In this document: piece by piece, positions 1 to 64,000 of the stretch
How positions within the stretch are numbered: the stretch's first letter is position 1
Layout of the letters: every line of letters starts with the position of its first letter
Origin: an uncultured Thermoprotei archaeon
GTDB lineage: Archaea > Thermoproteota > Thermoprotei > Thermofilales > B15-G2
Length of the DNA stretch: 64,000 nucleotides
Assembly: GCA_965367815.1 (NCBI GenBank)
Contig: CBDUKN010000003.1
Location: forward strand, 103,649-167,648
Direction of reading: 5' to 3'
The notes under the pieces: generated by a model
Told to the model about the DNA's origin: nothing
What the model saw: only the letters and a program-made list of their open reading frames with translations
The model's database searches: none
Position numbers and translations under genes: made by a program

Positions 1-228
1 GCTAATTTACTGCTAGCAGAAGAACTAGCAGAGACTAAAGTGGATACTTTGCTCTTCGATGCTAATCCAAAGAATTAAGAAAAGACTTATATGATAAAGA
101 GGGAGAGCTCAACAGATCTTTGACAAAACTCTAAACACTACTAAAATAATACCGACTCCTTTAAATAATTTAAGAATTATTCTAATTTACGAAAATCTAT
201 AAAATATTTTCACATACTGTAAATAGTG

Positions 229-663
229 TTACGAAAATATAGTGCCTAGAAGGTATTCCTCTGGAGTCAATACTTCAAAAGAACCTTTATTCATAAAATG
301 CTTCTTATTCCATGTAACTAAAGTATTTACGCCCTGTTCTTCTAAAATCCACGCTACTTGAGCATCGCCAAAACTCATTTTCCTGTAAATGTAGTTTAAA
401 GACTTCATTATGTAGTTGGAAAGAGACGGCCATTCTTTCCAGTAAAGTATTTCGAAGTCGCGTCTTCTATGAAGTAGTGTAAAAAGTTGACGTGCCTTAG
501 TGGCACCCTGAGCAATAGCCATTAATCCTGTGAGTTCGAGTACATTGACAATAGTGGTAGCTTTCACTAAGTCAGACTCAATTAGTTTTGCAGCAGTTTT
601 GTATCTTTTATCCCATTTGAAAATAAAATATACGGCTAAGACATCTGTATCTAGAGCTATCAT
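229..663 (-). CDS. vapC: PIN-domain ribonuclease toxin (VapC family)
   Basis: N-terminal IALDTDV, central NVLE, and C-terminal SFGDAQV and LVTWNKKHF motifs; overlaps the upstream RHH gene by 4 nt. Confidence 0.88.
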   Translation of the reverse strand: MIALDTDVLAVYFIFKWDKRYKTAAKLIESDLVKATTIVNVLELTGLMAIAQGATKARQLFTLLHRRRDFEILYWKEWPSLSNYIMKSLNYIYRKMSFGDAQVAWILEEQGVNTLVTWNKKHFMNKGSFEVLTPEEYLLGTIFS

Positions 664-983
664 AAAGATTCTCCTCTAACTTTTCTTAATACTTTCTCTA
701 CTTCATCTGTGCCAAAAAACTTGCGCAGATTTTTTCTTGCTTCATCTACATTCACTTCAACAACATCACTCGGACCTAGGTCCTTCTTTAATTTACCTAA
801 CAAATATAGCGTTATGACAAATTCTTCTTCAGTAGCAAGTCTAGAGTACTCTAGCAAAAGCTTTCTTAGTGACTCAGCCACGGCTTCGCTTCTAGACCTA
901 AATATACCTAGTTCAATAAGTCTATCGAGCTCCTTAACAATTTCCTCAGAAACTCTGACTTGAAGAAGAATAGTTTTCTTCAT
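660..983 (-). CDS. Ribbon-helix-helix (CopG/ParD-like) antitoxin
   Basis: LQVRVSEEIVKELDRLIELGIFRSRSEAVAESLR is an RHH signature; translationally coupled to the PIN gene. Confidence 0.85.
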   Translation of the reverse strand: MKKTILLQVRVSEEIVKELDRLIELGIFRSRSEAVAESLRKLLLEYSRLATEEEFVITLYLLGKLKKDLGPSDVVEVNVDEARKNLRKFFGTDEVEKVLRKVRGESL

Positions 984-1507
984 ACATGTATGATAAAATC
1001 ATACGTGTATTTATTTCTTAATATTCATGCATCCTACAATATTTACAGTGTTCTTATCCGGATCTTTTAGCTCTAGTAAACTCACCTACTCCAATAGCGT
1101 CTACATCCATTTCATTTCCTTTATACACTATTTCCCCAGTCCATTTGATAAACGCTCCTATTCACACGCATATAACTTTGTTATCCCACCATGTGCCTCT
1201 TGATGTAATTACCCAGTGTTTAGAAGGCCGGTAAGCAAATACTTTTTCAGTTAAATTGAAAATTTCCTTGAAATTCTCCGCTAAGAGTAAATTCTCTACA
1301 CATATACCCAAATAAAATTCCAGCTAGTATTGTCAGGAAAATAATGTTCCCAGAGACTATTACAGAAAAGTGGTAACTCAATAGGAAACAATCTAGCTAG
1401 CTTCTCCGCAACTGCGGCACTCAAACAATATTCAAGTAAATTATACACAATACTTTATTATCTTTCAGTAGACAGAAAATTAAAATTTCTATATATAGAC
1501 TGTATAT

Positions 1508-1735
1508 ATGATGGTTAAAACCATTATGATTAGAGACGAAGTATACAAACTACTCGTTGAGCTAAAAAACACTAACGAAAGTTTCAGCGACATAATTCTA
1601 AGACTAATAAAAGAGTCTGCTGAAGCAAGAAAGAGAAGAATAGAAAAATATTTTGGTTCCTTAAAAGAAGACGAAGCAAAAATACTTGAAGAAATAACAG
1701 AAAAAAGCAGAAAAGAATTCAAAACTAGAATATGA
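1508..1735 (+). CDS. vapB: Archaeal VapB-type antitoxin (DUF217/UPF0330-like)
   Basis: KTIMIRDEVYKLLVELK..ESFSDIILRLI and YFGSL motifs typical of this antitoxin family. Confidence 0.85.
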   Translation: MMVKTIMIRDEVYKLLVELKNTNESFSDIILRLIKESAEARKRRIEKYFGSLKEDEAKILEEITEKSRKEFKTRI

Positions 1736-1805
1736 GAATACTACTCGTCAGCTATAATCGAATTTCTAAAAGGAAATCTAAAAGTCAAAGAAATTATTGA
1801 AGAAT
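1732..1805 (+). pseudogene. Truncated, frameshifted vapC remnant
   Basis: ATG overlaps the antitoxin stop (ATGA). Restoring 2 nt gives MRILDSSAIIEFLKGNLKVKEIIEE, a PIN N-terminus; the rest is replaced by the convergent gene. Confidence 0.7.
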
Positions 1806-2267
1806 CCATCTCTTTAAATCATCATAGAAGTCTTCTCTGCTCTTAAAGCCTCGGAAATTAAAGCTATAGACTCTTGGAGTATTTCCTTGAATAAAGCCTA
1901 CTGTTAAAGTAGAGCCTCCGAAATACTTACGATACTCTACAAACCTTATATCTTTAAGAGGTATTATTAAGCTACCGGGAGTCTTAATACCCCTATATAC
2001 GTCTTCTAAGCTAAGTTTCCTGCTCATAACTACTTTTCTACCTATACCGAATGGTGTCCTAGCGCCAAGTGCTGCTACCGTTACTCCTTCGCCTATGCTT
2101 AACGCAACGTAATACAGATTTTTGTTTGTCAGAACGAGGTATCCCGGCTTATATGCGCTCATGAAGCCTCTAACATAGGCTTTAGCTACACGTTGAGCAT
2201 GACCTGTGGGAAGAGTAGTTTCATAAGCAGCTACATCTCCTTCTTGTTTAATAATATATTCCTTCAC
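1794..2267 (-). CDS. Hypothetical protein, possibly PH-like fold
   Basis: 157-aa ORF; GYLVLTNKNLYY and IPLKDIRFVE resemble prokaryotic PH-like domains. Confidence 0.6.
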   Translation of the reverse strand: MKEYIIKQEGDVAAYETTLPTGHAQRVAKAYVRGFMSAYKPGYLVLTNKNLYYVALSIGEGVTVAALGARTPFGIGRKVVMSRKLSLEDVYRGIKTPGSLIIPLKDIRFVEYRKYFGGSTLTVGFIQGNTPRVYSFNFRGFKSREDFYDDLKRWILQ

Positions 2268-2385
2268 GATTAAAAACTAGAATAAAGATTATAAAAATTT
2301 TATTAACTGTCAGTGCAGAGTTTTCATTGAAGTAGAATTTAGTGTATATGAGAAGTATTTTATTTTATTTGCGTGAGAATTAGTC

Positions 2386-4857
2386 ATGGATACCGAAGTC
2401 TATGTAGTGCTCTACTCTCATATCGACGTCGGCTGGGGTTACTATTGGGGGCCGTCGCTCGAGTATATTGAGCGCCAAAATAATGTTATTGCTTTCAGTG
2501 CGCTGAACTTAATTAAAAATGACCTTGACTTTAAGTGGACAATAGATAACGTCTATGTTATTAAAAGACTTTTGAGAGATTTTCCTGCTCTACGAGACTT
2601 TATCATATCTGCTTTGAAGGAAGGCAGGATAGAAGTTTCTCCACCAGCTGTCGCTATTTCGCCGCTCTATATTGACGGCGAATCTCTCATAAGAAATGTG
2701 TTGCTTGGAAGGGAGTTTTATAAGAACCTTGGCGTGAAAAAACATTCACCAGTATTCATTGCTTTTGATGTCACTTGTCATCATCCGCAGTTGCCGCAGA
2801 TACTTCGTAAGCTAGGCTTCGAATACTATGTTCCAGGAAGACCAGACATGAAAGCATATAAGCTGAAAGGAGTACCAATAGAATTTATTTGGGAAGGACT
2901 CGATGGAAGCCGTATTTTATGCAATAGGGTTGGTTACGGGTGGGCTTACGTTGAGCTTAAAGAGCCTTTGGGCATAAAGACTTGGAGTGAAGGAGCAGAG
3001 GAGATAGTACAGCACTTAGAGAAAAAGGTAGCCGATATTTATGAGGGAGTAGAGTCTCCTTACATAATATACATTGGCAGAGACTGGCATGAATTTCACC
3101 CAGCTATATGCGAGCTAATAAGGTACTGGAGGAGCAAAGGAAGGAAGGTAGTCGTAGCTACTCCAAGCGAGTACTTCAAGCACCTACCCAAGAAGAAGCT
3201 TAAAGTAGTTAAAGGAGACCTCGACCCTGTCAGCTGGGCAGCTATATATGGTGTTGGGGGAGACATAGTACGCTATAACATAATTAAAGCAGTAGGCGCT
3301 TTACTCAACTGCGAGAAAACATGTACTATAGCTTCTCTCTACGGAAGAAAATATCCTTACAGGAAAATAAAGAAGGCGTGGTACTATATAGCCATCAGCT
3401 GGCACCACGATATGTCGCACGGCTATGTTTCTCAAACAGACTGCGAGAAATGGATCAAAATACTCAAGAATATTCGATTCTGGGCTCTCAGCGAAACAAA
3501 GCGCGCTATAAATTACATTGCGTTGAAAATAAACACAGTCTGGGCCAAAGGAACACCACTAGTAGTCTTCAATACTCTGCCGTGGAGACGAACAGACAAA
3601 GCATCGCTGAAAATAACGCTGCCAGAAAACCTTGTTCCAAGAATATATGACTATGAAGGAAACTCTGTACCATGCCAAGTAAAAGTCCTCAAAAAACTTG
3701 GAGACAAAAAGTTAGTCAAAGTAGAGTTCATAGCAGAAGTCCCTGGACTAGGCTACCGAGTCTACGACTTAAGACTCGAGAAAGGAGAATACAGCGAGGA
3801 GATATCGGGTGAGAAAAGTGTTGAAAACAAGTACTTTAAAGTAGAGTTCAGTAAAGGATGTATTTCAAGCCTATACGACAAGCAGACTGGAATACAGGTG
3901 CTCGAGACAAGCAAGTATCTCGGAAACGATCTCGTTTTGCAGAAAGTCAAATTCAGGCCTCCAGATGGACTAGCTATAGACGAAGTCCTCTCTGAGACAA
4001 AAAGCAGTGACTATATCGCTGAAAAAGAAGTACTAATTAAAGGAGAACTCTACACAACTTATGTCTCGGATAAAAGCTTTGAGAAAATAAAAGTAAAGCA
4101 GAAAATACTTGTACACAACTACAAGCCTGTAGTAGAGTTCTTTACTACAATCGAGGACCACCACTACGACCACAGAATAAGAGCAGTATTTCCACTGAAT
4201 TTCAAAGGCAAAGTCTATAGAAGCATACCTTTCGGCGTAGTAGAATTTGAGCCAGAAAAAGAGCCCTACGTGGGCTGGGAAAGAAGCAACGGTAAGCTAC
4301 CAGGAGTCTTCTGGGCCAGTACTTGGGCAGACTATTCTTCAGAAAACTACGGAGTAACGTTGGCCAATAGAGCTAGAATAGGATACCAAATTGAAGAAAA
4401 CGTTCTATCAACAGTTCTACTAGCCACAAGAGACCCATCTGTACTAACTAGATTTGCCTATCCACATCTCATAGGAACAGGCAAATACACTTTCAACTAC
4501 ATACTAGTGCCTCATACCGAAGACTGGAAGCATGCTAAACCATACCTCACAGTAGAAGAGTGGCTAAACCCGTTAATCGTAGTTGAAGCAACAAGACACG
4601 ATGGCCTGCTGCCTCCAGAGAAAAGCATAATAGAGGTCTCTGGAAATGCAGTGCTATTGAGCGCACTCTACAAGGATCTTCAGGGAATAGTAATGAGGCT
4701 CTATGAAGTAGACGGCGAAGAAAAAGAGTACAGCGTAAAGCTAGACGGTAAAGGAGTAGAATTACTGGAAACAGATATGCTCGGAAAAATCATAAGTAAA
4801 GTGCCTAGGGTCTTGAAACCTTACGAGATAAAAACACTGCTAATTAGACGTACTTAA
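2386..4857 (+). CDS. Glycoside hydrolase family 38 (alpha-mannosidase-like)
   Basis: SHIDVGW metal motif, DGESLIRN, QLPQILRKLG, EFIWEGLDGSRIL, WHHD, and GH38 C-terminal ENKYFKV and RLYE...KPYEIKT; no signal peptide. Confidence 0.9.
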   Translation: MDTEVYVVLYSHIDVGWGYYWGPSLEYIERQNNVIAFSALNLIKNDLDFKWTIDNVYVIKRLLRDFPALRDFIISALKEGRIEVSPPAVAISPLYIDGESLIRNVLLGREFYKNLGVKKHSPVFIAFDVTCHHPQLPQILRKLGFEYYVPGRPDMKAYKLKGVPIEFIWEGLDGSRILCNRVGYGWAYVELKEPLGIKTWSEGAEEIVQHLEKKVADIYEGVESPYIIYIGRDWHEFHPAICELIRYWRSKGRKVVVATPSEYFKHLPKKKLKVVKGDLDPVSWAAIYGVGGDIVRYNIIKAVGALLNCEKTCTIASLYGRKYPYRKIKKAWYYIAISWHHDMSHGYVSQTDCEKWIKILKNIRFWALSETKRAINYIALKINTVWAKGTPLVVFNTLPWRRTDKASLKITLPENLVPRIYDYEGNSVPCQVKVLKKLGDKKLVKVEFIAEVPGLGYRVYDLRLEKGEYSEEISGEKSVENKYFKVEFSKGCISSLYDKQTGIQVLETSKYLGNDLVLQKVKFRPPDGLAIDEVLSETKSSDYIAEKEVLIKGELYTTYVSDKSFEKIKVKQKILVHNYKPVVEFFTTIEDHHYDHRIRAVFPLNFKGKVYRSIPFGVVEFEPEKEPYVGWERSNGKLPGVFWASTWADYSSENYGVTLANRARIGYQIEENVLSTVLLATRDPSVLTRFAYPHLIGTGKYTFNYILVPHTEDWKHAKPYLTVEEWLNPLIVVEATRHDGLLPPEKSIIEVSGNAVLLSALYKDLQGIVMRLYEVDGEEKEYSVKLDGKGVELLETDMLGKIISKVPRVLKPYEIKTLLIRRT

Positions 4858-4903
4858 TAGCAAATATTTAGCTTTTCTTTAGAAGATTTAGGTGTAAAAA
4901 ACA

Positions 4904-7765
4904 TTAAACTACTTTAATTGATATTTCAGCTTTCTCTGGAGGCTTCTCTACTTTAAATACGACTTTTCTTCTCTCTCCTGGCTCTAAGTCTACACGCTTA
5001 ACTGAGACTTCTTTTCCGTTGACTAGTAGCTTTACTTGAGCGATATCAGAGATCTTGCCAATATTTTCTACTACACCTGTTACTGCTAGTTTGTCTCCCT
5101 TGTACTCTTTTTCTATTTTAATGCATTCGAATTTCGCTCTATGTTCTTTAGCTATATTAATTGTCTTTACTAGCCTTATGTCCTCTGAAGAACTGCCGAC
5201 CATTATTTTGAATTCTCCTGGCTCAACTACTCTCCTCATATCTGGCCCGAAGTACGCTAAGTCGTCGAGTGTCAACTTGAATACCACGGTTTTCTTTTCG
5301 CCGGGCTTCAGTGTTACTCTCTTGAAGCCTTTAAGCTCTTTTACTGGTCTAGCTACTCTAGACACTACGTCCCGTATATACAGCTGGACTACTTCATCGC
5401 CTTCTCTGTCGCCCACGTTTTCTACGTCGACGCTGACTACGATACGACCCTTTTCTTCGTCGACTTCTACAGATAAGTTGCTGTACTTGAATTCAGTGTA
5501 GCTCAAGCCGTAGCCGAACGGGAAGAGAGGTGTAGCCGGCATGTCTACGTAGTCGTATGATCTTCCAGTAGGCTTGTAGTTGTAGTATAGCGGTAGCTGG
5601 CCTTCGCATCGAGGCCAAGTGAAAGGCAGTCTTCCTCCTGGATTATATTCTCCGAAAAGTACTTCAGCTATAGCTGTTCCTCCCTCCTGTCCTGGATACC
5701 ATGCCTGAACAACAGCTGGCACTTTTTCTAGCCAATCGCCTACAACAGCACTACCTGTTATCAATACTACTACTGTAGGTGTTCCTGTCTTCCACACTTC
5801 CTCAATCAGTTTCTCCTGTACTCTAGGAAGCCTCAGTATAGCTCTGTCTCTACCCTCACCTTCATCTATTCCTACGAAAATTATCGCTACGTCGGCTTCC
5901 CTAGCTAGCTCAACAGCTTTCTTTACGCCAACTGGCACTTCATCAGCATAGTCCCAGCAGAGCCTTAAGGAAGCGTAGCCGGCTCCAATTCTCCTGTACT
6001 CTAGCCTCAAATCGTATTTGCGGCCTTTCTCTAAATCTACTACTGCTCTCAGCGGGAAGCTAGTAGGCTTGTCCCATGAGTCTATTAGGAGCTTGCCGTC
6101 TAGCCATAGTCTAACTCCGCCTCCGTCTGCCAGCACTATTAACTCGAATCTACCTGTCTCGGGTGCGACTAGTCTAGCAGTAATTCTAGCTGAAAACCTG
6201 TCGAAAGGTATGCGCGAGTCCGGCGGGTTGTGGGCCCAGTCGAATCTAATATCTCGGCCTCTAACTATCACTACTGGCTCTCCAGCTAAATCAGGGTTGT
6301 CGAAGTACTCTATTTTTACTCCATTTTCATCTGAGTCTGGGAGAAGCAGGTATTCGCGTGAAATACGGATAAACTCGCTTACATCAGGTATACAGGCTTT
6401 CTCGTGGAGCACTTCTATGCCCGCTTTCTCTGCTTTCTCTTTTATAGCTTCTAGTGGAGAGATTTTTCTGCAGGGTATACCGCTGTAGCCGCCTAGCCTC
6501 AATTCATCTGAGAGAGGCCCTAGTACAGCTATTTTCTTCACTTTGCTTTTATCTAATGGAAGCACTTTGTTCTCGTTCTTAAGGAGAACTATCGCTTTCC
6601 TCGCGGCCTCTAAAGCCAGTTTTCTGTGTTCTTCACAGCAGCATATTTTCTCCGCCCTATCTGGATCAGTGAAGGGGTTGTCGAAAAGCCCTATGAGGAA
6701 CTTTACTCTGAGTACTCTTCTTACAGCTTCGTTTAATACTTCTTCTGAAATAAGTCCTTCTTTAACTGCTTTCAGTAGAGCTTCTCCATAGACTTCTACT
6801 CTAGGTAATTCCACGTCCAAACCGGCCTCTAAAGCCAGCTTAGCTGTTTCCTCCAGGGAAGATGCTACTTTATGTTTTTCGTAGATGCCTATTACAGAGC
6901 GGTAATCTGAGACAACAAAGCCTTCGAAGCCCCACTCGTCTCTAAGCACTTCAGTTAGCAGCCACTTGTGGCAGGAGCAGGGTGTTCCGTCAAGAGAATT
7001 GTAGGCCGCCATTACTGACAGCGCTCCCGCTTTAAAGCATGCTTTGAAGCCAGGGAAGTATATTTCGCGGATTATGCGCTCAGAGAAGTGTATTTCGTTG
7101 CTGTCTCTACCGCCGTCGCCTACGAAGTTGGCGACGTAGTGTTTTGGAGTAGCTATTACTCCTTCTTCTCTCAGAGCTCTGCAGAAAGCAGCCCCCATAA
7201 CGGCTGTTAGATATGGGTCTTCGCCGTAGCTTTCCTCGGTTCTCCCGGCTCTAACGTCTCGTACTATATTGACTACAGGTGATAAGCACTGGTGTATTCC
7301 TCTTGCTCTAGTTTCTTTAGCTATAGCTTTAGCCACACGGTACATTAAGTCGGGATCCCATGTAGCTGCTAGTGCAATTGCTTGAGGAAAGCTAGTAGAG
7401 TACTTAGCCATACAGCCGTGAAGACATTCGTCGTGAATAATAACAGGTATTCCGAGCCGAGTATTCTCGATAGCCTGTATCTGATAGTCATTAGACTTGA
7501 TTGCTCCTTCTTTAGGAGGCAGGTTTCTAATAACTAGAGTGAGATTGCCCATACCGTGCTCAGGAACAGTGGTTCCAGACTGAAGTTGAGCAACTTTTTC
7601 CTCTAGAGTCATTCGAGACAATAAGTCTTCGACTCTCTCTTCGATAGGTAGCTCGGGGTTCTCGTAGGGATCCATTACACCATTTTTATTGAAATCAATC
7701 CAGTTTTCATGATATATTTCAGGCTTCTTGACATTAGGTGGAAGATAGTATTTCCTTGAAGTCAT
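4904..7765 (-). CDS. GH3 beta-glucosidase/xylosidase with PA14, Fn3-like and C-terminal CARDB-like domains
   Basis: SFPQAIALAATWD, GRTEESYGEDP, KHY, GFVVSDY nucleophile, PA14 insert (FSARIT..LRLEY), PLFPFGYGLSYT, EVVQLY..ELKGF. Confidence 0.95.
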   Translation of the reverse strand: MTSRKYYLPPNVKKPEIYHENWIDFNKNGVMDPYENPELPIEERVEDLLSRMTLEEKVAQLQSGTTVPEHGMGNLTLVIRNLPPKEGAIKSNDYQIQAIENTRLGIPVIIHDECLHGCMAKYSTSFPQAIALAATWDPDLMYRVAKAIAKETRARGIHQCLSPVVNIVRDVRAGRTEESYGEDPYLTAVMGAAFCRALREEGVIATPKHYVANFVGDGGRDSNEIHFSERIIREIYFPGFKACFKAGALSVMAAYNSLDGTPCSCHKWLLTEVLRDEWGFEGFVVSDYRSVIGIYEKHKVASSLEETAKLALEAGLDVELPRVEVYGEALLKAVKEGLISEEVLNEAVRRVLRVKFLIGLFDNPFTDPDRAEKICCCEEHRKLALEAARKAIVLLKNENKVLPLDKSKVKKIAVLGPLSDELRLGGYSGIPCRKISPLEAIKEKAEKAGIEVLHEKACIPDVSEFIRISREYLLLPDSDENGVKIEYFDNPDLAGEPVVIVRGRDIRFDWAHNPPDSRIPFDRFSARITARLVAPETGRFELIVLADGGGVRLWLDGKLLIDSWDKPTSFPLRAVVDLEKGRKYDLRLEYRRIGAGYASLRLCWDYADEVPVGVKKAVELAREADVAIIFVGIDEGEGRDRAILRLPRVQEKLIEEVWKTGTPTVVVLITGSAVVGDWLEKVPAVVQAWYPGQEGGTAIAEVLFGEYNPGGRLPFTWPRCEGQLPLYYNYKPTGRSYDYVDMPATPLFPFGYGLSYTEFKYSNLSVEVDEEKGRIVVSVDVENVGDREGDEVVQLYIRDVVSRVARPVKELKGFKRVTLKPGEKKTVVFKLTLDDLAYFGPDMRRVVEPGEFKIMVGSSSEDIRLVKTINIAKEHRAKFECIKIEKEYKGDKLAVTGVVENIGKISDIAQVKLLVNGKEVSVKRVDLEPGERRKVVFKVEKPPEKAEISIKVV

Positions 7766-7892
7766 TTGCTCACATTAGTTACGCAAATTTGTCATTTTTA
7801 ACACTTTCCACGCTGAAACATTTCACTGAAGATACTTTAATTAATACTAGCTGTGCATTAAAGAAGGAAACATATTACTTTATGGTCTACAA

Positions 7893-8720
7893 ATGGGAGT
7901 AGTTCTCATAGGAAGAAGCTTTGAAGAAGAAGTAAAAGACTACTTAAAGCTAGCAGAAATTCTTAAACTAAAATCAATTGAGCTCGACTTTTCTCATCCA
8001 GAACTATGCTTCGATGGACTTAAAGCCAGAATATATTTACCAGAGCTAAGCCACTTGCGCAAAAAGAAGCTAGTGAAAGATTTTGCGCAAAATTTCGAAG
8101 CAAAGGGAGCACACTTACCTTTTGCCTCCATGGAGGTATATTCAGCAGCATCTGATAAGAAACTAGAGGAAGCTTCACGCAAGCTAATAAAATTCGGCAT
8201 AGAATGTGCTGCTGAAATAACCTAGACTTCGTTACAATACACCTTGATTCAAAAAATCTAAATGACGAAGAGGAAAAATAGAGAAAACTAAAAAGCTGTT
8301 GAGGAATACCTCGATGTAGTAAAACAGTATAACATAGTACTAGCCTTGGAAAATACTTTCGGCAATTTTACTAAAATACCTGAGCTAGTACATGAGCTGA
8401 AAAATCCTCTAGTTAAAATGACATTAGACACAGGACACGCCTACTTAACACTGAGAAGCGAATTCCATAAGAAAATAGTTCAGTACCTAGAGAACAACAA
8501 AGACATAATATGCAACATACATGTACACGACAGCACACTGAAAAGAGATCATTTAATGATAGGCAGAGGAGAAATAGACTTCAAGCCAATAATCAAAGTT
8601 CTAAAGAAAGCAAATAAAAGATATACACTTAATCTCGAAAGCGAGCCAAGTAGTCCCCAGACAGCACTAGAAGAAACAATAAAAAGCATAACGCTGTTAA
8701 AGCAGTTCGAAAACTCGTAA
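7893..8720 (+). pseudogene. Sugar phosphate isomerase/epimerase (xylose-isomerase-like TIM barrel), frameshifted
   Basis: AHLPF, then NLDFVTIHL in a shifted frame, then LALEN, TLDTGHA, HVHD, DHLMIGRGEIDF; frame breaks at ~8220-8295. Confidence 0.8.
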
Positions 8721-8801
8721 ATTAACATAGCGAAGCTTAGCAGTTATCTACTTTCTAAATAGTAATACATATATTACGCTAATAGTATACAGTATGAGCA
8801 T

Positions 8802-9050
8802 ATGAGTGTAGTAGTGAGTTTTAGAATAGATAAGAATTTGAAGCGCAAAATGGAAGAGTATAGTTACATTAATTGGAGTGAAGTTGTCCGCAGAGCTATA
8901 GCTGAAGTGATCGAAAAAGAAGAATCAAAAAGAAGAGGAAAAGACTACGAGAGAATTAAGAGAGCAGCTCTGAGAACTAGAAAACTCATTAGAAAAATTG
9001 AGGGATGGAGTAGTGTAGAGGAGATTAGAAGATGGAGAGAAAAATTGTAG
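8802..9050 (+). CDS. vapB: RHH antitoxin (VapB)
   Basis: VVSFRIDKNLKRKM..INWSEVVRRAI; C-terminal SVEEIRRWRE; overlaps the PIN gene. Confidence 0.88.
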   Translation: MSVVVSFRIDKNLKRKMEEYSYINWSEVVRRAIAEVIEKEESKRRGKDYERIKRAALRTRKLIRKIEGWSSVEEIRRWREKL

Positions 9051-9460
9051 TTGTAGACGCAAGTGTTGTTGTTAAATGGTTTGTAGAAGAAAAATACTCG
9101 GAGGAAGCAAACTTGCTTAAAGACGCTTATGTCAGTGGCCTATTAGACCTAGCTGCGCCAGCTCTTCTGCCATACGAGGTTCTTAATGCATTAAAGTACT
9201 CAGGGCATTTTGGAGAAGATGAGCTTAAAGAAGTAGCAAGCATTCTTGAAGACTATCAGATAACACTCTATATTATCGAAGGAGATCTGGGCTCAAAAAC
9301 TGTAGAGATAGCTATGAGAAAAGGCTTAACTATTTATGATGCAGCTTATGTAGCGTTAGCAGATAAACTAAAGACAGTACTATATACAGCAGATGAAAAG
9401 CTAATAAGAAAAGTAAGTGACGAGAATCTAGTAAAGCACATAGCGGATCTAGAAATATAG
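9032..9460 (+). CDS. vapC: PIN-domain toxin VapC
   Basis: VVDASVVVKW, YEVLNAL, TIYDAAYVALA, LYTADEKL. Confidence 0.93.
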   Translation: MERKIVVVDASVVVKWFVEEKYSEEANLLKDAYVSGLLDLAAPALLPYEVLNALKYSGHFGEDELKEVASILEDYQITLYIIEGDLGSKTVEIAMRKGLTIYDAAYVALADKLKTVLYTADEKLIRKVSDENLVKHIADLEI

Positions 9461-9500
9461 ATAAGGACCAGTAAATAATTCGAGTAAATAAACTACTATC

Positions 9501-10259
9501 TTAAAGTTGCCAGAGTAAATCTCTGGCTCTATCTAGCATTTTGCGGGCAGCCAGTGCTTTTGCTTTAGCTTCTTTAGGATTCTTAGAGGCTATCGCCTTC
9601 TTCGCGTCGCTACACAGTTTTTCTGCTACTTCAAGTCTTCTCTTAACAGTTGAAACATTTTTGCCTTCGCTAGCTAGTATTTCTGCTTCTTCTTTGAGAG
9701 CAAGCAAGTCTGCTTCAATATTACTTAACTCCCATTCAACATCCTCTAGTTCCCGCTTAAGCTCCTCTAAACGCTCTAGCTCAATTCTTTTCTGCTCCTC
9801 AATTTTCATCCTAATATAGTTCTCAGTATCTCTAATAGTCTCGGCAAGAAGTCTAGCAAACTCTGTTTGCTCTTCAATAGAACGCTCGTATCCGTGATAT
9901 GCTCCAAGAGCTCCTCCAGCAGCTGCTCCAGCAATAGTATCTACTACGGCTTCAGCGTCTCTATTCAGAAGTCCGCTGATAATTCCTCCGAGAGCTCCTC
10001 CAGTAATAGCTCCAACAACACCTTCCTTGATCTCCTTTCTTTCTCTCTCAACAGTATAGGTTATCTTAATGTTATTTCCTTCAATAAATATTGTTAAGTG
10101 TCCTTTCTCACCAGTATGCTCAGTACTCATATCTACTCTGCTTTCAGAGCGCGATAAACCAGTTATCTGTGTACCTCTGAGAGCTAGCTCCGAAACAAGT
10201 CTTTCAGAGAACTCGGCGAAGTAAGGCGCTAATCCTTCAACAGTATATATGAAGGGCAT
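9501..10259 (-). CDS. Glycine-zipper protein with C-terminal coiled coil/helical bundle
   Basis: GAITGGALGGIISG and GAAAGGALGA zippers followed by a long heptad region; ATG 10259 is preceded by GGTG, so it is preferred over TTG 10289. Confidence 0.75.
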   Translation of the reverse strand: MPFIYTVEGLAPYFAEFSERLVSELALRGTQITGLSRSESRVDMSTEHTGEKGHLTIFIEGNNIKITYTVERERKEIKEGVVGAITGGALGGIISGLLNRDAEAVVDTIAGAAAGGALGAYHGYERSIEEQTEFARLLAETIRDTENYIRMKIEEQKRIELERLEELKRELEDVEWELSNIEADLLALKEEAEILASEGKNVSTVKRRLEVAEKLCSDAKKAIASKNPKEAKAKALAARKMLDRARDLLWQL

Positions 10260-10558
10260 TCTAGCACCTTCACTACTACTTAGAAACAATCACTATTTAT
10301 TTTTTATTTATTTTTTATCTATGATAAGTATATGTTGTCTAATATATTCTCTAGTACTCTAACATAGTATTTTCTAGTTAATGGGAATAAAGAATTTGTT
10401 TAAGTAAATACATTTAAAGCAATAGAAAGTAGTTACAAGAAGTAGCTAGTATAGCAAATCTTAAACTTAAATTCTAAATAAATGCACTTAATTCTAAGAA
10501 AATACCAGTAAACGATACATACATTCACTTTATTTAAAGCAAACTCAAAGAATACTTC

Positions 10559-12610
10559 GTGAAGAAAAAGCTGGCTATCGTTTTATTCTCATTAATTGCA
10601 CTAGCTTTATGTGCAATATACTTTACTCAACAATATTTTCTCCCGAGGAAAGAGCATAAAGTAACTATAATCAGGGATATCTACGGTATACCGCACATCT
10701 ACGGCGAGACAGACGCCGACGTAATGTTTGGATTCGGCTACGCTCAAGCAGAAGACCACTTGCTGGACATGATATTCAATTACCTTACTGCTACAGGCAG
10801 ACTCTCCGAATTCTACGGCAAGAAGTATCTGAAAAGCGATTTCATTGTACACTTATTTGGTGTCCCCGAGGCGGCTTCAAAGTACCGTGAGCAGCTTTCA
10901 GGCGAAGTAATAGAGCTAATTGAAGCATTTTACTGCGGAGTAAACAAGTATATTGAAGAGCACTTAAACGAGCTTCCAGCCGAACTACAGTCCTACAGAG
11001 TTACTGTAAAAGATGTAGTAGCTTGGTGCTACTATATCCAGCTTTCGAGGCCATTGGGAGACGCTTTCAAAGAGCTTAATGTAAGCATAGGTTATAAGAT
11101 TCCATTAGTCGCCGACTACTCTAATGAGTGTGCTTTAGCTCCCTGGAAAACAGCAGTTAACGCAACAATGCTGCTAGGAGACCCTCATCTGCCTTGGTAC
11201 GGTATGAACAGGTGGTATGAAGCACATCTCATTGGAGACAAGCTCAATGTCTATGGAGCAACTTTCTACGGAGTACCCTTCATAATAATAGGTTTTAACG
11301 ATAAAATAGCATGGACTTTCACAAGAAACAGTGTAGACCTCGCAGACATTTTCATAGAAAAACTCAATCCAAGTGATCCCCGAAAATACTTAATTGGAAA
11401 TAAGTGGCTTGAACTTAAAGAAAAAATTATTGAAATAAGAGTAAAAACTAGCAGCGGATACGAGTACTATAAGCAGAAAGTCTATTACTCAATACACGGA
11501 CCAGTAGTCCACGTAGACTTAGAGAGACTTAAAGCATACAGCGTAGCACTAGAAGGAATAGAAGTACTAACTTTCATAGAGCAGCTCTACCGAATGAATA
11601 CTGCGAGAAACCTAAAAGAATTCATCAGCGCTCTAAAGCTCAGAGGAGTTCTTCTATGGAATATTCTCTACGCCGACGTAGAAGGCAACATCTTCTACCT
11701 ATACAACGCCAGAATACACGTTAAATCAGAGAAATACCACCCAGAAAAACCTAGACCCGGGTGGCTTGAGGATGCTCAGTGGGGCGAAACATACCCCTTC
11801 GAGAAACTACCCTCAATACTCAACCCTAAGTCAGGCTTTATTCAAAATAATAACGTCGCGCCGTGGAATACTACAGTAGACCACGGACTAAATCCAGCAG
11901 ACTACCCTGTCTACCTAGTTGAAGGAAGAGGAACTAATGATAGAGGTATAAGAGCATTCAATGTACTCAAAGAAGCACGCAACTTCACAGTAGAAGACGC
12001 GCTAGCTTTAGCGACAGACACTTATCTAATTAGAGCAGAAAAATACATACCGCTAATACTTGAAGCAGCTAAAAACAAGAGTCTTTCAGGAGAATTAAAG
12101 AAGGCAGTAGAGCTTCTCGGAGAATGGGACTACAGAGCAGACGCTAATTCAACAGCCATAACTATTTTCTACTACTGGTGGAAGTACTACACTAAAACCG
12201 GCGACATTTGGGAGAGCTTGGTGAAAGCCGTAGACTTTATTAAAAGAAATTATGGTCGAATTGAAGTAAAGTGGGGTGAGGTACACGTAATAGAGAGAGG
12301 AGGTGTGAGACTGCCTTTATCAGGTGGAACAAAAGGCTTGCCGGCACTATGGATGGCTACGGGGCCCGTGAAAAACAACATTATGGTATGTAACAGCGGG
12401 TCGTCTTTTACAATGCTAGTAGTATTGAAGAAAAATAATGTTACGGCATATACGCTCATACCCTATGGCGAAAGCGAGGATCCTTCATCAAAGCACTACA
12501 TGGACCAAATGTTCCTTAAAAGCAGATCAAAGCTCAAGAAAGTATTCTTTTACTATAATGAAGTAGTGAAGTATTCAGAGAGAACAACAGTACTTTACTT
12601 TAAGAGCTAG
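10559..12610 (+). CDS. Penicillin/AHL acylase family Ntn hydrolase (S45), signal-anchored
   Basis: IIRDIYGIPHIYG, FGFGYAQAED, beta-chain start SNECALAP, LLGDPHLPW, WYEAHL, NILYADVEGNI, YGESEDPSSKHYMDQ; N-terminal hydrophobic helix. Confidence 0.92.
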   Translation: MKKKLAIVLFSLIALALCAIYFTQQYFLPRKEHKVTIIRDIYGIPHIYGETDADVMFGFGYAQAEDHLLDMIFNYLTATGRLSEFYGKKYLKSDFIVHLFGVPEAASKYREQLSGEVIELIEAFYCGVNKYIEEHLNELPAELQSYRVTVKDVVAWCYYIQLSRPLGDAFKELNVSIGYKIPLVADYSNECALAPWKTAVNATMLLGDPHLPWYGMNRWYEAHLIGDKLNVYGATFYGVPFIIIGFNDKIAWTFTRNSVDLADIFIEKLNPSDPRKYLIGNKWLELKEKIIEIRVKTSSGYEYYKQKVYYSIHGPVVHVDLERLKAYSVALEGIEVLTFIEQLYRMNTARNLKEFISALKLRGVLLWNILYADVEGNIFYLYNARIHVKSEKYHPEKPRPGWLEDAQWGETYPFEKLPSILNPKSGFIQNNNVAPWNTTVDHGLNPADYPVYLVEGRGTNDRGIRAFNVLKEARNFTVEDALALATDTYLIRAEKYIPLILEAAKNKSLSGELKKAVELLGEWDYRADANSTAITIFYYWWKYYTKTGDIWESLVKAVDFIKRNYGRIEVKWGEVHVIERGGVRLPLSGGTKGLPALWMATGPVKNNIMVCNSGSSFTMLVVLKKNNVTAYTLIPYGESEDPSSKHYMDQMFLKSRSKLKKVFFYYNEVVKYSERTTVLYFKS

Positions 12611-12690
12611 CGCAGGAGTAGAGATTTCTTTGATACCTAGAAATACTTGATACATAGAAAAGTTAATATTTATGAATTTCGGTAGGGTGA

Positions 12691-15600
12691 TTGATGTTAA
12701 ACAAGAGTAAAGCGACTTCTTTACTTCTAGCAACTCTACTTGTATTCGGCTTCTATTACGCTGAAGCTGTTCTCTCTCAGCCCAACATACTTAAGCTCCT
12801 CGCTGGATCCTGGAGAGCAACTAAAGCTGGCTGGATAATAGTTCACATAGAAGGAGACCCCTACAGAAGAGGTTTCCAGCACGGCTACTGGCTGGCAGAC
12901 GAAATAGTAGAGTCTATTGGCGCACTCAAGCTATACCTTCAACACTACCACGGTATTTCCTGGAAACAGGCAGTAAATCTCTCGGTTAGCTTAATGTGGT
13001 CTAAAGTCCCTGCAGAGCTTCAGAGCGAAATCTTCGGCATAGCAGATGGAGTAAGAATAAGAGGCTACGATATTACTTGGAAAGATATTTTTACAAGCAA
13101 TGCTTTCATGGACCTCGAAAGCTACCTTAATTCAAGGCGCCTCAGTAGTACTTCACACTACTTGTTCCTAGAGCTCCACTCAAGGTGCTCCGGCTTCATA
13201 GCCACGGGAAGCGCTACTAAAGACGGAGGAATAGTAGTAGCCCACAATACTTGGTTTGCGTACTTCGTAGCCAGGTACTTCAATGTATTCATACACATTA
13301 AGCCCGATAAAGGCTACGAAATCTTCATGCAGAGCTTTCCCGGCTACATGTGGAGCGGCACAGACTGGTACATAACTAGTGCAGGGCTAGTTATATCTGA
13401 GACAACTATCTCTATGTCGCTTTTCAATGAGTCAGGAATACCTGTATTCGTTAGAGCGAGAATGGCCGCCCAGTACGCGTCCAGTATAGACGAGTGGGTA
13501 AACATAATGCTCACAGGAAACAACGGAGCATACTCCAATAGATGGTACCTCGGAGACATCAAAACAGGTGAAATAGCTGTAGTAGAAATAGGGCTCTCAA
13601 CTTATGCAATCAACAGAACCAAAAACGGGTACTTCGTTTCAACAAACATGGCTGTCAACCCGAAAGTAGCACAGGAGACAAGAAGTCTCTGCAGAAGCCT
13701 CGTCTGCAGCGGGTACGCCAGGTACGTGCGCCTTAATCAGCTTTTTGAAGAATACTACGGTAAAATAGACCTTGAGCTAGCTAAGAAGTTTATTTCAGAC
13801 GACTACGACGTCTACCTTCAGAAAAAGACTCCTACTCATCGAACAGTAAGCATGTGCGGTGAAGTAATTGGAACTCCGTGGGGAGCAGTAGACGCGAAAG
13901 TAGCAGACTCTAGTTTAATTAAGAAGCTTCAAACACTAGCTATTTGGGGTCACCCGAACAAAATGGCTTTCGATGCTGAAGATTTTCTCAAAAAGAACCC
14001 CAAGTGGAGCTGGCAGAAAGACTACTTAGTAGATTTCCCATCTAATGAGTGGGTTCTTCTCGAGCCTTCACCTAAAGTAGGCAATTTAGCTGAACTCGAA
14101 ATAGGAGTAGAGAAAGCTAAAGAGTACTTGTCAAAAGCAGTAAGTGAACTAGCTACACTGAGATCAGTAGGCATTTACTTAAAGAGACTCGAAGACCAGG
14201 CTAGCTACGCCGCCAGCTTACTTGATGAAGCGCGGAATTTAAGCGAAATAGGCGACATGTACTCTTCAGTTGTTCTTTCCCTTAGAGTAATAGCTATCTC
14301 TAAAACAATTACTAAGATGTGTGAAGTACTGGAAACGCAAGCAATATCTTCTTTGCCTCTGTACACATTTCTAGCAGCAATACCTATTGTTTCCCTACCG
14401 AAAGTACTTGTAGAAGAAAAAGCTAGTAGAAAAACAAGAATAGCAGTAGCTGCAGTTCTCACAATAATAATATTTTTGCTACATCCTGGAGCTCTGCTAG
14501 CCTTAAAGAAAACAGAGTACAGTGTATTCTATGACTCCCTGCTATGGTTTATTTTCGCTGCAGTATTCTTCTACACGCTAGTAGAGCTACTTCCATCTAA
14601 AGCTCCAGAAAAACCCAATCCAAGTGGATTCCAGCTACTATCAGCTTTCTTCGCGTACCTAAATATGAGCTTCCGGAACTTCAGAAAACGCAAACTCCGC
14701 TTCTTCTTAACGCTCACTACAATAGTTCTAGCTCTATCAGGTATACTGGCTTTTACTTCAACTGAAGTAAGCCCGGGCCCAATGCTACTAGAAAGTATGC
14801 CGAGCGGTACTTGTGAAAACTTTATTGTAGTTAGGGGAAGAAGCTACCGGCCAGTACCTTCAAGTATACTCGACTTAACTAAAGACCTTCCGCACACGGA
14901 AATAAGGTACGGCACCGGAATATCTTCGTACTACAGAGCTAGAGTCTACTTGCCTAAAGGAAGAGTATGGTTCTACGGAATACTAGCTGTTGAAGACAAG
15001 TACACTTCCAGTATGCTGAAGAAATATATTGTTGAGGGAAGACTGCCGGAGAACTCGGGTGAAATAGCACTACCTTCATATACTAAAAACTATGGAGCAA
15101 AGCTAGGCTCTAAGATAACAGTATACATTGGAGGCGCGGGCTGGTATAAGCTCACAATAGTAGGCTTCTTCAGCAATAAGATAAACGAAATAAAAGATGT
15201 CGACTTAAAGTCGCCGCTACCCTACTACATTGAAACAATATATACTGAAGGAGGAACAATTTACAGAACTAGGCCAGTCGACGGAGACCGCTTAATAATA
15301 GTATCCAGCAAAGACGTCGGCAGATTCAATTTAAGAATACTGTCAGTGCTCATACCGACGACTTCTATGGAAGACAGCTACAGGCTAATGAAAATTATAC
15401 TAGACTCTGTACCCGACGTCGCAGTATACGTTGTCGGCGGAGGCTGGGTCAAAGGCTTCGTTAAAGCGGAAGTAATGAAGCTTAGAGGAGGAGAAGCAAT
15501 AGTACTGCTAATCTTCGCGGGCTTAATGATGTTCGCCACAATGTCTGCGTCGCTGTACGAGAGGCTAGATGAGCTCAGAACAATGTCTGTTCTAGGGCTA

Positions 15601-16293
15601 TCTCCGACACAGCTCCAAGTACTAGGCCTCACAGAAGACTTTATCTACGCCCTCCTCACAACACCTTTCTCCTTCATAGTAGGAATGTTTCTCAGCACTA
15701 CTGCAGCCTACATGGGCGTAGAAGTATTAGCCTACAAGTTCTCCGCAACGTCGGCAGCAATGGTCTTCTTCTTCTCCTTCGTAATATGTGTTCTAGCATC
15801 CTATCCCGCTATCAGAAAAGCCTCTGTAGCAGCCACACCTTCACTTGAGCTGAAGTGGAAGCTCGAAGCAAAGAAAGTCAAAGGCTACAGAGGCCTACCG
15901 CTCTTCATAATAAATGTCCCCATAAGGTTCCCTGAAAAAGAAATAGACGAGGTTCTGAAAAATGTCGTCTCATACTTCAAGAGAGCTTTTAGCGAATATG
16001 GTGTTTTCGAGAGAGTAGACAATATAAGCTACGAAAAGAAGCCTGACGAAAGAGTGCTCAAATTCAGGTACATGAGAATGAGCGAAAGAGACTTCGAAGT
16101 AGAAATCAAAGTAGTGGCCAAGAAAATACTAGAGGAAGACAGACCATACTACAAAATGACAATATACCTTCAGCAGCTCGGCGCAGGAGCAGGCTACCGC
16201 GAATTCAACTACAGAGTGCTCTCAATGGTAAGAGAAGTGCTCCTTAAAAGTAGAGTACTGAGTTCTAAAGGCTACAAGCTTTTCAGAGACTAG
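12691..16293 (+). CDS. Fusion: signal peptide, phospholipase-B-like/C45 Ntn cysteine hydrolase, helical bundle, MacB/FtsX-type permease, C-terminal soluble domain
   Basis: HIEGDPYRRGFQHG, nucleophile RCSGFIATG, AHNTW; NFRKRKLRFFLT, EGRLP and YERLDELRTMSVLGLSP MacB/FtsX motifs. Confidence 0.85.
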   Translation: MMLNKSKATSLLLATLLVFGFYYAEAVLSQPNILKLLAGSWRATKAGWIIVHIEGDPYRRGFQHGYWLADEIVESIGALKLYLQHYHGISWKQAVNLSVSLMWSKVPAELQSEIFGIADGVRIRGYDITWKDIFTSNAFMDLESYLNSRRLSSTSHYLFLELHSRCSGFIATGSATKDGGIVVAHNTWFAYFVARYFNVFIHIKPDKGYEIFMQSFPGYMWSGTDWYITSAGLVISETTISMSLFNESGIPVFVRARMAAQYASSIDEWVNIMLTGNNGAYSNRWYLGDIKTGEIAVVEIGLSTYAINRTKNGYFVSTNMAVNPKVAQETRSLCRSLVCSGYARYVRLNQLFEEYYGKIDLELAKKFISDDYDVYLQKKTPTHRTVSMCGEVIGTPWGAVDAKVADSSLIKKLQTLAIWGHPNKMAFDAEDFLKKNPKWSWQKDYLVDFPSNEWVLLEPSPKVGNLAELEIGVEKAKEYLSKAVSELATLRSVGIYLKRLEDQASYAASLLDEARNLSEIGDMYSSVVLSLRVIAISKTITKMCEVLETQAISSLPLYTFLAAIPIVSLPKVLVEEKASRKTRIAVAAVLTIIIFLLHPGALLALKKTEYSVFYDSLLWFIFAAVFFYTLVELLPSKAPEKPNPSGFQLLSAFFAYLNMSFRNFRKRKLRFFLTLTTIVLALSGILAFTSTEVSPGPMLLESMPSGTCENFIVVRGRSYRPVPSSILDLTKDLPHTEIRYGTGISSYYRARVYLPKGRVWFYGILAVEDKYTSSMLKKYIVEGRLPENSGEIALPSYTKNYGAKLGSKITVYIGGAGWYKLTIVGFFSNKINEIKDVDLKSPLPYYIETIYTEGGTIYRTRPVDGDRLIIVSSKDVGRFNLRILSVLIPTTSMEDSYRLMKIILDSVPDVAVYVVGGGWVKGFVKAEVMKLRGGEAIVLLIFAGLMMFATMSASLYERLDELRTMSVLGLSPTQLQVLGLTEDFIYALLTTPFSFIVGMFLSTTAAYMGVEVLAYKFSATSAAMVFFFSFVICVLASYPAIRKASVAATPSLELKWKLEAKKVKGYRGLPLFIINVPIRFPEKEIDEVLKNVVSYFKRAFSEYGVFERVDNISYEKKPDERVLKFRYMRMSERDFEVEIKVVAKKILEEDRPYYKMTIYLQQLGAGAGYREFNYRVLSMVREVLLKSRVLSSKGYKLFRD

Positions 16294-16328
16294 AAGATTA
16301 ATTTAAGACAGCTGTTTTTAATTACTCG

Positions 16329-18242
16329 ATGAATAAAACCAAGTATTTATATACACTAGTAGCTTTACTGGCATTGAGTATATTTCTAAACGCCTTCTTA
16401 GCTGCACAGCCCATACCAAAGCTATTTTTCTGCAGAAGCAAGTCGTCGTTTTTAACACTAGTACCTGTTTCAGCGGCTACAGATACGCTCTTAATTCTGA
16501 GCGCCAACAGCTCTGAGGAAGCAGTACTCATAGCTAACTTCAAGAAGTACTACAGCGCTGAAGTAGTCGAAGCACCAGAAAATCCCCTTAAAATAGCTTT
16601 CTCGACATTAGGCACAAGTACAATAATTTTCGCTAACGTCAGCTCTCTGAAAAGCGTTCTCTACGGAGCATACTTAGCTGGAATACTCAAAAAACCTGTA
16701 GTTTTCTGCCGCGAATACAGAGTATTCAGCCAGTACTTAGCTCAGTACTCTCCCAAGAAAATATACCTAGTAGAGCTCTCTTGGAAAACAAGTGTAGAAG
16801 CGGTCTACTTCAAGAAAAGCGAAGCCGTAGTAGACTATGTCCTAAAAGAAAACCTCGCTAGAAAATTCATTGTCGTAACTAATCTAGGAGACGAGTACGC
16901 TGTAGTAGCCCCGTACTACGCTGCAATTAAAAAAGCAGTACTCTATGTATCAAGCGACGTCACTAAAGACGAGAAGCTAGTAGAGCTCATTAAGAGAGTA
17001 GAACCAGAGTACGTAGTATACATTGCTTCCCTAAAGTACCTTAAGGGAGAAAAATATAGCACTATCAAAGACATCTACGGAGCATGCCTCAAAGGATTCG
17101 ACAAAGACTACTTAATTCCAGCAGTATCTCTTCTCTCAGGAATAAGCATATTCGATGTCACTATGCTTATTGCTAAAGCAAAACTATACAACTTAGCTAA
17201 AGGAGACTGGAAGCATAGAGTAGCTCAAATCTACATGTATAACTCGTGGCCAATAGCAGTAAAGATGGCCTGGCTTCTCAAAATGTGCAATTACAGCGTA
17301 GTGTGGGTGTCATCAAACTTTAAGGGAACAAACTTGACTGCTGCAGACGTAAGCAAAGTGCTTAGAGAAAGCGGAGTACTAACTTACATAAACTTACATG
17401 GATCCCCTTACTCTATGGCTCCTACGACAGCAGGTCCCTCAGTCATAACTCCTCGCACACTACCGCTTCTTCCTCCGACAGTAGTCTTCACTCTATCGTG
17501 TAGCACATGCGACTTCCAAGAACTGATCAGTGCCGAAAAAAGCATAGCTTTTAGCTTCATTAGAATGGGGGCATTAGCCTACATAGGCTCACTTTACGTC
17601 GAGCTCGGAGGAGCAGAAACAAGTACAGCTCACCCAGAGCTACTGCTCATAAGTATTCTCAAGGGAAAAACTCTAGGAGAAGCAGTAAAATACGTGCTAA
17701 ATCTCCACATAGGAGAGAGGAAGGAAAAAGATATTGCAGCTAGAATACACGCAGTACTCATAGGAGACCCCGAGCTAAAAACATTCCCCAACGTAAATCT
17801 CTCCCTCTACAAGTTTAGAGTACTAGAAAAGAACAGGAAATTCGAAATAGTTCTAACTAAATCGACTACAGTAGTCTTCATAGACGAAATTGTCGTCAAC
17901 GCTAAGAAAGAAGACATTAAGAAAATAGATATTCAGGGGCAGAGCGTACTCAGGTGGATTGTATACGAAGAGAAAGGTAGTAAAACAAGAATATTGGTAT
18001 TCTTGTCTAGAGCTTTCTCAGAAATGGGCAATATTGTTGCTGGCGAGAAATTCATTATAACGATATATTATAAGAACCCTATGGCCCAGTACATGATAGT
18101 CTTAATAATTCTCCTAGTAGCATTATTTATAGCTGCAATAATACTAAAAGAAAGAATGAAAGCCAAGAAAACTCGAACGCGTTCAGTAGAGACCGGGCTG
18201 GATCGCTTGCCATGCGAAGGTGATACCAGTGCCCAGCGCTAG
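16329..18242 (+). CDS. Membrane-anchored gingipain-like peptidase (C25, clan CD)
   Basis: His-Gly YINLHGSP, Cys TLSCST, GALAYIGS, TLGEA, LIGDP; signal peptide and C-terminal TM helix; overlaps the convergent gene by 60 nt. Confidence 0.75.
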   Translation: MNKTKYLYTLVALLALSIFLNAFLAAQPIPKLFFCRSKSSFLTLVPVSAATDTLLILSANSSEEAVLIANFKKYYSAEVVEAPENPLKIAFSTLGTSTIIFANVSSLKSVLYGAYLAGILKKPVVFCREYRVFSQYLAQYSPKKIYLVELSWKTSVEAVYFKKSEAVVDYVLKENLARKFIVVTNLGDEYAVVAPYYAAIKKAVLYVSSDVTKDEKLVELIKRVEPEYVVYIASLKYLKGEKYSTIKDIYGACLKGFDKDYLIPAVSLLSGISIFDVTMLIAKAKLYNLAKGDWKHRVAQIYMYNSWPIAVKMAWLLKMCNYSVVWVSSNFKGTNLTAADVSKVLRESGVLTYINLHGSPYSMAPTTAGPSVITPRTLPLLPPTVVFTLSCSTCDFQELISAEKSIAFSFIRMGALAYIGSLYVELGGAETSTAHPELLLISILKGKTLGEAVKYVLNLHIGERKEKDIAARIHAVLIGDPELKTFPNVNLSLYKFRVLEKNRKFEIVLTKSTTVVFIDEIVVNAKKEDIKKIDIQGQSVLRWIVYEEKGSKTRILVFLSRAFSEMGNIVAGEKFIITIYYKNPMAQYMIVLIILLVALFIAAIILKERMKAKKTRTRSVETGLDRLPCEGDTSAQR

Positions 18243-20105
18243 AGCTAGGCTTCCTCCAGCCCAGATTCCTGCAACTATGCTCAATAGGTAGTTTCTGGTC
18301 CACTCGTCTCCTTTTTTCCTCCTGATTATTTCTTTAATTATCCAGCCTATAAACGGCGAAGTAACTGAGCTCGGTAGAGCGCCTATACCCCAAGCTAAAC
18401 CTATAGTAGACAGTACAGATGAAAGGAATGGCACTAGTTCCCACACTACTCCGAAAATGAATCCTGCTATTAGCCAGTCTGGCCTAATGTAAGTGAATTT
18501 CTTTGTAATGAACATTACTAGCATCGCGGCGTCAGGGTAGAATGTTGGTGCTGGAAGTATACGTGAGGGGATGTCGTAGAGGTGCCAGAAGAGGTAGCCG
18601 AAGAACAGTCCGCTGATGCTAGCCATTATTCCTCCGATGACGTGTGCCTTGATAATGCTCATAGGCTTTGTTCTAGTGAGCTCAGCTGCCTTGAAGCCTA
18701 TGCAGATTAATCCAGGGTCGCCTGTTACACCTGGACCTCCTAGGAACGGCAGGAACCATCCTTCTACACCGTTGTAGAAGGCTATTAGTAGGGCTTGCTG
18801 AGCATACGGAATTGTTATACCTGAACCCATTAAGCCCGCGAAACGCCCAGCGCTCAGCGAGTTTACTAGTGCTAGACCTATTGTAATAGTCGGTATAAGC
18901 CATACTGGGAGATTGTCGTCGGGGTAGAACGTTATATCTACTATGTAGCTTAGTATACAGAGTCCAAGCGAGCCTATAAGCCACACTATTATACACTTCT
19001 TAGCAGACCATATTCCAAGCTCGCTTTCCTGCTCTTTGCTCAGCGAGAAAATACTCATTATTCCTTTAACAACGCCCTTAATGTTCTTGACGAAGGGCAC
19101 TATTGCTGCAGCAACAGTTATTCCAATACTAATGCTTAGCCAGAAGTGGAGCATTGTCTCCATCCACACGCCTGTTAGACCAGGCCCCATCATCGGTGTA
19201 CCTGGCTTCCACTTGTAGAGCCCTAGTCTCACTAGGATATTGTTTCCAAAAATCATTGTAGCTACGTAGCTTACTACAGCGCCGTAGATTACTGCGTCAG
19301 GTATAATCATTCCAATGCTTATAGCCAGAATATCGGCAGTAAAGCTCAGTGTTGCTCCGAAGAGAGGAGTATAGTCAAACATTGTTGTTAAGTCGATGTG
19401 TGTCGGGAAAATCTGTATTGGAACAGGGGATCCTGTAATAACCATTAGCAGAGCTGGGGCAATATAGTAGGCTGTTCCGTAGAGAAATGCTATGAATGCT
19501 GAGAGACAGAAGATTTCATATCTCTTCGACTCGCCTTCCTCGGCTGCCAGGCTTTTAGCTAGCTCGGCTGCTAGAGCACCGGTTGGGAATGGAAGTTTCT
19601 CGATTTCAATGAAGATCTGTCTCATTAGGAAGGATAAGCCTACTAAGACGAGTATGCTGAAAGGTAGGCCTATGTAGCCTAGTGTAATTGGGAGAATCCA
19701 GTCTGGGTGGAAGATTGTTCTCTGTATTAAGGCGGGCGAGTTCGCTGGAGGTACTACGTATATAGGTATTTTGTCTGCTATGCCTGCCTGCCTAGTTATG
19801 GGAGATTTTCTCAAGAAGACGTTGTACGCTATTCCTGTTACAGCGCCTACTGCGGCGCTAGCGCCCCACCTTATTGTAGCTAGCTCGCTTTCGCTAAGGG
19901 GGCTTCTCATGAGTCTGGCGAGTTCTCCGAAAATAACCATTGTGACGTAGGCGGCGTAAATAGGGCCTACGCCTATTCCTGTCGATAAAAGAACCCAGCC
20001 GAAGGCTGGGGTCATTATTAGGCTGCTGAAAATCATTGCGAGAATAACTCTGTCAGTAAATCCTTCTCTGAGACCAGTTACGCTGGCTTCAGTCTTACCT
20101 GACAT
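18183..20105 (-). CDS. OPT-superfamily-like oligopeptide transporter
   Basis: Polytopic membrane protein; GFTDRVIL N-terminus, LSESEL, IEIEKLPFPTG, YDIPSRILPAP, IVAGIWAGGSL. Confidence 0.75.
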   Translation of the reverse strand: MSGKTEASVTGLREGFTDRVILAMIFSSLIMTPAFGWVLLSTGIGVGPIYAAYVTMVIFGELARLMRSPLSESELATIRWGASAAVGAVTGIAYNVFLRKSPITRQAGIADKIPIYVVPPANSPALIQRTIFHPDWILPITLGYIGLPFSILVLVGLSFLMRQIFIEIEKLPFPTGALAAELAKSLAAEEGESKRYEIFCLSAFIAFLYGTAYYIAPALLMVITGSPVPIQIFPTHIDLTTMFDYTPLFGATLSFTADILAISIGMIIPDAVIYGAVVSYVATMIFGNNILVRLGLYKWKPGTPMMGPGLTGVWMETMLHFWLSISIGITVAAAIVPFVKNIKGVVKGIMSIFSLSKEQESELGIWSAKKCIIVWLIGSLGLCILSYIVDITFYPDDNLPVWLIPTITIGLALVNSLSAGRFAGLMGSGITIPYAQQALLIAFYNGVEGWFLPFLGGPGVTGDPGLICIGFKAAELTRTKPMSIIKAHVIGGIMASISGLFFGYLFWHLYDIPSRILPAPTFYPDAAMLVMFITKKFTYIRPDWLIAGFIFGVVWELVPFLSSVLSTIGLAWGIGALPSSVTSPFIGWIIKEIIRRKKGDEWTRNYLLSIVAGIWAGGSLALALGTGITFAWQAIQPGLY

Positions 20106-20109
20106 TATC

Positions 20110-20152
20110 TCACCAGACCGAAAAAGAGTGCTTTTGAAAGTATTTAAGTTTT
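20110..20152 (-). promoter_or_regulatory. BRE/TATA promoter and GGTGA ribosome site of the OPT-like gene
   Basis: Minus strand reads AAAACTTAAATA at 20152-20141 and GGTGA at 20114-20110, ahead of ATG 20105. Confidence 0.55.
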
Positions 20153-20162
20153 CCTATAAGAG

Positions 20163-23100
20163 CTACTCTTCTTTCAGATACTTTGACAGCTCTTCTTTAG
20201 CTGTCTTGATGTAGCGCTTGCGGTCGGCTAGAGTCAGTGCTCTCCACATCAATAGCTGCTTTCTTACAGCGTCGGCGAACTTTCTTACTCCTCTCCTGTA
20301 GACGTAGTCTATTCCGCTTACTCTATTTATGTCAAGTGTTGTTTTAACTATTTGTGAGCCAGCTGGTACGTGGAAGTGCAGATCGCTGGTCATTACTACT
20401 CCGCTGTCGAAAGGCTTCACTTTAACGGTAGTGTGCAGTATAGTTGTCTCGCCTTCGGCCGAGACTTTCTTGCATAACTCGATTTTATCTATCATGAAGT
20501 CTGCTGCTGTCTCAGATCTGTGCAGGTTGAAGTATTCTATGAGGTAGTTTATTAGACCGTCTAGCTCAAGTGGGCTTACCACTACTGGGATATTAATCAT
20601 GTAGCGGTCTCCTCTTTTGATACCTACTGTCTCTATACGCCATCTGCGCTCGAAGGACGGCGTTACTGCTTTAGATGCGACTGATACAGGGTATATTGCG
20701 GCTGTAAGCGTAATGAGTATTGATAGTCCTACTGCACCAGCTACCCATGAAGATGAGGTGTTCAACACTAGGCCTGGTATTAGCTTAGGCAGTACTATTC
20801 CGCAGAGGTAGCCTAGTACTCCTGAGACGACACCTATAATCATGAATTCTAGTAGGAACAGTCCAGCCACGTGTGTCGGCGACAGACCTATAGAGCTCAG
20901 TATAGAGACTTCTCTTTTGCGCTCGTAGACTGCGCTCAGACATGTGTTGAGTATAATGAACACTAGTATTCCCACAGGAATTAGTGCTTCTCTACCGATA
21001 ACCTGTTCTGAGAGTATTTTAGCATATACTCTTACTTCCTTGTCTTTTGCAGCACATATCTTGTATTTAATTCTGTAAGTTAATCTCTGGGCAATTTCAT
21101 ACACTTTACTTGGGTCTTCGAGCACTACTGCTACAGAGAAGACCGCGCCGTGGTGTCTTAAAACAACCTTGTAGGGGACTATGATTATTTCCTCGCCTTC
21201 AAGTCTACGCGCCTCTAAAGCCTGTACACGGCCGCCTCCAGGAGCCTCTATAGCTAGAGGTGTCACTAAGTCGTTATTCGGGTCTCTAATCGACTCAAGC
21301 CACTCTGCATTGAATATTCCTACTACTTTGAGTGCTTCTCCTTCGAACGTTAAGTAGTCTCCTATACTTATATTATACTGAGTTGCCAGTATGTCAGGTA
21401 TTAAACACTCTTTTACATCGTCTGAAGAGAAGTACTGGCCTATAATATAGCCTTTCTTGAGAGCGTCTTCAATATATGTGTACCTCTCTCCTTGAGAGAG
21501 CCCTAAAATACCCTTTACAAAAATCATTCTTCCCTTATAGATTAGCTCGTATCCTTCTTTTCTCTCACCGCCTCTCATTACTTCGGGCCTAATAAACTGT
21601 ATTAGTCCCCTTTCAAGATACGCTCTAGGAGCTATTGCTTTAATAATGTCTGAGAGCTCTCCTTTAAACTGTGTTATGGCCTCAAGTGGAACAGGAGCTA
21701 TTTCTCCACGTACTATCAGTAGGCCGTCGTAGGTTATGGCGTGTTCGGGTAGTTTGTAGTGTTCTATAAGAGTTACGATTTTAGTAGTTGTAACCGAGAG
21801 TGTACTGACTAGAGTAGCTACTACGACCATTAGCGAGACCATTGTTAGTCCTGTTCTAAGTTTACGTCTCCTGAGGTTACCCGCGCCTAGAGAAGCAGCC
21901 ATTATTAGTGCGCTAGCTCTGCTTATGTCAGAGAAGTGTACTCCCGTAGTTTTCAGGCGGAACTTCTTTGCCGTTTCAATAACCCTTGACAGTATTAGCC
22001 CGAGAGGTGCCATTATAACAAATATCAGAACAAAAGCTATCACAACTAGGGGCGCATTTGATGCTAGCGCAAGGGCTGGGTGCACAAAGTACATTATAGA
22101 AGTCGAAGTGACTAGGAGAAGTGCTATTGCGAGAGCTCTCTTGCGCAGCGACTCGAAGTTAAAGAACAGTCTTTCGGCGAGAAACGCGAATGGTAAGGCT
22201 AGTAGAAGGAAGATTGCTGCCGCGAAGCTTGTATCTATCATTGTTCTCCTGAGGTCGTCGTATACTGCTCTATAGTAGCTCCAAGCAGCAATAGCTAGAG
22301 CTATGCCTTTCTCATACTTCTTCTTGGCTATAGCTTCTTCTGCTTTCTTGAGAGTCTCGTTGGCTATCTCAAAGTAATGTAATATTGTAGGCAAGTAGAG
22401 CTGATGAGCCAATGCTTTGTGCATGTACTGGCTACATAGTAGCTGGAACTCCTTGGCGTAGACTAGTGGAGAGCACTTGATTAATACTTGCTCACAGCCT
22501 GTAGGTGTTATACCGTATCCACTATTAGTGAGTACTACTAGGTGGTATGTTGAGTAAGATGGGAATATTATAACATCCCATGGAGGACCAGGAGGTATTG
22601 AGGGATCTGCACTGACATAAATTGCAACGTAAGGTCTCAGAGTTTCTCTAGACATTGTGTGCCACTTGAGGTCATAGTTTAAGCCAAAGTATCTTGTGCT
22701 GCTCTTAGTGTTGTGGTTCACTACGAGTATAACCGGTATCAGTGGCTGTAGAGACTCTGGGTCAAGGAGGTCGGAGAGTATTATTGTAGCAGCCTTGAAG
22801 AGCGAGGTTCTCACTGTATATTCAGGGGCATTTATTCTAACGCGGAAGCTTGGGAGAGCTGTATCACCCATGTTAGGCATGTATCTATCTCCGGTCTTGT
22901 AGTCAAACTTGTATGCATAGAAGCTGTAAGGACCTCTATTGTGTGGAGCAAGCGCCTTAAGCACAGCAATACCATGTTCATCTGTCTTAACTATAATTTG
23001 GTGGTTTACACTAGATGAAATAAAGTTAAACTGCGCCACTACTAATGCCTCGGGCACCGGGTGATACCTCTGCTCTGCCTCTGAGTACTCTTCGACAGAA

Positions 23101-24647
23101 ACTATTGCTTTCGGTATGTTACGCTGGTCTACTCTACTGAACTCTAGTGGGAAGGGCGCGTCAGCTGAAGCAAGTTTCTCTAGCCATACTACGGCAATAA
23201 ACGCGTAGTAAATAGAGTTAGATAGCCGTGAAGCCGTGCTCATGTAGGTGTCCGCTGGAGTGCCTCTGAGTGGAGAATACGTGTCTGCGGTTATAGCTAT
23301 ACCGTATCCTCCAGCCTGCACAAGAGGCTCTATTTCAAAGTATTTTCTCCAGAGGAGCTGGTAACTATCTGGGTTATAGTAGGGTGAAGCTGTTATTATT
23401 CCTTCTTGTGTAATAAGGTTAAAGAGAACAGATTTTTCTTTATATAGGAATTCTATTAGATCCAGTATACCAAAGTCGGGGTTGCTGAAGAAACTTTCTT
23501 CGGTGAGCCTCTTACTTTCGGGAGTTGCTCCATAGAAAGCTCCAGCGTCGAGTAAGGCTATACGTGTTTCGCCTTTAGGCTCGTAGTATGCAGATGGGTC
23601 TAAGTGAATCATTAGCTTAATGTCTGTTAAGTTTATTGGAGCCAGAGGCTTTTCAAAAGCATGAGAGAAAGCAAATTCTCTCGCACCCGCGAGAGCTTGG
23701 TGATGTCCTGAGAAAGCAATAAAAGCTACAGTACGTAAAGGCTTTTCGTCCTTAAATAGCTTAGCTATAGCCAGTAGAGAGGATATGCCTAGTGCTTCAT
23801 CTGCACCAGGAGACCAGGCCGGAGCAACAGACCATGAATCAAAGTAAGCTGTCAATGCGACAACTTCATCAGAATATTTAGAGCCTTTCTTGAGCGCTAT
23901 AATGTTATATGCTGCAACATTCTCGAAAGTCATATTCACTACTATTTTTGCCTTAACTCTTTCTCCAGCATCGAGCTCTGAGAGGATATCCTTGAAGTCG
24001 TTCCAGTCTACAGCGAGCCTAGGAGCGTATATAGGTAGCTCAGAAAACTTGTCTGCTGCCTCAATTTGAGTTACACTTCCTGAAAGAGGATTAACTACAA
24101 AGATAATTGCTTTAGCGCCTAGAGAAATAGCTCTCATCCACTCATATCCGCTGTCGAACTCCATGACCACGATCTTGTTGTCAATATCCTTCCCGTTCAT
24201 TTCTTCTTTGCCGTGTCCAATGTAAACTAGCTCAGCTGTAATACCGTTAGGAGTATAGCATGTTTCAACAAGGTTAGGGACCAAAGCATAAGCTTTAATG
24301 ACCTTATGATAAGGAGACAGGATCTCAACATAAGAGCCATAGTCTATTGGAACCGTTACAGTAAAGTTCTCTACATAAACATCATACCCATAGCTTTTGA
24401 GAGATTCGACAATGTAGTTTACTGACTCGTAGTAGCCCGGATAGCCTACAACTCTAGAGCCTCTCGAGGCGAAGAACTCTAAGTGTGTCCTTACTTCAGT
24501 CGAATAGTACTTGGAAAATTCATTTAGCTTAGTTTCATAGGCGTCTCCCGCGGACAGAAGAGGTAGTTGCATTTGGGGTATACATAGTATAGTTAGTACT
24601 AGAATTAATGCAATGGTCTTTATGTTACCGGATCTTACAACCGGCAT
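20163..24647 (-). CDS. Fusion: signal peptide, PA domain plus M28-like peptidase domain (atypical ligands), helical bundle, MacB/FtsX permease, C-terminal soluble domain
   Basis: GSRVVGYPG, AELVYIGHG..GAKAIIF (PA), NIIA..TAYFDS..PGADEALG, FSGHHQALAG; NLRRRKLRTGLT, YERKREVSILSSIGLSP. Confidence 0.85.
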   Translation of the reverse strand: MPVVRSGNIKTIALILVLTILCIPQMQLPLLSAGDAYETKLNEFSKYYSTEVRTHLEFFASRGSRVVGYPGYYESVNYIVESLKSYGYDVYVENFTVTVPIDYGSYVEILSPYHKVIKAYALVPNLVETCYTPNGITAELVYIGHGKEEMNGKDIDNKIVVMEFDSGYEWMRAISLGAKAIIFVVNPLSGSVTQIEAADKFSELPIYAPRLAVDWNDFKDILSELDAGERVKAKIVVNMTFENVAAYNIIALKKGSKYSDEVVALTAYFDSWSVAPAWSPGADEALGISSLLAIAKLFKDEKPLRTVAFIAFSGHHQALAGAREFAFSHAFEKPLAPINLTDIKLMIHLDPSAYYEPKGETRIALLDAGAFYGATPESKRLTEESFFSNPDFGILDLIEFLYKEKSVLFNLITQEGIITASPYYNPDSYQLLWRKYFEIEPLVQAGGYGIAITADTYSPLRGTPADTYMSTASRLSNSIYYAFIAVVWLEKLASADAPFPLEFSRVDQRNIPKAIVSVEEYSEAEQRYHPVPEALVVAQFNFISSSVNHQIIVKTDEHGIAVLKALAPHNRGPYSFYAYKFDYKTGDRYMPNMGDTALPSFRVRINAPEYTVRTSLFKAATIILSDLLDPESLQPLIPVILVVNHNTKSSTRYFGLNYDLKWHTMSRETLRPYVAIYVSADPSIPPGPPWDVIIFPSYSTYHLVVLTNSGYGITPTGCEQVLIKCSPLVYAKEFQLLCSQYMHKALAHQLYLPTILHYFEIANETLKKAEEAIAKKKYEKGIALAIAAWSYYRAVYDDLRRTMIDTSFAAAIFLLLALPFAFLAERLFFNFESLRKRALAIALLLVTSTSIMYFVHPALALASNAPLVVIAFVLIFVIMAPLGLILSRVIETAKKFRLKTTGVHFSDISRASALIMAASLGAGNLRRRKLRTGLTMVSLMVVVATLVSTLSVTTTKIVTLIEHYKLPEHAITYDGLLIVRGEIAPVPLEAITQFKGELSDIIKAIAPRAYLERGLIQFIRPEVMRGGERKEGYELIYKGRMIFVKGILGLSQGERYTYIEDALKKGYIIGQYFSSDDVKECLIPDILATQYNISIGDYLTFEGEALKVVGIFNAEWLESIRDPNNDLVTPLAIEAPGGGRVQALEARRLEGEEIIIVPYKVVLRHHGAVFSVAVVLEDPSKVYEIAQRLTYRIKYKICAAKDKEVRVYAKILSEQVIGREALIPVGILVFIILNTCLSAVYERKREVSILSSIGLSPTHVAGLFLLEFMIIGVVSGVLGYLCGIVLPKLIPGLVLNTSSSWVAGAVGLSILITLTAAIYPVSVASKAVTPSFERRWRIETVGIKRGDRYMINIPVVVSPLELDGLINYLIEYFNLHRSETAADFMIDKIELCKKVSAEGETTILHTTVKVKPFDSGVVMTSDLHFHVPAGSQIVKTTLDINRVSGIDYVYRRGVRKFADAVRKQLLMWRALTLADRKRYIKTAKEELSKYLKEE

Positions 24648-24868
24648 CGAATCCTATTCTTTTAAACAATCTAATTAAATTTTCGCCGACAAATAAATTC
24701 CTTTCTAACTTTAACTTAAAGAAGAAGCCCTAGACTACGTATAGTTCTACTTCTACTGAGTACTCAGCCGGATAAACACACTGAAAACACTTTCAACTGA
24801 ATACTTATTTAACTATGTAAAATTCAATATATTAAGTGGTAACTGTAGCAGACTCCACCAGTCTGTTC

Positions 24869-24899
24869 AGTATATATACTTTACTGTAGGGTTTAAATA
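24869..24899 (+). promoter_or_regulatory. TATA box with an adjacent 12-bp palindrome upstream of the second OPT-like gene
   Basis: AGTATATATACT at 24869-24880 and TTTAAATA at 24892-24899, ~29 nt before ATG 24928. Confidence 0.5.
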
Positions 24900-24927
24900 G
24901 TTGAGTTGTTATAACTCTGCGACCCGT

Positions 24928-26913
24928 ATGTCTGAAGGAACTGGTAAGACCGAAGTGACCGAGAAGGGACTAGCTGCCTACAGACTGCCCATAAAGGGTC
25001 TAATACTAGGCATAATCGGAATGCTCCTCGCTGTATGGATTATCAAAATAATCGGCCCTGTCAGCGGCTTCCTACCCACAGCTGAAACATCATTAATGTT
25101 CATTATCCTCATAGCCTTAATAACATCATTCCTGCCTCCTAAGCTCAGGCTATCAATGGAAGACTATGTAGTAATCTTCGCTATGATCTACGCGGCTCCA
25201 GCTGTGAGCGATGGTTCATTATTCTTCTCTCTACCAATATGGATTCATACAGATGTATATTCCTGGCTCAACAGTATGAAGGCACAAGGCCTAGTGCCTT
25301 CTTGGGTCTTCGGACCCAAGGAACTATACGACTTAGCTCTTAAAGGAGGAGTATCTCCACCATGGGGACAGCTAACCCCATGGATACTGACAGGATTTGT
25401 TGTCACAATAGCTTACGCTCTAGCCTACATGCTCGCCGCCGCTGCCTTCAGAAGGCAGGTAATTGAAGTAGAGAGAATAGTCTTCCCGGTAGCTACAGCC
25501 ACATACACTTCAGTAATAAGCGCTTACGCGGTGGGAGAAGAAGCCAAGGCCCCTCTACTAGGCACTAAGAGAAACTGGATGATTGTAGGACTCTTAGTAG
25601 GATTCCTCCTAACAGCCTTCACTGAAGGATACTTAGTCTCAAGAGTAGCACCCTGGCTACCAGTAATACCAGGCACCACTGATCTCTCGCCACAACTATG
25701 GAAAGCCGTGCCCGGCCTAATGCTAGACATGTATTGGAACAGCTTCTTCCCATGGAGCTTCTTTGGATTCTTCTTCCCAATGGAGAGCCTGATAGGCATC
25801 AGTATAGGCGCTATCGTAACATACATGATACTGCTACCACTAGAAATTAGAATGGGACTAATACCTTCGTTCGACATGTCCATGAGCAAAGAAGACGTAT
25901 GGTTCTATGCGTTCAGAGTTGAGGGTTTCAAGTTCTTCTTCGGAGCAGTAGCTATGATCAACGCTGTAGTGATCGCATACTATATTACAGGTCTCAAGTC
26001 ACTAAGAGAAACATGGAAAGAGAACCCTGAAGACGCATTCGGCCGCTACAGAACAACAGCCATACTAGCTATTGTAGGCATACTTGTGTTCCTAGCAGTA
26101 GGCGTAATTTTTGGAGGATTCCTCCCAGCAATATTCCTCATAGCACTAGACATACTGTTCCTCGCCAACATGTTCTGGATTCGCGGCATTGGAGAATGTA
26201 ACTTAATGTGGAGTGTCTGGGCCGTCTACTTTATGGATGCACTACAGATTTGTGAAGTAATGGGTGTTGTCCAGAGAGGTGTAGGTGAAGTAACACCTAT
26301 GCTAGTAGGAACATACGCTCCAATGATGCTAGCATTAGAGACTTCAAGTATGGCTGGAGTAGCCTACATGGAGACAAGCAGATTCGCTTTCTTAGCCAAA
26401 GTCAGTCCCAAGAAAGTTGCAGCAGCTCTCATAGTAGGCTTCATTATTGCATACTTCATTGAATCCATTATTTCAGCTCAGTTAACATTCCAGTTCGGCA
26501 TAAGGCACGACTACTTTGGTGCATGGGGCTACGGATACTACATATTCTTCTATCCATATAGAGCTATTCACCAAGTAGACGTTATTGAGGCCTGGTACTC
26601 GCTAAGCGGCGCAGCTATACCCTTCTATGCCTTCTGTTTCATACTAGGCTTCGCATTAACGTTCGCTAGATACAGGTGGGCTATACCAATAAGCGCTATC
26701 GGTCTAGCCTTCGGCATGGGCCTAGATCCATGGAGCTTCGGCTACACGTTCATACCATACCTCGTCATCAAGTGGCTAATGCTCAAGCTAGGTGGCACTA
26801 AGCTAGTAGAGCAAGTAGGTGCACCATTCTTCGCCGGTGCCTCTGCCGGAGGAATGCTAGCAGCCTTCTTCGCAGGCATTGCTGCATACTACCAGGCAAT
26901 ATACGGAGGATAG
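24928..26913 (+). CDS. Second OPT-superfamily-like transporter (DUF6785-like)
   Basis: Polytopic; LSMEDYVVIFAM, GGVSPPWG, FRRQVIEVERIVFPVA, KWLMLKLGG..PFFAG; start moved from TTG 24901 to ATG 24928 on TATA spacing. Confidence 0.75.
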   Translation: MSEGTGKTEVTEKGLAAYRLPIKGLILGIIGMLLAVWIIKIIGPVSGFLPTAETSLMFIILIALITSFLPPKLRLSMEDYVVIFAMIYAAPAVSDGSLFFSLPIWIHTDVYSWLNSMKAQGLVPSWVFGPKELYDLALKGGVSPPWGQLTPWILTGFVVTIAYALAYMLAAAAFRRQVIEVERIVFPVATATYTSVISAYAVGEEAKAPLLGTKRNWMIVGLLVGFLLTAFTEGYLVSRVAPWLPVIPGTTDLSPQLWKAVPGLMLDMYWNSFFPWSFFGFFFPMESLIGISIGAIVTYMILLPLEIRMGLIPSFDMSMSKEDVWFYAFRVEGFKFFFGAVAMINAVVIAYYITGLKSLRETWKENPEDAFGRYRTTAILAIVGILVFLAVGVIFGGFLPAIFLIALDILFLANMFWIRGIGECNLMWSVWAVYFMDALQICEVMGVVQRGVGEVTPMLVGTYAPMMLALETSSMAGVAYMETSRFAFLAKVSPKKVAAALIVGFIIAYFIESIISAQLTFQFGIRHDYFGAWGYGYYIFFYPYRAIHQVDVIEAWYSLSGAAIPFYAFCFILGFALTFARYRWAIPISAIGLAFGMGLDPWSFGYTFIPYLVIKWLMLKLGGTKLVEQVGAPFFAGASAGGMLAAFFAGIAAYYQAIYGG

Positions 26914-27090
26914 GGTAATAAAATCTTAATTATTTACCATTATTTTTTCCAAATCTACTTTCTGACATAAGATTGCGTTTACTTGTTTTTAATGTAGAAA
27001 GATATAGCTCTAATTTACTCTAATTATTCTAACAAGAATTTCTATCGATGATAAAATATTTATTGAGGAGGTTAATTCAGAATAATAGCT

Positions 27091-30000
27091 ATGATGACTT
27101 CAAAATATTTGCTAATGGGGCTAGCAGCAGTAATACTAGTTCAGCTAGCTCTAGTCCATAGTCAGCCTAGCATATATATTGAAGTAAAGGGTGTCGTAAG
27201 AGATGCTGTAACAGGTAAGCCTCTGGGAGATACAATTATCGTAGTCTACAATAGGAGCGCGGCAAAAGCTTCTCCAGTGCTCATTAAGACCGACAGTGAA
27301 GGCCGTTTCTCTATAGGGCTTATTCCTCAGTTGAGCTATACTCTGCACTTTATTCATGCCAATGAAAAAGGTTTAATAGACTATGTTCCTGCATGCCTTA
27401 CTATAGAGAAAAACGCGGTGTCAGTAGAGTGTGAAGTGAAGCTCTATCCTGGTGCAGTTCTATGCATTAAAGGAGACCTATACTATATTGGCGGAGAGGT
27501 TTCGCGGTGGAGGCGCTACGTTGTCTTAAATGTTGAGAACCGGAGGTACTCTGAGGTATTTTCCTGTGGAGAAGCTGTAGTCAAGACTATTACTGGTGAA
27601 TCTGGTCGAGTTAAAGTAAGTCTGCTAGACGAGTACGGATCTGTACTGTACTTTGTGCTGAAGAACAGTCCTATATCGAAAACACTCAACGAAAGTATTG
27701 TTGTAGTTCCCGCAGACTCGCCTATAGTTATTTTAGCTACAGCGCCCGCTAAGAACTACAGGACAGGCTACTTCGATGAAGTACACTTCTACGTAGATAA
27801 TCCTACTCTAAGGAAGGGGCTTTCTCAGGGAACTTTCCTCGTATACGATATTACAGCTGACTCTCTCAGCTACTGTATTAAGCTAGTTGAAGAGGATATA
27901 AGGAAGCTCGAGTCTATGGTAAACGAGTTCGAGAGTATAGGCTTCTATGTCGCTGAGGAGAGGTACAGGTATCTTGACGAAGCGAAGAGGCTTGTAGAGA
28001 GAGCTAGAAGCTACATTATAGAGACTGGAGTTGAAGAAGCCTTAACTATGCTGGAGAAAGCTGACGCTATTGTCTGGCCAGGTGAGAGAGGTATACTTTA
28101 CAACAGGCTGATGTTCATGAAGCTCGTCGCTAAAGAAAGTGCAGCAGTACTCCCAGTGTTACTTGCTGTATTCGCTATAGCTATGGGCATGTTCTTTCAC
28201 GAAGACTTGAAGAAAAAAATAGCTACGACGGTAGCTTTCTATGTGTTGTTCCTCGTGCTCTTCATATATTCTTATCCAGGCTTTAAGCTAATAGATGCAA
28301 CTAAGTTCACTGTAAGCACTATAGGCTCGCTGGCTGGGGCGCTAGCACTTTTCTTCGTGCTTCCGCGCTACTTTAAGGAACTCGAGGTTCCGGGTAAGGC
28401 GTCGTTTTCAAGTATTGTGGCAATAACAGCGTCTATTGCTAAGAGATATGCTAGAGTAAGGAAGCTGAGGACAACGATTACTATTTTCTCGCTGGCGATA
28501 CTGATATGGGCTTTCACAGTACTCACATCTGTCTCTACAATACACACTATTGTTTCAGAAGCCCCAGTCAACGTACTCTACTCGGGTACAGCAGTTGTTG
28601 TTAGAGCATACTACAAGGATATGCCTGAGTCGCTGTCTCTACAAGATACTGGTCTCTGCGAGCACTTCTTTAAGCCGAAAGTACTCGCTGTTAGAGCCTA
28701 CCTCAAGCCTACTTTTGCCGGAGAATCTAAGATCTATGTTGGCGGCAGGAGAATAGTATCTATTATGGGTATAGGGCCTGAGGAACGTGAGTTCTGGCTT
28801 AAAGGAAACGTGGTTGAAGGAGATTTAGCTAAACTCGATGATGAGGGAGTGCTGCTACCAAAGTCTCTTGCATACAGGATTGGAGCAAAGGTAGGCGATA
28901 AAGTAGTGCTCTACATAGAGAACAGGATCTACGGTGTTTACAAAGATACTTTGACAGTAGTAGGCATATACGACGATGCTGCTGTAGGGAACTTGGACAT
29001 AGATAAGAAGCCGGTACTGCCCTTCATTCTCTCTGGAGAAAATATCGTTTACTGTAATGCGTCTAGTACAGTTATTGTCAGCTGGAAGTACTTGATGTAC
29101 AGGCTGTTCCCCGACACGAAGACAGGTATTTCCCGCGTATCGAGCGTATACAGTATAGCTTTAGTTCCTGGAAGCGGGGTCAACGTAGAGGCGGCTACAA
29201 GGAGTTTTCTAGAGTGCAAGGGTATAGGCTACTATGTCGCAGTAGTTAAGGATGGTTCTGCTCGCTTTTACCACTTCGGTGAGCGCATGGTTATAGTAGG
29301 TTCCTACGAGCTACTGTTCCCAATACTAATAGTAGTCGGCAACGTAGCCGTAACAATGTACAGTATTGTTAGAGAGAGGCACCGCGAAATATTCATACTC
29401 AACGCGCTAGGCTACAATCCGCTGCAGATAGCTTCCTTGTTCTTAATGGAGTCTATTATCTACGGACTAATTGGGGGAGGAATAGGCTATATTTCTGGTA
29501 TAGTTACATACAAGCTTATGACAACAGAGTGGTTTAAGCCATTCCAGTTTATTGTGAGAGAAAAGCTCGAGTGGTACTGGAGTATAATTGGTGTCACGCT
29601 GTCAATAGTAATATCGATGCTGTCTTCATTCAGGCCAGCTCTCTCTGCAGCCTACAAGGTTTCTCCGACATTATTTAAGAAAGCTAAAGTCACTGAGGAA
29701 GAGAAAATCGAGCGTGAAGAAAAGTACTTAGTCACATACACTTCGAAGACCATTGGCATGCCTATACGCGTACACGAGGACGAAGCAGTAGTCTTCTACT
29801 CATATCTCTACACTAAGCTCAAGGATCTGGAGGGAGGAGTTATTGAGCGTATAGAAGACTTAGAGGAGCTCGAGGAAGAAGAGCACCCCGACGGCAAGCG
29901 TGTAAAGAGATTTAAGTTCAAGTATGTTTCAGACACAACTAAAGGAAAAGTTGTCATCGACTGTGAGCTAATAATGACGAAGATGCCTAAGACAGACTAC

Positions 30001-30129
30001 TATACAGTAGAGCTAGTAGCTAAGCCGAAGGAAGAAGAAATCTCAATAGTCTACATAGACCAGGCGGCGGCAGTCATTAAGGATATAGTAATGGGCTGGC
30101 TGAAGGAAAGAAAGTTCCACGTAGGCTAG
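27091..30129 (+). CDS. Fusion: signal peptide, carboxypeptidase-regulatory/Ig-like domain, helical bundle, MacB/FtsX permease, C-terminal soluble domain
   Basis: VKGVVRDAVTGKPL..TDSEGRFSI; RYARVRKLRTTIT; GAKVGDKV; RERHREIFILNALGYNP. Confidence 0.85.
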   Translation: MMTSKYLLMGLAAVILVQLALVHSQPSIYIEVKGVVRDAVTGKPLGDTIIVVYNRSAAKASPVLIKTDSEGRFSIGLIPQLSYTLHFIHANEKGLIDYVPACLTIEKNAVSVECEVKLYPGAVLCIKGDLYYIGGEVSRWRRYVVLNVENRRYSEVFSCGEAVVKTITGESGRVKVSLLDEYGSVLYFVLKNSPISKTLNESIVVVPADSPIVILATAPAKNYRTGYFDEVHFYVDNPTLRKGLSQGTFLVYDITADSLSYCIKLVEEDIRKLESMVNEFESIGFYVAEERYRYLDEAKRLVERARSYIIETGVEEALTMLEKADAIVWPGERGILYNRLMFMKLVAKESAAVLPVLLAVFAIAMGMFFHEDLKKKIATTVAFYVLFLVLFIYSYPGFKLIDATKFTVSTIGSLAGALALFFVLPRYFKELEVPGKASFSSIVAITASIAKRYARVRKLRTTITIFSLAILIWAFTVLTSVSTIHTIVSEAPVNVLYSGTAVVVRAYYKDMPESLSLQDTGLCEHFFKPKVLAVRAYLKPTFAGESKIYVGGRRIVSIMGIGPEEREFWLKGNVVEGDLAKLDDEGVLLPKSLAYRIGAKVGDKVVLYIENRIYGVYKDTLTVVGIYDDAAVGNLDIDKKPVLPFILSGENIVYCNASSTVIVSWKYLMYRLFPDTKTGISRVSSVYSIALVPGSGVNVEAATRSFLECKGIGYYVAVVKDGSARFYHFGERMVIVGSYELLFPILIVVGNVAVTMYSIVRERHREIFILNALGYNPLQIASLFLMESIIYGLIGGGIGYISGIVTYKLMTTEWFKPFQFIVREKLEWYWSIIGVTLSIVISMLSSFRPALSAAYKVSPTLFKKAKVTEEEKIEREEKYLVTYTSKTIGMPIRVHEDEAVVFYSYLYTKLKDLEGGVIERIEDLEELEEEEHPDGKRVKRFKFKYVSDTTKGKVVIDCELIMTKMPKTDYYTVELVAKPKEEEISIVYIDQAAAVIKDIVMGWLKERKFHVG

Positions 30130-30188
30130 TTTTCTTTCTTTAATTCAATTTCACTAACTATATCCTAATATTTATTATTAAGTAATAT

Positions 30189-30998
30189 TTAGCGACCAGT
30201 TATTGGAGAAGACGATATTCCTGAGGGGAGAGGAACTTTAATTCTTATTTTCGAGTCCAGTGAGGCTATGGAAGGTGATGGAAGTATTAGTCTTACTTTA
30301 AACTTTATTTCGCGGTCGAGAATTTTTACTGAAATAATATCGCCTATATTGAGGAGTTTGCCTGAAATATTCTCAACAACTATTTTCTCTAAGTATCTCC
30401 TTATTTCATCGACGGTGTCGGGGAAATCTTCGATTGCTTTAGATAGTTCGTGGAGTACTTTAGAAGATTCTTCGTCTTGGTAGAGGTCTAGTATAATTAG
30501 TTCAGCTATTTTCTGCTCAATGTAGACTACTTCGGGGTTTTTGACTACTACTGGTTTGTCTGGTAAAACTAATGCTACTGTGAAGTCTATTGGGTGGCCT
30601 AGTACAGGTATACTGACTTTGTCTCCCTTAACTACGGCTCTGCCTACGAGTTTTTTAGCAACATATTTTGCGAAGTACTCGTCTATAGTGACTGATAGTG
30701 GGGGTACGAGTACTACTTTCTGAGCCTCGCTGACTTCTATTTTTCTCACTTTAACTAGTTCCCCTAGTTTTACGCCAGCGTTGTTTCTAGTAGTTTCATC
30801 TATTCTGATTAAGTCTTTTTCATTATAGGGCGTCTCCTGTGCAACGGCTACTGTTTTTCTGCTGCCTTCTATTTCAATAACTTCTCCTGGACATGCTTCG
30901 AGTTCTGCTAGAGTCTTGGAACTTACTCTAGCTAATCCTTTCCACTTATCAGATTGAAGGGCTTCAGCTACTTTAAGTGAAATTTCTCTAGAGACCAC
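30189..30998 (-). CDS. Stand-alone Cdc48/VAT N-domain protein without AAA modules
   Basis: LKVAEALQSD..GLARV..GEVIEIEGSRKTVA, IRID..TRNNAGVKLGE (double-psi barrel), then two CDC48_2-like subdomains; no Walker motifs. Confidence 0.85.
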   Translation of the reverse strand: MVSREISLKVAEALQSDKWKGLARVSSKTLAELEACPGEVIEIEGSRKTVAVAQETPYNEKDLIRIDETTRNNAGVKLGELVKVRKIEVSEAQKVVLVPPLSVTIDEYFAKYVAKKLVGRAVVKGDKVSIPVLGHPIDFTVALVLPDKPVVVKNPEVVYIEQKIAELIILDLYQDEESSKVLHELSKAIEDFPDTVDEIRRYLEKIVVENISGKLLNIGDIISVKILDREIKFKVRLILPSPSIASLDSKIRIKVPLPSGISSSPITGR

Positions 30999-31087
30999 GT
31001 ACTACACTTTCTTAAAATATTTTAAAAAGTATTTTTAGCTAAGGCGATATAATATTCTTGGTCTTGATTTTTTTCTCTATATAAAGA

Positions 31088-32485
31088 CTATTTAGGTAAG
31101 TTAACTGAATAGGTGTTCGGCTTTACTAAGTCTTTCAGCTCGTAGACTAAGTAGCCGTCTTTTTCTAGGTCTTCACGGCTATCTATATCTAGGCCTACTA
31201 GGCCATAGTACTTTGTTGGGTAAGGTAGTTCTTTTCCCTTTTCTTCAAGCTCTGCTAGTATTTTATAGGCTTCTTTTCTATTGATGTTTTTCCACTTGAC
31301 TTCTAGTAGTACTGCCTTTTTCTCTTTTCTGTCTAGTGCTACGACATCTATTTCTACTCCTTTTTTCCACCATCCACCGACTTTTAGCGGCTTGAATGGT
31401 AGTTTTAGTCTTCGAATACACTGTTTAACGATTTCTTCGTAGACCTGCCCCATGTAGGTATTGAAGTCTTCTTTAACGTTTTTAATCACTTCTTCTACTT
31501 CTCCTAATTCTAGTATACTTTTATACGGGAAGACGTACTTAAACCAGAATTTAAAGAAGTTGTCTTTTATTCTGTATACTGCTCTACCTCCTCCTACTGG
31601 CTCTTCTCTTTCAACTATGTCGAGGTCTTTGATTAGTACGTTTAAGTAGTAACTTAAAGAAGTCTTTGATGCCGTGAGGCTTCCGGCTATTTCGCTAAAA
31701 GAATTTTTTCCTGAAGCTAGTAGTCTGAGTATTTCAAAGTATGTTACATGTTCTCTTAATTCTGTTTTGAGGAGTAGTTCAGGTTCCCAGTAGAGCGGTG
31801 ACCTATTATCGAATATTAGTCTAGTAGCTTCATCAGCCCAGCTGTTCGACTTGATTAGCGACAGGTAATAGGGTGTGCCGCCGAAGACTCCGTAGAGCTC
31901 GGCTGCTTCTTTTGGACTAGCTTTAACTCTGCTAGAGAGGTAGCTGTATGCTGTAACGAAGTCGAATGGTTTTATTTTAAGGAATCCTGTCGCTCTGCCG
32001 TAGAGAGGTTGGCGGTAATGAAATATTCACTCCATGACTCCTACTGATGATCCTATGCACACTATCATTATTCTAGATGAGGCCGACTCTTCGTCTACTA
32101 TTTTCTGGAGCTCTGTTATAGCTGAGCGGTCTACTTCCAGTAGCCTCTGAAATTCGTCGAGTACAACTACTACTCGTTTTTCTCTAGCGTATTTAAATAA
32201 GGTTCTAAAGATTTCTTCCCAAGTAGGGTCGAGAGAAAGCCTTATATTGAGTTTTTCGTAAACTATTTTAGCTAATTCGCTTCTAAGAGCTTTAGAAGAC
32301 ATTTCAGAAACATAAAAGTAAATAGCATAGCTTTTATTTTCTAAAAACTTTTTAATTAAAAATGTTTTACCTACTCTTCTTCTTCCGTAAACTATTATGA
32401 GAGAAAAACTTTGTTTCCTATACTCTTCCTCCAAATATTTCAGTTCCTCTTCTCTATTGTGGAAACGTTCAAACATATTAATCAT
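31088..32485 (-). pseudogene. Archaeal ATPase (ATPase_2, wHTH, DUF234/PD-(D/E)xK) broken by one in-frame TGA
   Basis: YGRRRVGKT, LDEFQ, PLYGRATG, GGTPYYL, DNFFKFWF, EIDVVA..EVKW all in one frame; the only stop is TGA at 32027-32029. Confidence 0.9.
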
Positions 32486-32548
32486 TAATAAATTAATGTT
32501 TTTCTGCGGCAGCTACACAGTGTTCTTCTCGAATATAGTGAAGATTCT

Positions 32549-33331
32549 TTGAGTATTTTCAAGGTAGTAGTATTAAATACTTCAGAAGAGAGCCGAGAAG
32601 CGATAAGAGTGGCTAGTCTCAAGAAGTTAGAATCACCCTACACGGCTGTCAAACTGCTAAATTCTCTTAAAGGACTCTATACGCTTAAAGAATTAGAGAA
32701 AATACTGGAAATAAATTCACATATTTTATGGCGATATACAGCTTTAATAAATATTCCCGAAAAGAAGACTTTGCAGAAAATTATTGAAAAATACTTGAAA
32801 ATAATCTAGTAGAGAAAATTGTGAATAAAGTGATTTCAATTAATTCTAGAGGCTACGTTGAAACACGGCGATACCTCTATGATGTTCATTTCCTGGGAAT
32901 AGTAGGATAGGATATGAAGTAGCTAGATTCATGGTCTCAAATTCTATAGACACTATTTTTATGTACCCTAAAGAAGATGCACCTCTAGCTTTAGCTGTAT
33001 CAGAGTGGCTTAAATGCAAAGTATGTATAGGCTTCTCTGAAGCGAAACTGTCTTAAGAAATATTCTTTTTTATCCTATGTCTCTTGGAGAGAGGAAAAAA
33101 TAGTTAATATTTATGTTCCTAGAGGCGTTATTGAAGAAGACGATAAAAATGATTTTAGTGAAAAATATTGCTAAACTGGGCTTCTTAAAAGCTATAGTAG
33201 ATCTGCTAAATTATCTGAAGGCAGATATTTGGAGAATATTTGTAGTAATCTCGCTATCAGATGAGTGGAAGAAGAAGGCGATCGAGTATGGTATTAATAA
33301 TATAAAAGTACTTAAAGAGATGAATACTTAA
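32549..33331 (+). pseudogene. Decayed HTH plus phosphoribosyltransferase-fold regulator
   Basis: YTLKELEKILEINSHILWRY HTH, then fragments EDAPLALAVSEWL, IYVPRGVI and KAIVDLL..IFVVI across several stops and frameshifts. Confidence 0.6.
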
Positions 33332-33601
33332 ATAAAAATATTCAACCTTTGTTAGTTACATGTTTCGGTTCGTATGTCTTTTTACTTGTTTTTTATACTG
33401 GTGTTTTCTTGCTTCTCTTCTTTTTCTTCTTCCTTTCTTTTGGCATTTTCTCAGAATATTATTTGTTTTCGCGGATTATTATAATTTATTATACCTCGGT
33501 GAGTATATGCTTAAATCAGTGCTAGACATGGAAGTCGATGGGAGTATACTTGCTTATGTAAACAGTAATCAGATATATGCTTGGTAGAACCTAAGTAGTG
33601 G

Positions 33602-34696
33602 ATGAAAGTACCTCAAATTATTCTACAGGAAAAGCCAGACTATGAGAGGCTTGTTTCGGTTCTGTGGAGAGAAGAGCCTGATAGAGTTCCTTTCTACGAG
33701 CATTCTGTAGACGCAGAGGTAATAGAGTATTTTCTTGGAGTAAAGCTTAGGGGAATGGATTTAAGTAAAAGAGAAAATAAGGTCAAGTACCTTAAGTATA
33801 CTGTTAAGTTCTATAAAGGGCTGCGCTATGACTGTGTACCTTTTGAAGTAGGCCTTAATTTACCTAAAAATAATGTTATTTCAACCAAAGATACTGCTTT
33901 GTTGTCGAGGGGCACTAGGACTTGGACTGATGAATACAGGGGCGTAATAGAGAGTATTGAGGACTATGAGTCTTATCCGTGGCCTGATGTAGAGAATTTA
34001 CTTGATTACGAGCTTTTTGAAATACTTTCTAAGCTATTGCCTGAGAACATGGGTGTAGCTGGAGGTACTGGTGGAGGAATACTTGAGCACACTATGCAAC
34101 TTATAGGCTATGTCCCCTTCTTTAAAGCTCTTTACAGGAACAGGAAGCTAGTCGAGCTTGTATTCGATAAAGTAGGGAGACTCATTACAGAGGCAATGAA
34201 AATTATTGCTGAGTACGATAAAGTAGTAGTACTGCGCAATGGAGACGACTGGGGAATGAGAACCGGCACCTTTATTTCGCCTCAGCTAATGAGGAAGTAT
34301 GTTTTCCCGTGGTACAGGGAAATAGTTGAGACGGCACATAAGCAAGGCAAGCCCTATATTCTTCACTCGTGCGGCAACCTAAAGGCAGTAATGAAGGATA
34401 TTATTGAGATAGGCGTAGACGGTAAACACTCCTACGAAGACGCTATAATGCCTGTAACTGAAGTTAAGAAAATCTACGGAGATAAAATAGCTGTAATAGG
34501 AGGAATAGATGTAGACAAGCTAGCGAGATATCCTGTAGATAAGTTCGTGGAATACGTTAAAAATATTATTAGAGAATGTTGTCCTGGAGGAGGATACGCG
34601 CTTGGCTCAGGAAACACTATTACAAACTACAGTAGAGTAGAGAACTACTTAGCTATGCTCGAGCTAGGAGTAAAGTACGGTAAGTATCCTCGCTAG
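33602..34696 (+). CDS. Uroporphyrinogen decarboxylase / MtaA-CmuA-like family protein
   Basis: EPDRVPFYE, GDDWG..FISP, ILHSCGN, GGIDVD, GGYALGSGN. Confidence 0.88.
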   Translation: MKVPQIILQEKPDYERLVSVLWREEPDRVPFYEHSVDAEVIEYFLGVKLRGMDLSKRENKVKYLKYTVKFYKGLRYDCVPFEVGLNLPKNNVISTKDTALLSRGTRTWTDEYRGVIESIEDYESYPWPDVENLLDYELFEILSKLLPENMGVAGGTGGGILEHTMQLIGYVPFFKALYRNRKLVELVFDKVGRLITEAMKIIAEYDKVVVLRNGDDWGMRTGTFISPQLMRKYVFPWYREIVETAHKQGKPYILHSCGNLKAVMKDIIEIGVDGKHSYEDAIMPVTEVKKIYGDKIAVIGGIDVDKLARYPVDKFVEYVKNIIRECCPGGGYALGSGNTITNYSRVENYLAMLELGVKYGKYPR

Positions 34697-34932
34697 TACT
34701 CGACTACACTTTTATTTGAAAAGCTTCCCATAAGGCTCATTGCTGAAACAATTCTCCCCGCAGCCCAGTTAACTGGATCTACTCCTCTTCTCTTCAGGTT
34801 CTCTATTTTCCTCTTACTCATACGAGAAAGCACTTTATCTATTAGCTCAGGGTGTTCTTTCTTGATATGCTCTCTAGCCATCTTTTTACTATAGAAAATT
34901 TTTCCACAGAAGCACTTATAGATAACCGCCAT
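34693..34932 (-). CDS. Small C2H2-type zinc-finger protein
   Basis: YKCFCGKIFYSKKMAREHIKKEH. Confidence 0.7.
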   Translation of the reverse strand: MAVIYKCFCGKIFYSKKMAREHIKKEHPELIDKVLSRMSKRKIENLKRRGVDPVNWAAGRIVSAMSLMGSFSNKSVVEY

Positions 34933-35013
34933 GGTTATCAGTTTAACTAGAATAAAAGAAGGCTATGAAGTTAATATTTAAAATACTGCTCTGCACATAA
35001 AATAAAAACTTAA

Positions 35014-35170
35014 TTACTGCTTACCAGGTTTTCTTACACGAGGTACAAGAAAAGGTGTTTTCTTCTCGTACTCTATGTACTTTTCACAAAAATCTGGCTT
35101 TAAGCTCTTTCTCTTCAATAAACTTCCTACATAGCGCGTATAGTAGTCTAAATACTACTACTAGAGAAAG
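35014..35170 (-). pseudogene. 3' remnant of an ICMT/PEMT-family methyltransferase
   Basis: KFIEEKELKARF/(frameshift)EKYIEYEKKTPFLVPR closely matches the C-terminus of the intact gene at 59558-60115. Confidence 0.8.
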
Positions 35171-35172
35171 AA

Positions 35173-35733
35173 ATGAAAGAGTGCTGTAAGGTGCTCGGTA
35201 TAGATAGATACATTAATTTAGGCTACGAGGACGGTTTCTACACCTACTCTGAGAAAACTGTTAAAGAAATGGTTGAATTAATTCGCGAAATTAAGCCGAA
35301 AATAGTTTTCAGCAGGTAAATTCATGAAAGCCACTCAGACCACAGAGCTGTAGGAATAGTTACTAGAAGAGCCTCTGTTCTCGCTAACTACAAGTACTAT
35401 AGGAGGGGAGCAGAGCTTGCTGAAGTAGCTGGAGTCGAAGGACTATACTACTGGTGTGGCGGAAACCAGCCTTGGCTTCCTGAGTTCAAACCCAATATAT
35501 TTGTAGATGTATCAAAATACTTGAAGAAAATTATAGAGTCTTACTTAGTGTTTAAAACTGTTAAAGGAATCGAGAAAGGTTTGAGAAGAAGTCTGGTAAT
35601 TAGACTGTACAATGGGATTGTTTCGGGCTTCAGAATGGCTGAGGCTGTAGTAAAAGATACTAGTTTCTCAGAATGGATAAATGATCCTCTACTGTGTTTA
35701 GCGAGAAGCAAAGGTATACCAATTAAGGCTTAA
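35173..35733 (+). pseudogene. 5'-truncated PIG-L/LmbE deacetylase
   Basis: CCKVLG..LGYEDG, IREIKPKIVF, in-frame TAA at 35317, HSDHRAVG, KPNIFVDVSKY; the N-terminal HxDD motif is missing. Confidence 0.8.
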
Positions 35734-36260
35734 GTAATGCTACCAGAGTTTGCCTAATGATTGATGGTAGTATTTTATGTTTTGGCCCCGCTACTAATTC
35801 ATGTATAAAGTTTTTACAATGACTCAGTATTATCGTCTTTCTCACCCTAAAAGAGAGTTGTGAAGAAGACTTAGCTAAAATCAAGAAACTTGGCCTAAAA
35901 AGCCTGTTAGAGCATGGATATTTTAGTCTCAAGTAAACTCAAGCTAGGTGAGTGAAGATACTCTAAGTAGGACGAGTTCATCGATCTTGCTGAAAAAGTT
36001 TTCCTAATACTTATATAGCTCTTCCCTGAAAGTACTCCTCTACTGGTTTACTGAAAAATTAGAGATACGCTCTACGTCGACGCTGAAGGAAAACCTATTA
36101 AGTCTCACTCATGTGCCTCGGCTTCTATAGTAAGGATTTCCGGGATTATGCTCTAATATATTTAAAGTGAAAGAAGCTGTGAAAGAAGCTAGGGTCGAAG
36201 AAAAGAGAATCATGCTAGAACTTGAGGGATGTCAAGCGAAAATAATTTTGTTTAAATAGG

Positions 36261-37448
36261 TTAAAGCAGATCTGATAGCTTAAGGAATCTCCCGCCTATA
36301 ATCCCTACGCCTGAATCGTAATATACCGCGAATATTATGTCTTTTTTCAAGAGAACTGCATCAGGGTAACTTGTGTCTCCGCCGCTCCCAGTATATATTA
36401 TTTTAGGAGCAGCGTCTTTAAAGTCTTTTCGAGGATCTCCCACCATTACTTCAACGTATCTAGTCACATAGCCTCCGCTGTAGTCACAGTTACCGTAAAT
36501 CAGGAGGGTCTTGGTCTTATTTAAAACTAGCATGTGAGGAGCATGAGCGTTTACAGGAAGCATACGCGGGTCTTCGAAGCTCTCGCCGCCATCAAAAGAG
36601 TGAGCTATACACGCGTTAGCCCAAGGAGCATCAGTCCTCATAACTGCTACAATATGGTCTCCTCCCAAGTAGGCTAAAGCAGTTTCATTAAAGCCTATTG
36701 CTTTACCGTTTATTTCCTCAGCTATAATACACTGCTCTCTCCAAGTCTTGCCTCTGTCTTCGCTTACAAGCAATACTGAAACAAAGGGGTTTTCTAAAGT
36801 AAATATCTCGTCTGGCGGCCTTTTTTCTCTACCAGCTTCTACTTCAGCGAGATAGCGCATATAATCCCACTTATTGACTCCTTTATGTCTTCTAGTCGGG
36901 TCCCGTGGACGATAGACAGGGAGCAGCAGGCGGCCGTCAGGAAGCTCTAAGACTTTTTCTGAAGTAGCGTAATACTTGTCTAATACTTTACGTGGCTTAG
37001 TCCAAGTACGCCCGTTGTCGTAGCTGAAAGATATGTAGACGTAGCACCAATTAGGCTTATGTTTAGGCTCAACGACGTCGAATGTAAGTACTAATGTTCC
37101 GTCTGAAAGCTGAGCTATATGCGGGTCGCGGTCATCGTAAGGAGTATCGATAATTACTTCAGGCTTACTCCATGATTTCCCGTCGTCCCAGCTCCTTACA
37201 CACATTATTCTCCCAGGTGTATGAGGAGCATGTGAGAGGGCAGCTCTATATACTACCATTAGTTCACCTGTGTGAAGCCTAACCATTGAGGGAAAGAACA
37301 CGTCTTCATTGTAAGTTCGCCCCGCCACTATAACGTCGCTGTGTACCTCGTGGTCAGCTAGCTCTGAAATAAACTCAGAGCTCCTGCCTTTAACAACAGG
37401 CCTGTCCAGCTGGCTTTTCTTCCACCTCCATACATTATTTTTCTCCAT
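36261..37448 (-). CDS. Asp-box (BNR) sialidase-like beta-propeller protein
   Basis: Four Asp boxes: SWDDGKSW, SYDNGRTW, SEDRGKTW, SFDGGESF; GDTSYP; no signal peptide. Confidence 0.85.
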   Translation of the reverse strand: MEKNNVWRWKKSQLDRPVVKGRSSEFISELADHEVHSDVIVAGRTYNEDVFFPSMVRLHTGELMVVYRAALSHAPHTPGRIMCVRSWDDGKSWSKPEVIIDTPYDDRDPHIAQLSDGTLVLTFDVVEPKHKPNWCYVYISFSYDNGRTWTKPRKVLDKYYATSEKVLELPDGRLLLPVYRPRDPTRRHKGVNKWDYMRYLAEVEAGREKRPPDEIFTLENPFVSVLLVSEDRGKTWREQCIIAEEINGKAIGFNETALAYLGGDHIVAVMRTDAPWANACIAHSFDGGESFEDPRMLPVNAHAPHMLVLNKTKTLLIYGNCDYSGGYVTRYVEVMVGDPRKDFKDAAPKIIYTGSGGDTSYPDAVLLKKDIIFAVYYDSGVGIIGGRFLKLSDLL

Positions 37449-37794
37449 GAAAGTTTTTCACTAAATACATATAAAGAACTATCTGCTAGTAGTTAAGTAA
37501 AGCTATGTAACTATTTAGTAATCTATTTAAGAATATCGTTTTCTCAACTTACCATCAGAATACTTCTCTAAAACAACACTATGTCTAGTGAATTCCTTTA
37601 GGAAATAAATTTTCATAAAATACAACTTGAAAGCACATGTTTTGAAGTTCTGCCAAATTAGGAGCTTAAATGTTTTTGCTTTTAAAGTAATTTAAAGAGC
37701 ATTAATGGAGAAACTATTTAATCAAAATCTTAACTTGACACTATTATCATAGTGAGAGTAATGTTTATATATTTAATAACTGTGGTTCACTAAT

Positions 37795-39033
37795 GTGGAT
37801 TATATAACTGTAGTTAGAAGCGAAGCTAAGGAATTAGAGAATATTAGGGGATGGATTCTTCTCTACGGTCGGAGAAAGGTGGGCAAAACTTTTCTCTTAA
37901 AGAATTTTATGAAGTGGGATGCTTACATAGTAGTCAGACGCGATCTTTCTTTGCGAGCGGAAAATATTAAAATTAACAATATTAAAGAGATTCCAGAAAA
38001 AGTAGGAAGCTTACTAGAAGAGGAGCGTATAGTAGTTATCGACGAGTTTCAAAGATTACCTGAAAGCGTTTTGGAGGATCTTACAGAATATCATCCTAAA
38101 GGTCGGCTAATACTATCGGGTTCTTCGTTAGGAGCTGTTAGAAAAATATTTGAGCCTAAGTCCCCGCTACTAGGCTTTTTTACACCATATAAACTCTCAC
38201 TAATACAGCCATTAGATATTTTATCTGCTTTACTACAGAAATACAGTCCAATAAAAGCAGTTGAATTAGCGAGCTACCTAAGAGATCCCTGGCTAATACC
38301 TCTTTACGGAGACGAAGACATAACTACATTCATATATAAATATACGTGCAAGTACTGGCAAGTAGTCAAAGCTCTTCTCGGAGAAGTATTCGCCGAAGAA
38401 GAAAGGACATTAACTAAAATCTACGAAGCAATAATATCGCTGTTAGGTTCTAGAATATGGAAAATCAAAGAAATAGCGAATACTCTCTACACTAAAGGCG
38501 TTATATCAGAACCTAGTAGCAGCCATGTAAGCGGCTTTATGAAGAATTTAATTGAAATGGATTTAGTAGAAGCTATTAAACTATATGAATCTAGAAGAAA
38601 ATACTATAAATTAAAGTCGCCAATAATGGAAACCTACTACTTCCTAGAAAACAAATACGATGTATCTGAAAGACAAGTAAGCTTAAGTGAAGTAAAGCCA
38701 GCACTTGAGTATTCAATTAGACTTCAAGTAGAAGACTATTTAGCAGACCTAACAGCGCAAATTTATGAAGGCAGAAGAGAGTACTCAGTAATGCCGGAAA
38801 TCGACTCAATAATAACTGTTAGAAGGAAAATAAAAGCAGTAGTAGAAGTAAAGTGGGGTAATTACTCTAAAAAAGACCTAGAAAAGTTTTACAAAAAAAC
38901 TGAAACAATTCCAGGCGAAAAAATATTTATAACAAGAAAAAAAGAAGAAAGCCTTTACAAAACAATTAAAATAATAGACGCAGAAGACTTAGCTACTCAA
39001 GTAAAGAGTATTATAGAGACTCGTCAAAAATAA
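37795..39033 (+). CDS. Archaeal ATPase with C-terminal PD-(D/E)xK-like domain
   Basis: YGRRKVGKT, IDEFQ, SGSS, SPLLG, EIDSII..VEVKWG. Confidence 0.88.
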   Translation: MDYITVVRSEAKELENIRGWILLYGRRKVGKTFLLKNFMKWDAYIVVRRDLSLRAENIKINNIKEIPEKVGSLLEEERIVVIDEFQRLPESVLEDLTEYHPKGRLILSGSSLGAVRKIFEPKSPLLGFFTPYKLSLIQPLDILSALLQKYSPIKAVELASYLRDPWLIPLYGDEDITTFIYKYTCKYWQVVKALLGEVFAEEERTLTKIYEAIISLLGSRIWKIKEIANTLYTKGVISEPSSSHVSGFMKNLIEMDLVEAIKLYESRRKYYKLKSPIMETYYFLENKYDVSERQVSLSEVKPALEYSIRLQVEDYLADLTAQIYEGRREYSVMPEIDSIITVRRKIKAVVEVKWGNYSKKDLEKFYKKTETIPGEKIFITRKKEESLYKTIKIIDAEDLATQVKSIIETRQK

Positions 39034-39101
39034 CCTACCTCCAGTAGAGAGGTTTTCTTTAGTGAATAGGTTTAATTAGAAGTAGGTTTTCCTCAGAGGA
39101 T

Positions 39102-41156
39102 ATGGGTTTAAAGAAAAATCCGGGAATGCTCTACATTCTAGTATCCTTTGTACCGTGGATTATATACTGGATTCTCTGCGGCATGGGCTACAAACTAGGC
39201 ATCCTACTTTCCCTGATGTTTTCATTATTTCTCATAATACTTCAGGCTTATAAAAGAGAATTCTATTTAATGGACATAGTTTCTCTACTCTACTTTAGTA
39301 TAGCGGCAGTAGCTACGTTTGCTTGGGGCTCGAGTATTTTTGTTGAGAAAAGCGGCGCACTAGGATACTTTACTCTGTTCCTTATGGCCGTTTTTCCATA
39401 ATTATAGGAAAACCTTTCACCCTCCAAGCCTCTAAGAGAGACTACCCTGAAATATACTGTGGAAGCAAGCCCTTCCTACAGGTCAATTCTCTGATTACTG
39501 GCGTTTGGGCAGCAGTATTTTTAGCGAATACAGTAGTGTACTTAATTGTCGCTGAGCCTTTCTCAGTCATATTATCTAATATTCTAGTAGTCGCGGGAAC
39601 AGTTTTCTCAATAGTTTTCCCACTTAAAGCTTCCGCTTATCTTGCCTCAAGAGAATTCAAGAAATACGACTGGAAAGTATAAACGAAGAAAGGCAGACGT
39701 AGAGGCGAACAAAACTACGATGTCATAGTTGTAGGCTCAGGAATAGGAGGATTGACCTGCGGAGCACTATTAGCTAAAAAGGGATTCAAGGTCCTCGTAC
39801 TAGAATACCACTATCAAGTAGGAGGCTACTGCTCTTCTTTCAGCAGAAAAGGCTTCATCTTTAATACTGGAGTAGAAGATGTAAGCGGACTCTGGGATAA
39901 GGGTCCAGTAAATTATTTGCTTCAACAGCTTGGACTGCACAAAGAAGACTTATTCGTTAGAAATACTGTGAGCTATATTTATAGGAATGAAAGAATAGAG
40001 GCTTCGAATTTAAGAGAGTTTATTGAAAGGCTTTTGCAAATGTTTCCGAGCGAGGAAGACAATATTCGTAGATTCTTCAGTGAAGCAAAAGAAGCATACA
40101 TAGAGTGCTACAAGGAAGTAGATGTATATGGAGTACCTCTCCCAGCATGGCTCATAGTCAAGGTTTTTGGAGAAAAGAAGCTACTAGACTATCCTAAAGA
40201 ACACCCACATTTCTACGACTGGATGAATAAAACGTATAAAGAGAAGCTAGACGAGTTCTTCACCGACCCGAACTTGAAGACAGTTCTCTGCGGACTACTA
40301 GGCTATATTGGAACCAAGCCAGAAGAAACCCCTGCGTCGTCAGCACTGACGGCAGCTGTATCATACTATCTTCACGGCGGATACTTTCCTAAAGGCGGTG
40401 CACAAAACTACGCTAATACACTGAAAAAGGTTATCGAAGAGTATGGAGGCACTGTTTTAATAAAACACAAAGTAGATAGAATTATAGTAGAGAACAGAGA
40501 AGTAAAGGGAGTAGTTTCACGCAATAGAGTCTTCAAAGCTCCTATTGTAGTAGCCAACGCAAACGCCAAGACCGTTTTCCTAGAGCTAGTTGAAGAAAAA
40601 CACTTAGGCAGAAAGTACGTAGAGTACATTAAAAGCCTTAAAATGTCTCCATCATGCTCTATGGTGTTCCTAGGCGTAGACATGGATTTGTCGCACTACC
40701 CTACTCTACTGAAAAAACCTTGATGAAGGCTACGAAATAGTAATCAACTCTAATGCAGACCCCAGTCTAGCTCCTCTAGGTAAGGCGAGCTTAACAATAA
40801 TAACTGGTGCAAACTACTATGATTTTCCAGTAAGAGGAACACCAGAGTATATGGAGAAAAAGATGAAGACAGCGCAGCTTCTCGTAAAGAAAGCAGAGAA
40901 ACTAATACCGGGGTTAAGCAAACACATACTAGTACTAGACGCCGCGACACCAAAAACATTTGAGCGCTATACTCTGATGCCTGAAGGAGCAATATACTCT
41001 TTCGACCAGTCAATAAAAACTAGAAGACCATATTTCAAGACTCCAGTAAAGGGACTGTACTTAGCTAGTGCATCAACATTTCCTGGAGGAGGAATAGAAG
41101 CAGTCACAATAGCGGGAATAATATGCGCCCACGATATATGCGACTGGAAACTATAG
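39102..41156 (+). pseudogene. Membrane domain fused to a phytoene-desaturase-like FAD oxidoreductase, three lesions
   Basis: Frameshift at the T run 39391-39395, in-frame TAA at 39680, frameshift at the A run 40712-40717; YDVIVVGSGIGGL, ATPKTFERYT..GAIY, GLYLASASTFPGGG. Confidence 0.85.
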
Positions 41157-41235
41157 TATAGGGCTAAAGAATTATAAAATATTCTTCGAACAATAGTAGT
41201 GGCCAGGTCTCTCAGCGGAGACCAACGTACTTTTT

Positions 41236-42975
41236 CTAAATGAGTCTGTGTATTTCCGCTATTTTCTCTGGAGATACTTTCCATTTTCTGTCATACGTCA
41301 TGTAGCCGTTTAACTCGCCTTCAATATCGTAGAGCTGAGTATAGCAGAAGCCGGCTAGCACCTTTATTTTACTCATAGCCTCTACGATATCCCTATACTT
41401 GCTGAGAAACTCGAACTCGTCTTCAAGCAGCGGACCATAGTGGAAGAGAGGGCGGCTTACTAGAGGCTTGTAGCCTTTAATACCCCATCCACCCCACTCA
41501 CTTATTACTATAGGCTGTCCTCTGTATTCATGGCCTCTAGCCATAAGAGGATGGTGCGGAGAGTAAGGTTCTTTCTTTTCGCTAAAGTATTTTTCCCACT
41601 TTCTGCGCCACTCTTCGCCAGTCATATTGGCCATAGAGTAGTCATGAATATCAACAACATCGGTTACCTTAGTGTGACAGTACCCACTATTATCTACAAC
41701 AAGCCTAGTGGGATCAAGTTCTTTCAGCCTCTTCACTATAGTTACAATAAACTGCTGCTCGCCGGGATTATCGTAAATAGTGTATCTTTCATTGAAAGGC
41801 ACCCAGGCTATAATAGAGGGGTGATTAAAGTCCCTCAAAACAATATCTTTTACTTCTTGCCAGAAAGGCTCGAGATTCTTTTCGATAAGACTCATTCCTG
41901 TATCAGGCATTTCTTCCCACACTAGCACACCTAATTTATCGCACCAATAGAAGTACCTAGGATCCTCTGGCTTCTGGTGTTTCCTAACGCCATTTAAGCC
42001 CAGCTTAAGAACTGCTTCAACATCTTTCCTCAAATCAGCGTCGGATGGAGCAGTATAGATTCCGTCAGGAAAATAGCCTTGATCTAAAGCAAATTTCAAG
42101 AAGTACTCCTTGCTGTTAATTAGAATCTTTTGATTCTTAACCTTAATTTCTCTTAAACCAAAGTACCCTTTAACTTCGTCTAAAACCTCGCAGTTCCTCA
42201 TGATTCTCAAAACAAGGCGATACAAGTCAGGTGACTCAGGATACCATAGCTTAGCATAAGGTATATGGACACTGAGCACTATTTTCTTTCCGGATACCTT
42301 GCTAGAAGTCTCGGCGACTACAGCTCCAGCAAAAAGAACTTTTGCTTCAAGCACAGCGCCGGGCAGAGGATTATTGACGTAAACCTCGATTCTTGCTTCA
42401 GATTTCTCTACATCAGGGAAAACTCTATAGTACTCGATAAAGCAGTCTCCTACAAACTCGAGCCAAACAGTCTGCCAAATACCAGTAACTTTCATGTAGA
42501 GGCAGCCTCGAGGATGAAGCCTTGCATCCTGCTTCCCTCTAGGCTGATCACCATGTCTATCAACTACTCTTACAACAAGAGTATTTTCTTCCCGAATAAC
42601 GTCAGTTACATCGAAGTAGAAGGGACTGTAGCCTCCTCTATGGAAACCAACATACTTACCGTTAACCCATACTTTAGCCTCATAGTCTACAGCTCCAAAC
42701 TTAAGTAAAACTCTCTTAGACAAGTATTCCTCGGGAACACAGAACTTCCTCTTATACCACACTATGTCATGGGGCATAGGGTCATTTATTCCGCTGAGCT
42801 TACTCTGGTAAGGATAAGGGACAACAATTTTCCTACTGAAGTCTTTTCCAAGAAACCATTTCTCTGACTCTCCTAAATCATAGTCGTCGAACTCGAATTC
42901 CCACACACCATTCAAGTTAATCCAGTTCTTCCTCTCGAAATCGGGGCGAGGAAACTCGGGCCTAGGAATACTCAC
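41236..42975 (-). CDS. Glycoside hydrolase family 2 (beta-galactosidase/glucuronidase-like)
   Basis: PRPEFPRPDF, LNGVWEF, FGAVDY, GIWQTVWLE, LDQGYFPDG, NHPSIIAWVPFNE, ISEWGG, GFCYTQLYDIE. Confidence 0.93.
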   Translation of the reverse strand: MSIPRPEFPRPDFERKNWINLNGVWEFEFDDYDLGESEKWFLGKDFSRKIVVPYPYQSKLSGINDPMPHDIVWYKRKFCVPEEYLSKRVLLKFGAVDYEAKVWVNGKYVGFHRGGYSPFYFDVTDVIREENTLVVRVVDRHGDQPRGKQDARLHPRGCLYMKVTGIWQTVWLEFVGDCFIEYYRVFPDVEKSEARIEVYVNNPLPGAVLEAKVLFAGAVVAETSSKVSGKKIVLSVHIPYAKLWYPESPDLYRLVLRIMRNCEVLDEVKGYFGLREIKVKNQKILINSKEYFLKFALDQGYFPDGIYTAPSDADLRKDVEAVLKLGLNGVRKHQKPEDPRYFYWCDKLGVLVWEEMPDTGMSLIEKNLEPFWQEVKDIVLRDFNHPSIIAWVPFNERYTIYDNPGEQQFIVTIVKRLKELDPTRLVVDNSGYCHTKVTDVVDIHDYSMANMTGEEWRRKWEKYFSEKKEPYSPHHPLMARGHEYRGQPIVISEWGGWGIKGYKPLVSRPLFHYGPLLEDEFEFLSKYRDIVEAMSKIKVLAGFCYTQLYDIEGELNGYMTYDRKWKVSPEKIAEIHRLI

Positions 42976-43048
42976 AGAAAACTATGCTGAAGAAAACATA
43001 AAATACTACTGTCACTAAACACTTATTCCACGGAAGCTAGTTATTATC

Positions 43049-43855
43049 GTGAGCTTACTCAAAGAAATATTCGGTGTAGAAAAACCTCTAATAGGAGTAG
43101 TACACTTACTGCCTCTACCCGGTTCTCCTCGCTGGAACTACAGTATGGAAAAAGTACTTGAGAGAGCACTCCAAGACGCCGAAGCCTACGAGAAAGGAGG
43201 ATTCGATGGAATAATCATAGAGAACTACGGAGACGCACCCTACTACCCAGATAAAGTAGATCCAGCTACAGTAGCAGCAATAACCCGCGTAGCCACACTT
43301 ATCGCCGAGAAAATAGAGATACCTTTCGGAATAAACGTTCTCAGAAACGACGCCGAAGCAGCACTAGCAATAGCCTACGTAACAGGAGGCCGCTTCATAA
43401 GAGTAAACGTTCTCACAGAACCCGTAGCAGCAGACCAGGGAATAATACAGGGGAAAGCTCACCTCCTTCAGCGCTACCGAAAACTGCTGGGAGCCGATCA
43501 GGTAAAAATATTCGCAGACGTACACGTCAAACACGCGTACCCATTCATGAAAAGGCCGATAACAGAGTCGGCGAAAGACACTGTCTACAGAGGACTAGCA
43601 GACGCACTAATAGTAACAGGACGAAAAACAGGTTCACCACCATCACCAATAAAAGCAGAGAAAGTAAAAAAGGCTGTACCACAAGTACCCGTCCTTGTTG
43701 GGAGCGGAGTAAATGAAAACAATATTATACAGTACCTACAGGTGTGCGACGGAGTAATCGTAGGCACAAGCCTCAAAATAGACAATAAAACAGAAAATCC
43801 AGTAGACTTAAATAAAGTCAAAAAACTAGTAAAGAAAGCTAATCAAGTAAGATAA
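43049..43855 (+). CDS. btpA: BtpA/SgcQ family TIM-barrel protein
   Basis: IGVVHLLPLPGSP, IIENYGDAP, GINVLRND, FADVHVKHA, ADALIVTG. Confidence 0.92.
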   Translation: MSLLKEIFGVEKPLIGVVHLLPLPGSPRWNYSMEKVLERALQDAEAYEKGGFDGIIIENYGDAPYYPDKVDPATVAAITRVATLIAEKIEIPFGINVLRNDAEAALAIAYVTGGRFIRVNVLTEPVAADQGIIQGKAHLLQRYRKLLGADQVKIFADVHVKHAYPFMKRPITESAKDTVYRGLADALIVTGRKTGSPPSPIKAEKVKKAVPQVPVLVGSGVNENNIIQYLQVCDGVIVGTSLKIDNKTENPVDLNKVKKLVKKANQVR

Positions 43856-43936
43856 AATCTCCAGCTAACAATCTTAATACCATGAAATATTTTTAAAGCA
43901 GTCCACTAAATACTAAACAAATACTGGTGTAGAATT

Positions 43937-44332
43937 GTGTCACATAAAGAAGAAGTAGAGCTAATAAAAAGAAGAAGTCTAAGAATGCTAGAATACGCGA
44001 AAAAATGTTTATCCACGGGAGACTATGATCTTGCCTCATTTCTAGCAGAACAAGCAGCTCAGCTTTACTTAAAGTCAGTACTCCTAAAAACTACAGGTGA
44101 AATGCCGAGAACTCATGTAATAAGACAGCTGTTTCACGCATTAAGAGAACTAGCTAAAAATAAAGAACAAATAGACGAGTTTGTACGTAAAAACAGGAGA
44201 CTTCTTATAGGACTCGAAGAAGCCTACTTAGCCACAAGATACTTCTACAGAGTATACGAAAAAGAAGAAGCAGAGGAGCTAGTAAAATTCGCTGAAAAGG
44301 TGATAAAAATTGCTAAAAATATTGAAGTCTAG
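43937..44332 (+). CDS. HEPN-domain protein
   Basis: YDLASFLAEQAAQLYLK, PRTH, LEEAYLATRY; paired with an MNT gene. Confidence 0.9.
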   Translation: MSHKEEVELIKRRSLRMLEYAKKCLSTGDYDLASFLAEQAAQLYLKSVLLKTTGEMPRTHVIRQLFHALRELAKNKEQIDEFVRKNRRLLIGLEEAYLATRYFYRVYEKEEAEELVKFAEKVIKIAKNIEV

Positions 44333-44657
44333 GCTCGAACTAATCAAGCTAGCTGCCCAGTGGAAATACTGGTCGAAAAAAATAGCTGAAGCAGCTAAAG
44401 AACTGCTCGAAGACTGCGAAGTCTACGTATTTGGTAGCATAGTAGAAGGCGAAGCTGTCGGAGGAAGCGACGTAGACATACTCATTATATCAAATAAAGT
44501 ACCTTCAAAGGCTAAAGAAAAATGGAAACTAAAAGCCGAATTAGAAGAGAAAGCAGGATTACCTCTTTACCATCCCTATGAAATACACTTGGTTAACAGA
44601 AAAGAAGCCGAGTGGTACATGAAACATATTAAAAAGAAAATTCTAGTAGAAATCTAA
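44310..44657 (+). CDS. Minimal nucleotidyltransferase (MNT)
   Basis: VYVFGSIVEG..SDVDILI; GGTGA before TTG 44310. Confidence 0.9.
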   Translation: MLKILKSRLELIKLAAQWKYWSKKIAEAAKELLEDCEVYVFGSIVEGEAVGGSDVDILIISNKVPSKAKEKWKLKAELEEKAGLPLYHPYEIHLVNRKEAEWYMKHIKKKILVEI

Positions 44658-45159
44658 ACTAGACCAAAACTTCTTTAATGAATTCACATAAAGATATTCT
44701 CTTAAGTAGATAGAATTAGAGAAAACATAAGAGTAAATCAGTATAAATAATGTAGTAAAGAAAGAAGCTGCTAATAGCAGAAAACACCTTAAACTAGAAT
44801 AGAATTAATTTAAGATAAAAACATATAAAAAATTATCTAATAAGTATTAAACATTTTATTTTTAAATTAAGATTTCTCTTAGTACTTACTATACAACTGA
44901 TTATTTCATTGGATTGTTTTAATATCTATGTGTTTGTCCGATAATGTAATAGATTTATTTGTGACATAATTAGCTAGCATAGATAATAATATTAAGAGGT
45001 ATATTTACATATAATGTTTATTTTTAAAAATGATTATAAAAGAAAAGAATATTATTAAATAGTAATTAAGAATAATATAATATATGGTAGAATAGAAAAA
45101 TTTATAAATTTCTAGATTTTTTGCTTTAAGAGAAATATGAGGCTAAGCTTAAAAAGATA

Positions 45160-47250
45160 TTGACACCAGTAGTGATGCTGCTCCTAGTAGCTGGCTTAGT
45201 GTGTCTAGCACCTAATGTTTCTTCGCTAACTCATAGAAAAGAAAAAATTAGAAATAAATGTAGCAGTGTAGGTCTCACATATAGGTACAGTACGGTGTAT
45301 GTGTATAAAGATGCTGGCTATCTGCCCTCAAATTCTCCTAAAACAACTTCACTTACAGTAAATATTCCGTCGACAGCCTCAACAGGCGTAAAATATATCT
45401 ATGTAAAAGCCTATAGCGGAAGCTACTATGATACGCGTAGCTTTAAACTAACAGTATATTCTTCGGGTTTTGTACTTTCTGCTTCGCCTAGCACTCTTTC
45501 AATAGGTCAAGGAAGCTCTGCTACGACAACACTTAAAGTAATAAAAATAGGAAACTACAATAAGCAAGTTACATTCGGTATACAGAGCGCTCCCAGCGGA
45601 ATATCCGTGTCATTCAATCCCTCGTCAGTTACTCCTACAGCGAGTACTACAGCGACAATAAATGCTGCTTCTTCAGTTTCGCCTGGAACATACAATATTA
45701 TTATAAAGGCCTTAGGTGCAGATGGTAAATACGCTATTAAAACTATAAAAGTAAATGTAGTGGCGTCAGGCTTCACTTTATCCTGTAATCCCTTAAGCGT
45801 AACAGTTTACCAAGGAGCTTCAACTACACTCGCCTTAACGGTAACTAAAATCGGCACATATAGTAAGCAAGTATCTTTTAGTCTTCAGTCGGCTCCAAGC
45901 GGTATTACAGCTTCATTTAGCCCCTCAACAGTAACACCTAGTGCCTCAGCTACAGTAACAATACATGTAGCTTCCTCAGTTTCGCCTGGAACATACAATA
46001 TTGTCATAAAAGCTATGGGAGCAGATGGAAAAATAGCAACGACTACAATTACTATTACAGTTAAAGTGAAGCCATTTGATTTCACTATATCAGTTTCACC
46101 GTCAAGCACTCAAGTAAATAAAGGGGACTCAGCTACAGCAACAATAACTCTAACACTTACTAGCGGATCAGGTAAACCCATAACCCTTTCGCTAACAGGA
46201 ATACCTGCTGGAACCTATACTTTCAATCCCAGTACAGTCACACCAACAGGATCTTCTGTCTTAACTATAAATACTGCCCCACTCAACGAAGGAACATACA
46301 TCATAACAATTAAAGCTACTTACGGAAGCTTAACGAAAACAGCTACACTTACTCTAAAAGTAGTAGGCTTCGATTACTCCTTAAGTGTCTCGCCGTCAAG
46401 TATAGAAGTAGAGCAAGGATCATCTGCATCAGTAACAGTCAAACTAACACTTCTAAAAGGCTCGGGTGAAACTGTATCACTCTCACTTGAAGGCCTGCCG
46501 AGCGGAGCAACATACTCCTTCAGCCCCTCGACAGTAACACCTACAGGAACATCTACACTGACAATAAACACTGGTACGGCAAACAAGGGAACCTATACTA
46601 TTATGGTCAAAGCAATCAGTACAAGTGGAGTAACTAAAACAGCTACTCTAGTATTGAAGGTTAAAGAGAAGTCAAAGTGTATTATTGCTACAGTTACTTA
46701 CGGCAGCGAAGTAGCAGACGAAGTACAGGTATTGAGGAATTTCAGAGACCATATAGTCTTATCTACGTACGCTGGCAGCTGCTTCTACGTAGCATTCAAC
46801 AACTTCTACTACAGCTGGAGCCCCTACGTAGCCTACTGGATACAAGCAAACCCATGGATCAAACCACTATTCAAAGCATTAATCTACCCACTAATAGGAA
46901 CACTTCTCTTCGCAACAAGCCTAGTACATCCGCTGGCAGCGCTAAGCTCCGAGCTAGTAGTCTACGCAGCCGGAACAGTAATCTCAACACTACTAGGCTT
47001 AATCTATGTAGCTCCAGTAACACTTATAGTATTCCACTATAGACGCAAATGGTTCAAAGAGTCAGTAGCAAAGAAACTTCTCTTAGCTACTACAGCGACA
47101 CTGGCTATCTGTATTACGGCACAAGTACTAGTACTGAGCCCTGTACTAGTAGTAGCAACATCACTCTACGTAATACTGTTAATAGCGCTAGCTGGCTACA
47201 CAACACCAATACTAGCGAGTAGGCTGGTAAACAAATATAAACACAAATAA
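45160..47250 (+). CDS. Surface protein with tandem Ig-like repeats and a CFI-box-CTERM-like C-terminal membrane domain (5' end possibly damaged)
   Basis: Hydrophobic N-terminus, four ~100-aa S/T-rich repeats (F.LS.SP..PSTVTP..GTY.I.IKA), CIIATVTYGSE..EVQVLRNFRD..FYYSWSP, then TM helices. Confidence 0.85.
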   Translation: MTPVVMLLLVAGLVCLAPNVSSLTHRKEKIRNKCSSVGLTYRYSTVYVYKDAGYLPSNSPKTTSLTVNIPSTASTGVKYIYVKAYSGSYYDTRSFKLTVYSSGFVLSASPSTLSIGQGSSATTTLKVIKIGNYNKQVTFGIQSAPSGISVSFNPSSVTPTASTTATINAASSVSPGTYNIIIKALGADGKYAIKTIKVNVVASGFTLSCNPLSVTVYQGASTTLALTVTKIGTYSKQVSFSLQSAPSGITASFSPSTVTPSASATVTIHVASSVSPGTYNIVIKAMGADGKIATTTITITVKVKPFDFTISVSPSSTQVNKGDSATATITLTLTSGSGKPITLSLTGIPAGTYTFNPSTVTPTGSSVLTINTAPLNEGTYIITIKATYGSLTKTATLTLKVVGFDYSLSVSPSSIEVEQGSSASVTVKLTLLKGSGETVSLSLEGLPSGATYSFSPSTVTPTGTSTLTINTGTANKGTYTIMVKAISTSGVTKTATLVLKVKEKSKCIIATVTYGSEVADEVQVLRNFRDHIVLSTYAGSCFYVAFNNFYYSWSPYVAYWIQANPWIKPLFKALIYPLIGTLLFATSLVHPLAALSSELVVYAAGTVISTLLGLIYVAPVTLIVFHYRRKWFKESVAKKLLLATTATLAICITAQVLVLSPVLVVATSLYVILLIALAGYTTPILASRLVNKYKHK
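45673..46002 (+). repeat. Intragenic direct repeat between Ig-like repeats 1 and 2
   Basis: TCAGTTTCGCCTGGAACATACAATATT is identical at 45673-45699 and 45976-46002 (303 nt apart). Confidence 0.9.
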
Positions 47251-47358
47251 ATACTCTAAAATATTTTTACAATTTTAAATATATTTTCTAAAATATTAAA
47301 CTAGTCAAACTAATTTATTTTCCGTTAAGCAAGGTAGCTGGGCTTCAGACAATTTTAT

Positions 47359-47763
47359 ATGTTTTCTCACGTAAGTATGCTTGAGAAAATGAAAAATGAG
47401 CAAGACGAGTATCTTCAAAAACTGACAATAATGTATACAGCGCAGACTCTAGCAGAGTGGATCAATAAAGAGTGGAGCCGCCTAGGAGGCAGAAAAACTG
47501 AAAGCAGAAACTTATCAACTTTAGAAATACTGCTATTTCCATTTCTAATACCTCTGTGCCTCTTTTTAGAACCCTCTTCTAGTGAACCGCCAGAAGAAGT
47601 ACACGACGAAGAAGAATGGGAAGAAGAGGAAGAATGGTACTTCAGCATAATATGTTATAAACAGCAATACTTCTATGAAGTAGCAAAAAACATAACATCT
47701 AGAAACGAGGAACTAGAAGACGAAATAATAGTCAAAGACGTAACACAGCAGTACTTGTACTAA
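47359..47763 (+). CDS. Hypothetical protein with a hydrophobic segment and an acidic run
   Basis: 134-aa ORF; ILLFPFLIPLCLFL followed by EEVHDEEEWEEEEEW. Confidence 0.45.
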   Translation: MFSHVSMLEKMKNEQDEYLQKLTIMYTAQTLAEWINKEWSRLGGRKTESRNLSTLEILLFPFLIPLCLFLEPSSSEPPEEVHDEEEWEEEEEWYFSIICYKQQYFYEVAKNITSRNEELEDEIIVKDVTQQYLY

Positions 47764-47896
47764 ATATAACTCTATAGAAAACTAACCTACTTAAGCAAAA
47801 TATAGACTTAACTATATTTACTCGTAAAATAAATAAAAATATTTGCATACAAGAAAAATATTAAGTATCATGAAAACAATAGATTACACATTACTT

Positions 47897-48148
47897 TCAA
47901 AAAACATTCTCTAACTTGCGCTTCAGTGTTTCAAGTCTTTCTCTTCTCTCAGGGATTTTATCTAAAAGAAAATTAATGGAATTTCTTTCAACATCATCAA
48001 TAACACTCCAAACATCAGCCGAAGAAACTTCACCGCGCTCAACCATGTTCACTAAAGTTTCTACAACCCAGTTCAATGAAACACTTTTTCCAACACCCCT
48101 AACATAGTCTAAAATAATACCCTCAACTCTCCTATGAAAACTACCCAT
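47897..48148 (-). CDS. Small hypothetical protein
   Basis: 83-aa ORF with GTGGTG before the ATG and plausible helical composition. Confidence 0.55.
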   Translation of the reverse strand: MGSFHRRVEGIILDYVRGVGKSVSLNWVVETLVNMVERGEVSSADVWSVIDDVERNSINFLLDKIPERRERLETLKRKLENVF

Positions 48149-48451
48149 AGCACACCACTTACTCTATAGTAAGGCTACATAGGTATTAAAATGTTCACCA
48201 AAATTCCCGAAACTTCTCCAATAACTATGAAACTATTTCTAAAAATATTCTCCTTAAACACATAATTCTGCCTTGTAATAAGCTATCAATAGACATATTG
48301 CGCGATTAAAGCAAACTATAGTATCGAAAAACACTTAAAACAAGAACAAACAGGTCCTATAGACAGTAAGAGAAACGAAAGTAGCGTAGCCACTACTCAA
48401 ATTAGCTAAATGAAGTTAAAGCGTACTCCAAACAGTATTTCTCGACTTCAA

Positions 48452-49507
48452 TTACAAGGCACGGCTAGCAATTACAGGTATACAAAGCTCTTCCTTGAAT
48501 ACCCACTTCTTGCCTTCAACGTACTTCCAGAACCATGGAGCCACTTTCCTCATATCAGTGCTCGACTGAATGAAGCAGCCGTAAGGCATCTCTACATCAA
48601 AGCCTTCGGCCTCACGCATAATATACTCATCATAATTGCACGGGAACTGGCCTACAACTAGCGCCTTATCAACATCAATTATAGCTGAAAACGCGCCAGG
48701 AAGCTGGCACAAAATTCTAGCGAAAACTGGGGCATCTTTTCCTTCGAAGTAAAGAAGTCTAACTGGAATAATCTTCATGTTAGCGAAAACTAAAGCCGTG
48801 TTTCCTCGCCATATAGCTTTAACATGTCTAGTAAAGTGGTAGCTGAGAACTTGTTCAGAGACTTCAGGTAAACTTGGATCCTTCTTTCTAGCCTCCTTGT
48901 ATATCGTAAGAGGCCTAGCAAAAGGATTTCTCATTCGACCCTGAAGAAGAACTAAATCATAAACATCCGGAGCTTTGAGTCCATTATCCCATTTTTCAAC
49001 AGGATATTCGTACAGTCTTCGAACTCGCTCAAAATCAAATTCAGGAAGTATAGCTCCTGTCTGTGGATCATACTTAGAAAGAGGACTTAGCGGAGACCAC
49101 CTCAAGTACTCATAGCCTTCAACCACTATTAAGGGCTCGCTTTCAAAGTAATCAATATACTTTCTAACTAAAGGAGGCGGAACTAGAGCTACTATCAAAG
49201 TATATGAACCTACATTATAGACATCCCTAACTGTTGTAGTGAAAGGAGGAGCCCTCCTAATATTTAGCTTAGGAAAAATTGCCGCCAACATTAATAGATT
49301 AGTTTTCTTTAAATCAATCAGAAACTTAAACTGCCCCTTCCTACGAAAGTTATACAACATCCTATGAAGAGTAGAAATAGAAAGCCCGCTTATTCTCGCT
49401 GCTTCACGTAAACTCCAAGCCTTAGTGGCGGCTTTCATAAACTTCCATTCGTTCTGCTTTACTCTAGGTAATAATTCTGCGAATCCTTCTTTTGTAATCT
49501 TACTCAT
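48452..49507 (-). CDS. HTH transcriptional regulator with a duplicated HTH-like organisation
   Basis: SLREAARISGLSISTLHRML HTH; second HTH-like segment DVYDLVLLQ..SEQVLSYHFTRHV; likely start MSKITK at 49507 rather than 49639. Confidence 0.75.
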   Translation of the reverse strand: MSKITKEGFAELLPRVKQNEWKFMKAATKAWSLREAARISGLSISTLHRMLYNFRRKGQFKFLIDLKKTNLLMLAAIFPKLNIRRAPPFTTTVRDVYNVGSYTLIVALVPPPLVRKYIDYFESEPLIVVEGYEYLRWSPLSPLSKYDPQTGAILPEFDFERVRRLYEYPVEKWDNGLKAPDVYDLVLLQGRMRNPFARPLTIYKEARKKDPSLPEVSEQVLSYHFTRHVKAIWRGNTALVFANMKIIPVRLLYFEGKDAPVFARILCQLPGAFSAIIDVDKALVVGQFPCNYDEYIMREAEGFDVEMPYGCFIQSSTDMRKVAPWFWKYVEGKKWVFKEELCIPVIASRAL

Positions 49508-49583
49508 AAGTGATATAATATAGAAAACAAAGAAAAAATTTACCCTAGCGGTCAAAATAATAAGATGCCAATATTCTACTCCC

Positions 49584-49754
49584 TCAAGGAGTTGGATCTG
49601 GTGAAGGATCAGGATCTCCAGGAAGTTCTGGTCCGTCACTTGTAGCTACAACGACATGACCAGTAAATATGAAAACTAAGACTAGTAGAGCTACGATGAA
49701 TCTAGGATTGCTAAGTAGTTTCTTCGCCATTAACAGTAGAGCTTCTTTCTTCAT
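49584..49754 (-). CDS. 56-aa secreted pro-peptide (not in the ORF track)
   Basis: MKKEALLLMAKKLLSNPRFIVALLVLVFIFTGHVVVATSDGPELPGDPDPSPDPTP; GTGGT ribosome site, TTTAAATA at 49792-49785, T-rich tract downstream. Confidence 0.75.
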   Translation of the reverse strand: MKKEALLLMAKKLLSNPRFIVALLVLVFIFTGHVVVATSDGPELPGDPDPSPDPTP

Positions 49755-50060
49755 ATTTACCACAAATATCTTTTCCCAAAAACCTATTTAAATTTGAGTA
49801 TGATCTGAAATAAAGCATCAAAAAGGAACAAACACAAAACTAGCAGAGCTTCAAACATGCGGCAAAACACTAGTAATAAACCCAAAATAAGCCCCTAATC
49901 AAACAAAGCAAGCCCTGAACAAACTCAAACCCTAAAACCCAAAAAATATACAATAATACTTCGATGGCAATTATTCAAGAAAAAATAGTCAAAAAGCTGC
50001 TGAAAATCTAGTTGAAGAAACTAAGAATTCATTTATTATCTAAAGACATCTAGGTAAACT

Positions 50061-50810
50061 GTGTTCAAAGTAGAAGACTATATTGCGAGAAAACTTCCCC
50101 TAGTCTGTATGGCTCACAGAGGCTTTTCTGGACGATACCCTGAAAATACTCTACTAGCCTTCCAGAAAGCAATCGAAATAGGCGCAGATGTAATCGAGTT
50201 CGACGTAAGATCGAGTAAAGATGGGGAACTAGTAGTAATCCACGACTCAACAGTCGACAGAGTATCTAACGGTACAGGCAGAGTAGATCAATTGACTTTA
50301 GCAGAACTCAAAAAACTCGACTTAGGGCTAGGACAGAAAATACCGACACTTAAAGAAACCTTAGACCTAGTCGCTGGAAAAACAGGACTAAACATCCATG
50401 TTCGAGTCAAAGGCAAGCAACTAGACAGAGTAGTTGAACTAATAAAAGAATACGATATCGTAGAAGAAGCATTCATAGTAACAAAAGATCCTCAAGAAGT
50501 CCTAAGACTCCGCAAAAAGTATCCAGAGATACATATTTGTTCGCTTTACGGACAAACAAACCCAAACTACCTAGAATTATCAGAAAAACTAGGCGTAAAA
50601 ATACTTCAAGCAAACATAGCTGGCCCCTACCTCTCCCGAAAATGGGTAGAAAAATGTCATCGAAAAGGCTTCGTGGTAGCAGTTTTCTGGGCAGACACTT
50701 TCAGCGACATAATGCACTACATGAAGTTGGGAGTAGACGGAATACTAACAAATTTCCCAGATAACTTCAAAGAAGTTGCGAAAAAGTGTTCTCTCAGCGA
50801 AACACATTAA
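50061..50810 (+). CDS. Glycerophosphodiester phosphodiesterase family
   Basis: AHRGFSGRYPENTLLAF, IEFDV, VVIHD, GVDGILTNFP. Confidence 0.93.
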   Translation: MFKVEDYIARKLPLVCMAHRGFSGRYPENTLLAFQKAIEIGADVIEFDVRSSKDGELVVIHDSTVDRVSNGTGRVDQLTLAELKKLDLGLGQKIPTLKETLDLVAGKTGLNIHVRVKGKQLDRVVELIKEYDIVEEAFIVTKDPQEVLRLRKKYPEIHICSLYGQTNPNYLELSEKLGVKILQANIAGPYLSRKWVEKCHRKGFVVAVFWADTFSDIMHYMKLGVDGILTNFPDNFKEVAKKCSLSETH

Positions 50811-50844
50811 AAAAGTTTATATGTATTCAAGAGAACTTTAAAAC

Positions 50845-51309
50845 GTGTTAATAGACTCAAACCTAGCAAGAAAACTAGTAAATATAAGTGAAAACACAGG
50901 CAGAGAATTCGTTCTCATAGCCTATGAGAACGGATCAAGACACCTATACAAACTAGGTTTAAACGGAGGCAGGTTCCCAATATACTCACCAAACATAAAA
51001 TACGTTTTCCACACCCACCCAGTTCCACGATATACTCCTTCACTAGCAGACATAATTACAGCATACAATCTAAGCAGAATAAAAGGAACACCAGTTCCAC
51101 TATACACAGCTTCTACAGTAGGAAACAATATAGTAGTCTACGAAATAAAAATACATCCAAACGCAGACATAAACAAAATAGCAGAAGAAATAATACCAAT
51201 AGAAAAAATAGTAGCCCAAAACTACGAAAAATACTCTAAAATACAGCACTATAAAATGCTATCAAAACCACATATAACAATCACAAGATATCTCCTATCA
51301 AAATACTAG
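50845..51309 (+). CDS. JAB/MPN+ (JAMM) metalloprotease-like protein
   Basis: N-terminal Glu (TGREF) and an exact HxH-x7-S-x2-D motif, HTHPVPRYTPSLAD. Confidence 0.7.
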   Translation: MLIDSNLARKLVNISENTGREFVLIAYENGSRHLYKLGLNGGRFPIYSPNIKYVFHTHPVPRYTPSLADIITAYNLSRIKGTPVPLYTASTVGNNIVVYEIKIHPNADINKIAEEIIPIEKIVAQNYEKYSKIQHYKMLSKPHITITRYLLSKY

Positions 51310-51713
51310 TACTGTACCCACAGCCTCTTAATACCAACTTTATCGAAATCCTGATCTTCGCTTGCTACTGCCTGCAAACCATAGTTCTCTATCGTCGCAA
51401 CATGTATTGAATCCGAAGACTTAAGCCCATACTTCGTCATTATTGTCTTAGCTCTCAAGTACTCCTCTACACTTATAGGCAGTACATCAACATAAGGCAA
51501 TACAGCCTTGTCAATAAAATCTACTGTATCAGCAAGTGGTACTCCATACTTTTTCCTAGATATGTAGATTACCTCGTCTAAAACAAGCACATTAGTATAC
51601 AGCAAATGATTCAACAATAAGTCTAGCCAGAAATCTTCAACATGAATGTTAAAATGCCTGAAGCTGAAGCTAAGCTAGTACACTAGCAAACAAGAGTCAA
51701 CAAAAACCTTCAT
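51306..51713 (-). pseudogene. vapC with an in-frame stop
   Basis: MKVFVDSCLLVY, TAG at 51675-51677, then the same frame continues to VLDEV, SDSIHVA and SEDQDFDKV. Confidence 0.85.
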
Positions 51714-51964
51714 CTTCAAACTCCTCCTCCAAATCAACTTCAGCTAAATCCCCTAATCTAGCTTCTCTGCCGCCTATTTTCTTCCTTCTTTCTCTAATCC
51801 ACTTAACAATATCCTCTGGATCTTCTATTCCTCCCAAAATCAATTTATCTTCAGCTGGCTCAAGGATCACGTACCCTCCTTCCTTAATTCTATAAGCCTC
51901 CCGAAAGATCTTAGGAATAACAATCTGGCCTTTAGGACCAAACTTTGACTCTAAGTTTAACCAA
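51697..51964 (-). pseudogene. AbrB/MazE-type antitoxin with a 1-nt frameshift
   Basis: MVKLRVKV/(frameshift)GPKGQIVIPKIFREAYRIKEGG...EEEFEDEGFC; overlaps the vapC start. Confidence 0.85.
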
Positions 51965-52074
51965 TAGTATCACTAAGTATAACCATAGGTTAAACCAAAT
52001 ATAAATTTTCTATACTCCTGAATTAAGCTCATTTATTTTCCTTAAAACAATAAACGTAGTACTGCTTCTTGCTG

Positions 52075-52195
52075 CTAAATGGCCAGCATTTAATCTATGA
52101 ATCTCTTATACCACTCGAATTCCTGTGGATTAACTAAGTGTATTTCAAAAGGATTAAAAGACTCTAGTTTACTATAGATCCTGACCTCTAGCACA
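52075..52195 (-). pseudogene. 3' remnant of an MNT gene
   Basis: NPFEIHLVNPQEFEWYKRFI resembles HPYEIHLVNRKEAEWYMKHI of 44310-44657. Confidence 0.65.
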
Positions 52196-52277
52196 CACAT
52201 TATTAAGCTAGTATATATAATTACTTAAGTCAATTAAATATTTCGAAAAATCTAAAATATTTATAAACTTACAATGG

Positions 52278-52902
52278 TCAATGAAACACTTTATTATATA
52301 GAGCTATTATTGCTTTTTCCCGCGTAAGTCCCTCCTTTTCTACTAGCTTCTGTATCTCTTTTTCAAGCTTCTTTTCAGCTAAAGATGTGCTATAGACTTC
52401 TCTATAGTATTTCAGTAACCGCTGGTAAGCCTCATCAGCTGTTATTTCTTTCGGTTTAAGCTGCTCTGAAGGCTTAGGTTCAGGTGAAGATTTTATCTGA
52501 AGGTTAGGGTACTTTGATAGTAGCCCAAAAATCGCTATTATCGTCCCTACTAGCGAGGCGGTATTCGATGTTATTGTATTAAGTACCGCCAGCACTATTA
52601 GTGCACGGCAAGTCTTTCCTGCTTCTTTCTCTGACTTAATAGTACTCCATCTGCTGTAAACATTTACTGCTAGAGCTAAAGCAACTATATTTAGTAGCAC
52701 CGAGGTTCCCAAGTACAGCGACAAGTTCACTGGCATTTCTATCGTAACGTTCGGTGTTGAAAAATGCAAAGTCCACGTAGTAACCATACCAATAAGCCAT
52801 AGGGAGTTTGCATTACTTATTAACCCCCATTAAACTCCCTATAGCAGCTATTATCATCCCTACTCTAAAAAGAGTTAACCATATTTCCTCAAGAATTCTC
52901 AT
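52278..52902 (-). CDS. Hypothetical membrane protein; N-terminus apparently frameshifted at a G5 run
   Basis: ORF 52278-52787 has TM helices and a soluble tail; an upstream MRILEEIWLTLFRVGMIIAAIGSLMG joins it by a 1-nt shift at 52824-52828. Confidence 0.55.
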
Positions 52903-52965
52903 TCTCCCCCCTGTAGAGGATATTTTAGAGAAATATATCTCTTTAGATTCACATTACTCACAGCT

Positions 52966-53330
52966 CTCAATAGAAGCATATATTACGGCTAGCCTCTAAA
53001 TAAAGAAACCCCGGAGGAATAGCCACATACAGCTTCATAGTCTACAGAAACCACGAGAAAATACATGAAGACAGCGGAGTAGCTGGAGCAGACTGCCTAG
53101 GCGACGACACCTCAAACAATATGGCAGAGTACACAGCACTAATCAAAGCTCTAGAATAGCTCAATAGAATTCAAGCTAACTGAAACAAAATAGTAGCTAA
53201 AAGAGACAGCCAGCTCGTAATCAAGTAGCTCAACAAAGAGTACGCAGTAAAAGCACCCAGAATAATCCCCTTATACCTCAAAGCACAAAACTAGCATCAA
53301 TGTTCAAAGATACATGGCACAGAAAACAAA
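52966..53330 (+). pseudogene. rnhA: Decayed archaeal ribonuclease HI
   Basis: NPGGIATYSFIVY, TSNNMAEYTALIKALE, RDSQLVIK*LNKEYAVKAPRIIPLY; several stops and frameshifts. Confidence 0.85.
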
Positions 53331-53575
53331 AACAAACATCCACGAATACATGAGCAAAAACAGTCCTCAAAAATAATAAACAAGCTCAAAAAGCTGTAAA
53401 CCACATTAAGCTAACTAAGTAAGCTCTTAAAAACAAAAAATATTAGTAGACAAAAATCCGATACTGAGAGCACAACTACACCTAGCAGCATTAGACAACA
53501 AAACAATAGGCCTTAAACTAAGAATAGACCTATCATTAATTCAAATAGCCTATATATTGTCTAGCCAGCTTTAAT

Positions 53576-54412
53576 TCACAACTTAATGCTATAGCTCACT
53601 TGTTCTACTTCTCCCACCACTATAAGCTCGCTCTCAGTCACCGTTACTTTAGCATATGAACCAAACCTACTACAATTTTGCCCCATACCCTTCATAATAA
53701 AGTAGTTTATCCCATTCCTCCGCCTATAGTAGCACTCCGGATAATGGCCCGCAAAAACAGCCACTACTTTACCAGACTCCTCAAGCACCTTCACTAGCTC
53801 AGCTTCATTATCAAGCCTAGCCCAGCGAGGACCCACACAGATAGGATAATGACAAAATACAATAACTTTCTTCCGTGTAGAAGCAAGGTCTTCTCTAAGC
53901 CACTCAATATCCCTACTCGGTATATGACCGACATGTCCAATCGGATCTCCTTCCTCAAGAAACACCTTCCCCTCCACAAGCCTCAAGCAAAGCGGAGGCC
54001 TCCGCTCATCACCATGGTGCTCCGGAGAAATAGGCACATCATCAGAAATCCACGCCCCATCCAAAATAACAAAATGAAACCCATTTATATCAAACGACAA
54101 CCTAGTATAATCAATACCAACAGTCTCCATAAATCCTTCTTTTCCTCCATCAGACCAGCTATCAACATTCCCCAAAACATAGTAAACCGGAGTATCACAC
54201 AGCTTAAACACATCATCAATTTCCTTCAAATCCTCCCGAGACGTCCCAGAGCCACCATAAAAATCCCCCAACTCCACAACAAAATCCGGGCGAAAATTCC
54301 TATTCATATCCTCCACAAAAGCCCTCATATAAGCCCTCAAATCCTGGCCACGAGTCCTATGATGAACATCCGTAACAAGACCGAACCTCACTAATTCCCG
54401 CGAACCGGACAT
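53576..54412 (-). CDS. Calcineurin-like metallophosphoesterase
   Basis: TDVH, LGDF, LGNVD, FCHYP, FAGHY. Confidence 0.88.
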   Translation of the reverse strand: MSGSRELVRFGLVTDVHHRTRGQDLRAYMRAFVEDMNRNFRPDFVVELGDFYGGSGTSREDLKEIDDVFKLCDTPVYYVLGNVDSWSDGGKEGFMETVGIDYTRLSFDINGFHFVILDGAWISDDVPISPEHHGDERRPPLCLRLVEGKVFLEEGDPIGHVGHIPSRDIEWLREDLASTRKKVIVFCHYPICVGPRWARLDNEAELVKVLEESGKVVAVFAGHYPECYYRRRNGINYFIMKGMGQNCSRFGSYAKVTVTESELIVVGEVEQVSYSIKL

Positions 54413-54721
54413 ACTATTATACAGTATACACTAAAGAGAAAAATCTTCTCACAACCCTCTTTATCAAGAAAGATTGTATTCGCTCTACTATGCCTTAAAG
54501 CTTTTAGGAAAGCCGCAGCTGTTTAGCTGTAGGGCCATAATACCTCTGCTCATTTGGATATATTAAACATAGTGTGCCTCTCTAGCATATTGCTTAAATA
54601 TATATAAGTGCCTAATCAGGACACGTACTCAAGTTCCCGAAGACTTATTCCACAAGAGATCGCGCTGTAATCAATGACGTATATGTGTTTATTCTATTTA
54701 GTGGTAAGCAATAGCCTTTAA

Positions 54722-55264
54722 CTATAATTTAACTGAGCACTTGAATCCGCTTTTTTCAGCAGATTTAATGGCGTCAAGTATTATTTCCTTATGGTCAAAT
54801 GCTATTAGCTCAGGCAGCTTCTCGAAGACTTTTACTTCACTGGCATCACTTGAAGGAGCTAAAACGCCTCCCTTAGGCACAGCCCAGAAAGCAATCGATA
54901 TCACGTGCCCTCTAGGGTCTCTTCCGGGATCAGAGTAGACTCCCACAAGCCCCCTAAGCTCGACCTCGAGCCCTGTTTCCTCAAGTACTTCTCTCCGAGC
55001 AGCATCCTCAACTCTCTCCCCGTACTCAACAAATCCTCCTGGAAGAGCCCAATAACCCTTAAAAGGCTCATTCTTCCTCTTAACGAGAACAATGCCTCTA
55101 GGAGTAAAGATAGCTACGTCTACAGCAACTGAAGGCTTTTTCAATACCCTGCGCCTAGACACATTTCTCTCTAAGACTTCAAGTTTAGCGACAACTGCAT
55201 CAAGCTTCGAGTTAACTTCTCTTAAGGTCCTCAAAATTTCTCCCTCCAAGACACCAGACATCAC
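54722..55264 (-). CDS. NUDIX hydrolase with N-terminal coiled coil
   Basis: Nudix box GGFVEYGERVEDAARREVLEETGL; YSDPGRDPRGH. Confidence 0.93.
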   Translation of the reverse strand: MMSGVLEGEILRTLREVNSKLDAVVAKLEVLERNVSRRRVLKKPSVAVDVAIFTPRGIVLVKRKNEPFKGYWALPGGFVEYGERVEDAARREVLEETGLEVELRGLVGVYSDPGRDPRGHVISIAFWAVPKGGVLAPSSDASEVKVFEKLPELIAFDHKEIILDAIKSAEKSGFKCSVKL

Positions 55265-55425
55265 GTATAGTTAAGAAAACACACTTAAATACCCAGTGGA
55301 TTCAAGTAGTTTCACTAAACAAATCAAGTAATTCTTCGAGCGCAGAGTCTACTACACTTAAATAGATTTAAGTCTCAATTAAAGAAATCTAATATAGTAT
55401 TGCGCCTTAAGTAAACTGTACAGTT

Positions 55426-56517
55426 ATGCTACTCTATAAAGAAGACTGGGAAGAAGCAAAAAACATGCTCGCCGCTTGGTGGGAAAAAGAGCTCAAACAC
55501 CCAGTACTCCAAGTAACTTCTCCACGAAGCACTAGGCACTACTCCTACGATGGCTGGGATTTCTGCAGACACCCCGATGAACCCGAAAAAGCAGTCAAGT
55601 CTTTCGAAAAATGGTGCTCACACACATTTTTCGGAGGAGCATCTTACCCAAACCTATGGATTAACTACGGTCCAGGAATACTATCAGCCTGGCTAGGAGC
55701 AGAACCAGTATTCAGAGACACCACAATGTGGTTCGGAAACCAGCAAGCCAAAGGAACCATGAGCCTAGCTGAGCTAGCTGAAGCAGATTTAGATGAAAAC
55801 AACATTTGGTGGAAGAGAGTAGTCAAAGCTACGAAAACAGCTGTAGAGAGTCATTACTCCAAGTTCATTGTAGGAATGACAGATATAGGAGGAGTACTAG
55901 ACGTAATAGCGGCTCTAAGAGGCACCGTTGAAACAATACTAGATATGCGCCGCCGGCCAGAAAAACTGAAAACAGCCATTCACAACGTCACTGAAGTCTG
56001 GCACAAGTGCTACGAAAAACTATACAGCATTATGTGTGAAAAAGGACACGAAGGCACCAGCGCTTGGATGGGAATATGGTGCCCTAAGAAATGGTACCCT
56101 CTCCAATGCGACGTATCCTTCATGTTTTCCCCAAAACTATTCAAAGAATTCGTCTACCCACACATAAAAGAACAGTGCAGCCAACTAGACTACGCAATAT
56201 ACCACTTAGACGGACCAGGTCAAATACCACACCTAAACCAGTTACTTAAAATACAGGAACTAGACGGAATACAATGGGTCCCTGGAGCCAGAGAAGAACT
56301 GAAAGGAAACGACTGCGGATCACCCCAATGGTTCCCACTATACAATAAAATACTAGAAAACAACAAACTCCTAGTAGTCTCAATACCCTTCCAAAAAACA
56401 TTAAACTTCATTAAACACTACAGAAAACACAGCATACTAGTAAAAACCCAAGCCCCCTCAATACAGCAAGCAGAAAAACTACTAAAACAGTGGAAAACAA
56501 TCACAAAACAACTCTAA
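55426..56517 (+). CDS. URO-D-superfamily TIM-barrel protein (second, divergent subfamily)
   Basis: GMTDIGG..DVIAALRG, LQCD..MFSP..FKEF, YHLDGPG, IQWVPGA. Confidence 0.75.
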   Translation: MLLYKEDWEEAKNMLAAWWEKELKHPVLQVTSPRSTRHYSYDGWDFCRHPDEPEKAVKSFEKWCSHTFFGGASYPNLWINYGPGILSAWLGAEPVFRDTTMWFGNQQAKGTMSLAELAEADLDENNIWWKRVVKATKTAVESHYSKFIVGMTDIGGVLDVIAALRGTVETILDMRRRPEKLKTAIHNVTEVWHKCYEKLYSIMCEKGHEGTSAWMGIWCPKKWYPLQCDVSFMFSPKLFKEFVYPHIKEQCSQLDYAIYHLDGPGQIPHLNQLLKIQELDGIQWVPGAREELKGNDCGSPQWFPLYNKILENNKLLVVSIPFQKTLNFIKHYRKHSILVKTQAPSIQQAEKLLKQWKTITKQL

Positions 56518-56572
56518 CACACCCGCCTAAAGCAGCAAACAACCATAAATAAACCAAAACACGAAAATACAT

Positions 56573-57121
56573 ATGGCGAATAAGCCTAAAAGAATCATAA
56601 TTCTACAAGGAGGAGAAAACATAGAAGCCAAAACAAACAAAAATCTCTTCAAACAAGTACTAATACTATCAAAAACAAAAAACATCCTAGTAATACCATG
56701 GACCACAGACAACCCCGAAAAAGAGAAAAAATACAGGAAAATCATAGAAAACTACTTCAAAGAAACAGGCTTCAAGAAAACAATATTCTTAGAGAAAAAC
56801 GACACCCCACAAAAAACCGCTGAAAAATTCAATCAAGCAGACATAATTTACCTCCCCGGAGGAAATCCCCAAATACTCTACAGCGAAATCAAAAAACGCC
56901 CTCACATAGAAACCAGACTAAAAGAATTTAAAGGAATAATCATCGGAAACTCTGCTGGAGCCATAGTCCTATCAAAAGGAACATATATCAACAATAAATA
57001 CCAGCCGGGCCTAGCACTAGTAAACCATTACATCAAAGTACACTACATACTAATCAACAACAACACTCCAAAACCAACAATATGTATACCAGAAAACCAC
57101 TGGATAGCAATAGAACAGTAA
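56573..57121 (+). CDS. Peptidase S51 (peptidase E/cyanophycinase-like)
   Basis: ADIIYLPGGN, GNSAGA nucleophile elbow, VHY. Confidence 0.85.
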   Translation: MANKPKRIIILQGGENIEAKTNKNLFKQVLILSKTKNILVIPWTTDNPEKEKKYRKIIENYFKETGFKKTIFLEKNDTPQKTAEKFNQADIIYLPGGNPQILYSEIKKRPHIETRLKEFKGIIIGNSAGAIVLSKGTYINNKYQPGLALVNHYIKVHYILINNNTPKPTICIPENHWIAIEQ

Positions 57122-57208
57122 AGACGAGTAGCGAAAGTAAAATCATTACAGTAGAAAGAGGAGACATAAGCATGTAAAAGAAAAGGTTTAAATAAAATAA
57201 AGTGTAGA

Positions 57209-57838
57209 GTGATCAGAAACACTATGGAGGATATTTTAATACTGGCTATTACTATAGCAGCAGGTATTACAGCAATATACGCGGTTATCAAAGCATTAGG
57301 TTTCCGCGAGTATTTAGGCGGGAAAAAAGCTAAGCCATGGGCTATTCCACGCGAAGAACTCTTAAAGCGTCTACTAGAACTCAATAGCGAAAAATTACCT
57401 TTCACTATTAGACGCGGAGATAAAGAAAACTGCGACCTTGTCGTAGAGTGGAAGTTAGCTGATGCCAAGTGGTACGGTATCTTCAGTAAACACGGGCTCA
57501 CTAAATGGTACAAAGCCTACATACTTCTAGATGATGAGAGAAAAACAGCCCGCTACCTAGAAGAAACAGGTACAATAGAGTGGGTCTATGGAGCAGAAGG
57601 CCTAAAACCTGTAATTAAGCGTGAACAAGCTTTCTTTAGAGGACGCATACTCTTCGCCAAAGAATATGAAGTAGCCTTCGGAATAACAGAAGAAAAGAAG
57701 CCGGGAAAAATCTACGAATACATGTTTGACCCATCATACCCAAGAAGCATAATAAAGAAGACAGTCGAAGAAGCAGGCTGGGAGTTTGTTCAAGTAACAT
57801 CACTAAAACACGTCCAAAAACCAGTTCACAAACACTGA
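57209..57838 (+). CDS. Hypothetical protein with an N-terminal membrane anchor
   Basis: 209-aa ORF; ILILAITIAAGITAIYAVI helix. Confidence 0.7.
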   Translation: MIRNTMEDILILAITIAAGITAIYAVIKALGFREYLGGKKAKPWAIPREELLKRLLELNSEKLPFTIRRGDKENCDLVVEWKLADAKWYGIFSKHGLTKWYKAYILLDDERKTARYLEETGTIEWVYGAEGLKPVIKREQAFFRGRILFAKEYEVAFGITEEKKPGKIYEYMFDPSYPRSIIKKTVEEAGWEFVQVTSLKHVQKPVHKH

Positions 57839-57921
57839 TCTCCAGTAAAACTCCTTCAAATCAAGTAGGACGCAGCAAGTCGTCATCTAAGAGATAAAGT
57901 TATATTTACTAGGGCAGGCTT

Positions 57922-58428
57922 ATGACAGGAGTGAACTTGTGGATAAAGTATAAAGTCATAGGAATAATACATACCCCCTTCAAAACCCCTAAAGGAACAC
58001 CTATACAGCCTAAAGGCGCGCAGAAAGCCGAAGGAATAGTAGAAATATTTCCTGAGTACGCTCAAGGATTAAAAGACCTAGAAGGATTCTCACACATAAT
58101 ACTTATCTACCACTTCCATTTAGTTAGACAAACAAAACTGCTCGTAAAACCCTACATGGATAACCGTGAACACGGAATATTCGCTACAAGAGCACCTCCA
58201 AGACCAAACCCAATAGGCTTATCAGTAGTACGCCTCACAAAAATCGAAGGCAACAAACTCTATGTAAAGAACATAGACGTAGTAGATGGAACACCACTAC
58301 TCGACATAAAACCCTACGTCCCGGAATTCGACACACCTCTAGAAGAAGTAAAAATAGGGTGGCTTGAAACAAAAATACATAAACTCCCACAAACAAAAGA
58401 CGATGGAAGATTCGTATACAGCAAGTAA
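57922..58428 (+). CDS. tsaA: tRNA m6t6A37 methyltransferase TrmO/TsaA family
   Basis: IGIIHTPF, GLKDLEGFSHI, GIFATRAPPRPNPIGLS, DGTPLLDIKPY. Confidence 0.93.
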   Translation: MTGVNLWIKYKVIGIIHTPFKTPKGTPIQPKGAQKAEGIVEIFPEYAQGLKDLEGFSHIILIYHFHLVRQTKLLVKPYMDNREHGIFATRAPPRPNPIGLSVVRLTKIEGNKLYVKNIDVVDGTPLLDIKPYVPEFDTPLEEVKIGWLETKIHKLPQTKDDGRFVYSK

Positions 58429-58812
58429 ACTAAGTTCACTAAAAGAAATAAGTCAAGCACTTAGAGCAGTAAAACCTAAGCACAGTAGTTCTTAAAGTAG
58501 ACTACGATCATAAAATAGAGGAAGACCTAGAGTAGCGAAGAGAATTAATCAGGGTTAGAAACTGGCATATAATCAAGAAGTACTTCAAACTAGTAAAAAG
58601 ACATTAAAATCTACAGACAAAACCAATTCTTCCTCACTTTAGCAACACTAAACACTAATTAGACACAGAACCTTAAATGAAATAAGAACTTCTCTACTCT
58701 ACATGTTTCAAAAATTATCGAAGACTGCTTAAATCAATATTAGACAGTATAGCAGTAAAGAAATCCAGTAAATCCTTATATCTGAGAAACAATACATATT
58801 CTGGGAAATACT

Positions 58813-59058
58813 ATGAATCCTGAGGCTAAAGTCAGGATCTCAAAAAAGTTTACTTTATATATTCCGAAAGCAATAGCAGAAGCCGCGGGAATTAAAGAAG
58901 GAGACTACGTGAAAATAAAAGTAGAAGACTCAAAAATAATTTTAGAGCCCGTACCTGACCCATTTGAATTAGCCTTAAAGGGCCCCAAATTCGCTAAAAC
59001 CACATTCGAGGAATTCGAAAAAGAATCAGAGGAAATGCAAAATGAACTCTTCAGCTAA
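58813..59058 (+). CDS. AbrB/MazE-type antitoxin
   Basis: VRISKKFTLYIPKAIAEAAGIKEGDYV. Confidence 0.9.
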   Translation: MNPEAKVRISKKFTLYIPKAIAEAAGIKEGDYVKIKVEDSKIILEPVPDPFELALKGPKFAKTTFEEFEKESEEMQNELFS

Positions 59059-59518
59059 ACTCAAAATACTCTTAGACTCAACCTACATTCTACCAATAGT
59101 AGGCGTAGAAGTCGAAGGCACAGAAAAAGTACTACTGCTACTTAAGAAACTTAGAAGAAAGAAAAAAGCTGAATTCTACTATACTCAATTCAATATCCTC
59201 GAAATACTAGGTAAAATAACTAAAACAAAATACGATCCCAAAATAGTAGCCGCAGGACTATCTTCTATACAAGAAGAATTCAATTTAACCCACCCAACAA
59301 CAGAAGGCTACATAAAAGCCCTCAATTTAAGAAAAAGAGGCTTCAAAGACCTAATAGACTTACTCCTCTACACAACATCCCTTACACGCAACCTACTCTT
59401 CTTGACAAGAGACGACACCTTAGTAAACTTCCTTGAAAAAATAGGAGAAAGCACAGAAAACATACTATACGAAGAAACTTTCATAAAACAAAACTCTACT
59501 CTAAGTAAACACACATAA
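59042..59518 (+). CDS. vapC: PIN-domain toxin VapC
   Basis: LLDSTYILP, NILE, DLIDLLLY, FLTRDD; overlaps the antitoxin. Confidence 0.88.
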   Translation: MNSSAKLKILLDSTYILPIVGVEVEGTEKVLLLLKKLRRKKKAEFYYTQFNILEILGKITKTKYDPKIVAAGLSSIQEEFNLTHPTTEGYIKALNLRKRGFKDLIDLLLYTTSLTRNLLFLTRDDTLVNFLEKIGESTENILYEETFIKQNSTLSKHT

Positions 59519-59557
59519 CGCGTACCCACTAGCCCTAAATCACTACTAGCTACACTA

Positions 59558-60115
59558 CTATCTTTTATTCCTCCTAGGACGAGGTATTAGAAAAGGCGTC
59601 TTCTTCTTATACTCCACGTACTCCGCACCAAACCTCGCCTCTAGTTCCTTCTCCTCAATAAACTTCACGTACAGTAAAGCCAAAGCTATAAACAACACTA
59701 TAACAATAGGTCCAGAAACAGTACCCACTACTAAAACCAGCCCTAAATAGTATAAAAGAGCCCCAAATATTATCGGATTTCTACAGTAAGCATAAGGCCC
59801 CCTAACTACAAGCTTCTTAGTCGGAGCATAAGGCAGCGGAGTCCCCTTACCAACGCTCCACAAAGCATAAGCAGCCCAAACCAAAAAGAACAATCCAGCA
59901 GCCACTAAAACCAGCCCTAATACAGCATCATATGGTCTTAAACAAAACTTCAGCCCAAGTAGCTTATCGAGCTCAAAAGAGACAAAAACAATCGCTAAAG
60001 GCAACAGCACACCGAAAACTAGCACACCGCTAATAACAGCCGCGACTTTGCGTCTACAACTATACTCACGCTTAGCCCAGTCAACTAACCTATCTACAAG
60101 CCTCAGTTCAGCCAC
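59558..60115 (-). CDS. Isoprenylcysteine carboxyl/phospholipid methyltransferase family (ICMT/PEMT)
   Basis: GKGTP..PTKKLVVRGPYAYCRNP, EEKELEARFG..Y..YKKKTP. Confidence 0.9.
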   Translation of the reverse strand: MAELRLVDRLVDWAKREYSCRRKVAAVISGVLVFGVLLPLAIVFVSFELDKLLGLKFCLRPYDAVLGLVLVAAGLFFLVWAAYALWSVGKGTPLPYAPTKKLVVRGPYAYCRNPIIFGALLYYLGLVLVVGTVSGPIVIVLFIALALLYVKFIEEKELEARFGAEYVEYKKKTPFLIPRPRRNKR

Positions 60116-60304
60116 CCGTAATACTGGTTTCCAATAACTATATATGCCTTCAGCAAGTACTCATGAACAAAGAATTTTCTTCAAAGTACTTCACGAAACT
60201 TATATAATCTCCGTAAGAAACACTGCAAGCAGAATACTTAGCTAACTCGAAGAAACTTGCTAAATTAATATATAGTTTAGAGAAGGATTTCTGCCGGGAA
60301 ATAA

Positions 60305-62227
60305 ATGAGAGAGATTAAGTTGAAGTCGGCTACCGCACTTATCTCCGATGACAGCTTAATTGTAGATACTAGCAGAATGCGGCGTAAGTGGAAATGGACT
60401 AATAGAGGCTTTGTTACAGTAAGTCTTCAAGACAAAGTCTCGGGCGTAGAGTGGTGTAAAAGAAAGCCCGCTTATTCTTGTGACTGGAGTCTCTGGGGTA
60501 TAGTAAGTGAAGCCGAGCTCCTCTCGCTTGACGCTAAAGTAAGCGACGACGAAGGCTTTACTTCAGAGCACATAGAAGTACGCGCTTTAGTAGAGTATCC
60601 ACGAGAAAAACTTCAAGCAGAGTACTTAATATGGGTTTACCCTAATTCACCGGGTATTCGCACTCAAATTAGAGTCAAGAGTCTAGAAGGCTTTTCTCCC
60701 GAGAAATTTAATGGAGAGTTTCGTGTCGAATATATTCCAGTAAGCTTCGAGAACACTGTTAGACGCGAAATAGGCTACTACAACGATACACAGCACAGAA
60801 ACGAGCCTGAAACAGAGATTTTGAGAGAAGAAGTAAAGACTTCTCCGCTGTCGGGAATCGAAGAACATAACTGGGGCAGCATACTCTGCATAGAGAAAGA
60901 AGGCTGCGGTTTAGCTATTGTTAAAGAGTCTCATAAGTGCGTCAATCAGCCTGGAGTAAACTGCGGAGTCTTCCGCTGCGACCCCTCTAAAGGCGTTGAG
61001 TCAACGGGAAGCGGTTTATCTCCCGAAGAAATCGTCTCTAGCCATTTTCGCGGCTGCTGGGCTTCCTGGTGCTTAGTCTACAGTGGGGGAGATGATGAGA
61101 GAGAACTTGCGTTAAAAGTATTTGATCGGCTACGCTACCCTATTAAGCCCGATAGAGATATCTATATTATAGCGAATACTTGGGGCAGTGGAGGAGGAAG
61201 AGAAGCTGCCCGAGAAGAAAATGTTTTAAAAGAAATAGAGAGTCAAGCAGACCTCGGCATTGATGTCCAGCAAATAGACGACGGCTGGCAAGACGAAAAC
61301 TGGAGGCCTAGAAGAGACTTTTATCCAGAAGGCTGGACTAGAGTAGTTGCTAAAGCAAAAGAAAAGGGAGTTAAGCTAGGCCTCTGGTTTAATGCGGGAG
61401 CCATGAGCCCTAAAGAGCTCCTAGAAAACTTAAAGTACCACTACGATACCGGAGGTTTTCTATACTTCAAGCTCGACGGCCTCCACTTCGAAACCTACAG
61501 CGAAGTAGACGAAGTTATGAAAGCTGTAAGAGAGTTCATTAAGTACACAGGGCATAAAGCTCAAGTAAACTGGGATGTCACAGAAAACTCTCCTAGAGTA
61601 GGCTACTTTTTTGCAAAAGAGTACGGATGCATCTACTTAGAAAACCGGAAGCCCGAGTCCTACAACGTATACATCCCCTACCTAGTCCTCCGAGACCTCT
61701 GGCAGCTCTCCAAATACATTAACTTAAATAAAGTTCAGTGCACAGTCCAGAACATAGATAGAGTAGACCCCAAGGCAAGCGACGCCCACTTACACAGCCA
61801 CCAGTACTGCGTAGCTATCACCCTGATGGGCATACCCATATTCTTCCAGGAAACACACCTCTACTCCCAAGCAGCCCGCGAGGAAATAAAATCCATTCTC
61901 AGAGTATATAAGGAGCACAGAAAACGCATATTCAAAGGCTACGTTTTCCCCATCGGCAGTAAACCCGACAACAAAAGCTGGACAGGCTTCCAGTGCCATA
62001 TTTTCGAAGAAAAAGCAGGCTACTTACTCATTTTCCGCGAACTACATAACCGCGAAGACACTAAAGCTATTCGACTCAAATTCATCTCCAATACCTCCCT
62101 TAAACTCAAAGACCTTCTACACAAAACAGAAACCGTAGTCAAAGTAGCCGGCGACGGAAAAGTAGTATTTAAAATAGAAAAACCAGCTGACTTCAGATTC
62201 TACCAATACGAAGTTTTAGACAAATAA
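60305..62227 (+). CDS. GH36/clan-D alpha-galactosidase-like glycoside hydrolase
   Basis: ANTWG, QIDDGWQ, FYPEG, GLWF, YFKLD nucleophile motif; C-terminal beta-sandwich. Confidence 0.75.
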   Translation: MREIKLKSATALISDDSLIVDTSRMRRKWKWTNRGFVTVSLQDKVSGVEWCKRKPAYSCDWSLWGIVSEAELLSLDAKVSDDEGFTSEHIEVRALVEYPREKLQAEYLIWVYPNSPGIRTQIRVKSLEGFSPEKFNGEFRVEYIPVSFENTVRREIGYYNDTQHRNEPETEILREEVKTSPLSGIEEHNWGSILCIEKEGCGLAIVKESHKCVNQPGVNCGVFRCDPSKGVESTGSGLSPEEIVSSHFRGCWASWCLVYSGGDDERELALKVFDRLRYPIKPDRDIYIIANTWGSGGGREAAREENVLKEIESQADLGIDVQQIDDGWQDENWRPRRDFYPEGWTRVVAKAKEKGVKLGLWFNAGAMSPKELLENLKYHYDTGGFLYFKLDGLHFETYSEVDEVMKAVREFIKYTGHKAQVNWDVTENSPRVGYFFAKEYGCIYLENRKPESYNVYIPYLVLRDLWQLSKYINLNKVQCTVQNIDRVDPKASDAHLHSHQYCVAITLMGIPIFFQETHLYSQAAREEIKSILRVYKEHRKRIFKGYVFPIGSKPDNKSWTGFQCHIFEEKAGYLLIFRELHNREDTKAIRLKFISNTSLKLKDLLHKTETVVKVAGDGKVVFKIEKPADFRFYQYEVLDK

Positions 62228-62381
62228 ACTCAGCCACATTCTCTAAACCATATTTTTATCAAAATCTATTTTATCCCTCTTTCTAACAAATCTTAATACC
62301 GAAAAGATCTAAAATTTAGCCTAAAGCAAGAAGACTTCCAGTAAACTATATATCAGTACTAAACACTTTATGTTCTCTAAT

Positions 62382-62786
62382 CTAAAGCTGCTCAAAGTAC
62401 TTTACTTCATCTAATGCTTTTAAATAAATTTTTTCAAGCAGTCCAAATCTATTTAAGAGAACTTTTCCCGACTCAAATACTTCCAGAATAAACCACGCTG
62501 GAGCATAATTCAATATTTTAACATCTACAGGAAATCCTATTTCCTCAGACAACTCTTTTTCCAGCATAAACTTATACTTAAGTAAATCTTCTTGAGGCTT
62601 AACGTATAAAGCTAAATCTATATCTCTGAAAGGATACTTTCTTAGAAATGATCCATAGAGCACCGCTACTAATACTTCACTACGGCTTTTCAATACTTCT
62701 TTAAGCTTACACAATATTATTTTCTTCTCCTGCTGGCTAATCTCATAAAACCTAAATTTTTCGCGAAGCTCTAGTTCTAGAGACAT
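62382..62786 (-). CDS. Minimal nucleotidyltransferase (MNT antitoxin)
   Basis: AVLYGSF..RDIDLALY, PVDVKILNYAP. Confidence 0.9.
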   Translation of the reverse strand: MSLELELREKFRFYEISQQEKKIILCKLKEVLKSRSEVLVAVLYGSFLRKYPFRDIDLALYVKPQEDLLKYKFMLEKELSEEIGFPVDVKILNYAPAWFILEVFESGKVLLNRFGLLEKIYLKALDEVKYFEQL

Positions 62787-63194
62787 ATTCCTCTACCTCC
62801 TTAACAAAATCCTCTACTACCTTTAGTCCATTACCTTTAGCCTCTTTATAAATTCTAGAGTTGTCTATTTCCCAGTACCTATGTATTATTAAGTTTCTTA
62901 ATTTAGCAAGATTCTCCATATCTTCACCTACTTTAGGAGAAATAACTCCATGATCTCTCAACAGTCTAAAGATGTGAGAACATCTTCAACTTTATTGACA
63001 CCTAGAAATTCTCTCAAAATATGAAGACCTAAACTAAAGGAAGACTCTACTATTTCCACAAGAGCTAAACGTAGAGTATACCTGTTCCTAATATCACATA
63101 TAAACTCATTATAATCCATGCTAACAATATTCTTCGCTATCTCCAAAGGCTTTCTGATCTCCATTAATAGTCTCTCAATTTGAGTGTAGCTCAC
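62752..63194 (-). pseudogene. HEPN (DUF86/HepT-like) toxin split by a frameshift
   Basis: Two overlapping ORFs join near 62980-62990; RNLIIH Rx4H motif in the second part. Confidence 0.85.
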
Positions 63195-63561
63195 ACTATA
63201 TAGTCTAGTACTTAAAGTATAAAAGTAGCCTTTATACTCCGTAAAAAATACGGCAACTAGAGGATTAAGACTAAATACTGAGGAAGCTTATGAATACACA
63301 ACACAATATGTAAACAACGAGAAGGCAGTAATAAGACCTATTTCTGCCCACCACATAAAGAAGCCACTAGACACTATTTCAAGCAAAAGAGCATCAATAT
63401 CGAAGTACAACAACAAGCTAGCACAATTACACCGCAAATAGATCAGTAAACATCAGCCACAAAAAACATATATCCCTAAAACTAGTATTAACTCGGATGA
63501 AGCCCTCGACCACCAGGGATTACTCCCTGGGGGATGAGATTGGGGCGGAGCTAGCCCATTC

Positions 63562-63931
63562 TCACAAATCCCATTTCAACGGCATTCTCGACCTAACGTC
63601 CCTGAGTCTCCTACCGTGATCTTCAACCTGAATTCTAGTATAAGCTAGCAACGTGTCAGCAATACCTAAAAGAACATACATTACAGAAGGCTTCAACCCC
63701 AAATTCTCTAACATAACCTTATGTCTTCTCAAAGAGCCTTCAGCCACTACTAATGAGTCCTCAAGTTTACTTCTAGCAATTTTAACTAAGTAATCATCAA
63801 CAACAGCGACCAGCACTCTACTGCTAATCCCCTCAACACGGCCCAGAAGTCTCCCAAATAATTAGTCACATCAACACCTAAAAGCACATCAGCGTCAACA
63901 AGAACTTCAATCACTCTAAGTGCTCTAGGAA
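63562..63931 (-). CDS. 3' part of a hypothetical gene, truncated by the contig end and with a frame break
   Basis: ORF 63562-63816 plus an upstream LLGVDV segment in another frame. Confidence 0.4.
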
Positions 63932-64000
63932 CTGTCTCTTATACACATCTCCGAGCCCACGAGACCTCTCTACATCTCGTATGCCGTCTTCTGCTTGAAA
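63932..64000 (+). other. Illumina Nextera read-through adapter (assembly artefact)
   Basis: CTGTCTCTTATACACATCT-CCGAGCCCACGAGAC, index CTCTCTAC, ATCTCGTATGCCGTCTTCTGCTTG, then AAA. Confidence 0.99.

Follow-up and report, generated by a model that had tools for sequence, protein, structure and literature searches.

An archaeal family of membrane proteins with one conserved chassis of Type VII ABC permease fold and differing N-terminal ectodomains

Type VII ABC permeases, such as MacB, LolC/LolE, FtsX, YtrF, HrtB and YbbP, have a fold of four transmembrane (TM) helices, the first two of which (TM1 and TM2) are separated by a large outer domain, and in the canonical members of the family the TM2-TM3 region contacts the ATPase. 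FtsEX, acting with EnvC, PcsB, CwlO or RipC, activates cell-wall hydrolases, and BceB-type FtsX permeases inform a kinase. Catalytically dead PA/M28 ectodomains are carried by nicastrin and the transferrin receptor, and the KA1 domains of MARK, SAD and AMPK-related kinases bind lipids. OPT-family transporter genes are known to form pairs and fusions with peptidase genes, and the peptidases described by Gomolplitinant and Saier (2011; PMC3061005) are soluble or cytoplasmic.

Here, we analyzed a 64,000-nt window of a contig from an uncultured Thermoprotei archaeon, in which three large ORFs, with coordinates confirmed by an ORF check, encode proteins (P0001, P0002 and P0003; Table 1) with unrelated N-termini and about 750 C-terminal residues in common. 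This common part consists of a three-helix bundle outside the cell, three additional TM helices, a four-TM module of the MacB/LolCE/FtsX type with an outer domain of ~250 aa, and a cytoplasmic tail of ~150 aa. The original prediction, a common membrane chassis with interchangeable N-terminal domains, is supported by profile similarity reaching well beyond the FtsX domain and by the differing N-termini. The motifs listed for it are all present in the translations, namely (in the order P0001/P0002/P0003) SVGIYL/HQLYL/SIGFYV in the bundle, LHPG/VHPA/SYPG at the end of the TM block, DVDLKSPLP/DPNNDLVTP/DIDKKPVLP in the outer domain and TPSLELKW/TPSFERRW/SPTLFKK at the start of the tail, along with RKLR and ER..E.

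Table 1. Positions of the chassis genes, their parts and neighboring genes in the window
Feature	Position	Strand	Description
P0001	12691..16293	+	1200 aa: signal/anchor helix, C45 Ntn proenzyme domain aa 54-380 (Cys166 in 'RCSGF'), chassis
P0001 chassis	14092..16290	+	bundle from about aa 468; hydrophobic segments 551-574, 579-607, 612-636; K/R-rich loop; TM1 668-693; 237-aa outer domain; TM2-4 931-1042; tail
P0001 tail	15835..16290	+	152 aa, cytoplasmic
P0002	20163..24647	-	1494 aa: signal/anchor helix, ectodomain of PA/M28-like type lacking the canonical catalytic Glu-Glu pair, additional beta-rich region, chassis
P0002 chassis	20166..22433	-	first row of chassis alignment A2
P0002 tail	20166..20663	-	166 aa, cytoplasmic; AF2 pLDDT 90.6, predicted KA1/helix-grip-like alpha+beta fold
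P0003	27091..30129	+	1012 aa: signal/anchor helix, beta-rich Ig-like ectodomain aa 30-253, chassis
P0003 chassis	27856..30126	+	three-helix bundle 255-328; TMa-c 335-431; amphipathic helix 439-456; TM1 458-478; outer domain 480-736
P0003 chassis (continued)	27856..30126	+	TM2 738-762; short helix 764-772; TM3 777-809; TM4 829-857; low-confidence linker; tail 886-1011
P0003 tail	29662..30126	+	155 aa, cytoplasmic; beta-alpha-beta-beta-beta-beta-alpha in the model
Penicillin amidase family (Ntn) gene	10559..12610	+	80 nt upstream of P0001; N-terminal hydrophobic segment
637-aa gene	16329..18242	+	35 nt downstream of P0001; signal-like N-terminus, hydrophobic C-terminal segment
OPT-family transporter gene	18183..20105	-	640 aa with 10 or more hydrophobic segments; immediately downstream of P0002
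Polytopic membrane protein gene	24901..26913	+	670 aa; belongs distantly (E 2.6e-30) to a ~675-aa family of seven members

In pairwise BLASTP, the C-terminal parts align over 574-622 columns at 25% identity (E of 7e-23 for P0001/P0002, 1e-9 for P0001/P0003 and 5e-14 for P0002/P0003). Identity this low would fit a reading in which the three proteins have in common only the generic FtsX domain plus chance likeness of hydrophobic segments. However, profiles built independently from 140 representatives from other genomes (9 of 149 were dropped as at least 70% identical to ORFs of this genome; Z was fixed at 4,918, the ORF count of this genome) matched three chassis parts of all three proteins, with E from 2.4e-6 to 1e-47. 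For P0001, P0002 and P0003, respectively, E was 2.4e-6, 1.1e-45 and 9.8e-12 for the pre-FtsX block (bundle and extra TM helices), 6.7e-15, 4.2e-47 and 8.9e-18 for the outer domain, and 1.9e-10, 3e-42 and 1.9e-8 for the tail. Matches over the full length of the chassis also occur in hundreds of frames, and the generic reading, refuted by these matches, is vanishingly improbable.

The four-TM part has the Type VII ABC (MacB/LolCE/FtsX) permease fold. Like the known permeases, which are its best sequence and structure matches, it has a large outer domain between TM1 and TM2, an FtsX Pfam domain and E-R-x-x-E after TM2. Profile matches in the PDB were to MacB, YtrF, LolF, LolC and LolE, and the full-length AF2 model of P0003 (pLDDT 81.8) matched LolE, LolC, MacB, YbbP, HrtB and YtrF best in Foldseek (E down to 2e-11). 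NCBIfam scores lie far under every family cut-off (for example, lolCE 31-42 bits vs a cut-off of 362). The most conserved stretch of the chassis alignment is the TM2-TM3 motif E-R-x-x-E...G..P. In contrast to Type VII permeases, the chassis family adds upstream an N-terminal ectodomain, the helical bundle and three TM helices, giving a seven-helix membrane module, carries the tail after TM4, and has no fused or adjacent ABC ATPase. A K/R-rich cytoplasmic loop lies between the extra TM helices and the FtsX-type module; hydropathy and K/R counts indicate an extracellular cargo and a cytoplasmic tail.

The three genes are paralogs in a large archaeal family with one conserved chassis of ~750 aa. 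By profile match count, this genome holds 14 copies, and the profile of the three recovers 11 full-length paralogs there together with further partial or broken ones. Of 41 related genomes, 26 have the full chassis including the tail, in 1-14 copies each, as do 69 of the 301 genomes (28 of 123 genera) of a phylum sample; the tail by itself is matched in 67 of the 301, almost always within frames of 1,000-1,700 aa. About 1,745 representatives of 50%-identity clusters match at E ≤ 1e-30, the best 150 of them all at E ≤ 1e-156, and the relatives' source names are Candidatus Bathyarchaeota or Bathyarchaeia. We found no description of this archaeal chassis family in print; the tail fold, the M28-like domain without Glu-Glu, the OPT linkage and the lack of an ATPase gene beside the long paralogs are new.

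Homologs do not always carry the same N-terminal domain: the cargo catalog comprises M28/PA, C45 Ntn, CarboxypepD_reg-like, GH2, DUF4350-like and unknown domains, or none, and LysM is found in 19% of members of some Atlas clusters. The N-terminus of P0001 matches NCBIfam C45_proenzyme (143.7 bits, cut-off 85), as well as Pfam Phospholip_B and AAT, and that of P0002 matches Peptidase_M28 (44.9 bits, cut-off 21.3), with residues 58-334 aligning to 2ek8. For P0003, there is only a weak CarboxypepD_reg match (24.9 bits, below the cut-off of 32.3), and residues 30-253 are beta-rich in the AF2 model. Cargo classes track chassis clades, so that swaps are rare and mostly old. The C45 Ntn fusion of P0001 is a rare one: no other C45-chassis fusion was found in the 301-genome sample, and a free-standing homolog of this cargo (461 aa, 40-43% identity) is present in one other genome of the 301.

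Family signatures are intact in the C45 and GH2 cargos. The commonest, M28-like cargo has no Glu at either Glu-Glu position in all seven paralogs of this genome, and among 132 aligned large members, including P0002, Glu is absent from the eight commonest residues at both positions. His stands at the Glu151 equivalent in 114 members, and 104 have Trp, His or Tyr at the Glu152 equivalent; at the position of the first His ligand, Tyr (59 members) is about as frequent as His (58). Because an Asp is invariant (132/132) and a His (114/132) and another Asp (113/132) are well conserved, these domains may still have a non-canonical active site. The proposed hydrolase-linker-FtsX fusion holds for the order of cargo, helical bundle, TM helices and FtsX module, but its most frequent cargo is not an evident hydrolase. 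As in nicastrin and the transferrin receptor, a membrane protein displays a PA/M28-like ectodomain that lacks the canonical catalytic set and plausibly serves for binding, although in an unrelated lineage and with unrelated membrane partners. Pfam Nicastrin is weakly matched by one paralog (E 0.0094).

The tail, modeled with high confidence (AF2 pLDDT 90.6 for P0002), is predicted to be a family-specific alpha+beta domain that is KA1/helix-grip-like. KA1 domains were the best VIA matches (SAD-B, Z 8.8, rmsd 2.5 over 100 residues; MARK3, Z 8.2), followed by SRPBCC proteins. This likeness is borderline, a Z of 8.8 being near the 7-8 typical of the best matches of models without a true match. It lies in the C-terminal alpha+beta arrangement (Z 8.8-7.4, rmsd 2.5-3.6 for KA1 and SRPBCC/START), but the sequences are not similar (3-12% identity) and the contexts differ. 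No Foldseek match to the tail was found at E ≤ 0.001; the weak rows are all Bet v 1/START-like. Like lipid-binding KA1 domains, the tail is net basic: a positive net charge (median +5) is found in 33 of 34 tails, and basic residues are conserved in six columns. The tail of P0003, however, is net negative (-5). The linker joining the tail to the membrane has a pLDDT of about 47 in the P0003 model, which therefore does not predict the position of the tail.

The OPT gene next to P0002 belongs to a group of six paralogs, each directly downstream of an M28-class chassis gene. Among the 30 best tail matches, all of them M28-class, an OPT-group gene directly follows the tail on the same strand at 26 loci (25 of the 29 from other genomes), many of the loci coming from related genomes and thus not being independent. 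The linkage is specific to the M28 class: none of 10 loci of the ~1020-1048-aa class has an OPT-group neighbor within about 5 kb. With regard to the heterodimers that the platform may form, the ~1000-aa class is only partly co-located with the M28 class (about 9 of 28 rows). An OPT-family gene in an operon with a peptidase-family gene recalls the pairs described in PMC3061005; here, however, the partner is a 1,500-aa membrane protein, with an M28-like domain that is extracellular and degenerate.

Taken as a whole, these proteins are best explained, with about even confidence, as cell-surface platforms for polymer or peptide acquisition that are built on a shared chassis and operate with no ABC ATPase dedicated to them. 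A helical stalk next to the MacB-type outer domain would hold the ectodomain, an enzyme or a binding module, over the membrane, and the basic tail would lie at the inner membrane face, in place of a nucleotide-binding domain. In the M28 class, the ectodomain, lacking the canonical two-zinc set, would more likely bind substrates than cleave them and, together with the OPT-family transporter(s) of the same operon, could mediate peptide capture followed by import. P0001 would likewise display an autoprocessing C45 hydrolase and P0003 an Ig-like binding module. The conserved TM2-TM3 motif, an orphan ATPase, the borderline KA1 match, the low-confidence linker before the tail, the charge of the P0003 tail, the conserved Asp and His residues of the M28-like domain, and the class-specific OPT linkage at loci that are not independent count against this explanation.

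The original idea of FtsEX-like mechanotransmission in cis could be rescued by a shared MacB-type ATPase acting in trans, which would dock on the TM2-TM3 helix of all paralogs, so that ATP hydrolysis would move the outer domain and stalk and switch the fused ectodomain on or off. The FtsX-type module, the helical element and the outside hydrolase-like domain are indeed reminiscent of FtsEX systems, the element linking cargo to membrane brings to mind the coiled coils of EnvC, PcsB and CwlO, the fold matches the ATP-driven LolCDE, MacB and YtrEF, and E-R-x-x-E...G..P is the most invariant chassis stretch. Lying in the ATPase-contact region of canonical members, this motif fits a trans-acting ATPase as well as docking of the tail. 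A candidate is present in the genome: the orphan MacB-type ATPase gene G000:C4:10332-11063 (243 aa), which has no FtsX-type neighbor, shares 74% identity with the ATPase encoded next to a short FtsX gene. Unlike FtsEX, however, the chassis family has all parts on one polypeptide, a bundle that runs into extra TM helices, an archaeal host, and C45, M28-like, Ig-like and GH2 cargos rather than peptidoglycan hydrolases. The analogy also needs an FtsE-type ATPase, and none adjoins the long paralogs: all 14 in this genome lack an ABC_tran match within 5 kb, whereas all four short FtsX genes, the canonical permeases, have one adjacent, and none is adjacent to the 11 and 9 copies listed in two other genomes (nearest, about 4.9 kb away). 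With a conserved cytoplasmic tail at the would-be ATPase place in every member, and no catalytic residues to switch in the commonest cargo, we regard this mechanism as unlikely.

Rather less probable still is a transmembrane sensor resembling BceB-type permeases, in which a ligand bound by the outer domain or the ectodomain would act via the FtsX-type helices on the KA1-like tail, which would in turn signal to cytoplasmic partners. The predominance of non-catalytic ectodomains, the many paralogs per genome with differing ectodomains, and the conserved cytoplasmic domain, of a fold used in kinases for regulation and membrane binding, are consistent with sensing; yet the conserved neighbor is a transporter instead of a kinase, regulator or signaling gene, and some cargos (C45 Ntn hydrolase, GH2) are ordinary enzymes. 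The tight operon link with OPT transporters, the family signatures kept by these enzyme cargos, and a neighborhood of secreted hydrolases around the three genes argue against structural envelope proteins, that is, S-layer anchors, stalks or adhesins with ectodomains as lattice or attachment modules rather than for nutrient acquisition. This role, which we consider slightly more improbable than sensing, would suit the large size and multiple copies of the proteins, their signal peptide and helical stalk, their Ig-like and degenerate enzyme-like domains, and the LysM domains of some clusters.

Beside the platform genes, the 637-aa gene has a weak Peptidase_C25 match only, below the cut-off, and no paralog of it was found beside other chassis genes. 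At two more of the 30 loci, a gene of the ~675-aa family follows the tail. Besides the 670-aa protein encoded between P0002 and P0003, this family has six members in the genome, all encoded only a few genes away from an M28-class chassis gene and four of them immediately upstream of one; one member of the family weakly matches the OPT-group profile (8.9e-9).

We found that the three proteins P0001, P0002 and P0003 encoded in the window belong to a large paralogous family in which one C-terminal membrane chassis of ~750 aa carries exchangeable N-terminal ectodomains, here called cargos. All sequence motifs on which the original prediction of such a chassis was based are present in the translations, and the FtsX domain (PF02687) scores 36.4, 46.7 and 53.4 bits in the three proteins, against a cut-off of 25.5. 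In pairwise BLASTP comparisons, the C-terminal parts align over 574-622 columns at 25% identity (E values of 7e-23, 1e-9 and 5e-14). Furthermore, profiles were built for separate chassis regions from 140 representatives from other genomes, after removal of 9 of 149 that were at least 70% identical to the source genome. Against the three window proteins, the weakest and strongest E values were 2.4e-6 and 1.1e-45 for the block preceding FtsX (helical bundle and extra transmembrane helices), 6.7e-15 and 4.2e-47 for the outer domain, and 1.9e-8 and 3e-42 for the cytoplasmic tail. Because profiles derived from other genomes match all three proteins in each of these regions, the similarity extends beyond the generic FtsX domain, as had been proposed.

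Features of the window and of related loci in the source genome (G000; C, its contigs; L, its loci)
Feature	Position	Strand	Description
P0001	window 12691-16293	+	1200 aa; ORF translation
OPT-family gene	window 18183-20105	-	PF03169 60 bits, cut-off 25.8; profile positions 120-615 of 623
P0002	window 20163-24647	-	1494 aa; ORF translation
Member of the ~675-aa family	window 24901-26913	+	670 aa; E 2.6e-30
P0003	window 27091-30129	+	1012 aa; ORF translation
CDC48-type protein	window 30189-30998	-	269 aa; CDC48_N and CDC48_2 only, AAA domain absent
DUF234 fragment	window 31088-31489	-	133 aa
'ATPase domain predominantly from Archaea' fragment	window 32027-32485	-	152 aa
Glycoside hydrolase genes	window 2386-7765, 36261-37448, 41236-42975, 60305-62227		
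Protein with Ig-like/E-set matches	window 45160-47250	+	696 aa
MacB/LolD-type ABC ATPase	G000:C4:10332-11063	+	243 aa; outside the window
Split chassis paralog	G000:C12:22907-25357 = L006:9257-11707	-	601-aa and 170-aa ORFs
Protein with partial FtsX match	G000:C7:62667-64520 = L001:9707-11560	+	617 aa; profile positions 4-73 of 120
Chassis paralog extended past the tail	G000:C5:48748-51909 = L004:11145-14306	+	~100-130 extra residues

Hydropathy and Lys/Arg counts place the elements in the order signal or anchor helix, extracytoplasmic cargo, three extra transmembrane helices, a basic cytoplasmic loop of 31-36 residues with 6-9 Lys/Arg, FtsX TM1, outer domain, TM2-4 and cytoplasmic tail. The loop between TM1 and TM2 comprises 237-256 extracytoplasmic residues by hydropathy, and the AlphaFold2 (AF2) model has the same four-helix topology. 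The full-length model of P0003 (pLDDT 81.8, pTM 0.68) agrees with this order and adds a three-helix bundle (residues 255-328) between the cargo and the membrane as well as a low-confidence linker ahead of the tail. The best structural matches of this model found by Foldseek are LolE, LolC, MacB, YbbP, HrtB and YtrF, the N-terminal domain of LolE (5udf) aligning at a TMt of 0.50, and the PDB sequence matches of the chassis profile are MacB, YtrF, LolF and LolC/E. The MacB_PCD domain (PF12704) scores 21.1 bits in P0002, under the cut-off of 27, and 28.1-39.6 bits in some relatives.

The tail measures 158-166 residues from the last hydrophobic segment, or 152-166 from a conserved TPS motif. Its profile matches in 67 of 301 genomes of a phylum-wide sample, which are almost exactly those with the chassis, and almost all of these matches fall within long frames, the few short frames (201-476 aa) possibly representing contig ends. 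An AF2 model based on a 34-sequence alignment (pLDDT 90.6) has the fold order beta-alpha-beta-beta-beta-beta-alpha, which agrees with that of the KA1 domain. VIA-align placed KA1 domains and SRPBCC proteins first, their Z scores of 8.8-8.0 being barely over the noise level of the tool and the best KA1 match (Z 8.8) having an rmsd of 2.5 over 100 residues; Foldseek gave no match at E<=0.001, and its weak rows were all Bet v 1/START-like. The tail is net basic in 33 of the 34 sequences, P0003 being the exception. KA1 domains bind acidic phospholipids; the likeness of the tail to them lies in the predicted fold order and the borderline structural match. One paralog in the source genome extends past the tail, and the extra residues give a weak OLD-like TOPRIM match (E 0.0068).

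The cargos are diverse. By Pfam, the N-terminus of P0001 matches Phospholip_B/AAT, that of P0002 Peptidase_M28 and that of P0003, below threshold, CarboxypepD_reg. The P0001 cargo is also recognized by NCBIfam NF040521 (C45 autoproteolytic proenzyme; 143.7 bits, cut-off 85), and its Cys166, in the motif RCSGF, is a candidate for the nucleophile at the self-cleavage site: it lies at most 2 residues from the point that corresponds to residue 1 of mature PLBD1 (chain 4bwc_B), a position that was extrapolated rather than directly aligned. Among the other genomes, we identified GH2 (1792 aa), M28/PA domains with extensions, CarboxypepD_reg-like and DUF4350-like cargos, several cargos that have no Pfam match, and nearly cargo-free forms of 787 aa and 714 aa, the latter possibly truncated. 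The source genome itself encodes eight M28-like cargos (seven full-length ORFs and one truncated at the end of its contig), two CarboxypepD_reg-like ones, one C45 Ntn cargo, one weak TPR match, one weak DUF4350 match and one broken copy. Since cargo differs both between paralogs and between genomes, homologs do not always carry the same N-terminal domain, and the interchangeability suggested earlier is borne out. Of the 301 sampled genomes, only the source genome joins the P0001 cargo to the chassis, and one other encodes two free-standing homologs of this cargo, each of 461 aa. In a quick maximum likelihood tree of 28 chassis sequences with midpoint rooting, all nine M28-class rows form one clade (SH-aLRT 100), other cargo types are mostly grouped, CarboxypepD_reg-like (Ig) rows fall into two separate sub-clades, and P0001 is a long, unplaced branch. 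A relationship of the P0003 cargo to the P0002 segment that separates the M28 domain from the bundle was considered and dropped (best BLASTP E 7.8). In the ESM Atlas, LysM is present in 19% of cluster members among some relatives of 1,823-1,863 aa, a hint that the chassis may also carry glycan-binding extensions.

The source genome (2.45 Mb, 37 contigs) contains 18 FtsX matches, mostly in frames of 970-1533 aa; by profile, 11 chassis paralogs are full-length and others partial or broken, and a genome search gave 14 matches. The full chassis was identified in 26 of 41 related genomes, with 1-14 copies each, and in 69 of the 301 genomes of the phylum-wide sample (28 of 123 genera); many complete genomes from the class of the source organism gave no match. 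Among the 150 matches listed from related genomes, 87 frames measure 1400-1699 aa, 29 measure 940-1099, 13 measure 1100-1399, 6 measure 1700-1999 and 15 are shorter. An exhaustive profile search returned 1,745 representatives at 50% identity with E<=1e-30; the best 150 of these, which are biased to the M28 class, all have E<=1e-156. A word-indexed homolog search with the chassis profile was dominated by generic FtsX proteins and gave only 4 clear relatives among 21 matches, and a search of public genome contigs for related loci yielded no confirmed relative. The source organisms of the relatives are named Candidatus Bathyarchaeota or Bathyarchaeia, and the proteins carry the automatic names 'FtsX-like permease family protein', 'M28 family peptidase' and 'ABC transporter permease', or, in ESM Atlas clusters, 'hypothetical protein'. 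In full-text searches of openly accessible articles, we found no published description of this architecture and no paper joining FtsX with Bathyarchaeia or the KA1 domain with FtsX.

The M28-like cargo of P0002 scores 44.9 bits against PF04389 (cut-off 21.3), covering profile positions 1-99 of 193. When P0002 is aligned to 2ek8 and read against the two-zinc ligand set, the first His ligand is replaced by Tyr and the catalytic Glu-Glu pair by His-His, and the Glu-Glu pair is missing in all seven full-length M28-class paralogs of the source genome. In an alignment of 132 large members, comprising P0002 and 131 database proteins no shorter than 1380 aa, His occupies the first Glu position in 114 sequences and the second is taken by Trp (47), His (33) or Tyr (24), Glu being outside the eight commonest residues at both positions; the last His position is variable, and one Asp is invariant. 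Judged from this residue tally, the canonical two-zinc site is not conserved. A different, non-canonical active site in this domain is possible.

In the source genome, an OPT-family gene of 613-644 aa lies directly downstream of six M28-class genes, and the product of the window copy is polytopic, with at least 10 hydrophobic segments. An OPT-group gene starts just past the tail on the same strand at 26 of the 30 loci with the best tail matches (25 of 29 from other genomes). No OPT-group neighbor was found at any of 10 loci of the ~1020-1048-aa class, and therefore the linkage is not a trait of the whole family. Prokaryotic OPT genes have been reported next to peptidase genes (PMC3061005). The source genome also encodes a seven-member family of ~675-aa proteins; apart from the window member listed above, all six are located within a few genes of an M28-class chassis gene, and four of these immediately precede it. 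Neither the 637-aa gene following P0001 nor the OPT gene has PDB sequence relatives at E<=0.1, and no NCBIfam family was obtained for these two genes or for the 670-aa gene.

Current understanding of the MacB/FtsX fold is that it transmits mechanical movement driven by ATP, and the traits that set the chassis family apart are its fused ectodomains, extra helices, own cytoplasmic domain and the lack of an adjacent ATPase gene. None of the 14 long paralogs of the source genome has an ABC_tran match within 5 kb, and all four short, canonical FtsX permease genes of this genome adjoin an ABC_tran gene. Similarly, there is no adjacent match beside the 11 and 9 copies listed in two other genomes (G004 and G008), the nearest being ~4.9 kb off. 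In FtsEX-hydrolase systems, by contrast, ftsE adjoins ftsX, the output is a peptidoglycan hydrolase rather than C45, M28-like or Ig-like cargos, and a coiled-coil partner binds the FtsX outer domain, whereas here the helical bundle is part of the same chain and its docking is hypothetical. In our preferred reading, the chassis proteins would be surface platforms that capture or process polymers, most likely operating without a dedicated ATPase, and members of the M28 class would cooperate with OPT transporters to take up peptides. The main rival explanation is that a shared ATPase acting in trans drives FtsEX-like movement of the chassis proteins. A candidate for such a partner is the MacB/LolD-type ATPase on contig C4, which is 74% identical to the ATPase beside a short FtsX gene on contig C9; no FtsX-type gene was found within 3 kb of it, and its own neighbor is a soluble 186-aa ORF.

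Combining the elements of the ATPase-independent reading, the family could represent a branch of MacB/FtsX in which the nucleotide-binding domain was replaced by a KA1-like, membrane-facing domain and the outer receptor or enzyme modules are exchangeable. In the dominant class, a dead PA/M28 receptor resembling nicastrin would pass peptides on to OPT transporters encoded in its operon; as a composite, we consider this a speculative and rather unlikely proposal. If true, it would describe a receptor-plus-secondary-transporter uptake system widespread in sediment and hot-spring archaea. The family would either reveal a new use of the MacB/FtsX fold or indicate that many permeases share one ATPase. 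Bathyarchaeota/Bathyarchaeia, to which the source names assign the relatives, are described in published work as abundant in anoxic sediments. The chassis proteins may be the main surface proteins by which Bathyarchaeia-type archaea meet proteins and glycans. Given the automatic names 'M28 family peptidase' and 'ABC transporter permease', metabolic reconstructions that count these proteins as extracellular peptidases or ABC transporters are possibly wrong on both counts.

Several further observations concern the surrounding genes. The split chassis paralog, interrupted by one in-frame TAA, and a neighboring intact paralog of the M28 class are arranged tail to tail, and the protein with only a partial FtsX match lies between Ig-class and M28-class chassis genes. 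The DUF234 and archaeal ATPase fragments occupy two ORFs ~540 nt apart and resemble one archaeal ATPase gene that has been split or has decayed. The glycoside hydrolase genes around the locus include GH38, GH3 with a PA14 insert, a BNR-repeat protein, GH2 and a weak melibiase-like match; sugars and peptides seem to be what the source organism feeds on. Finally, the 696-aa protein has many weak, sub-threshold Ig-like/E-set matches (CopC, MG2, Y_Y_Y and others) and is probably a repetitive surface protein.

Follow-up and report, generated by a model that had tools for sequence, protein, structure and literature searches.

A small peptide gene paired with that of a double Lrp/AsnC-like regulator in hot-spring archaea: a possible autoregulated propeptide-receptor cassette

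In the window, a 64,000-nucleotide stretch of DNA from an uncultured Thermoprotei archaeon, a gene for a 56-residue peptide lies directly upstream of a gene for a 351-residue regulator. Together they probably constitute a conserved, self-regulated gene pair of hot-spring archaea. We favor, at a probability of roughly 0.45, the reading that they act as an autoregulated propeptide-receptor cassette, which would be like the RRNPP systems in its working but not homologous to them. The elements of the cassette are as follows.

49827..49838, minus strand: left arm of an inverted repeat, TTTGTGTTTGTT, presumed operator half-site
49793..49804, minus strand: right arm of the inverted repeat, ATCATACTCAAA, abutting the TATA box; its CAAA end is a possible BRE
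49785..49792, minus strand: TATA box, TTTAAATA, last base 31 nt ahead of the ATG
49759..49763, minus strand: ribosome-binding-like GTGGT, 5-9 nt ahead of the ATG
49584..49754, minus strand: small gene, 56 aa and a stop codon (ATG at 49754, TGA ending at 49584)
49754-49701, minus strand: n-region of the peptide gene, aa 1-18
49700-49644, minus strand: hydrophobic core and c-region, aa 19-37
49643-49587, minus strand: Pro/Asp tail, aa 38-56
49587..49607, minus strand: codons for residues 50-56, PSPDPTP, the sole part of the peptide predicted to contact the regulator
48452..49507, minus strand: 351-aa double Lrp/AsnC-like protein, with HTH1 (aa 18-54), alpha/beta domain 1 (aa 58-166), HTH2 (aa 182-232) and alpha/beta domain 2 (aa 233-329)

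A sequence-only reading had described the 56-aa ORF, and its start, stop, N-region, core, VVA, tail, TATA box and ribosome site are all present in the sequence; the 351-aa HTH ORF does start at 49507, 76 nt past the peptide stop on the same strand. The peptide consists, in order, of a basic N-region (net charge +4), an uncharged core (FIVALLVLVFIFTG), HVVVA and the tail TSDGPELPGDPDPSPDPTP. Based on 68 pairs from 19 orthologs, the median dN/dS was 0.32. The pN/pS ratio was 0.40 in the n-region, 0.53 in the core and 0.38 in the tail. The 56-aa ORF is a real gene, coding and under purifying selection. A second, paralogous pair of peptide and regulator is located elsewhere in the same genome; because of this pair, the dN/dS value and the pairing of 30 in 33 described below, the ORF pair is far beyond chance. 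Strictly, the small gene was wrongly called unannotated: the exact 56-aa sequence is in public protein collections, with relatives filed as 'hypothetical protein'. Among the sequencing runs listed for positions 48300-50000, none was of RNA, and four of DNA contained small shares of this stretch. Peptide relatives occur across one archaeal order, under the names Thermofilaceae and Infirmifilum. NCBIfam has no family for the peptide or the regulator; whichever of the readings weighed below is right, the small protein and the regulator each represent a family without a name.

Employing a peptide profile on 41 genomes (matches counted at E<1e-4), we found that 30 of the 33 matches adjoined a regulator homolog, directly upstream on the same strand, as did 15 of the 18 matches outside the training set. 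Two weaker G018 matches (one with E 1.3e-4, the other weaker still) were also located upstream of divergent regulators, and two peptide genes had no regulator downstream. The proposal that the flanks of regulator homologs would contain short ORFs that resemble signal peptides and have a conserved leader was thus borne out. In the orthologous subfamily (28 metagenome loci), the peptide was present in 19, 6 were cut by contig ends and 3 lacked it. Peptide-bearing regulators spanned deep branches in a quick IQ-TREE tree of 64 regulators, a sample that, like that used for the pocket residues below, is biased toward peptide-bearing loci, since presence of the peptide was the criterion by which 20 of the loci had been selected. 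About two thirds of the places of the regulator family had no detectable peptide, and stop-to-stop searches in three frames found no peptide remnant at 17 peptide-less regulator loci (best E 0.33). An alignment search found no related locus in viral contigs and one in genome contigs; metagenome contigs yielded none with a single protein as query. Cassettes are present in cultured Infirmifilum strains, with Infirmifilum lucidum and Infirmifilum sp. NZ as carriers.

The peptides share a layout. Among 45 of them, the n-region had a median length of 18 aa and a net charge of +2 to +7, mostly +4 to +6, and was followed by an uncharged core (median 14 aa), then a polar or helix-breaking residue and x-x-A. 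The core comprised at most 15 residues in 34 of the 45, with charged or helix-breaking residues after it, and by a heuristic call of the cleavage site, residue -1 was Ala in 30 of 46 peptides. With core and c-region together measuring about 19 residues, an uncleaved protein that remains in the membrane is also conceivable. The n-region is long and conserved beyond the needs of export, a property that our favored reading leaves unexplained. Other leader types were considered by eye and set aside: there is no G/A ahead of the hydrophobic stretch as in a type IV prepilin, the twin arginine of a Tat leader is absent, and the Cys of a lipobox occurs in one subclade only.

The tails are composed of 35% Pro and 19% Asp. 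Freely variable tails had been expected; instead, the C-terminal end is the best-conserved part of the peptide, with a tail identity of 0.62 and with P52 and P56 as the sole invariant columns in the alignment. The tails are not hypervariable but conserved, and so give no evidence of strain-specific 'pherotypes'. Three regulator clades have distinct peptide ends, ..PDPxP, ..IDPL and ..PFPxPK.

In 14 aligned ortholog promoters, the TATA box was conserved as (C)AAAnTTAAATA. GTGA or GTGG occupies the position of the ribosome site in orthologs, and because some of them have it in a different reading frame from the ATG, it is not a start codon. In the window, the arms of the inverted repeat are complementary at 9 of 12 bases across a spacer of 22 nt, a degree of match that was found in 8 of 100 shuffles; where orthologs share this geometry, the match is 10-11 of 12. 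We then compared 36 modules with shuffled sequences for 12-nt arms separated by 19-25 nt, with the right arm beside the TATA box. The right arm ended 24-48 nt ahead of the ATG and was followed by a TATA-like box. Arms matched at 10 or more of the 12 bases in 12 of the 36 modules versus 51 of 3600 shuffles, and at 11 or more in 9 of the 36 versus 6 of 3600. Peptide-less regulators showed no excess of this geometry (10 or more of 12 bases in 2 of 17, versus 17 of 1700 shuffles). The sequence of the arms changes with the regulator clade, and the regulator presumably binds DNA at this repeat. HTH helices and operator arms, compared by eye, both varied among clades, and no rule was drawn; the motif TTTGTRTTTGT had 11 sites in the genome versus about 7 expected, from which no regulon was inferred.

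The AlphaFold model of the regulator (pLDDT 92.8, pTM 0.91) predicts an HTH plus an alpha/beta domain twice over, fused in one chain, with extra strands in the first alpha/beta domain. The sensor had been expected to be of a non-TPR type, and the modeled double Lrp/AsnC-like fold agrees with this. Sirohaem decarboxylase NirDL was the closest solved structure (Foldseek E 2.4e-6 over the whole length, identity 10-12%); 4czc_A aligned with Z 10.8 and rmsd 4.9 over 260 residues, the next match having Z 6.4. Lrp/AsnC regulators matched residues 16-141 (Z about 5, Foldseek probability 0.94-0.99). A Pfam match to the IclR-type HTH covers residues 26-58 (E 1.2e-4), and among 36 family members the HTH types were HTH_IclR in 15, HTH_24 in 12 and HTH_AsnC-type in 1. 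Only HTH models of Pfam were matched in the family, neither AsnC_trans_reg nor any TPR family; the likeness to a RAM domain is at the fold level only, with no match in Pfam and NCBIfam sequence searches. The family has 212 clusters at E<=0.001 among 1.84 billion representatives searched, and 2-8 copies per genome. D181, D184, H224 and H228 are invariant; H224 and H228 sit in a helix of HTH2 and are kept in peptide-less members too.

The complex of the regulator with the full pre-peptide was modeled in three runs, with scores of 0.15, 0.67 and 0.73 (median 0.67); controls scored 0.00-0.01, the best of 3 being 0.01. Among solved complexes, 58 of 80 reached the score mark, as did 2 of 110 mismatched pairs; these counts are approximate because our own alignments were used. 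Contacts agreed by at least 17% among runs, and partner pLDDT was at least 53. In the predicted interface, peptide residues 50-56, and no other peptide residue, touch strands of both alpha/beta domains, so that the binding place would be the cavity between these domains. Four pocket residues were compared between peptide-linked and peptide-less regulators, which are related and therefore non-independent sequences. R94 was kept in 36 of 39 versus 9 of 22, F/Y241 in 36 of 39 versus 10 of 22 and K/R321 in 30 of 39 versus 7 of 22; S/T274 was found in 30 of 39 versus at least 3 of 22, as judged from the four commonest residues per column. The three clades with different peptide ends also have different pocket signatures. 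The modeling supports, rather than demonstrates, binding of the C-terminal peptide end in the regulator cavity.

According to the favored reading, one promoter, composed of the inverted-repeat operator, TATA box and ribosome site, would drive the pre-peptide and then the regulator, a cytoplasmic DNA-binding protein of two fused Lrp/AsnC-like modules. The pre-peptide would be exported with its N-terminus inside, and a cut after the V/A/G-x-A site would free a Pro/Asp-rich peptide of 10-28 residues, which a peptide transporter would re-import for self-sensing or cell-density sensing. Its conserved C-terminal end with a free carboxylate, here PSPDPTP, would be the ligand, entering the inter-domain cavity and altering the action of the regulator on the operator in a feedback loop. 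Since the tail would arise extracellularly and be sensed by an intracellular receptor, the loop would report extracellular peptide. DNA binding at the repeat, export, cleavage, re-import and signaling, as well as the direction of regulation and targets beyond the cassette, are parts that we infer. The earlier idea of an RRNPP-like pairing with a non-TPR sensor stands as far as a conserved pair and a C-terminal end that modeling places in the sensor cavity. Several paralogous pairs per genome would be parallel channels. Asp-Pro bonds are heat- and acid-labile, and this lability could set the lifetime of the signal at 80-90 degrees C. That the pair represents the first ribosomal peptide signaling of Archaea, with secreted Pro/Asp-rich peptides whose C-terminal heptapeptide is read inside the cell by a double Lrp/AsnC protein as a new class of receptor, is a tentative proposition, to be held with some doubt.

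The neighbors of 20 related loci were variable and unrelated, and no importer or processing enzyme was conserved among them. Importers are present in the genome, as 2 SBP_bac_5 genes and 1 OPT gene; the OPT transporter gene of the window (18183-20105) lies about 30 kb from the cassette. A link to this transporter and to the peptidases in the window had been suggested and found no backing, such neighbors being kept in 0 of the 20 loci. A rhomboid gene adjoined the peptide gene in 3 of the 20 loci, or 3 of 52 rhomboid places in the order; these are 2 independent cases versus an estimated 0.2 or so by chance, and the link is suggestive only.

The same data bear on four other explanations. Sensing might be cell-autonomous, which we regard as rather unlikely: the regulator would bind the C-terminal end of the not-yet-exported pre-peptide inside the cell, without an intercellular signal, and the cassette would report export capacity or membrane state, or limit its own expression. 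A 56-residue pre-protein is finished before membrane targeting, so the regulator could bind it before export; residues 50-56 sufficed in a model of the full pre-peptide, importer linkage is absent at the 20 loci, and the long, conserved basic n-region could tune the rate of exit from the cytoplasm. This explanation, however, accounts neither for the conserved V/A/G-x-A cleavage-type site nor for the polar break past the 14-residue core, nor for several differing paralogous cassettes in one genome. It is unlikely, too, that the peptide is an exported effector (for example metal-binding, surface-binding or antagonistic) whose private regulator senses another small ligand, the predicted interface being a false positive. 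Amino acids are the usual ligands of Lrp/AsnC proteins, and the structural matches included complexes with glutamine, leucine, phenylalanine and D-allo-Ile; one complex run scored as low as 0.15, and acidic, proline-rich tails would suit such an effector. On the other hand, controls stayed at 0.00-0.01 against 0.67, the sole invariant peptide residues fall within the contact segment, and the pocket residues are kept with the peptide and lost without it.

The peptide could instead be an uncleaved membrane protein (N-in/C-out) that controls the regulator like an anti-sigma factor, perhaps released by rhomboid intramembrane cleavage. The conserved, amphipathic n-region, the hydrophobic stretch of about 19 residues including the c-region, and the rhomboid genes at 3 of 20 loci (2 independent cases) are consistent with such an anchor, yet we judge it quite unlikely: 34 of 45 peptides have a core of at most 15 residues, after which charged or helix-breaking residues come, rhomboid adjacency is rare, and the n-region makes no contact in the complex model, although a model's silence is weak evidence. 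Finally, a NirDL-like enzyme might modify the C-terminal end of the peptide (RiPP-like) or act on a tetrapyrrole. The closest solved structure is indeed an enzyme, and D181, D184, H224 and H228 are invariant, but identity to NirDL is as low as 10-12%, and the invariant His residues lie in a helix of HTH2 and are kept in peptide-less members too, whereas NirDL binds sirohaem through a His on a beta strand according to the available part of PMC4835899. Considering also the 2-8 copies per genome, a clade-specific promoter repeat that points to DNA binding, and a tetrapyrrole-family gene (URO-D family) among the four nearest neighbors in only 1 of 20 loci, we find an enzyme most improbable.

Bacillota and their phages are known to have peptide-receptor signaling cassettes, and Lrp/AsnC-type proteins are the commonest archaeal regulators. 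If the favored reading of a propeptide-receptor cassette is true, such cassettes have an independent origin here, with a receptor scaffold that is unrelated; Lrp/AsnC-type proteins are able to accept the end of a peptide as their ligand; and hyperthermophilic archaea possess a directly testable communication or self-sensing circuit, with cultured Infirmifilum carriers, a predicted seven-residue ligand and a predicted 46-bp operator repeat at hand. In our literature search, no description of a ribosomal peptide signal in archaea, or of an archaeal peptide paired with an Lrp protein, came up, and the pair is absent from the accessible portions of PMC4158269 and PMC12700828; possibly, it is the first system of peptide signal and receptor to be seen in archaea. 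The archaeal signals named in excerpts of PMC4609331, carboxylated acyl-homoserine lactones of Methanosaeta and diketopiperazines of haloarchaea, would have the same purpose if the signaling reading is right, but are not ribosomal peptides and, in those excerpts, have no such adjacent receptor gene.

NirDL and AhbA-AhbB (4ch7, 4czc, 4czd, 4un1) resemble the regulator in that two fused Lrp-like modules form one alpha/beta barrel, and the available part of PMC4835899 places the NirDL ligand in the cavity formed by its two alpha/beta domains. NirDL, however, is an enzyme of haem d1/haem synthesis, whereas the family described here is multi-copy, tied to a peptide gene and a promoter repeat, and located outside haem gene clusters at the 20 loci. 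By secondary-structure position, as far as the NirDL source extends, the invariant His residues are in a helix of HTH2 here and not on a beta strand.

Lrp/AsnC regulators sense a ligand by their alpha/beta domain and often have palindromic operators at their own promoters. Like PH1519/FL11, ST1022 and LrpA, the regulator is modeled with an HTH and, after it, an alpha/beta domain that resembles the RAM type at the fold level. It differs in having two modules fused, no Pfam AsnC_trans_reg match and extra strands in the first alpha/beta domain; its predicted ligand is a peptide end in an inter-domain cavity rather than an amino acid at a dimer interface.

The RRNPP/RRNPPA pairs of Bacillota and phages include Rap-Phr, NprR-NprX, PlcR-PapR, PrgX and AimR-AimP. 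In the parts of PMC10075063 and PMC9765709 at our disposal, a short export-type propeptide gene lies beside a cytoplasmic receptor-regulator. The receptor here, in contrast, is double Lrp/AsnC-like and not TPR, with no relation in sequence or fold; the host is archaeal, and the peptide gene precedes the regulator gene, with which it is probably co-transcribed. The leader has a long, conserved n-region, the Pro/Asp-rich tails have a conserved end, and the cassette is without linked Opp genes. Shared with RRNPP systems are the adjoining of a short propeptide gene and a receptor gene (here 30 of 33), the possibility of several cassettes in one genome and, presumably, an operator at the cassette's own promoter. 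In Phr and PapR, the active part derives from the C-terminal end of the propeptide, and it is likewise the C-terminal end that our model predicts to be bound here.

The peptide, a 56-aa export-type small protein, and the 351-aa regulator are encoded in one direction. The frame, TATA box, ribosome site and 76-nt gap described in the sequence-only reading were all read in the sequence.

Features of the cassette (window positions):
49838-49827 and 49804-49793, minus strand: arms of the window's inverted repeat, 9/12 complementary, a level reached by 8/100 shuffles
49792-49785, minus strand: TATA box TTTAAATA, last base 31 nt 5' of the peptide ATG
5-9 nt 5' of the peptide ATG, minus strand: ribosome site GTGGT
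ATG 49754, end 49584, minus strand: peptide gene, 56-codon frame
ATG 49507, end 48452, minus strand: regulator gene, 351-codon frame, ATG 76 nt beyond the peptide gene

In the peptide, a basic n-region precedes an uncharged core, after which come HVVVA and the tail TSDGPELPGDPDPSPDPTP. The peptide had no match in Pfam; the regulator matched a borderline HTH alone (residues 26-58, E 1.2e-4), and neither protein matched an NCBIfam family. The peptide ORF had been called unannotated. Its relatives in Infirmifilum lucidum, Infirmifilum sp. NZ and Thermofilaceae or Thermoproteales MAGs are labelled 'hypothetical protein', and the identical 56-aa sequence is already present in public protein collections; the gene is therefore uncharacterised, not uncalled.

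The window's genome (2.45 Mb in 37 contigs) encodes a second peptide (51% identity to the window's, E 4e-8), whose gene lies 11 nt 5' of a regulator paralog (27% identity). Scanning the flanks of regulator homologs for short peptide ORFs, as had been proposed, we found the two genes paired. A profile of 15 peptides (A2), run against 41 genomes of the order, gave 33 matches at E<1e-4, and 30 of these lie directly 5' of, and in the same orientation as, a place matched by the regulator search. Of the unpaired three, one ends at a contig end and two are true orphans. Among matches beyond the training set, 15/18 were paired. In genome G018, two further peptide matches (E 1.3e-4; one weaker) lie 5' of divergent regulator-family members detected by profile only. 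The orthologous subfamily is represented by 28 metagenome loci (57-73% identity): 19 with the peptide, 6 cut by a contig end and 3 peptide-less. Tandem double cassettes occur at 2 of the 19; at metagenome loci L059 and L060, two full cassettes stand ~2 kb apart with different tails (..PGDPDPSPDPFSQ, ..PGVPNPDPDPSPT).

The median dN/dS of the peptide was 0.32 (19 orthologs, 68 pairs), with n-region, core and tail each under constraint. Variable tails had been expected; instead, the tail is the best-conserved part (identity 0.62; n-region 0.52, core 0.47). The small ORF is a real gene.

Across 45 peptides, median length was 18 residues for the n-region, which carries a net charge of +2 to +7 (+4 to +6 in most), and 14 residues for the uncharged core (<=15 in 34/45). 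Next to the core comes a residue that is polar, charged or breaks helices, and then a few more residues, mostly with Ala last; with heuristic placement of the cleavage site, Ala occupies -1 in 30/46 peptides. Tails are 10-28 residues long, except for one of 8 and one unplaced, and contain 35% Pro and 19% Asp. Their ends are typical of clades (..PSPDPxP, ..PDIDPL, ..DPFPxPK, ..PDPDPFP); in the alignment, only columns P52 and P56 are invariant. This is the build of a three-part cleavable signal peptide with an unusually long and conserved n-region, from which we infer export and cleavage. The window's clade also carries His or Cys five residues ahead of the predicted cleavage Ala (window 49644-49658 and orthologs; TGH-VVVA, IGH-PVLA, LGC-PVLA), for which a plain signal peptide does not account.

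The AlphaFold model of the regulator (36 sequences; pLDDT 92.8, pTM 0.91) runs HTH, alpha/beta domain, HTH, alpha/beta domain; as had been suggested, the regulator is not a TPR protein. Its top Foldseek match, over the whole length, was the sirohaem decarboxylase NirDL (E 2.4e-6), followed by single Lrp/AsnC regulators. An independent structure aligner gave NirDL Z 10.8 over 260 residues, the next match Z 6.4, and Lrp/AsnC proteins Z ~5 over regulator residues 16-141; ESM Atlas neighbours were archaeal clusters named Lrp/AsnC regulator. NirDL is described as a fused pair of Lrp-like modules with the ligand in a cavity between its two alpha/beta domains (PMC4835899). Invariant in 36/36 aligned members, peptide-less ones included, are D181, D184, H224 and H228; these residues, which fall within helices 1 and 3 of the second HTH (regulator residues 181-232, window 48812-48967; motif SxQxLSYHFxRHV), may form a metal site.

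The regulator family is narrow: among 1.84 billion representatives, 212 clusters matched at E<=0.001 and 70 at E<=1e-30. A single-protein query found matches in 36/40 other genomes of the order, usually 2-8 per genome; 20 genomes of the class that belong to other orders gave no match. A profile added divergent members in G004 and G018. Among 251 genomes sampled from the phylum, strong matches were confined to the order, with a single exception outside it (E 4e-30). A quick tree of 64 regulators has peptide-bearing members across its deepest branches and forces seven or more label changes, which fits an old pairing with several losses. On contig C29 of the window's genome, a truncated copy of the regulator (14609-15310, 65% identity, residues 113-346 only) and a 43-residue fragment on the opposite strand (16157-16285; loci L002 and L005) look like decayed duplicates.

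One complex prediction, from a regulator alignment and a pre-peptide alignment, scored 0.15, 0.67 and 0.73 (median 0.67; best of three controls 0.01). That mark was reached by 58/80 solved complexes and 2/110 mismatched pairs, counts that apply approximately here, since the alignments were self-built. The runs had at least 17% of contacts in common and a partner pLDDT of at least 53. The model supports, but does not show, binding of the peptide by the regulator. The confident interface comprises only peptide residues 50-56 (PSPDPTP), with the n-region outside it, and strands of both alpha/beta domains, i.e. the inter-domain cavity.

Predicted contact residues of the regulator (complex model):
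59, 73, 75, 91-94, 104-108, 134
239-249, 273-276, 285-287, 314-321

Among 66 aligned family members, contact residues were retained with the peptide and often lost without it: R94 in 36/39 peptide-linked vs 9/22 peptide-less members, F/Y241 in 36/39 vs 10/22, S/T274 in 30/39 vs at least 3/22 (from the four commonest residues per column) and K/R321 in 30/39 vs 7/22. Relatedness of the sequences makes these counts non-independent, and peptide-bearing loci were enriched in the sample. Pocket signatures differ among clades whose peptide ends differ.

Aligned ortholog promoters retain the TATA box, the ribosome site (GTG[AG]) and, upstream, the element TTTGTRTTTGT. Over 36 modules, the general pattern is that of two inverted 12-nt arms separated by a spacer of ~22 nt, the right arm abutting the TATA box. 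With this geometry fixed, at least 10/12 complementary bases were found in 12/36 modules vs 51/3600 shuffles, and at least 11/12 in 9/36 vs 6/3600; the window's own repeat is weaker. Arms are common within regulator clades and different between them (TTTGTATTTGTT, TTTGCATATGTT, TTTGACCTTGAT, TTTGCCATTTTT, AGTTTTTGTTTC). Upstream of 17 peptide-less regulators, the same geometry showed no excess over shuffles. We read the repeat as a putative binding site of the adjacent regulator, which would imply autoregulation. A third peptide gene of the window's genome (L008/L056; contig C1, 235281-235454) has no regulator 3' of it; immediately 5', in the same orientation, stands a divergent rhomboid protease gene. 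The promoter of this peptide gene retains a right arm, AACAAACGCAAA, resembling that of the cassette at C1:21.3k, and the gene may therefore be controlled in trans. The counterpart in sister genome G001 (L052) retains the regulator.

The four nearest neighbours of 20 cassettes vary from locus to locus; the pair is therefore a free-standing cassette. An OPT transporter (18183-20105) and peptidase-like genes, earlier suggested for import and processing, are present in the window, but are not conserved among these neighbours; two Opp-type binding proteins and one OPT gene are encoded elsewhere in the genome. Rhomboid protease genes adjoin 3/20 cassettes, which accounts for 3/52 rhomboid places across the order and represents two independent cases. 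Clustered at window 10559-30129 are genes for very large proteins of 1012-1494 aa with FtsX-like permease domains and phospholipase-B-, acyltransferase- or M28-peptidase-like parts, together with a separate penicillin-amidase gene (10559-12610), the OPT transporter and three large ORFs without a Pfam match. A probable surface protein of 696 aa (45160-47250) carries about four Ser/Thr-rich Ig-like repeats and, towards its C-terminus, a hydrophobic multi-span part. Toxin-antitoxin-like genes (a HEPN and nucleotidyltransferase pair, three PIN-domain genes and a second nucleotidyltransferase) are scattered around the cassette.

Toxin-antitoxin-like genes (window positions):
43937-44657
9032-9460
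51306-51617
59042-59518
62382-62786

The positive n-region predicts the tail outside the cell. If a cytoplasmic protein binds it, this implies either re-import or capture of the pre-peptide before export. Under re-import, the regulator would bind the returned peptide, in signalling or self-sensing; capture inside the cell is our second reading. Three lesser rivals take the peptide as an exported effector beside a private regulator, as a membrane-anchored partner, or as the substrate in an enzyme-substrate pair. We regard an autoregulated propeptide-receptor loop as the best-supported mechanism (probability roughly 0.45); true cell-to-cell signalling by the peptide is a more doubtful proposition.

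No description of this pair was found in full-text literature on peptide quorum sensing by archaea, on archaeal RRNPP or on secreted peptides with Lrp, which is not proof of absence, because subscription journals lay outside the search scope. A 2015 review, where it lists archaeal signals, gives only acyl-homoserine lactones and diketopiperazines (PMC4609331). RRNPP systems, bacterial pairs of a short exported propeptide and an adjacent receptor, are defined by a TPR receptor; this was tested for and is absent here, which places the cassette outside that family, whereas its proposed working, a propeptide-receptor loop, would be like theirs.
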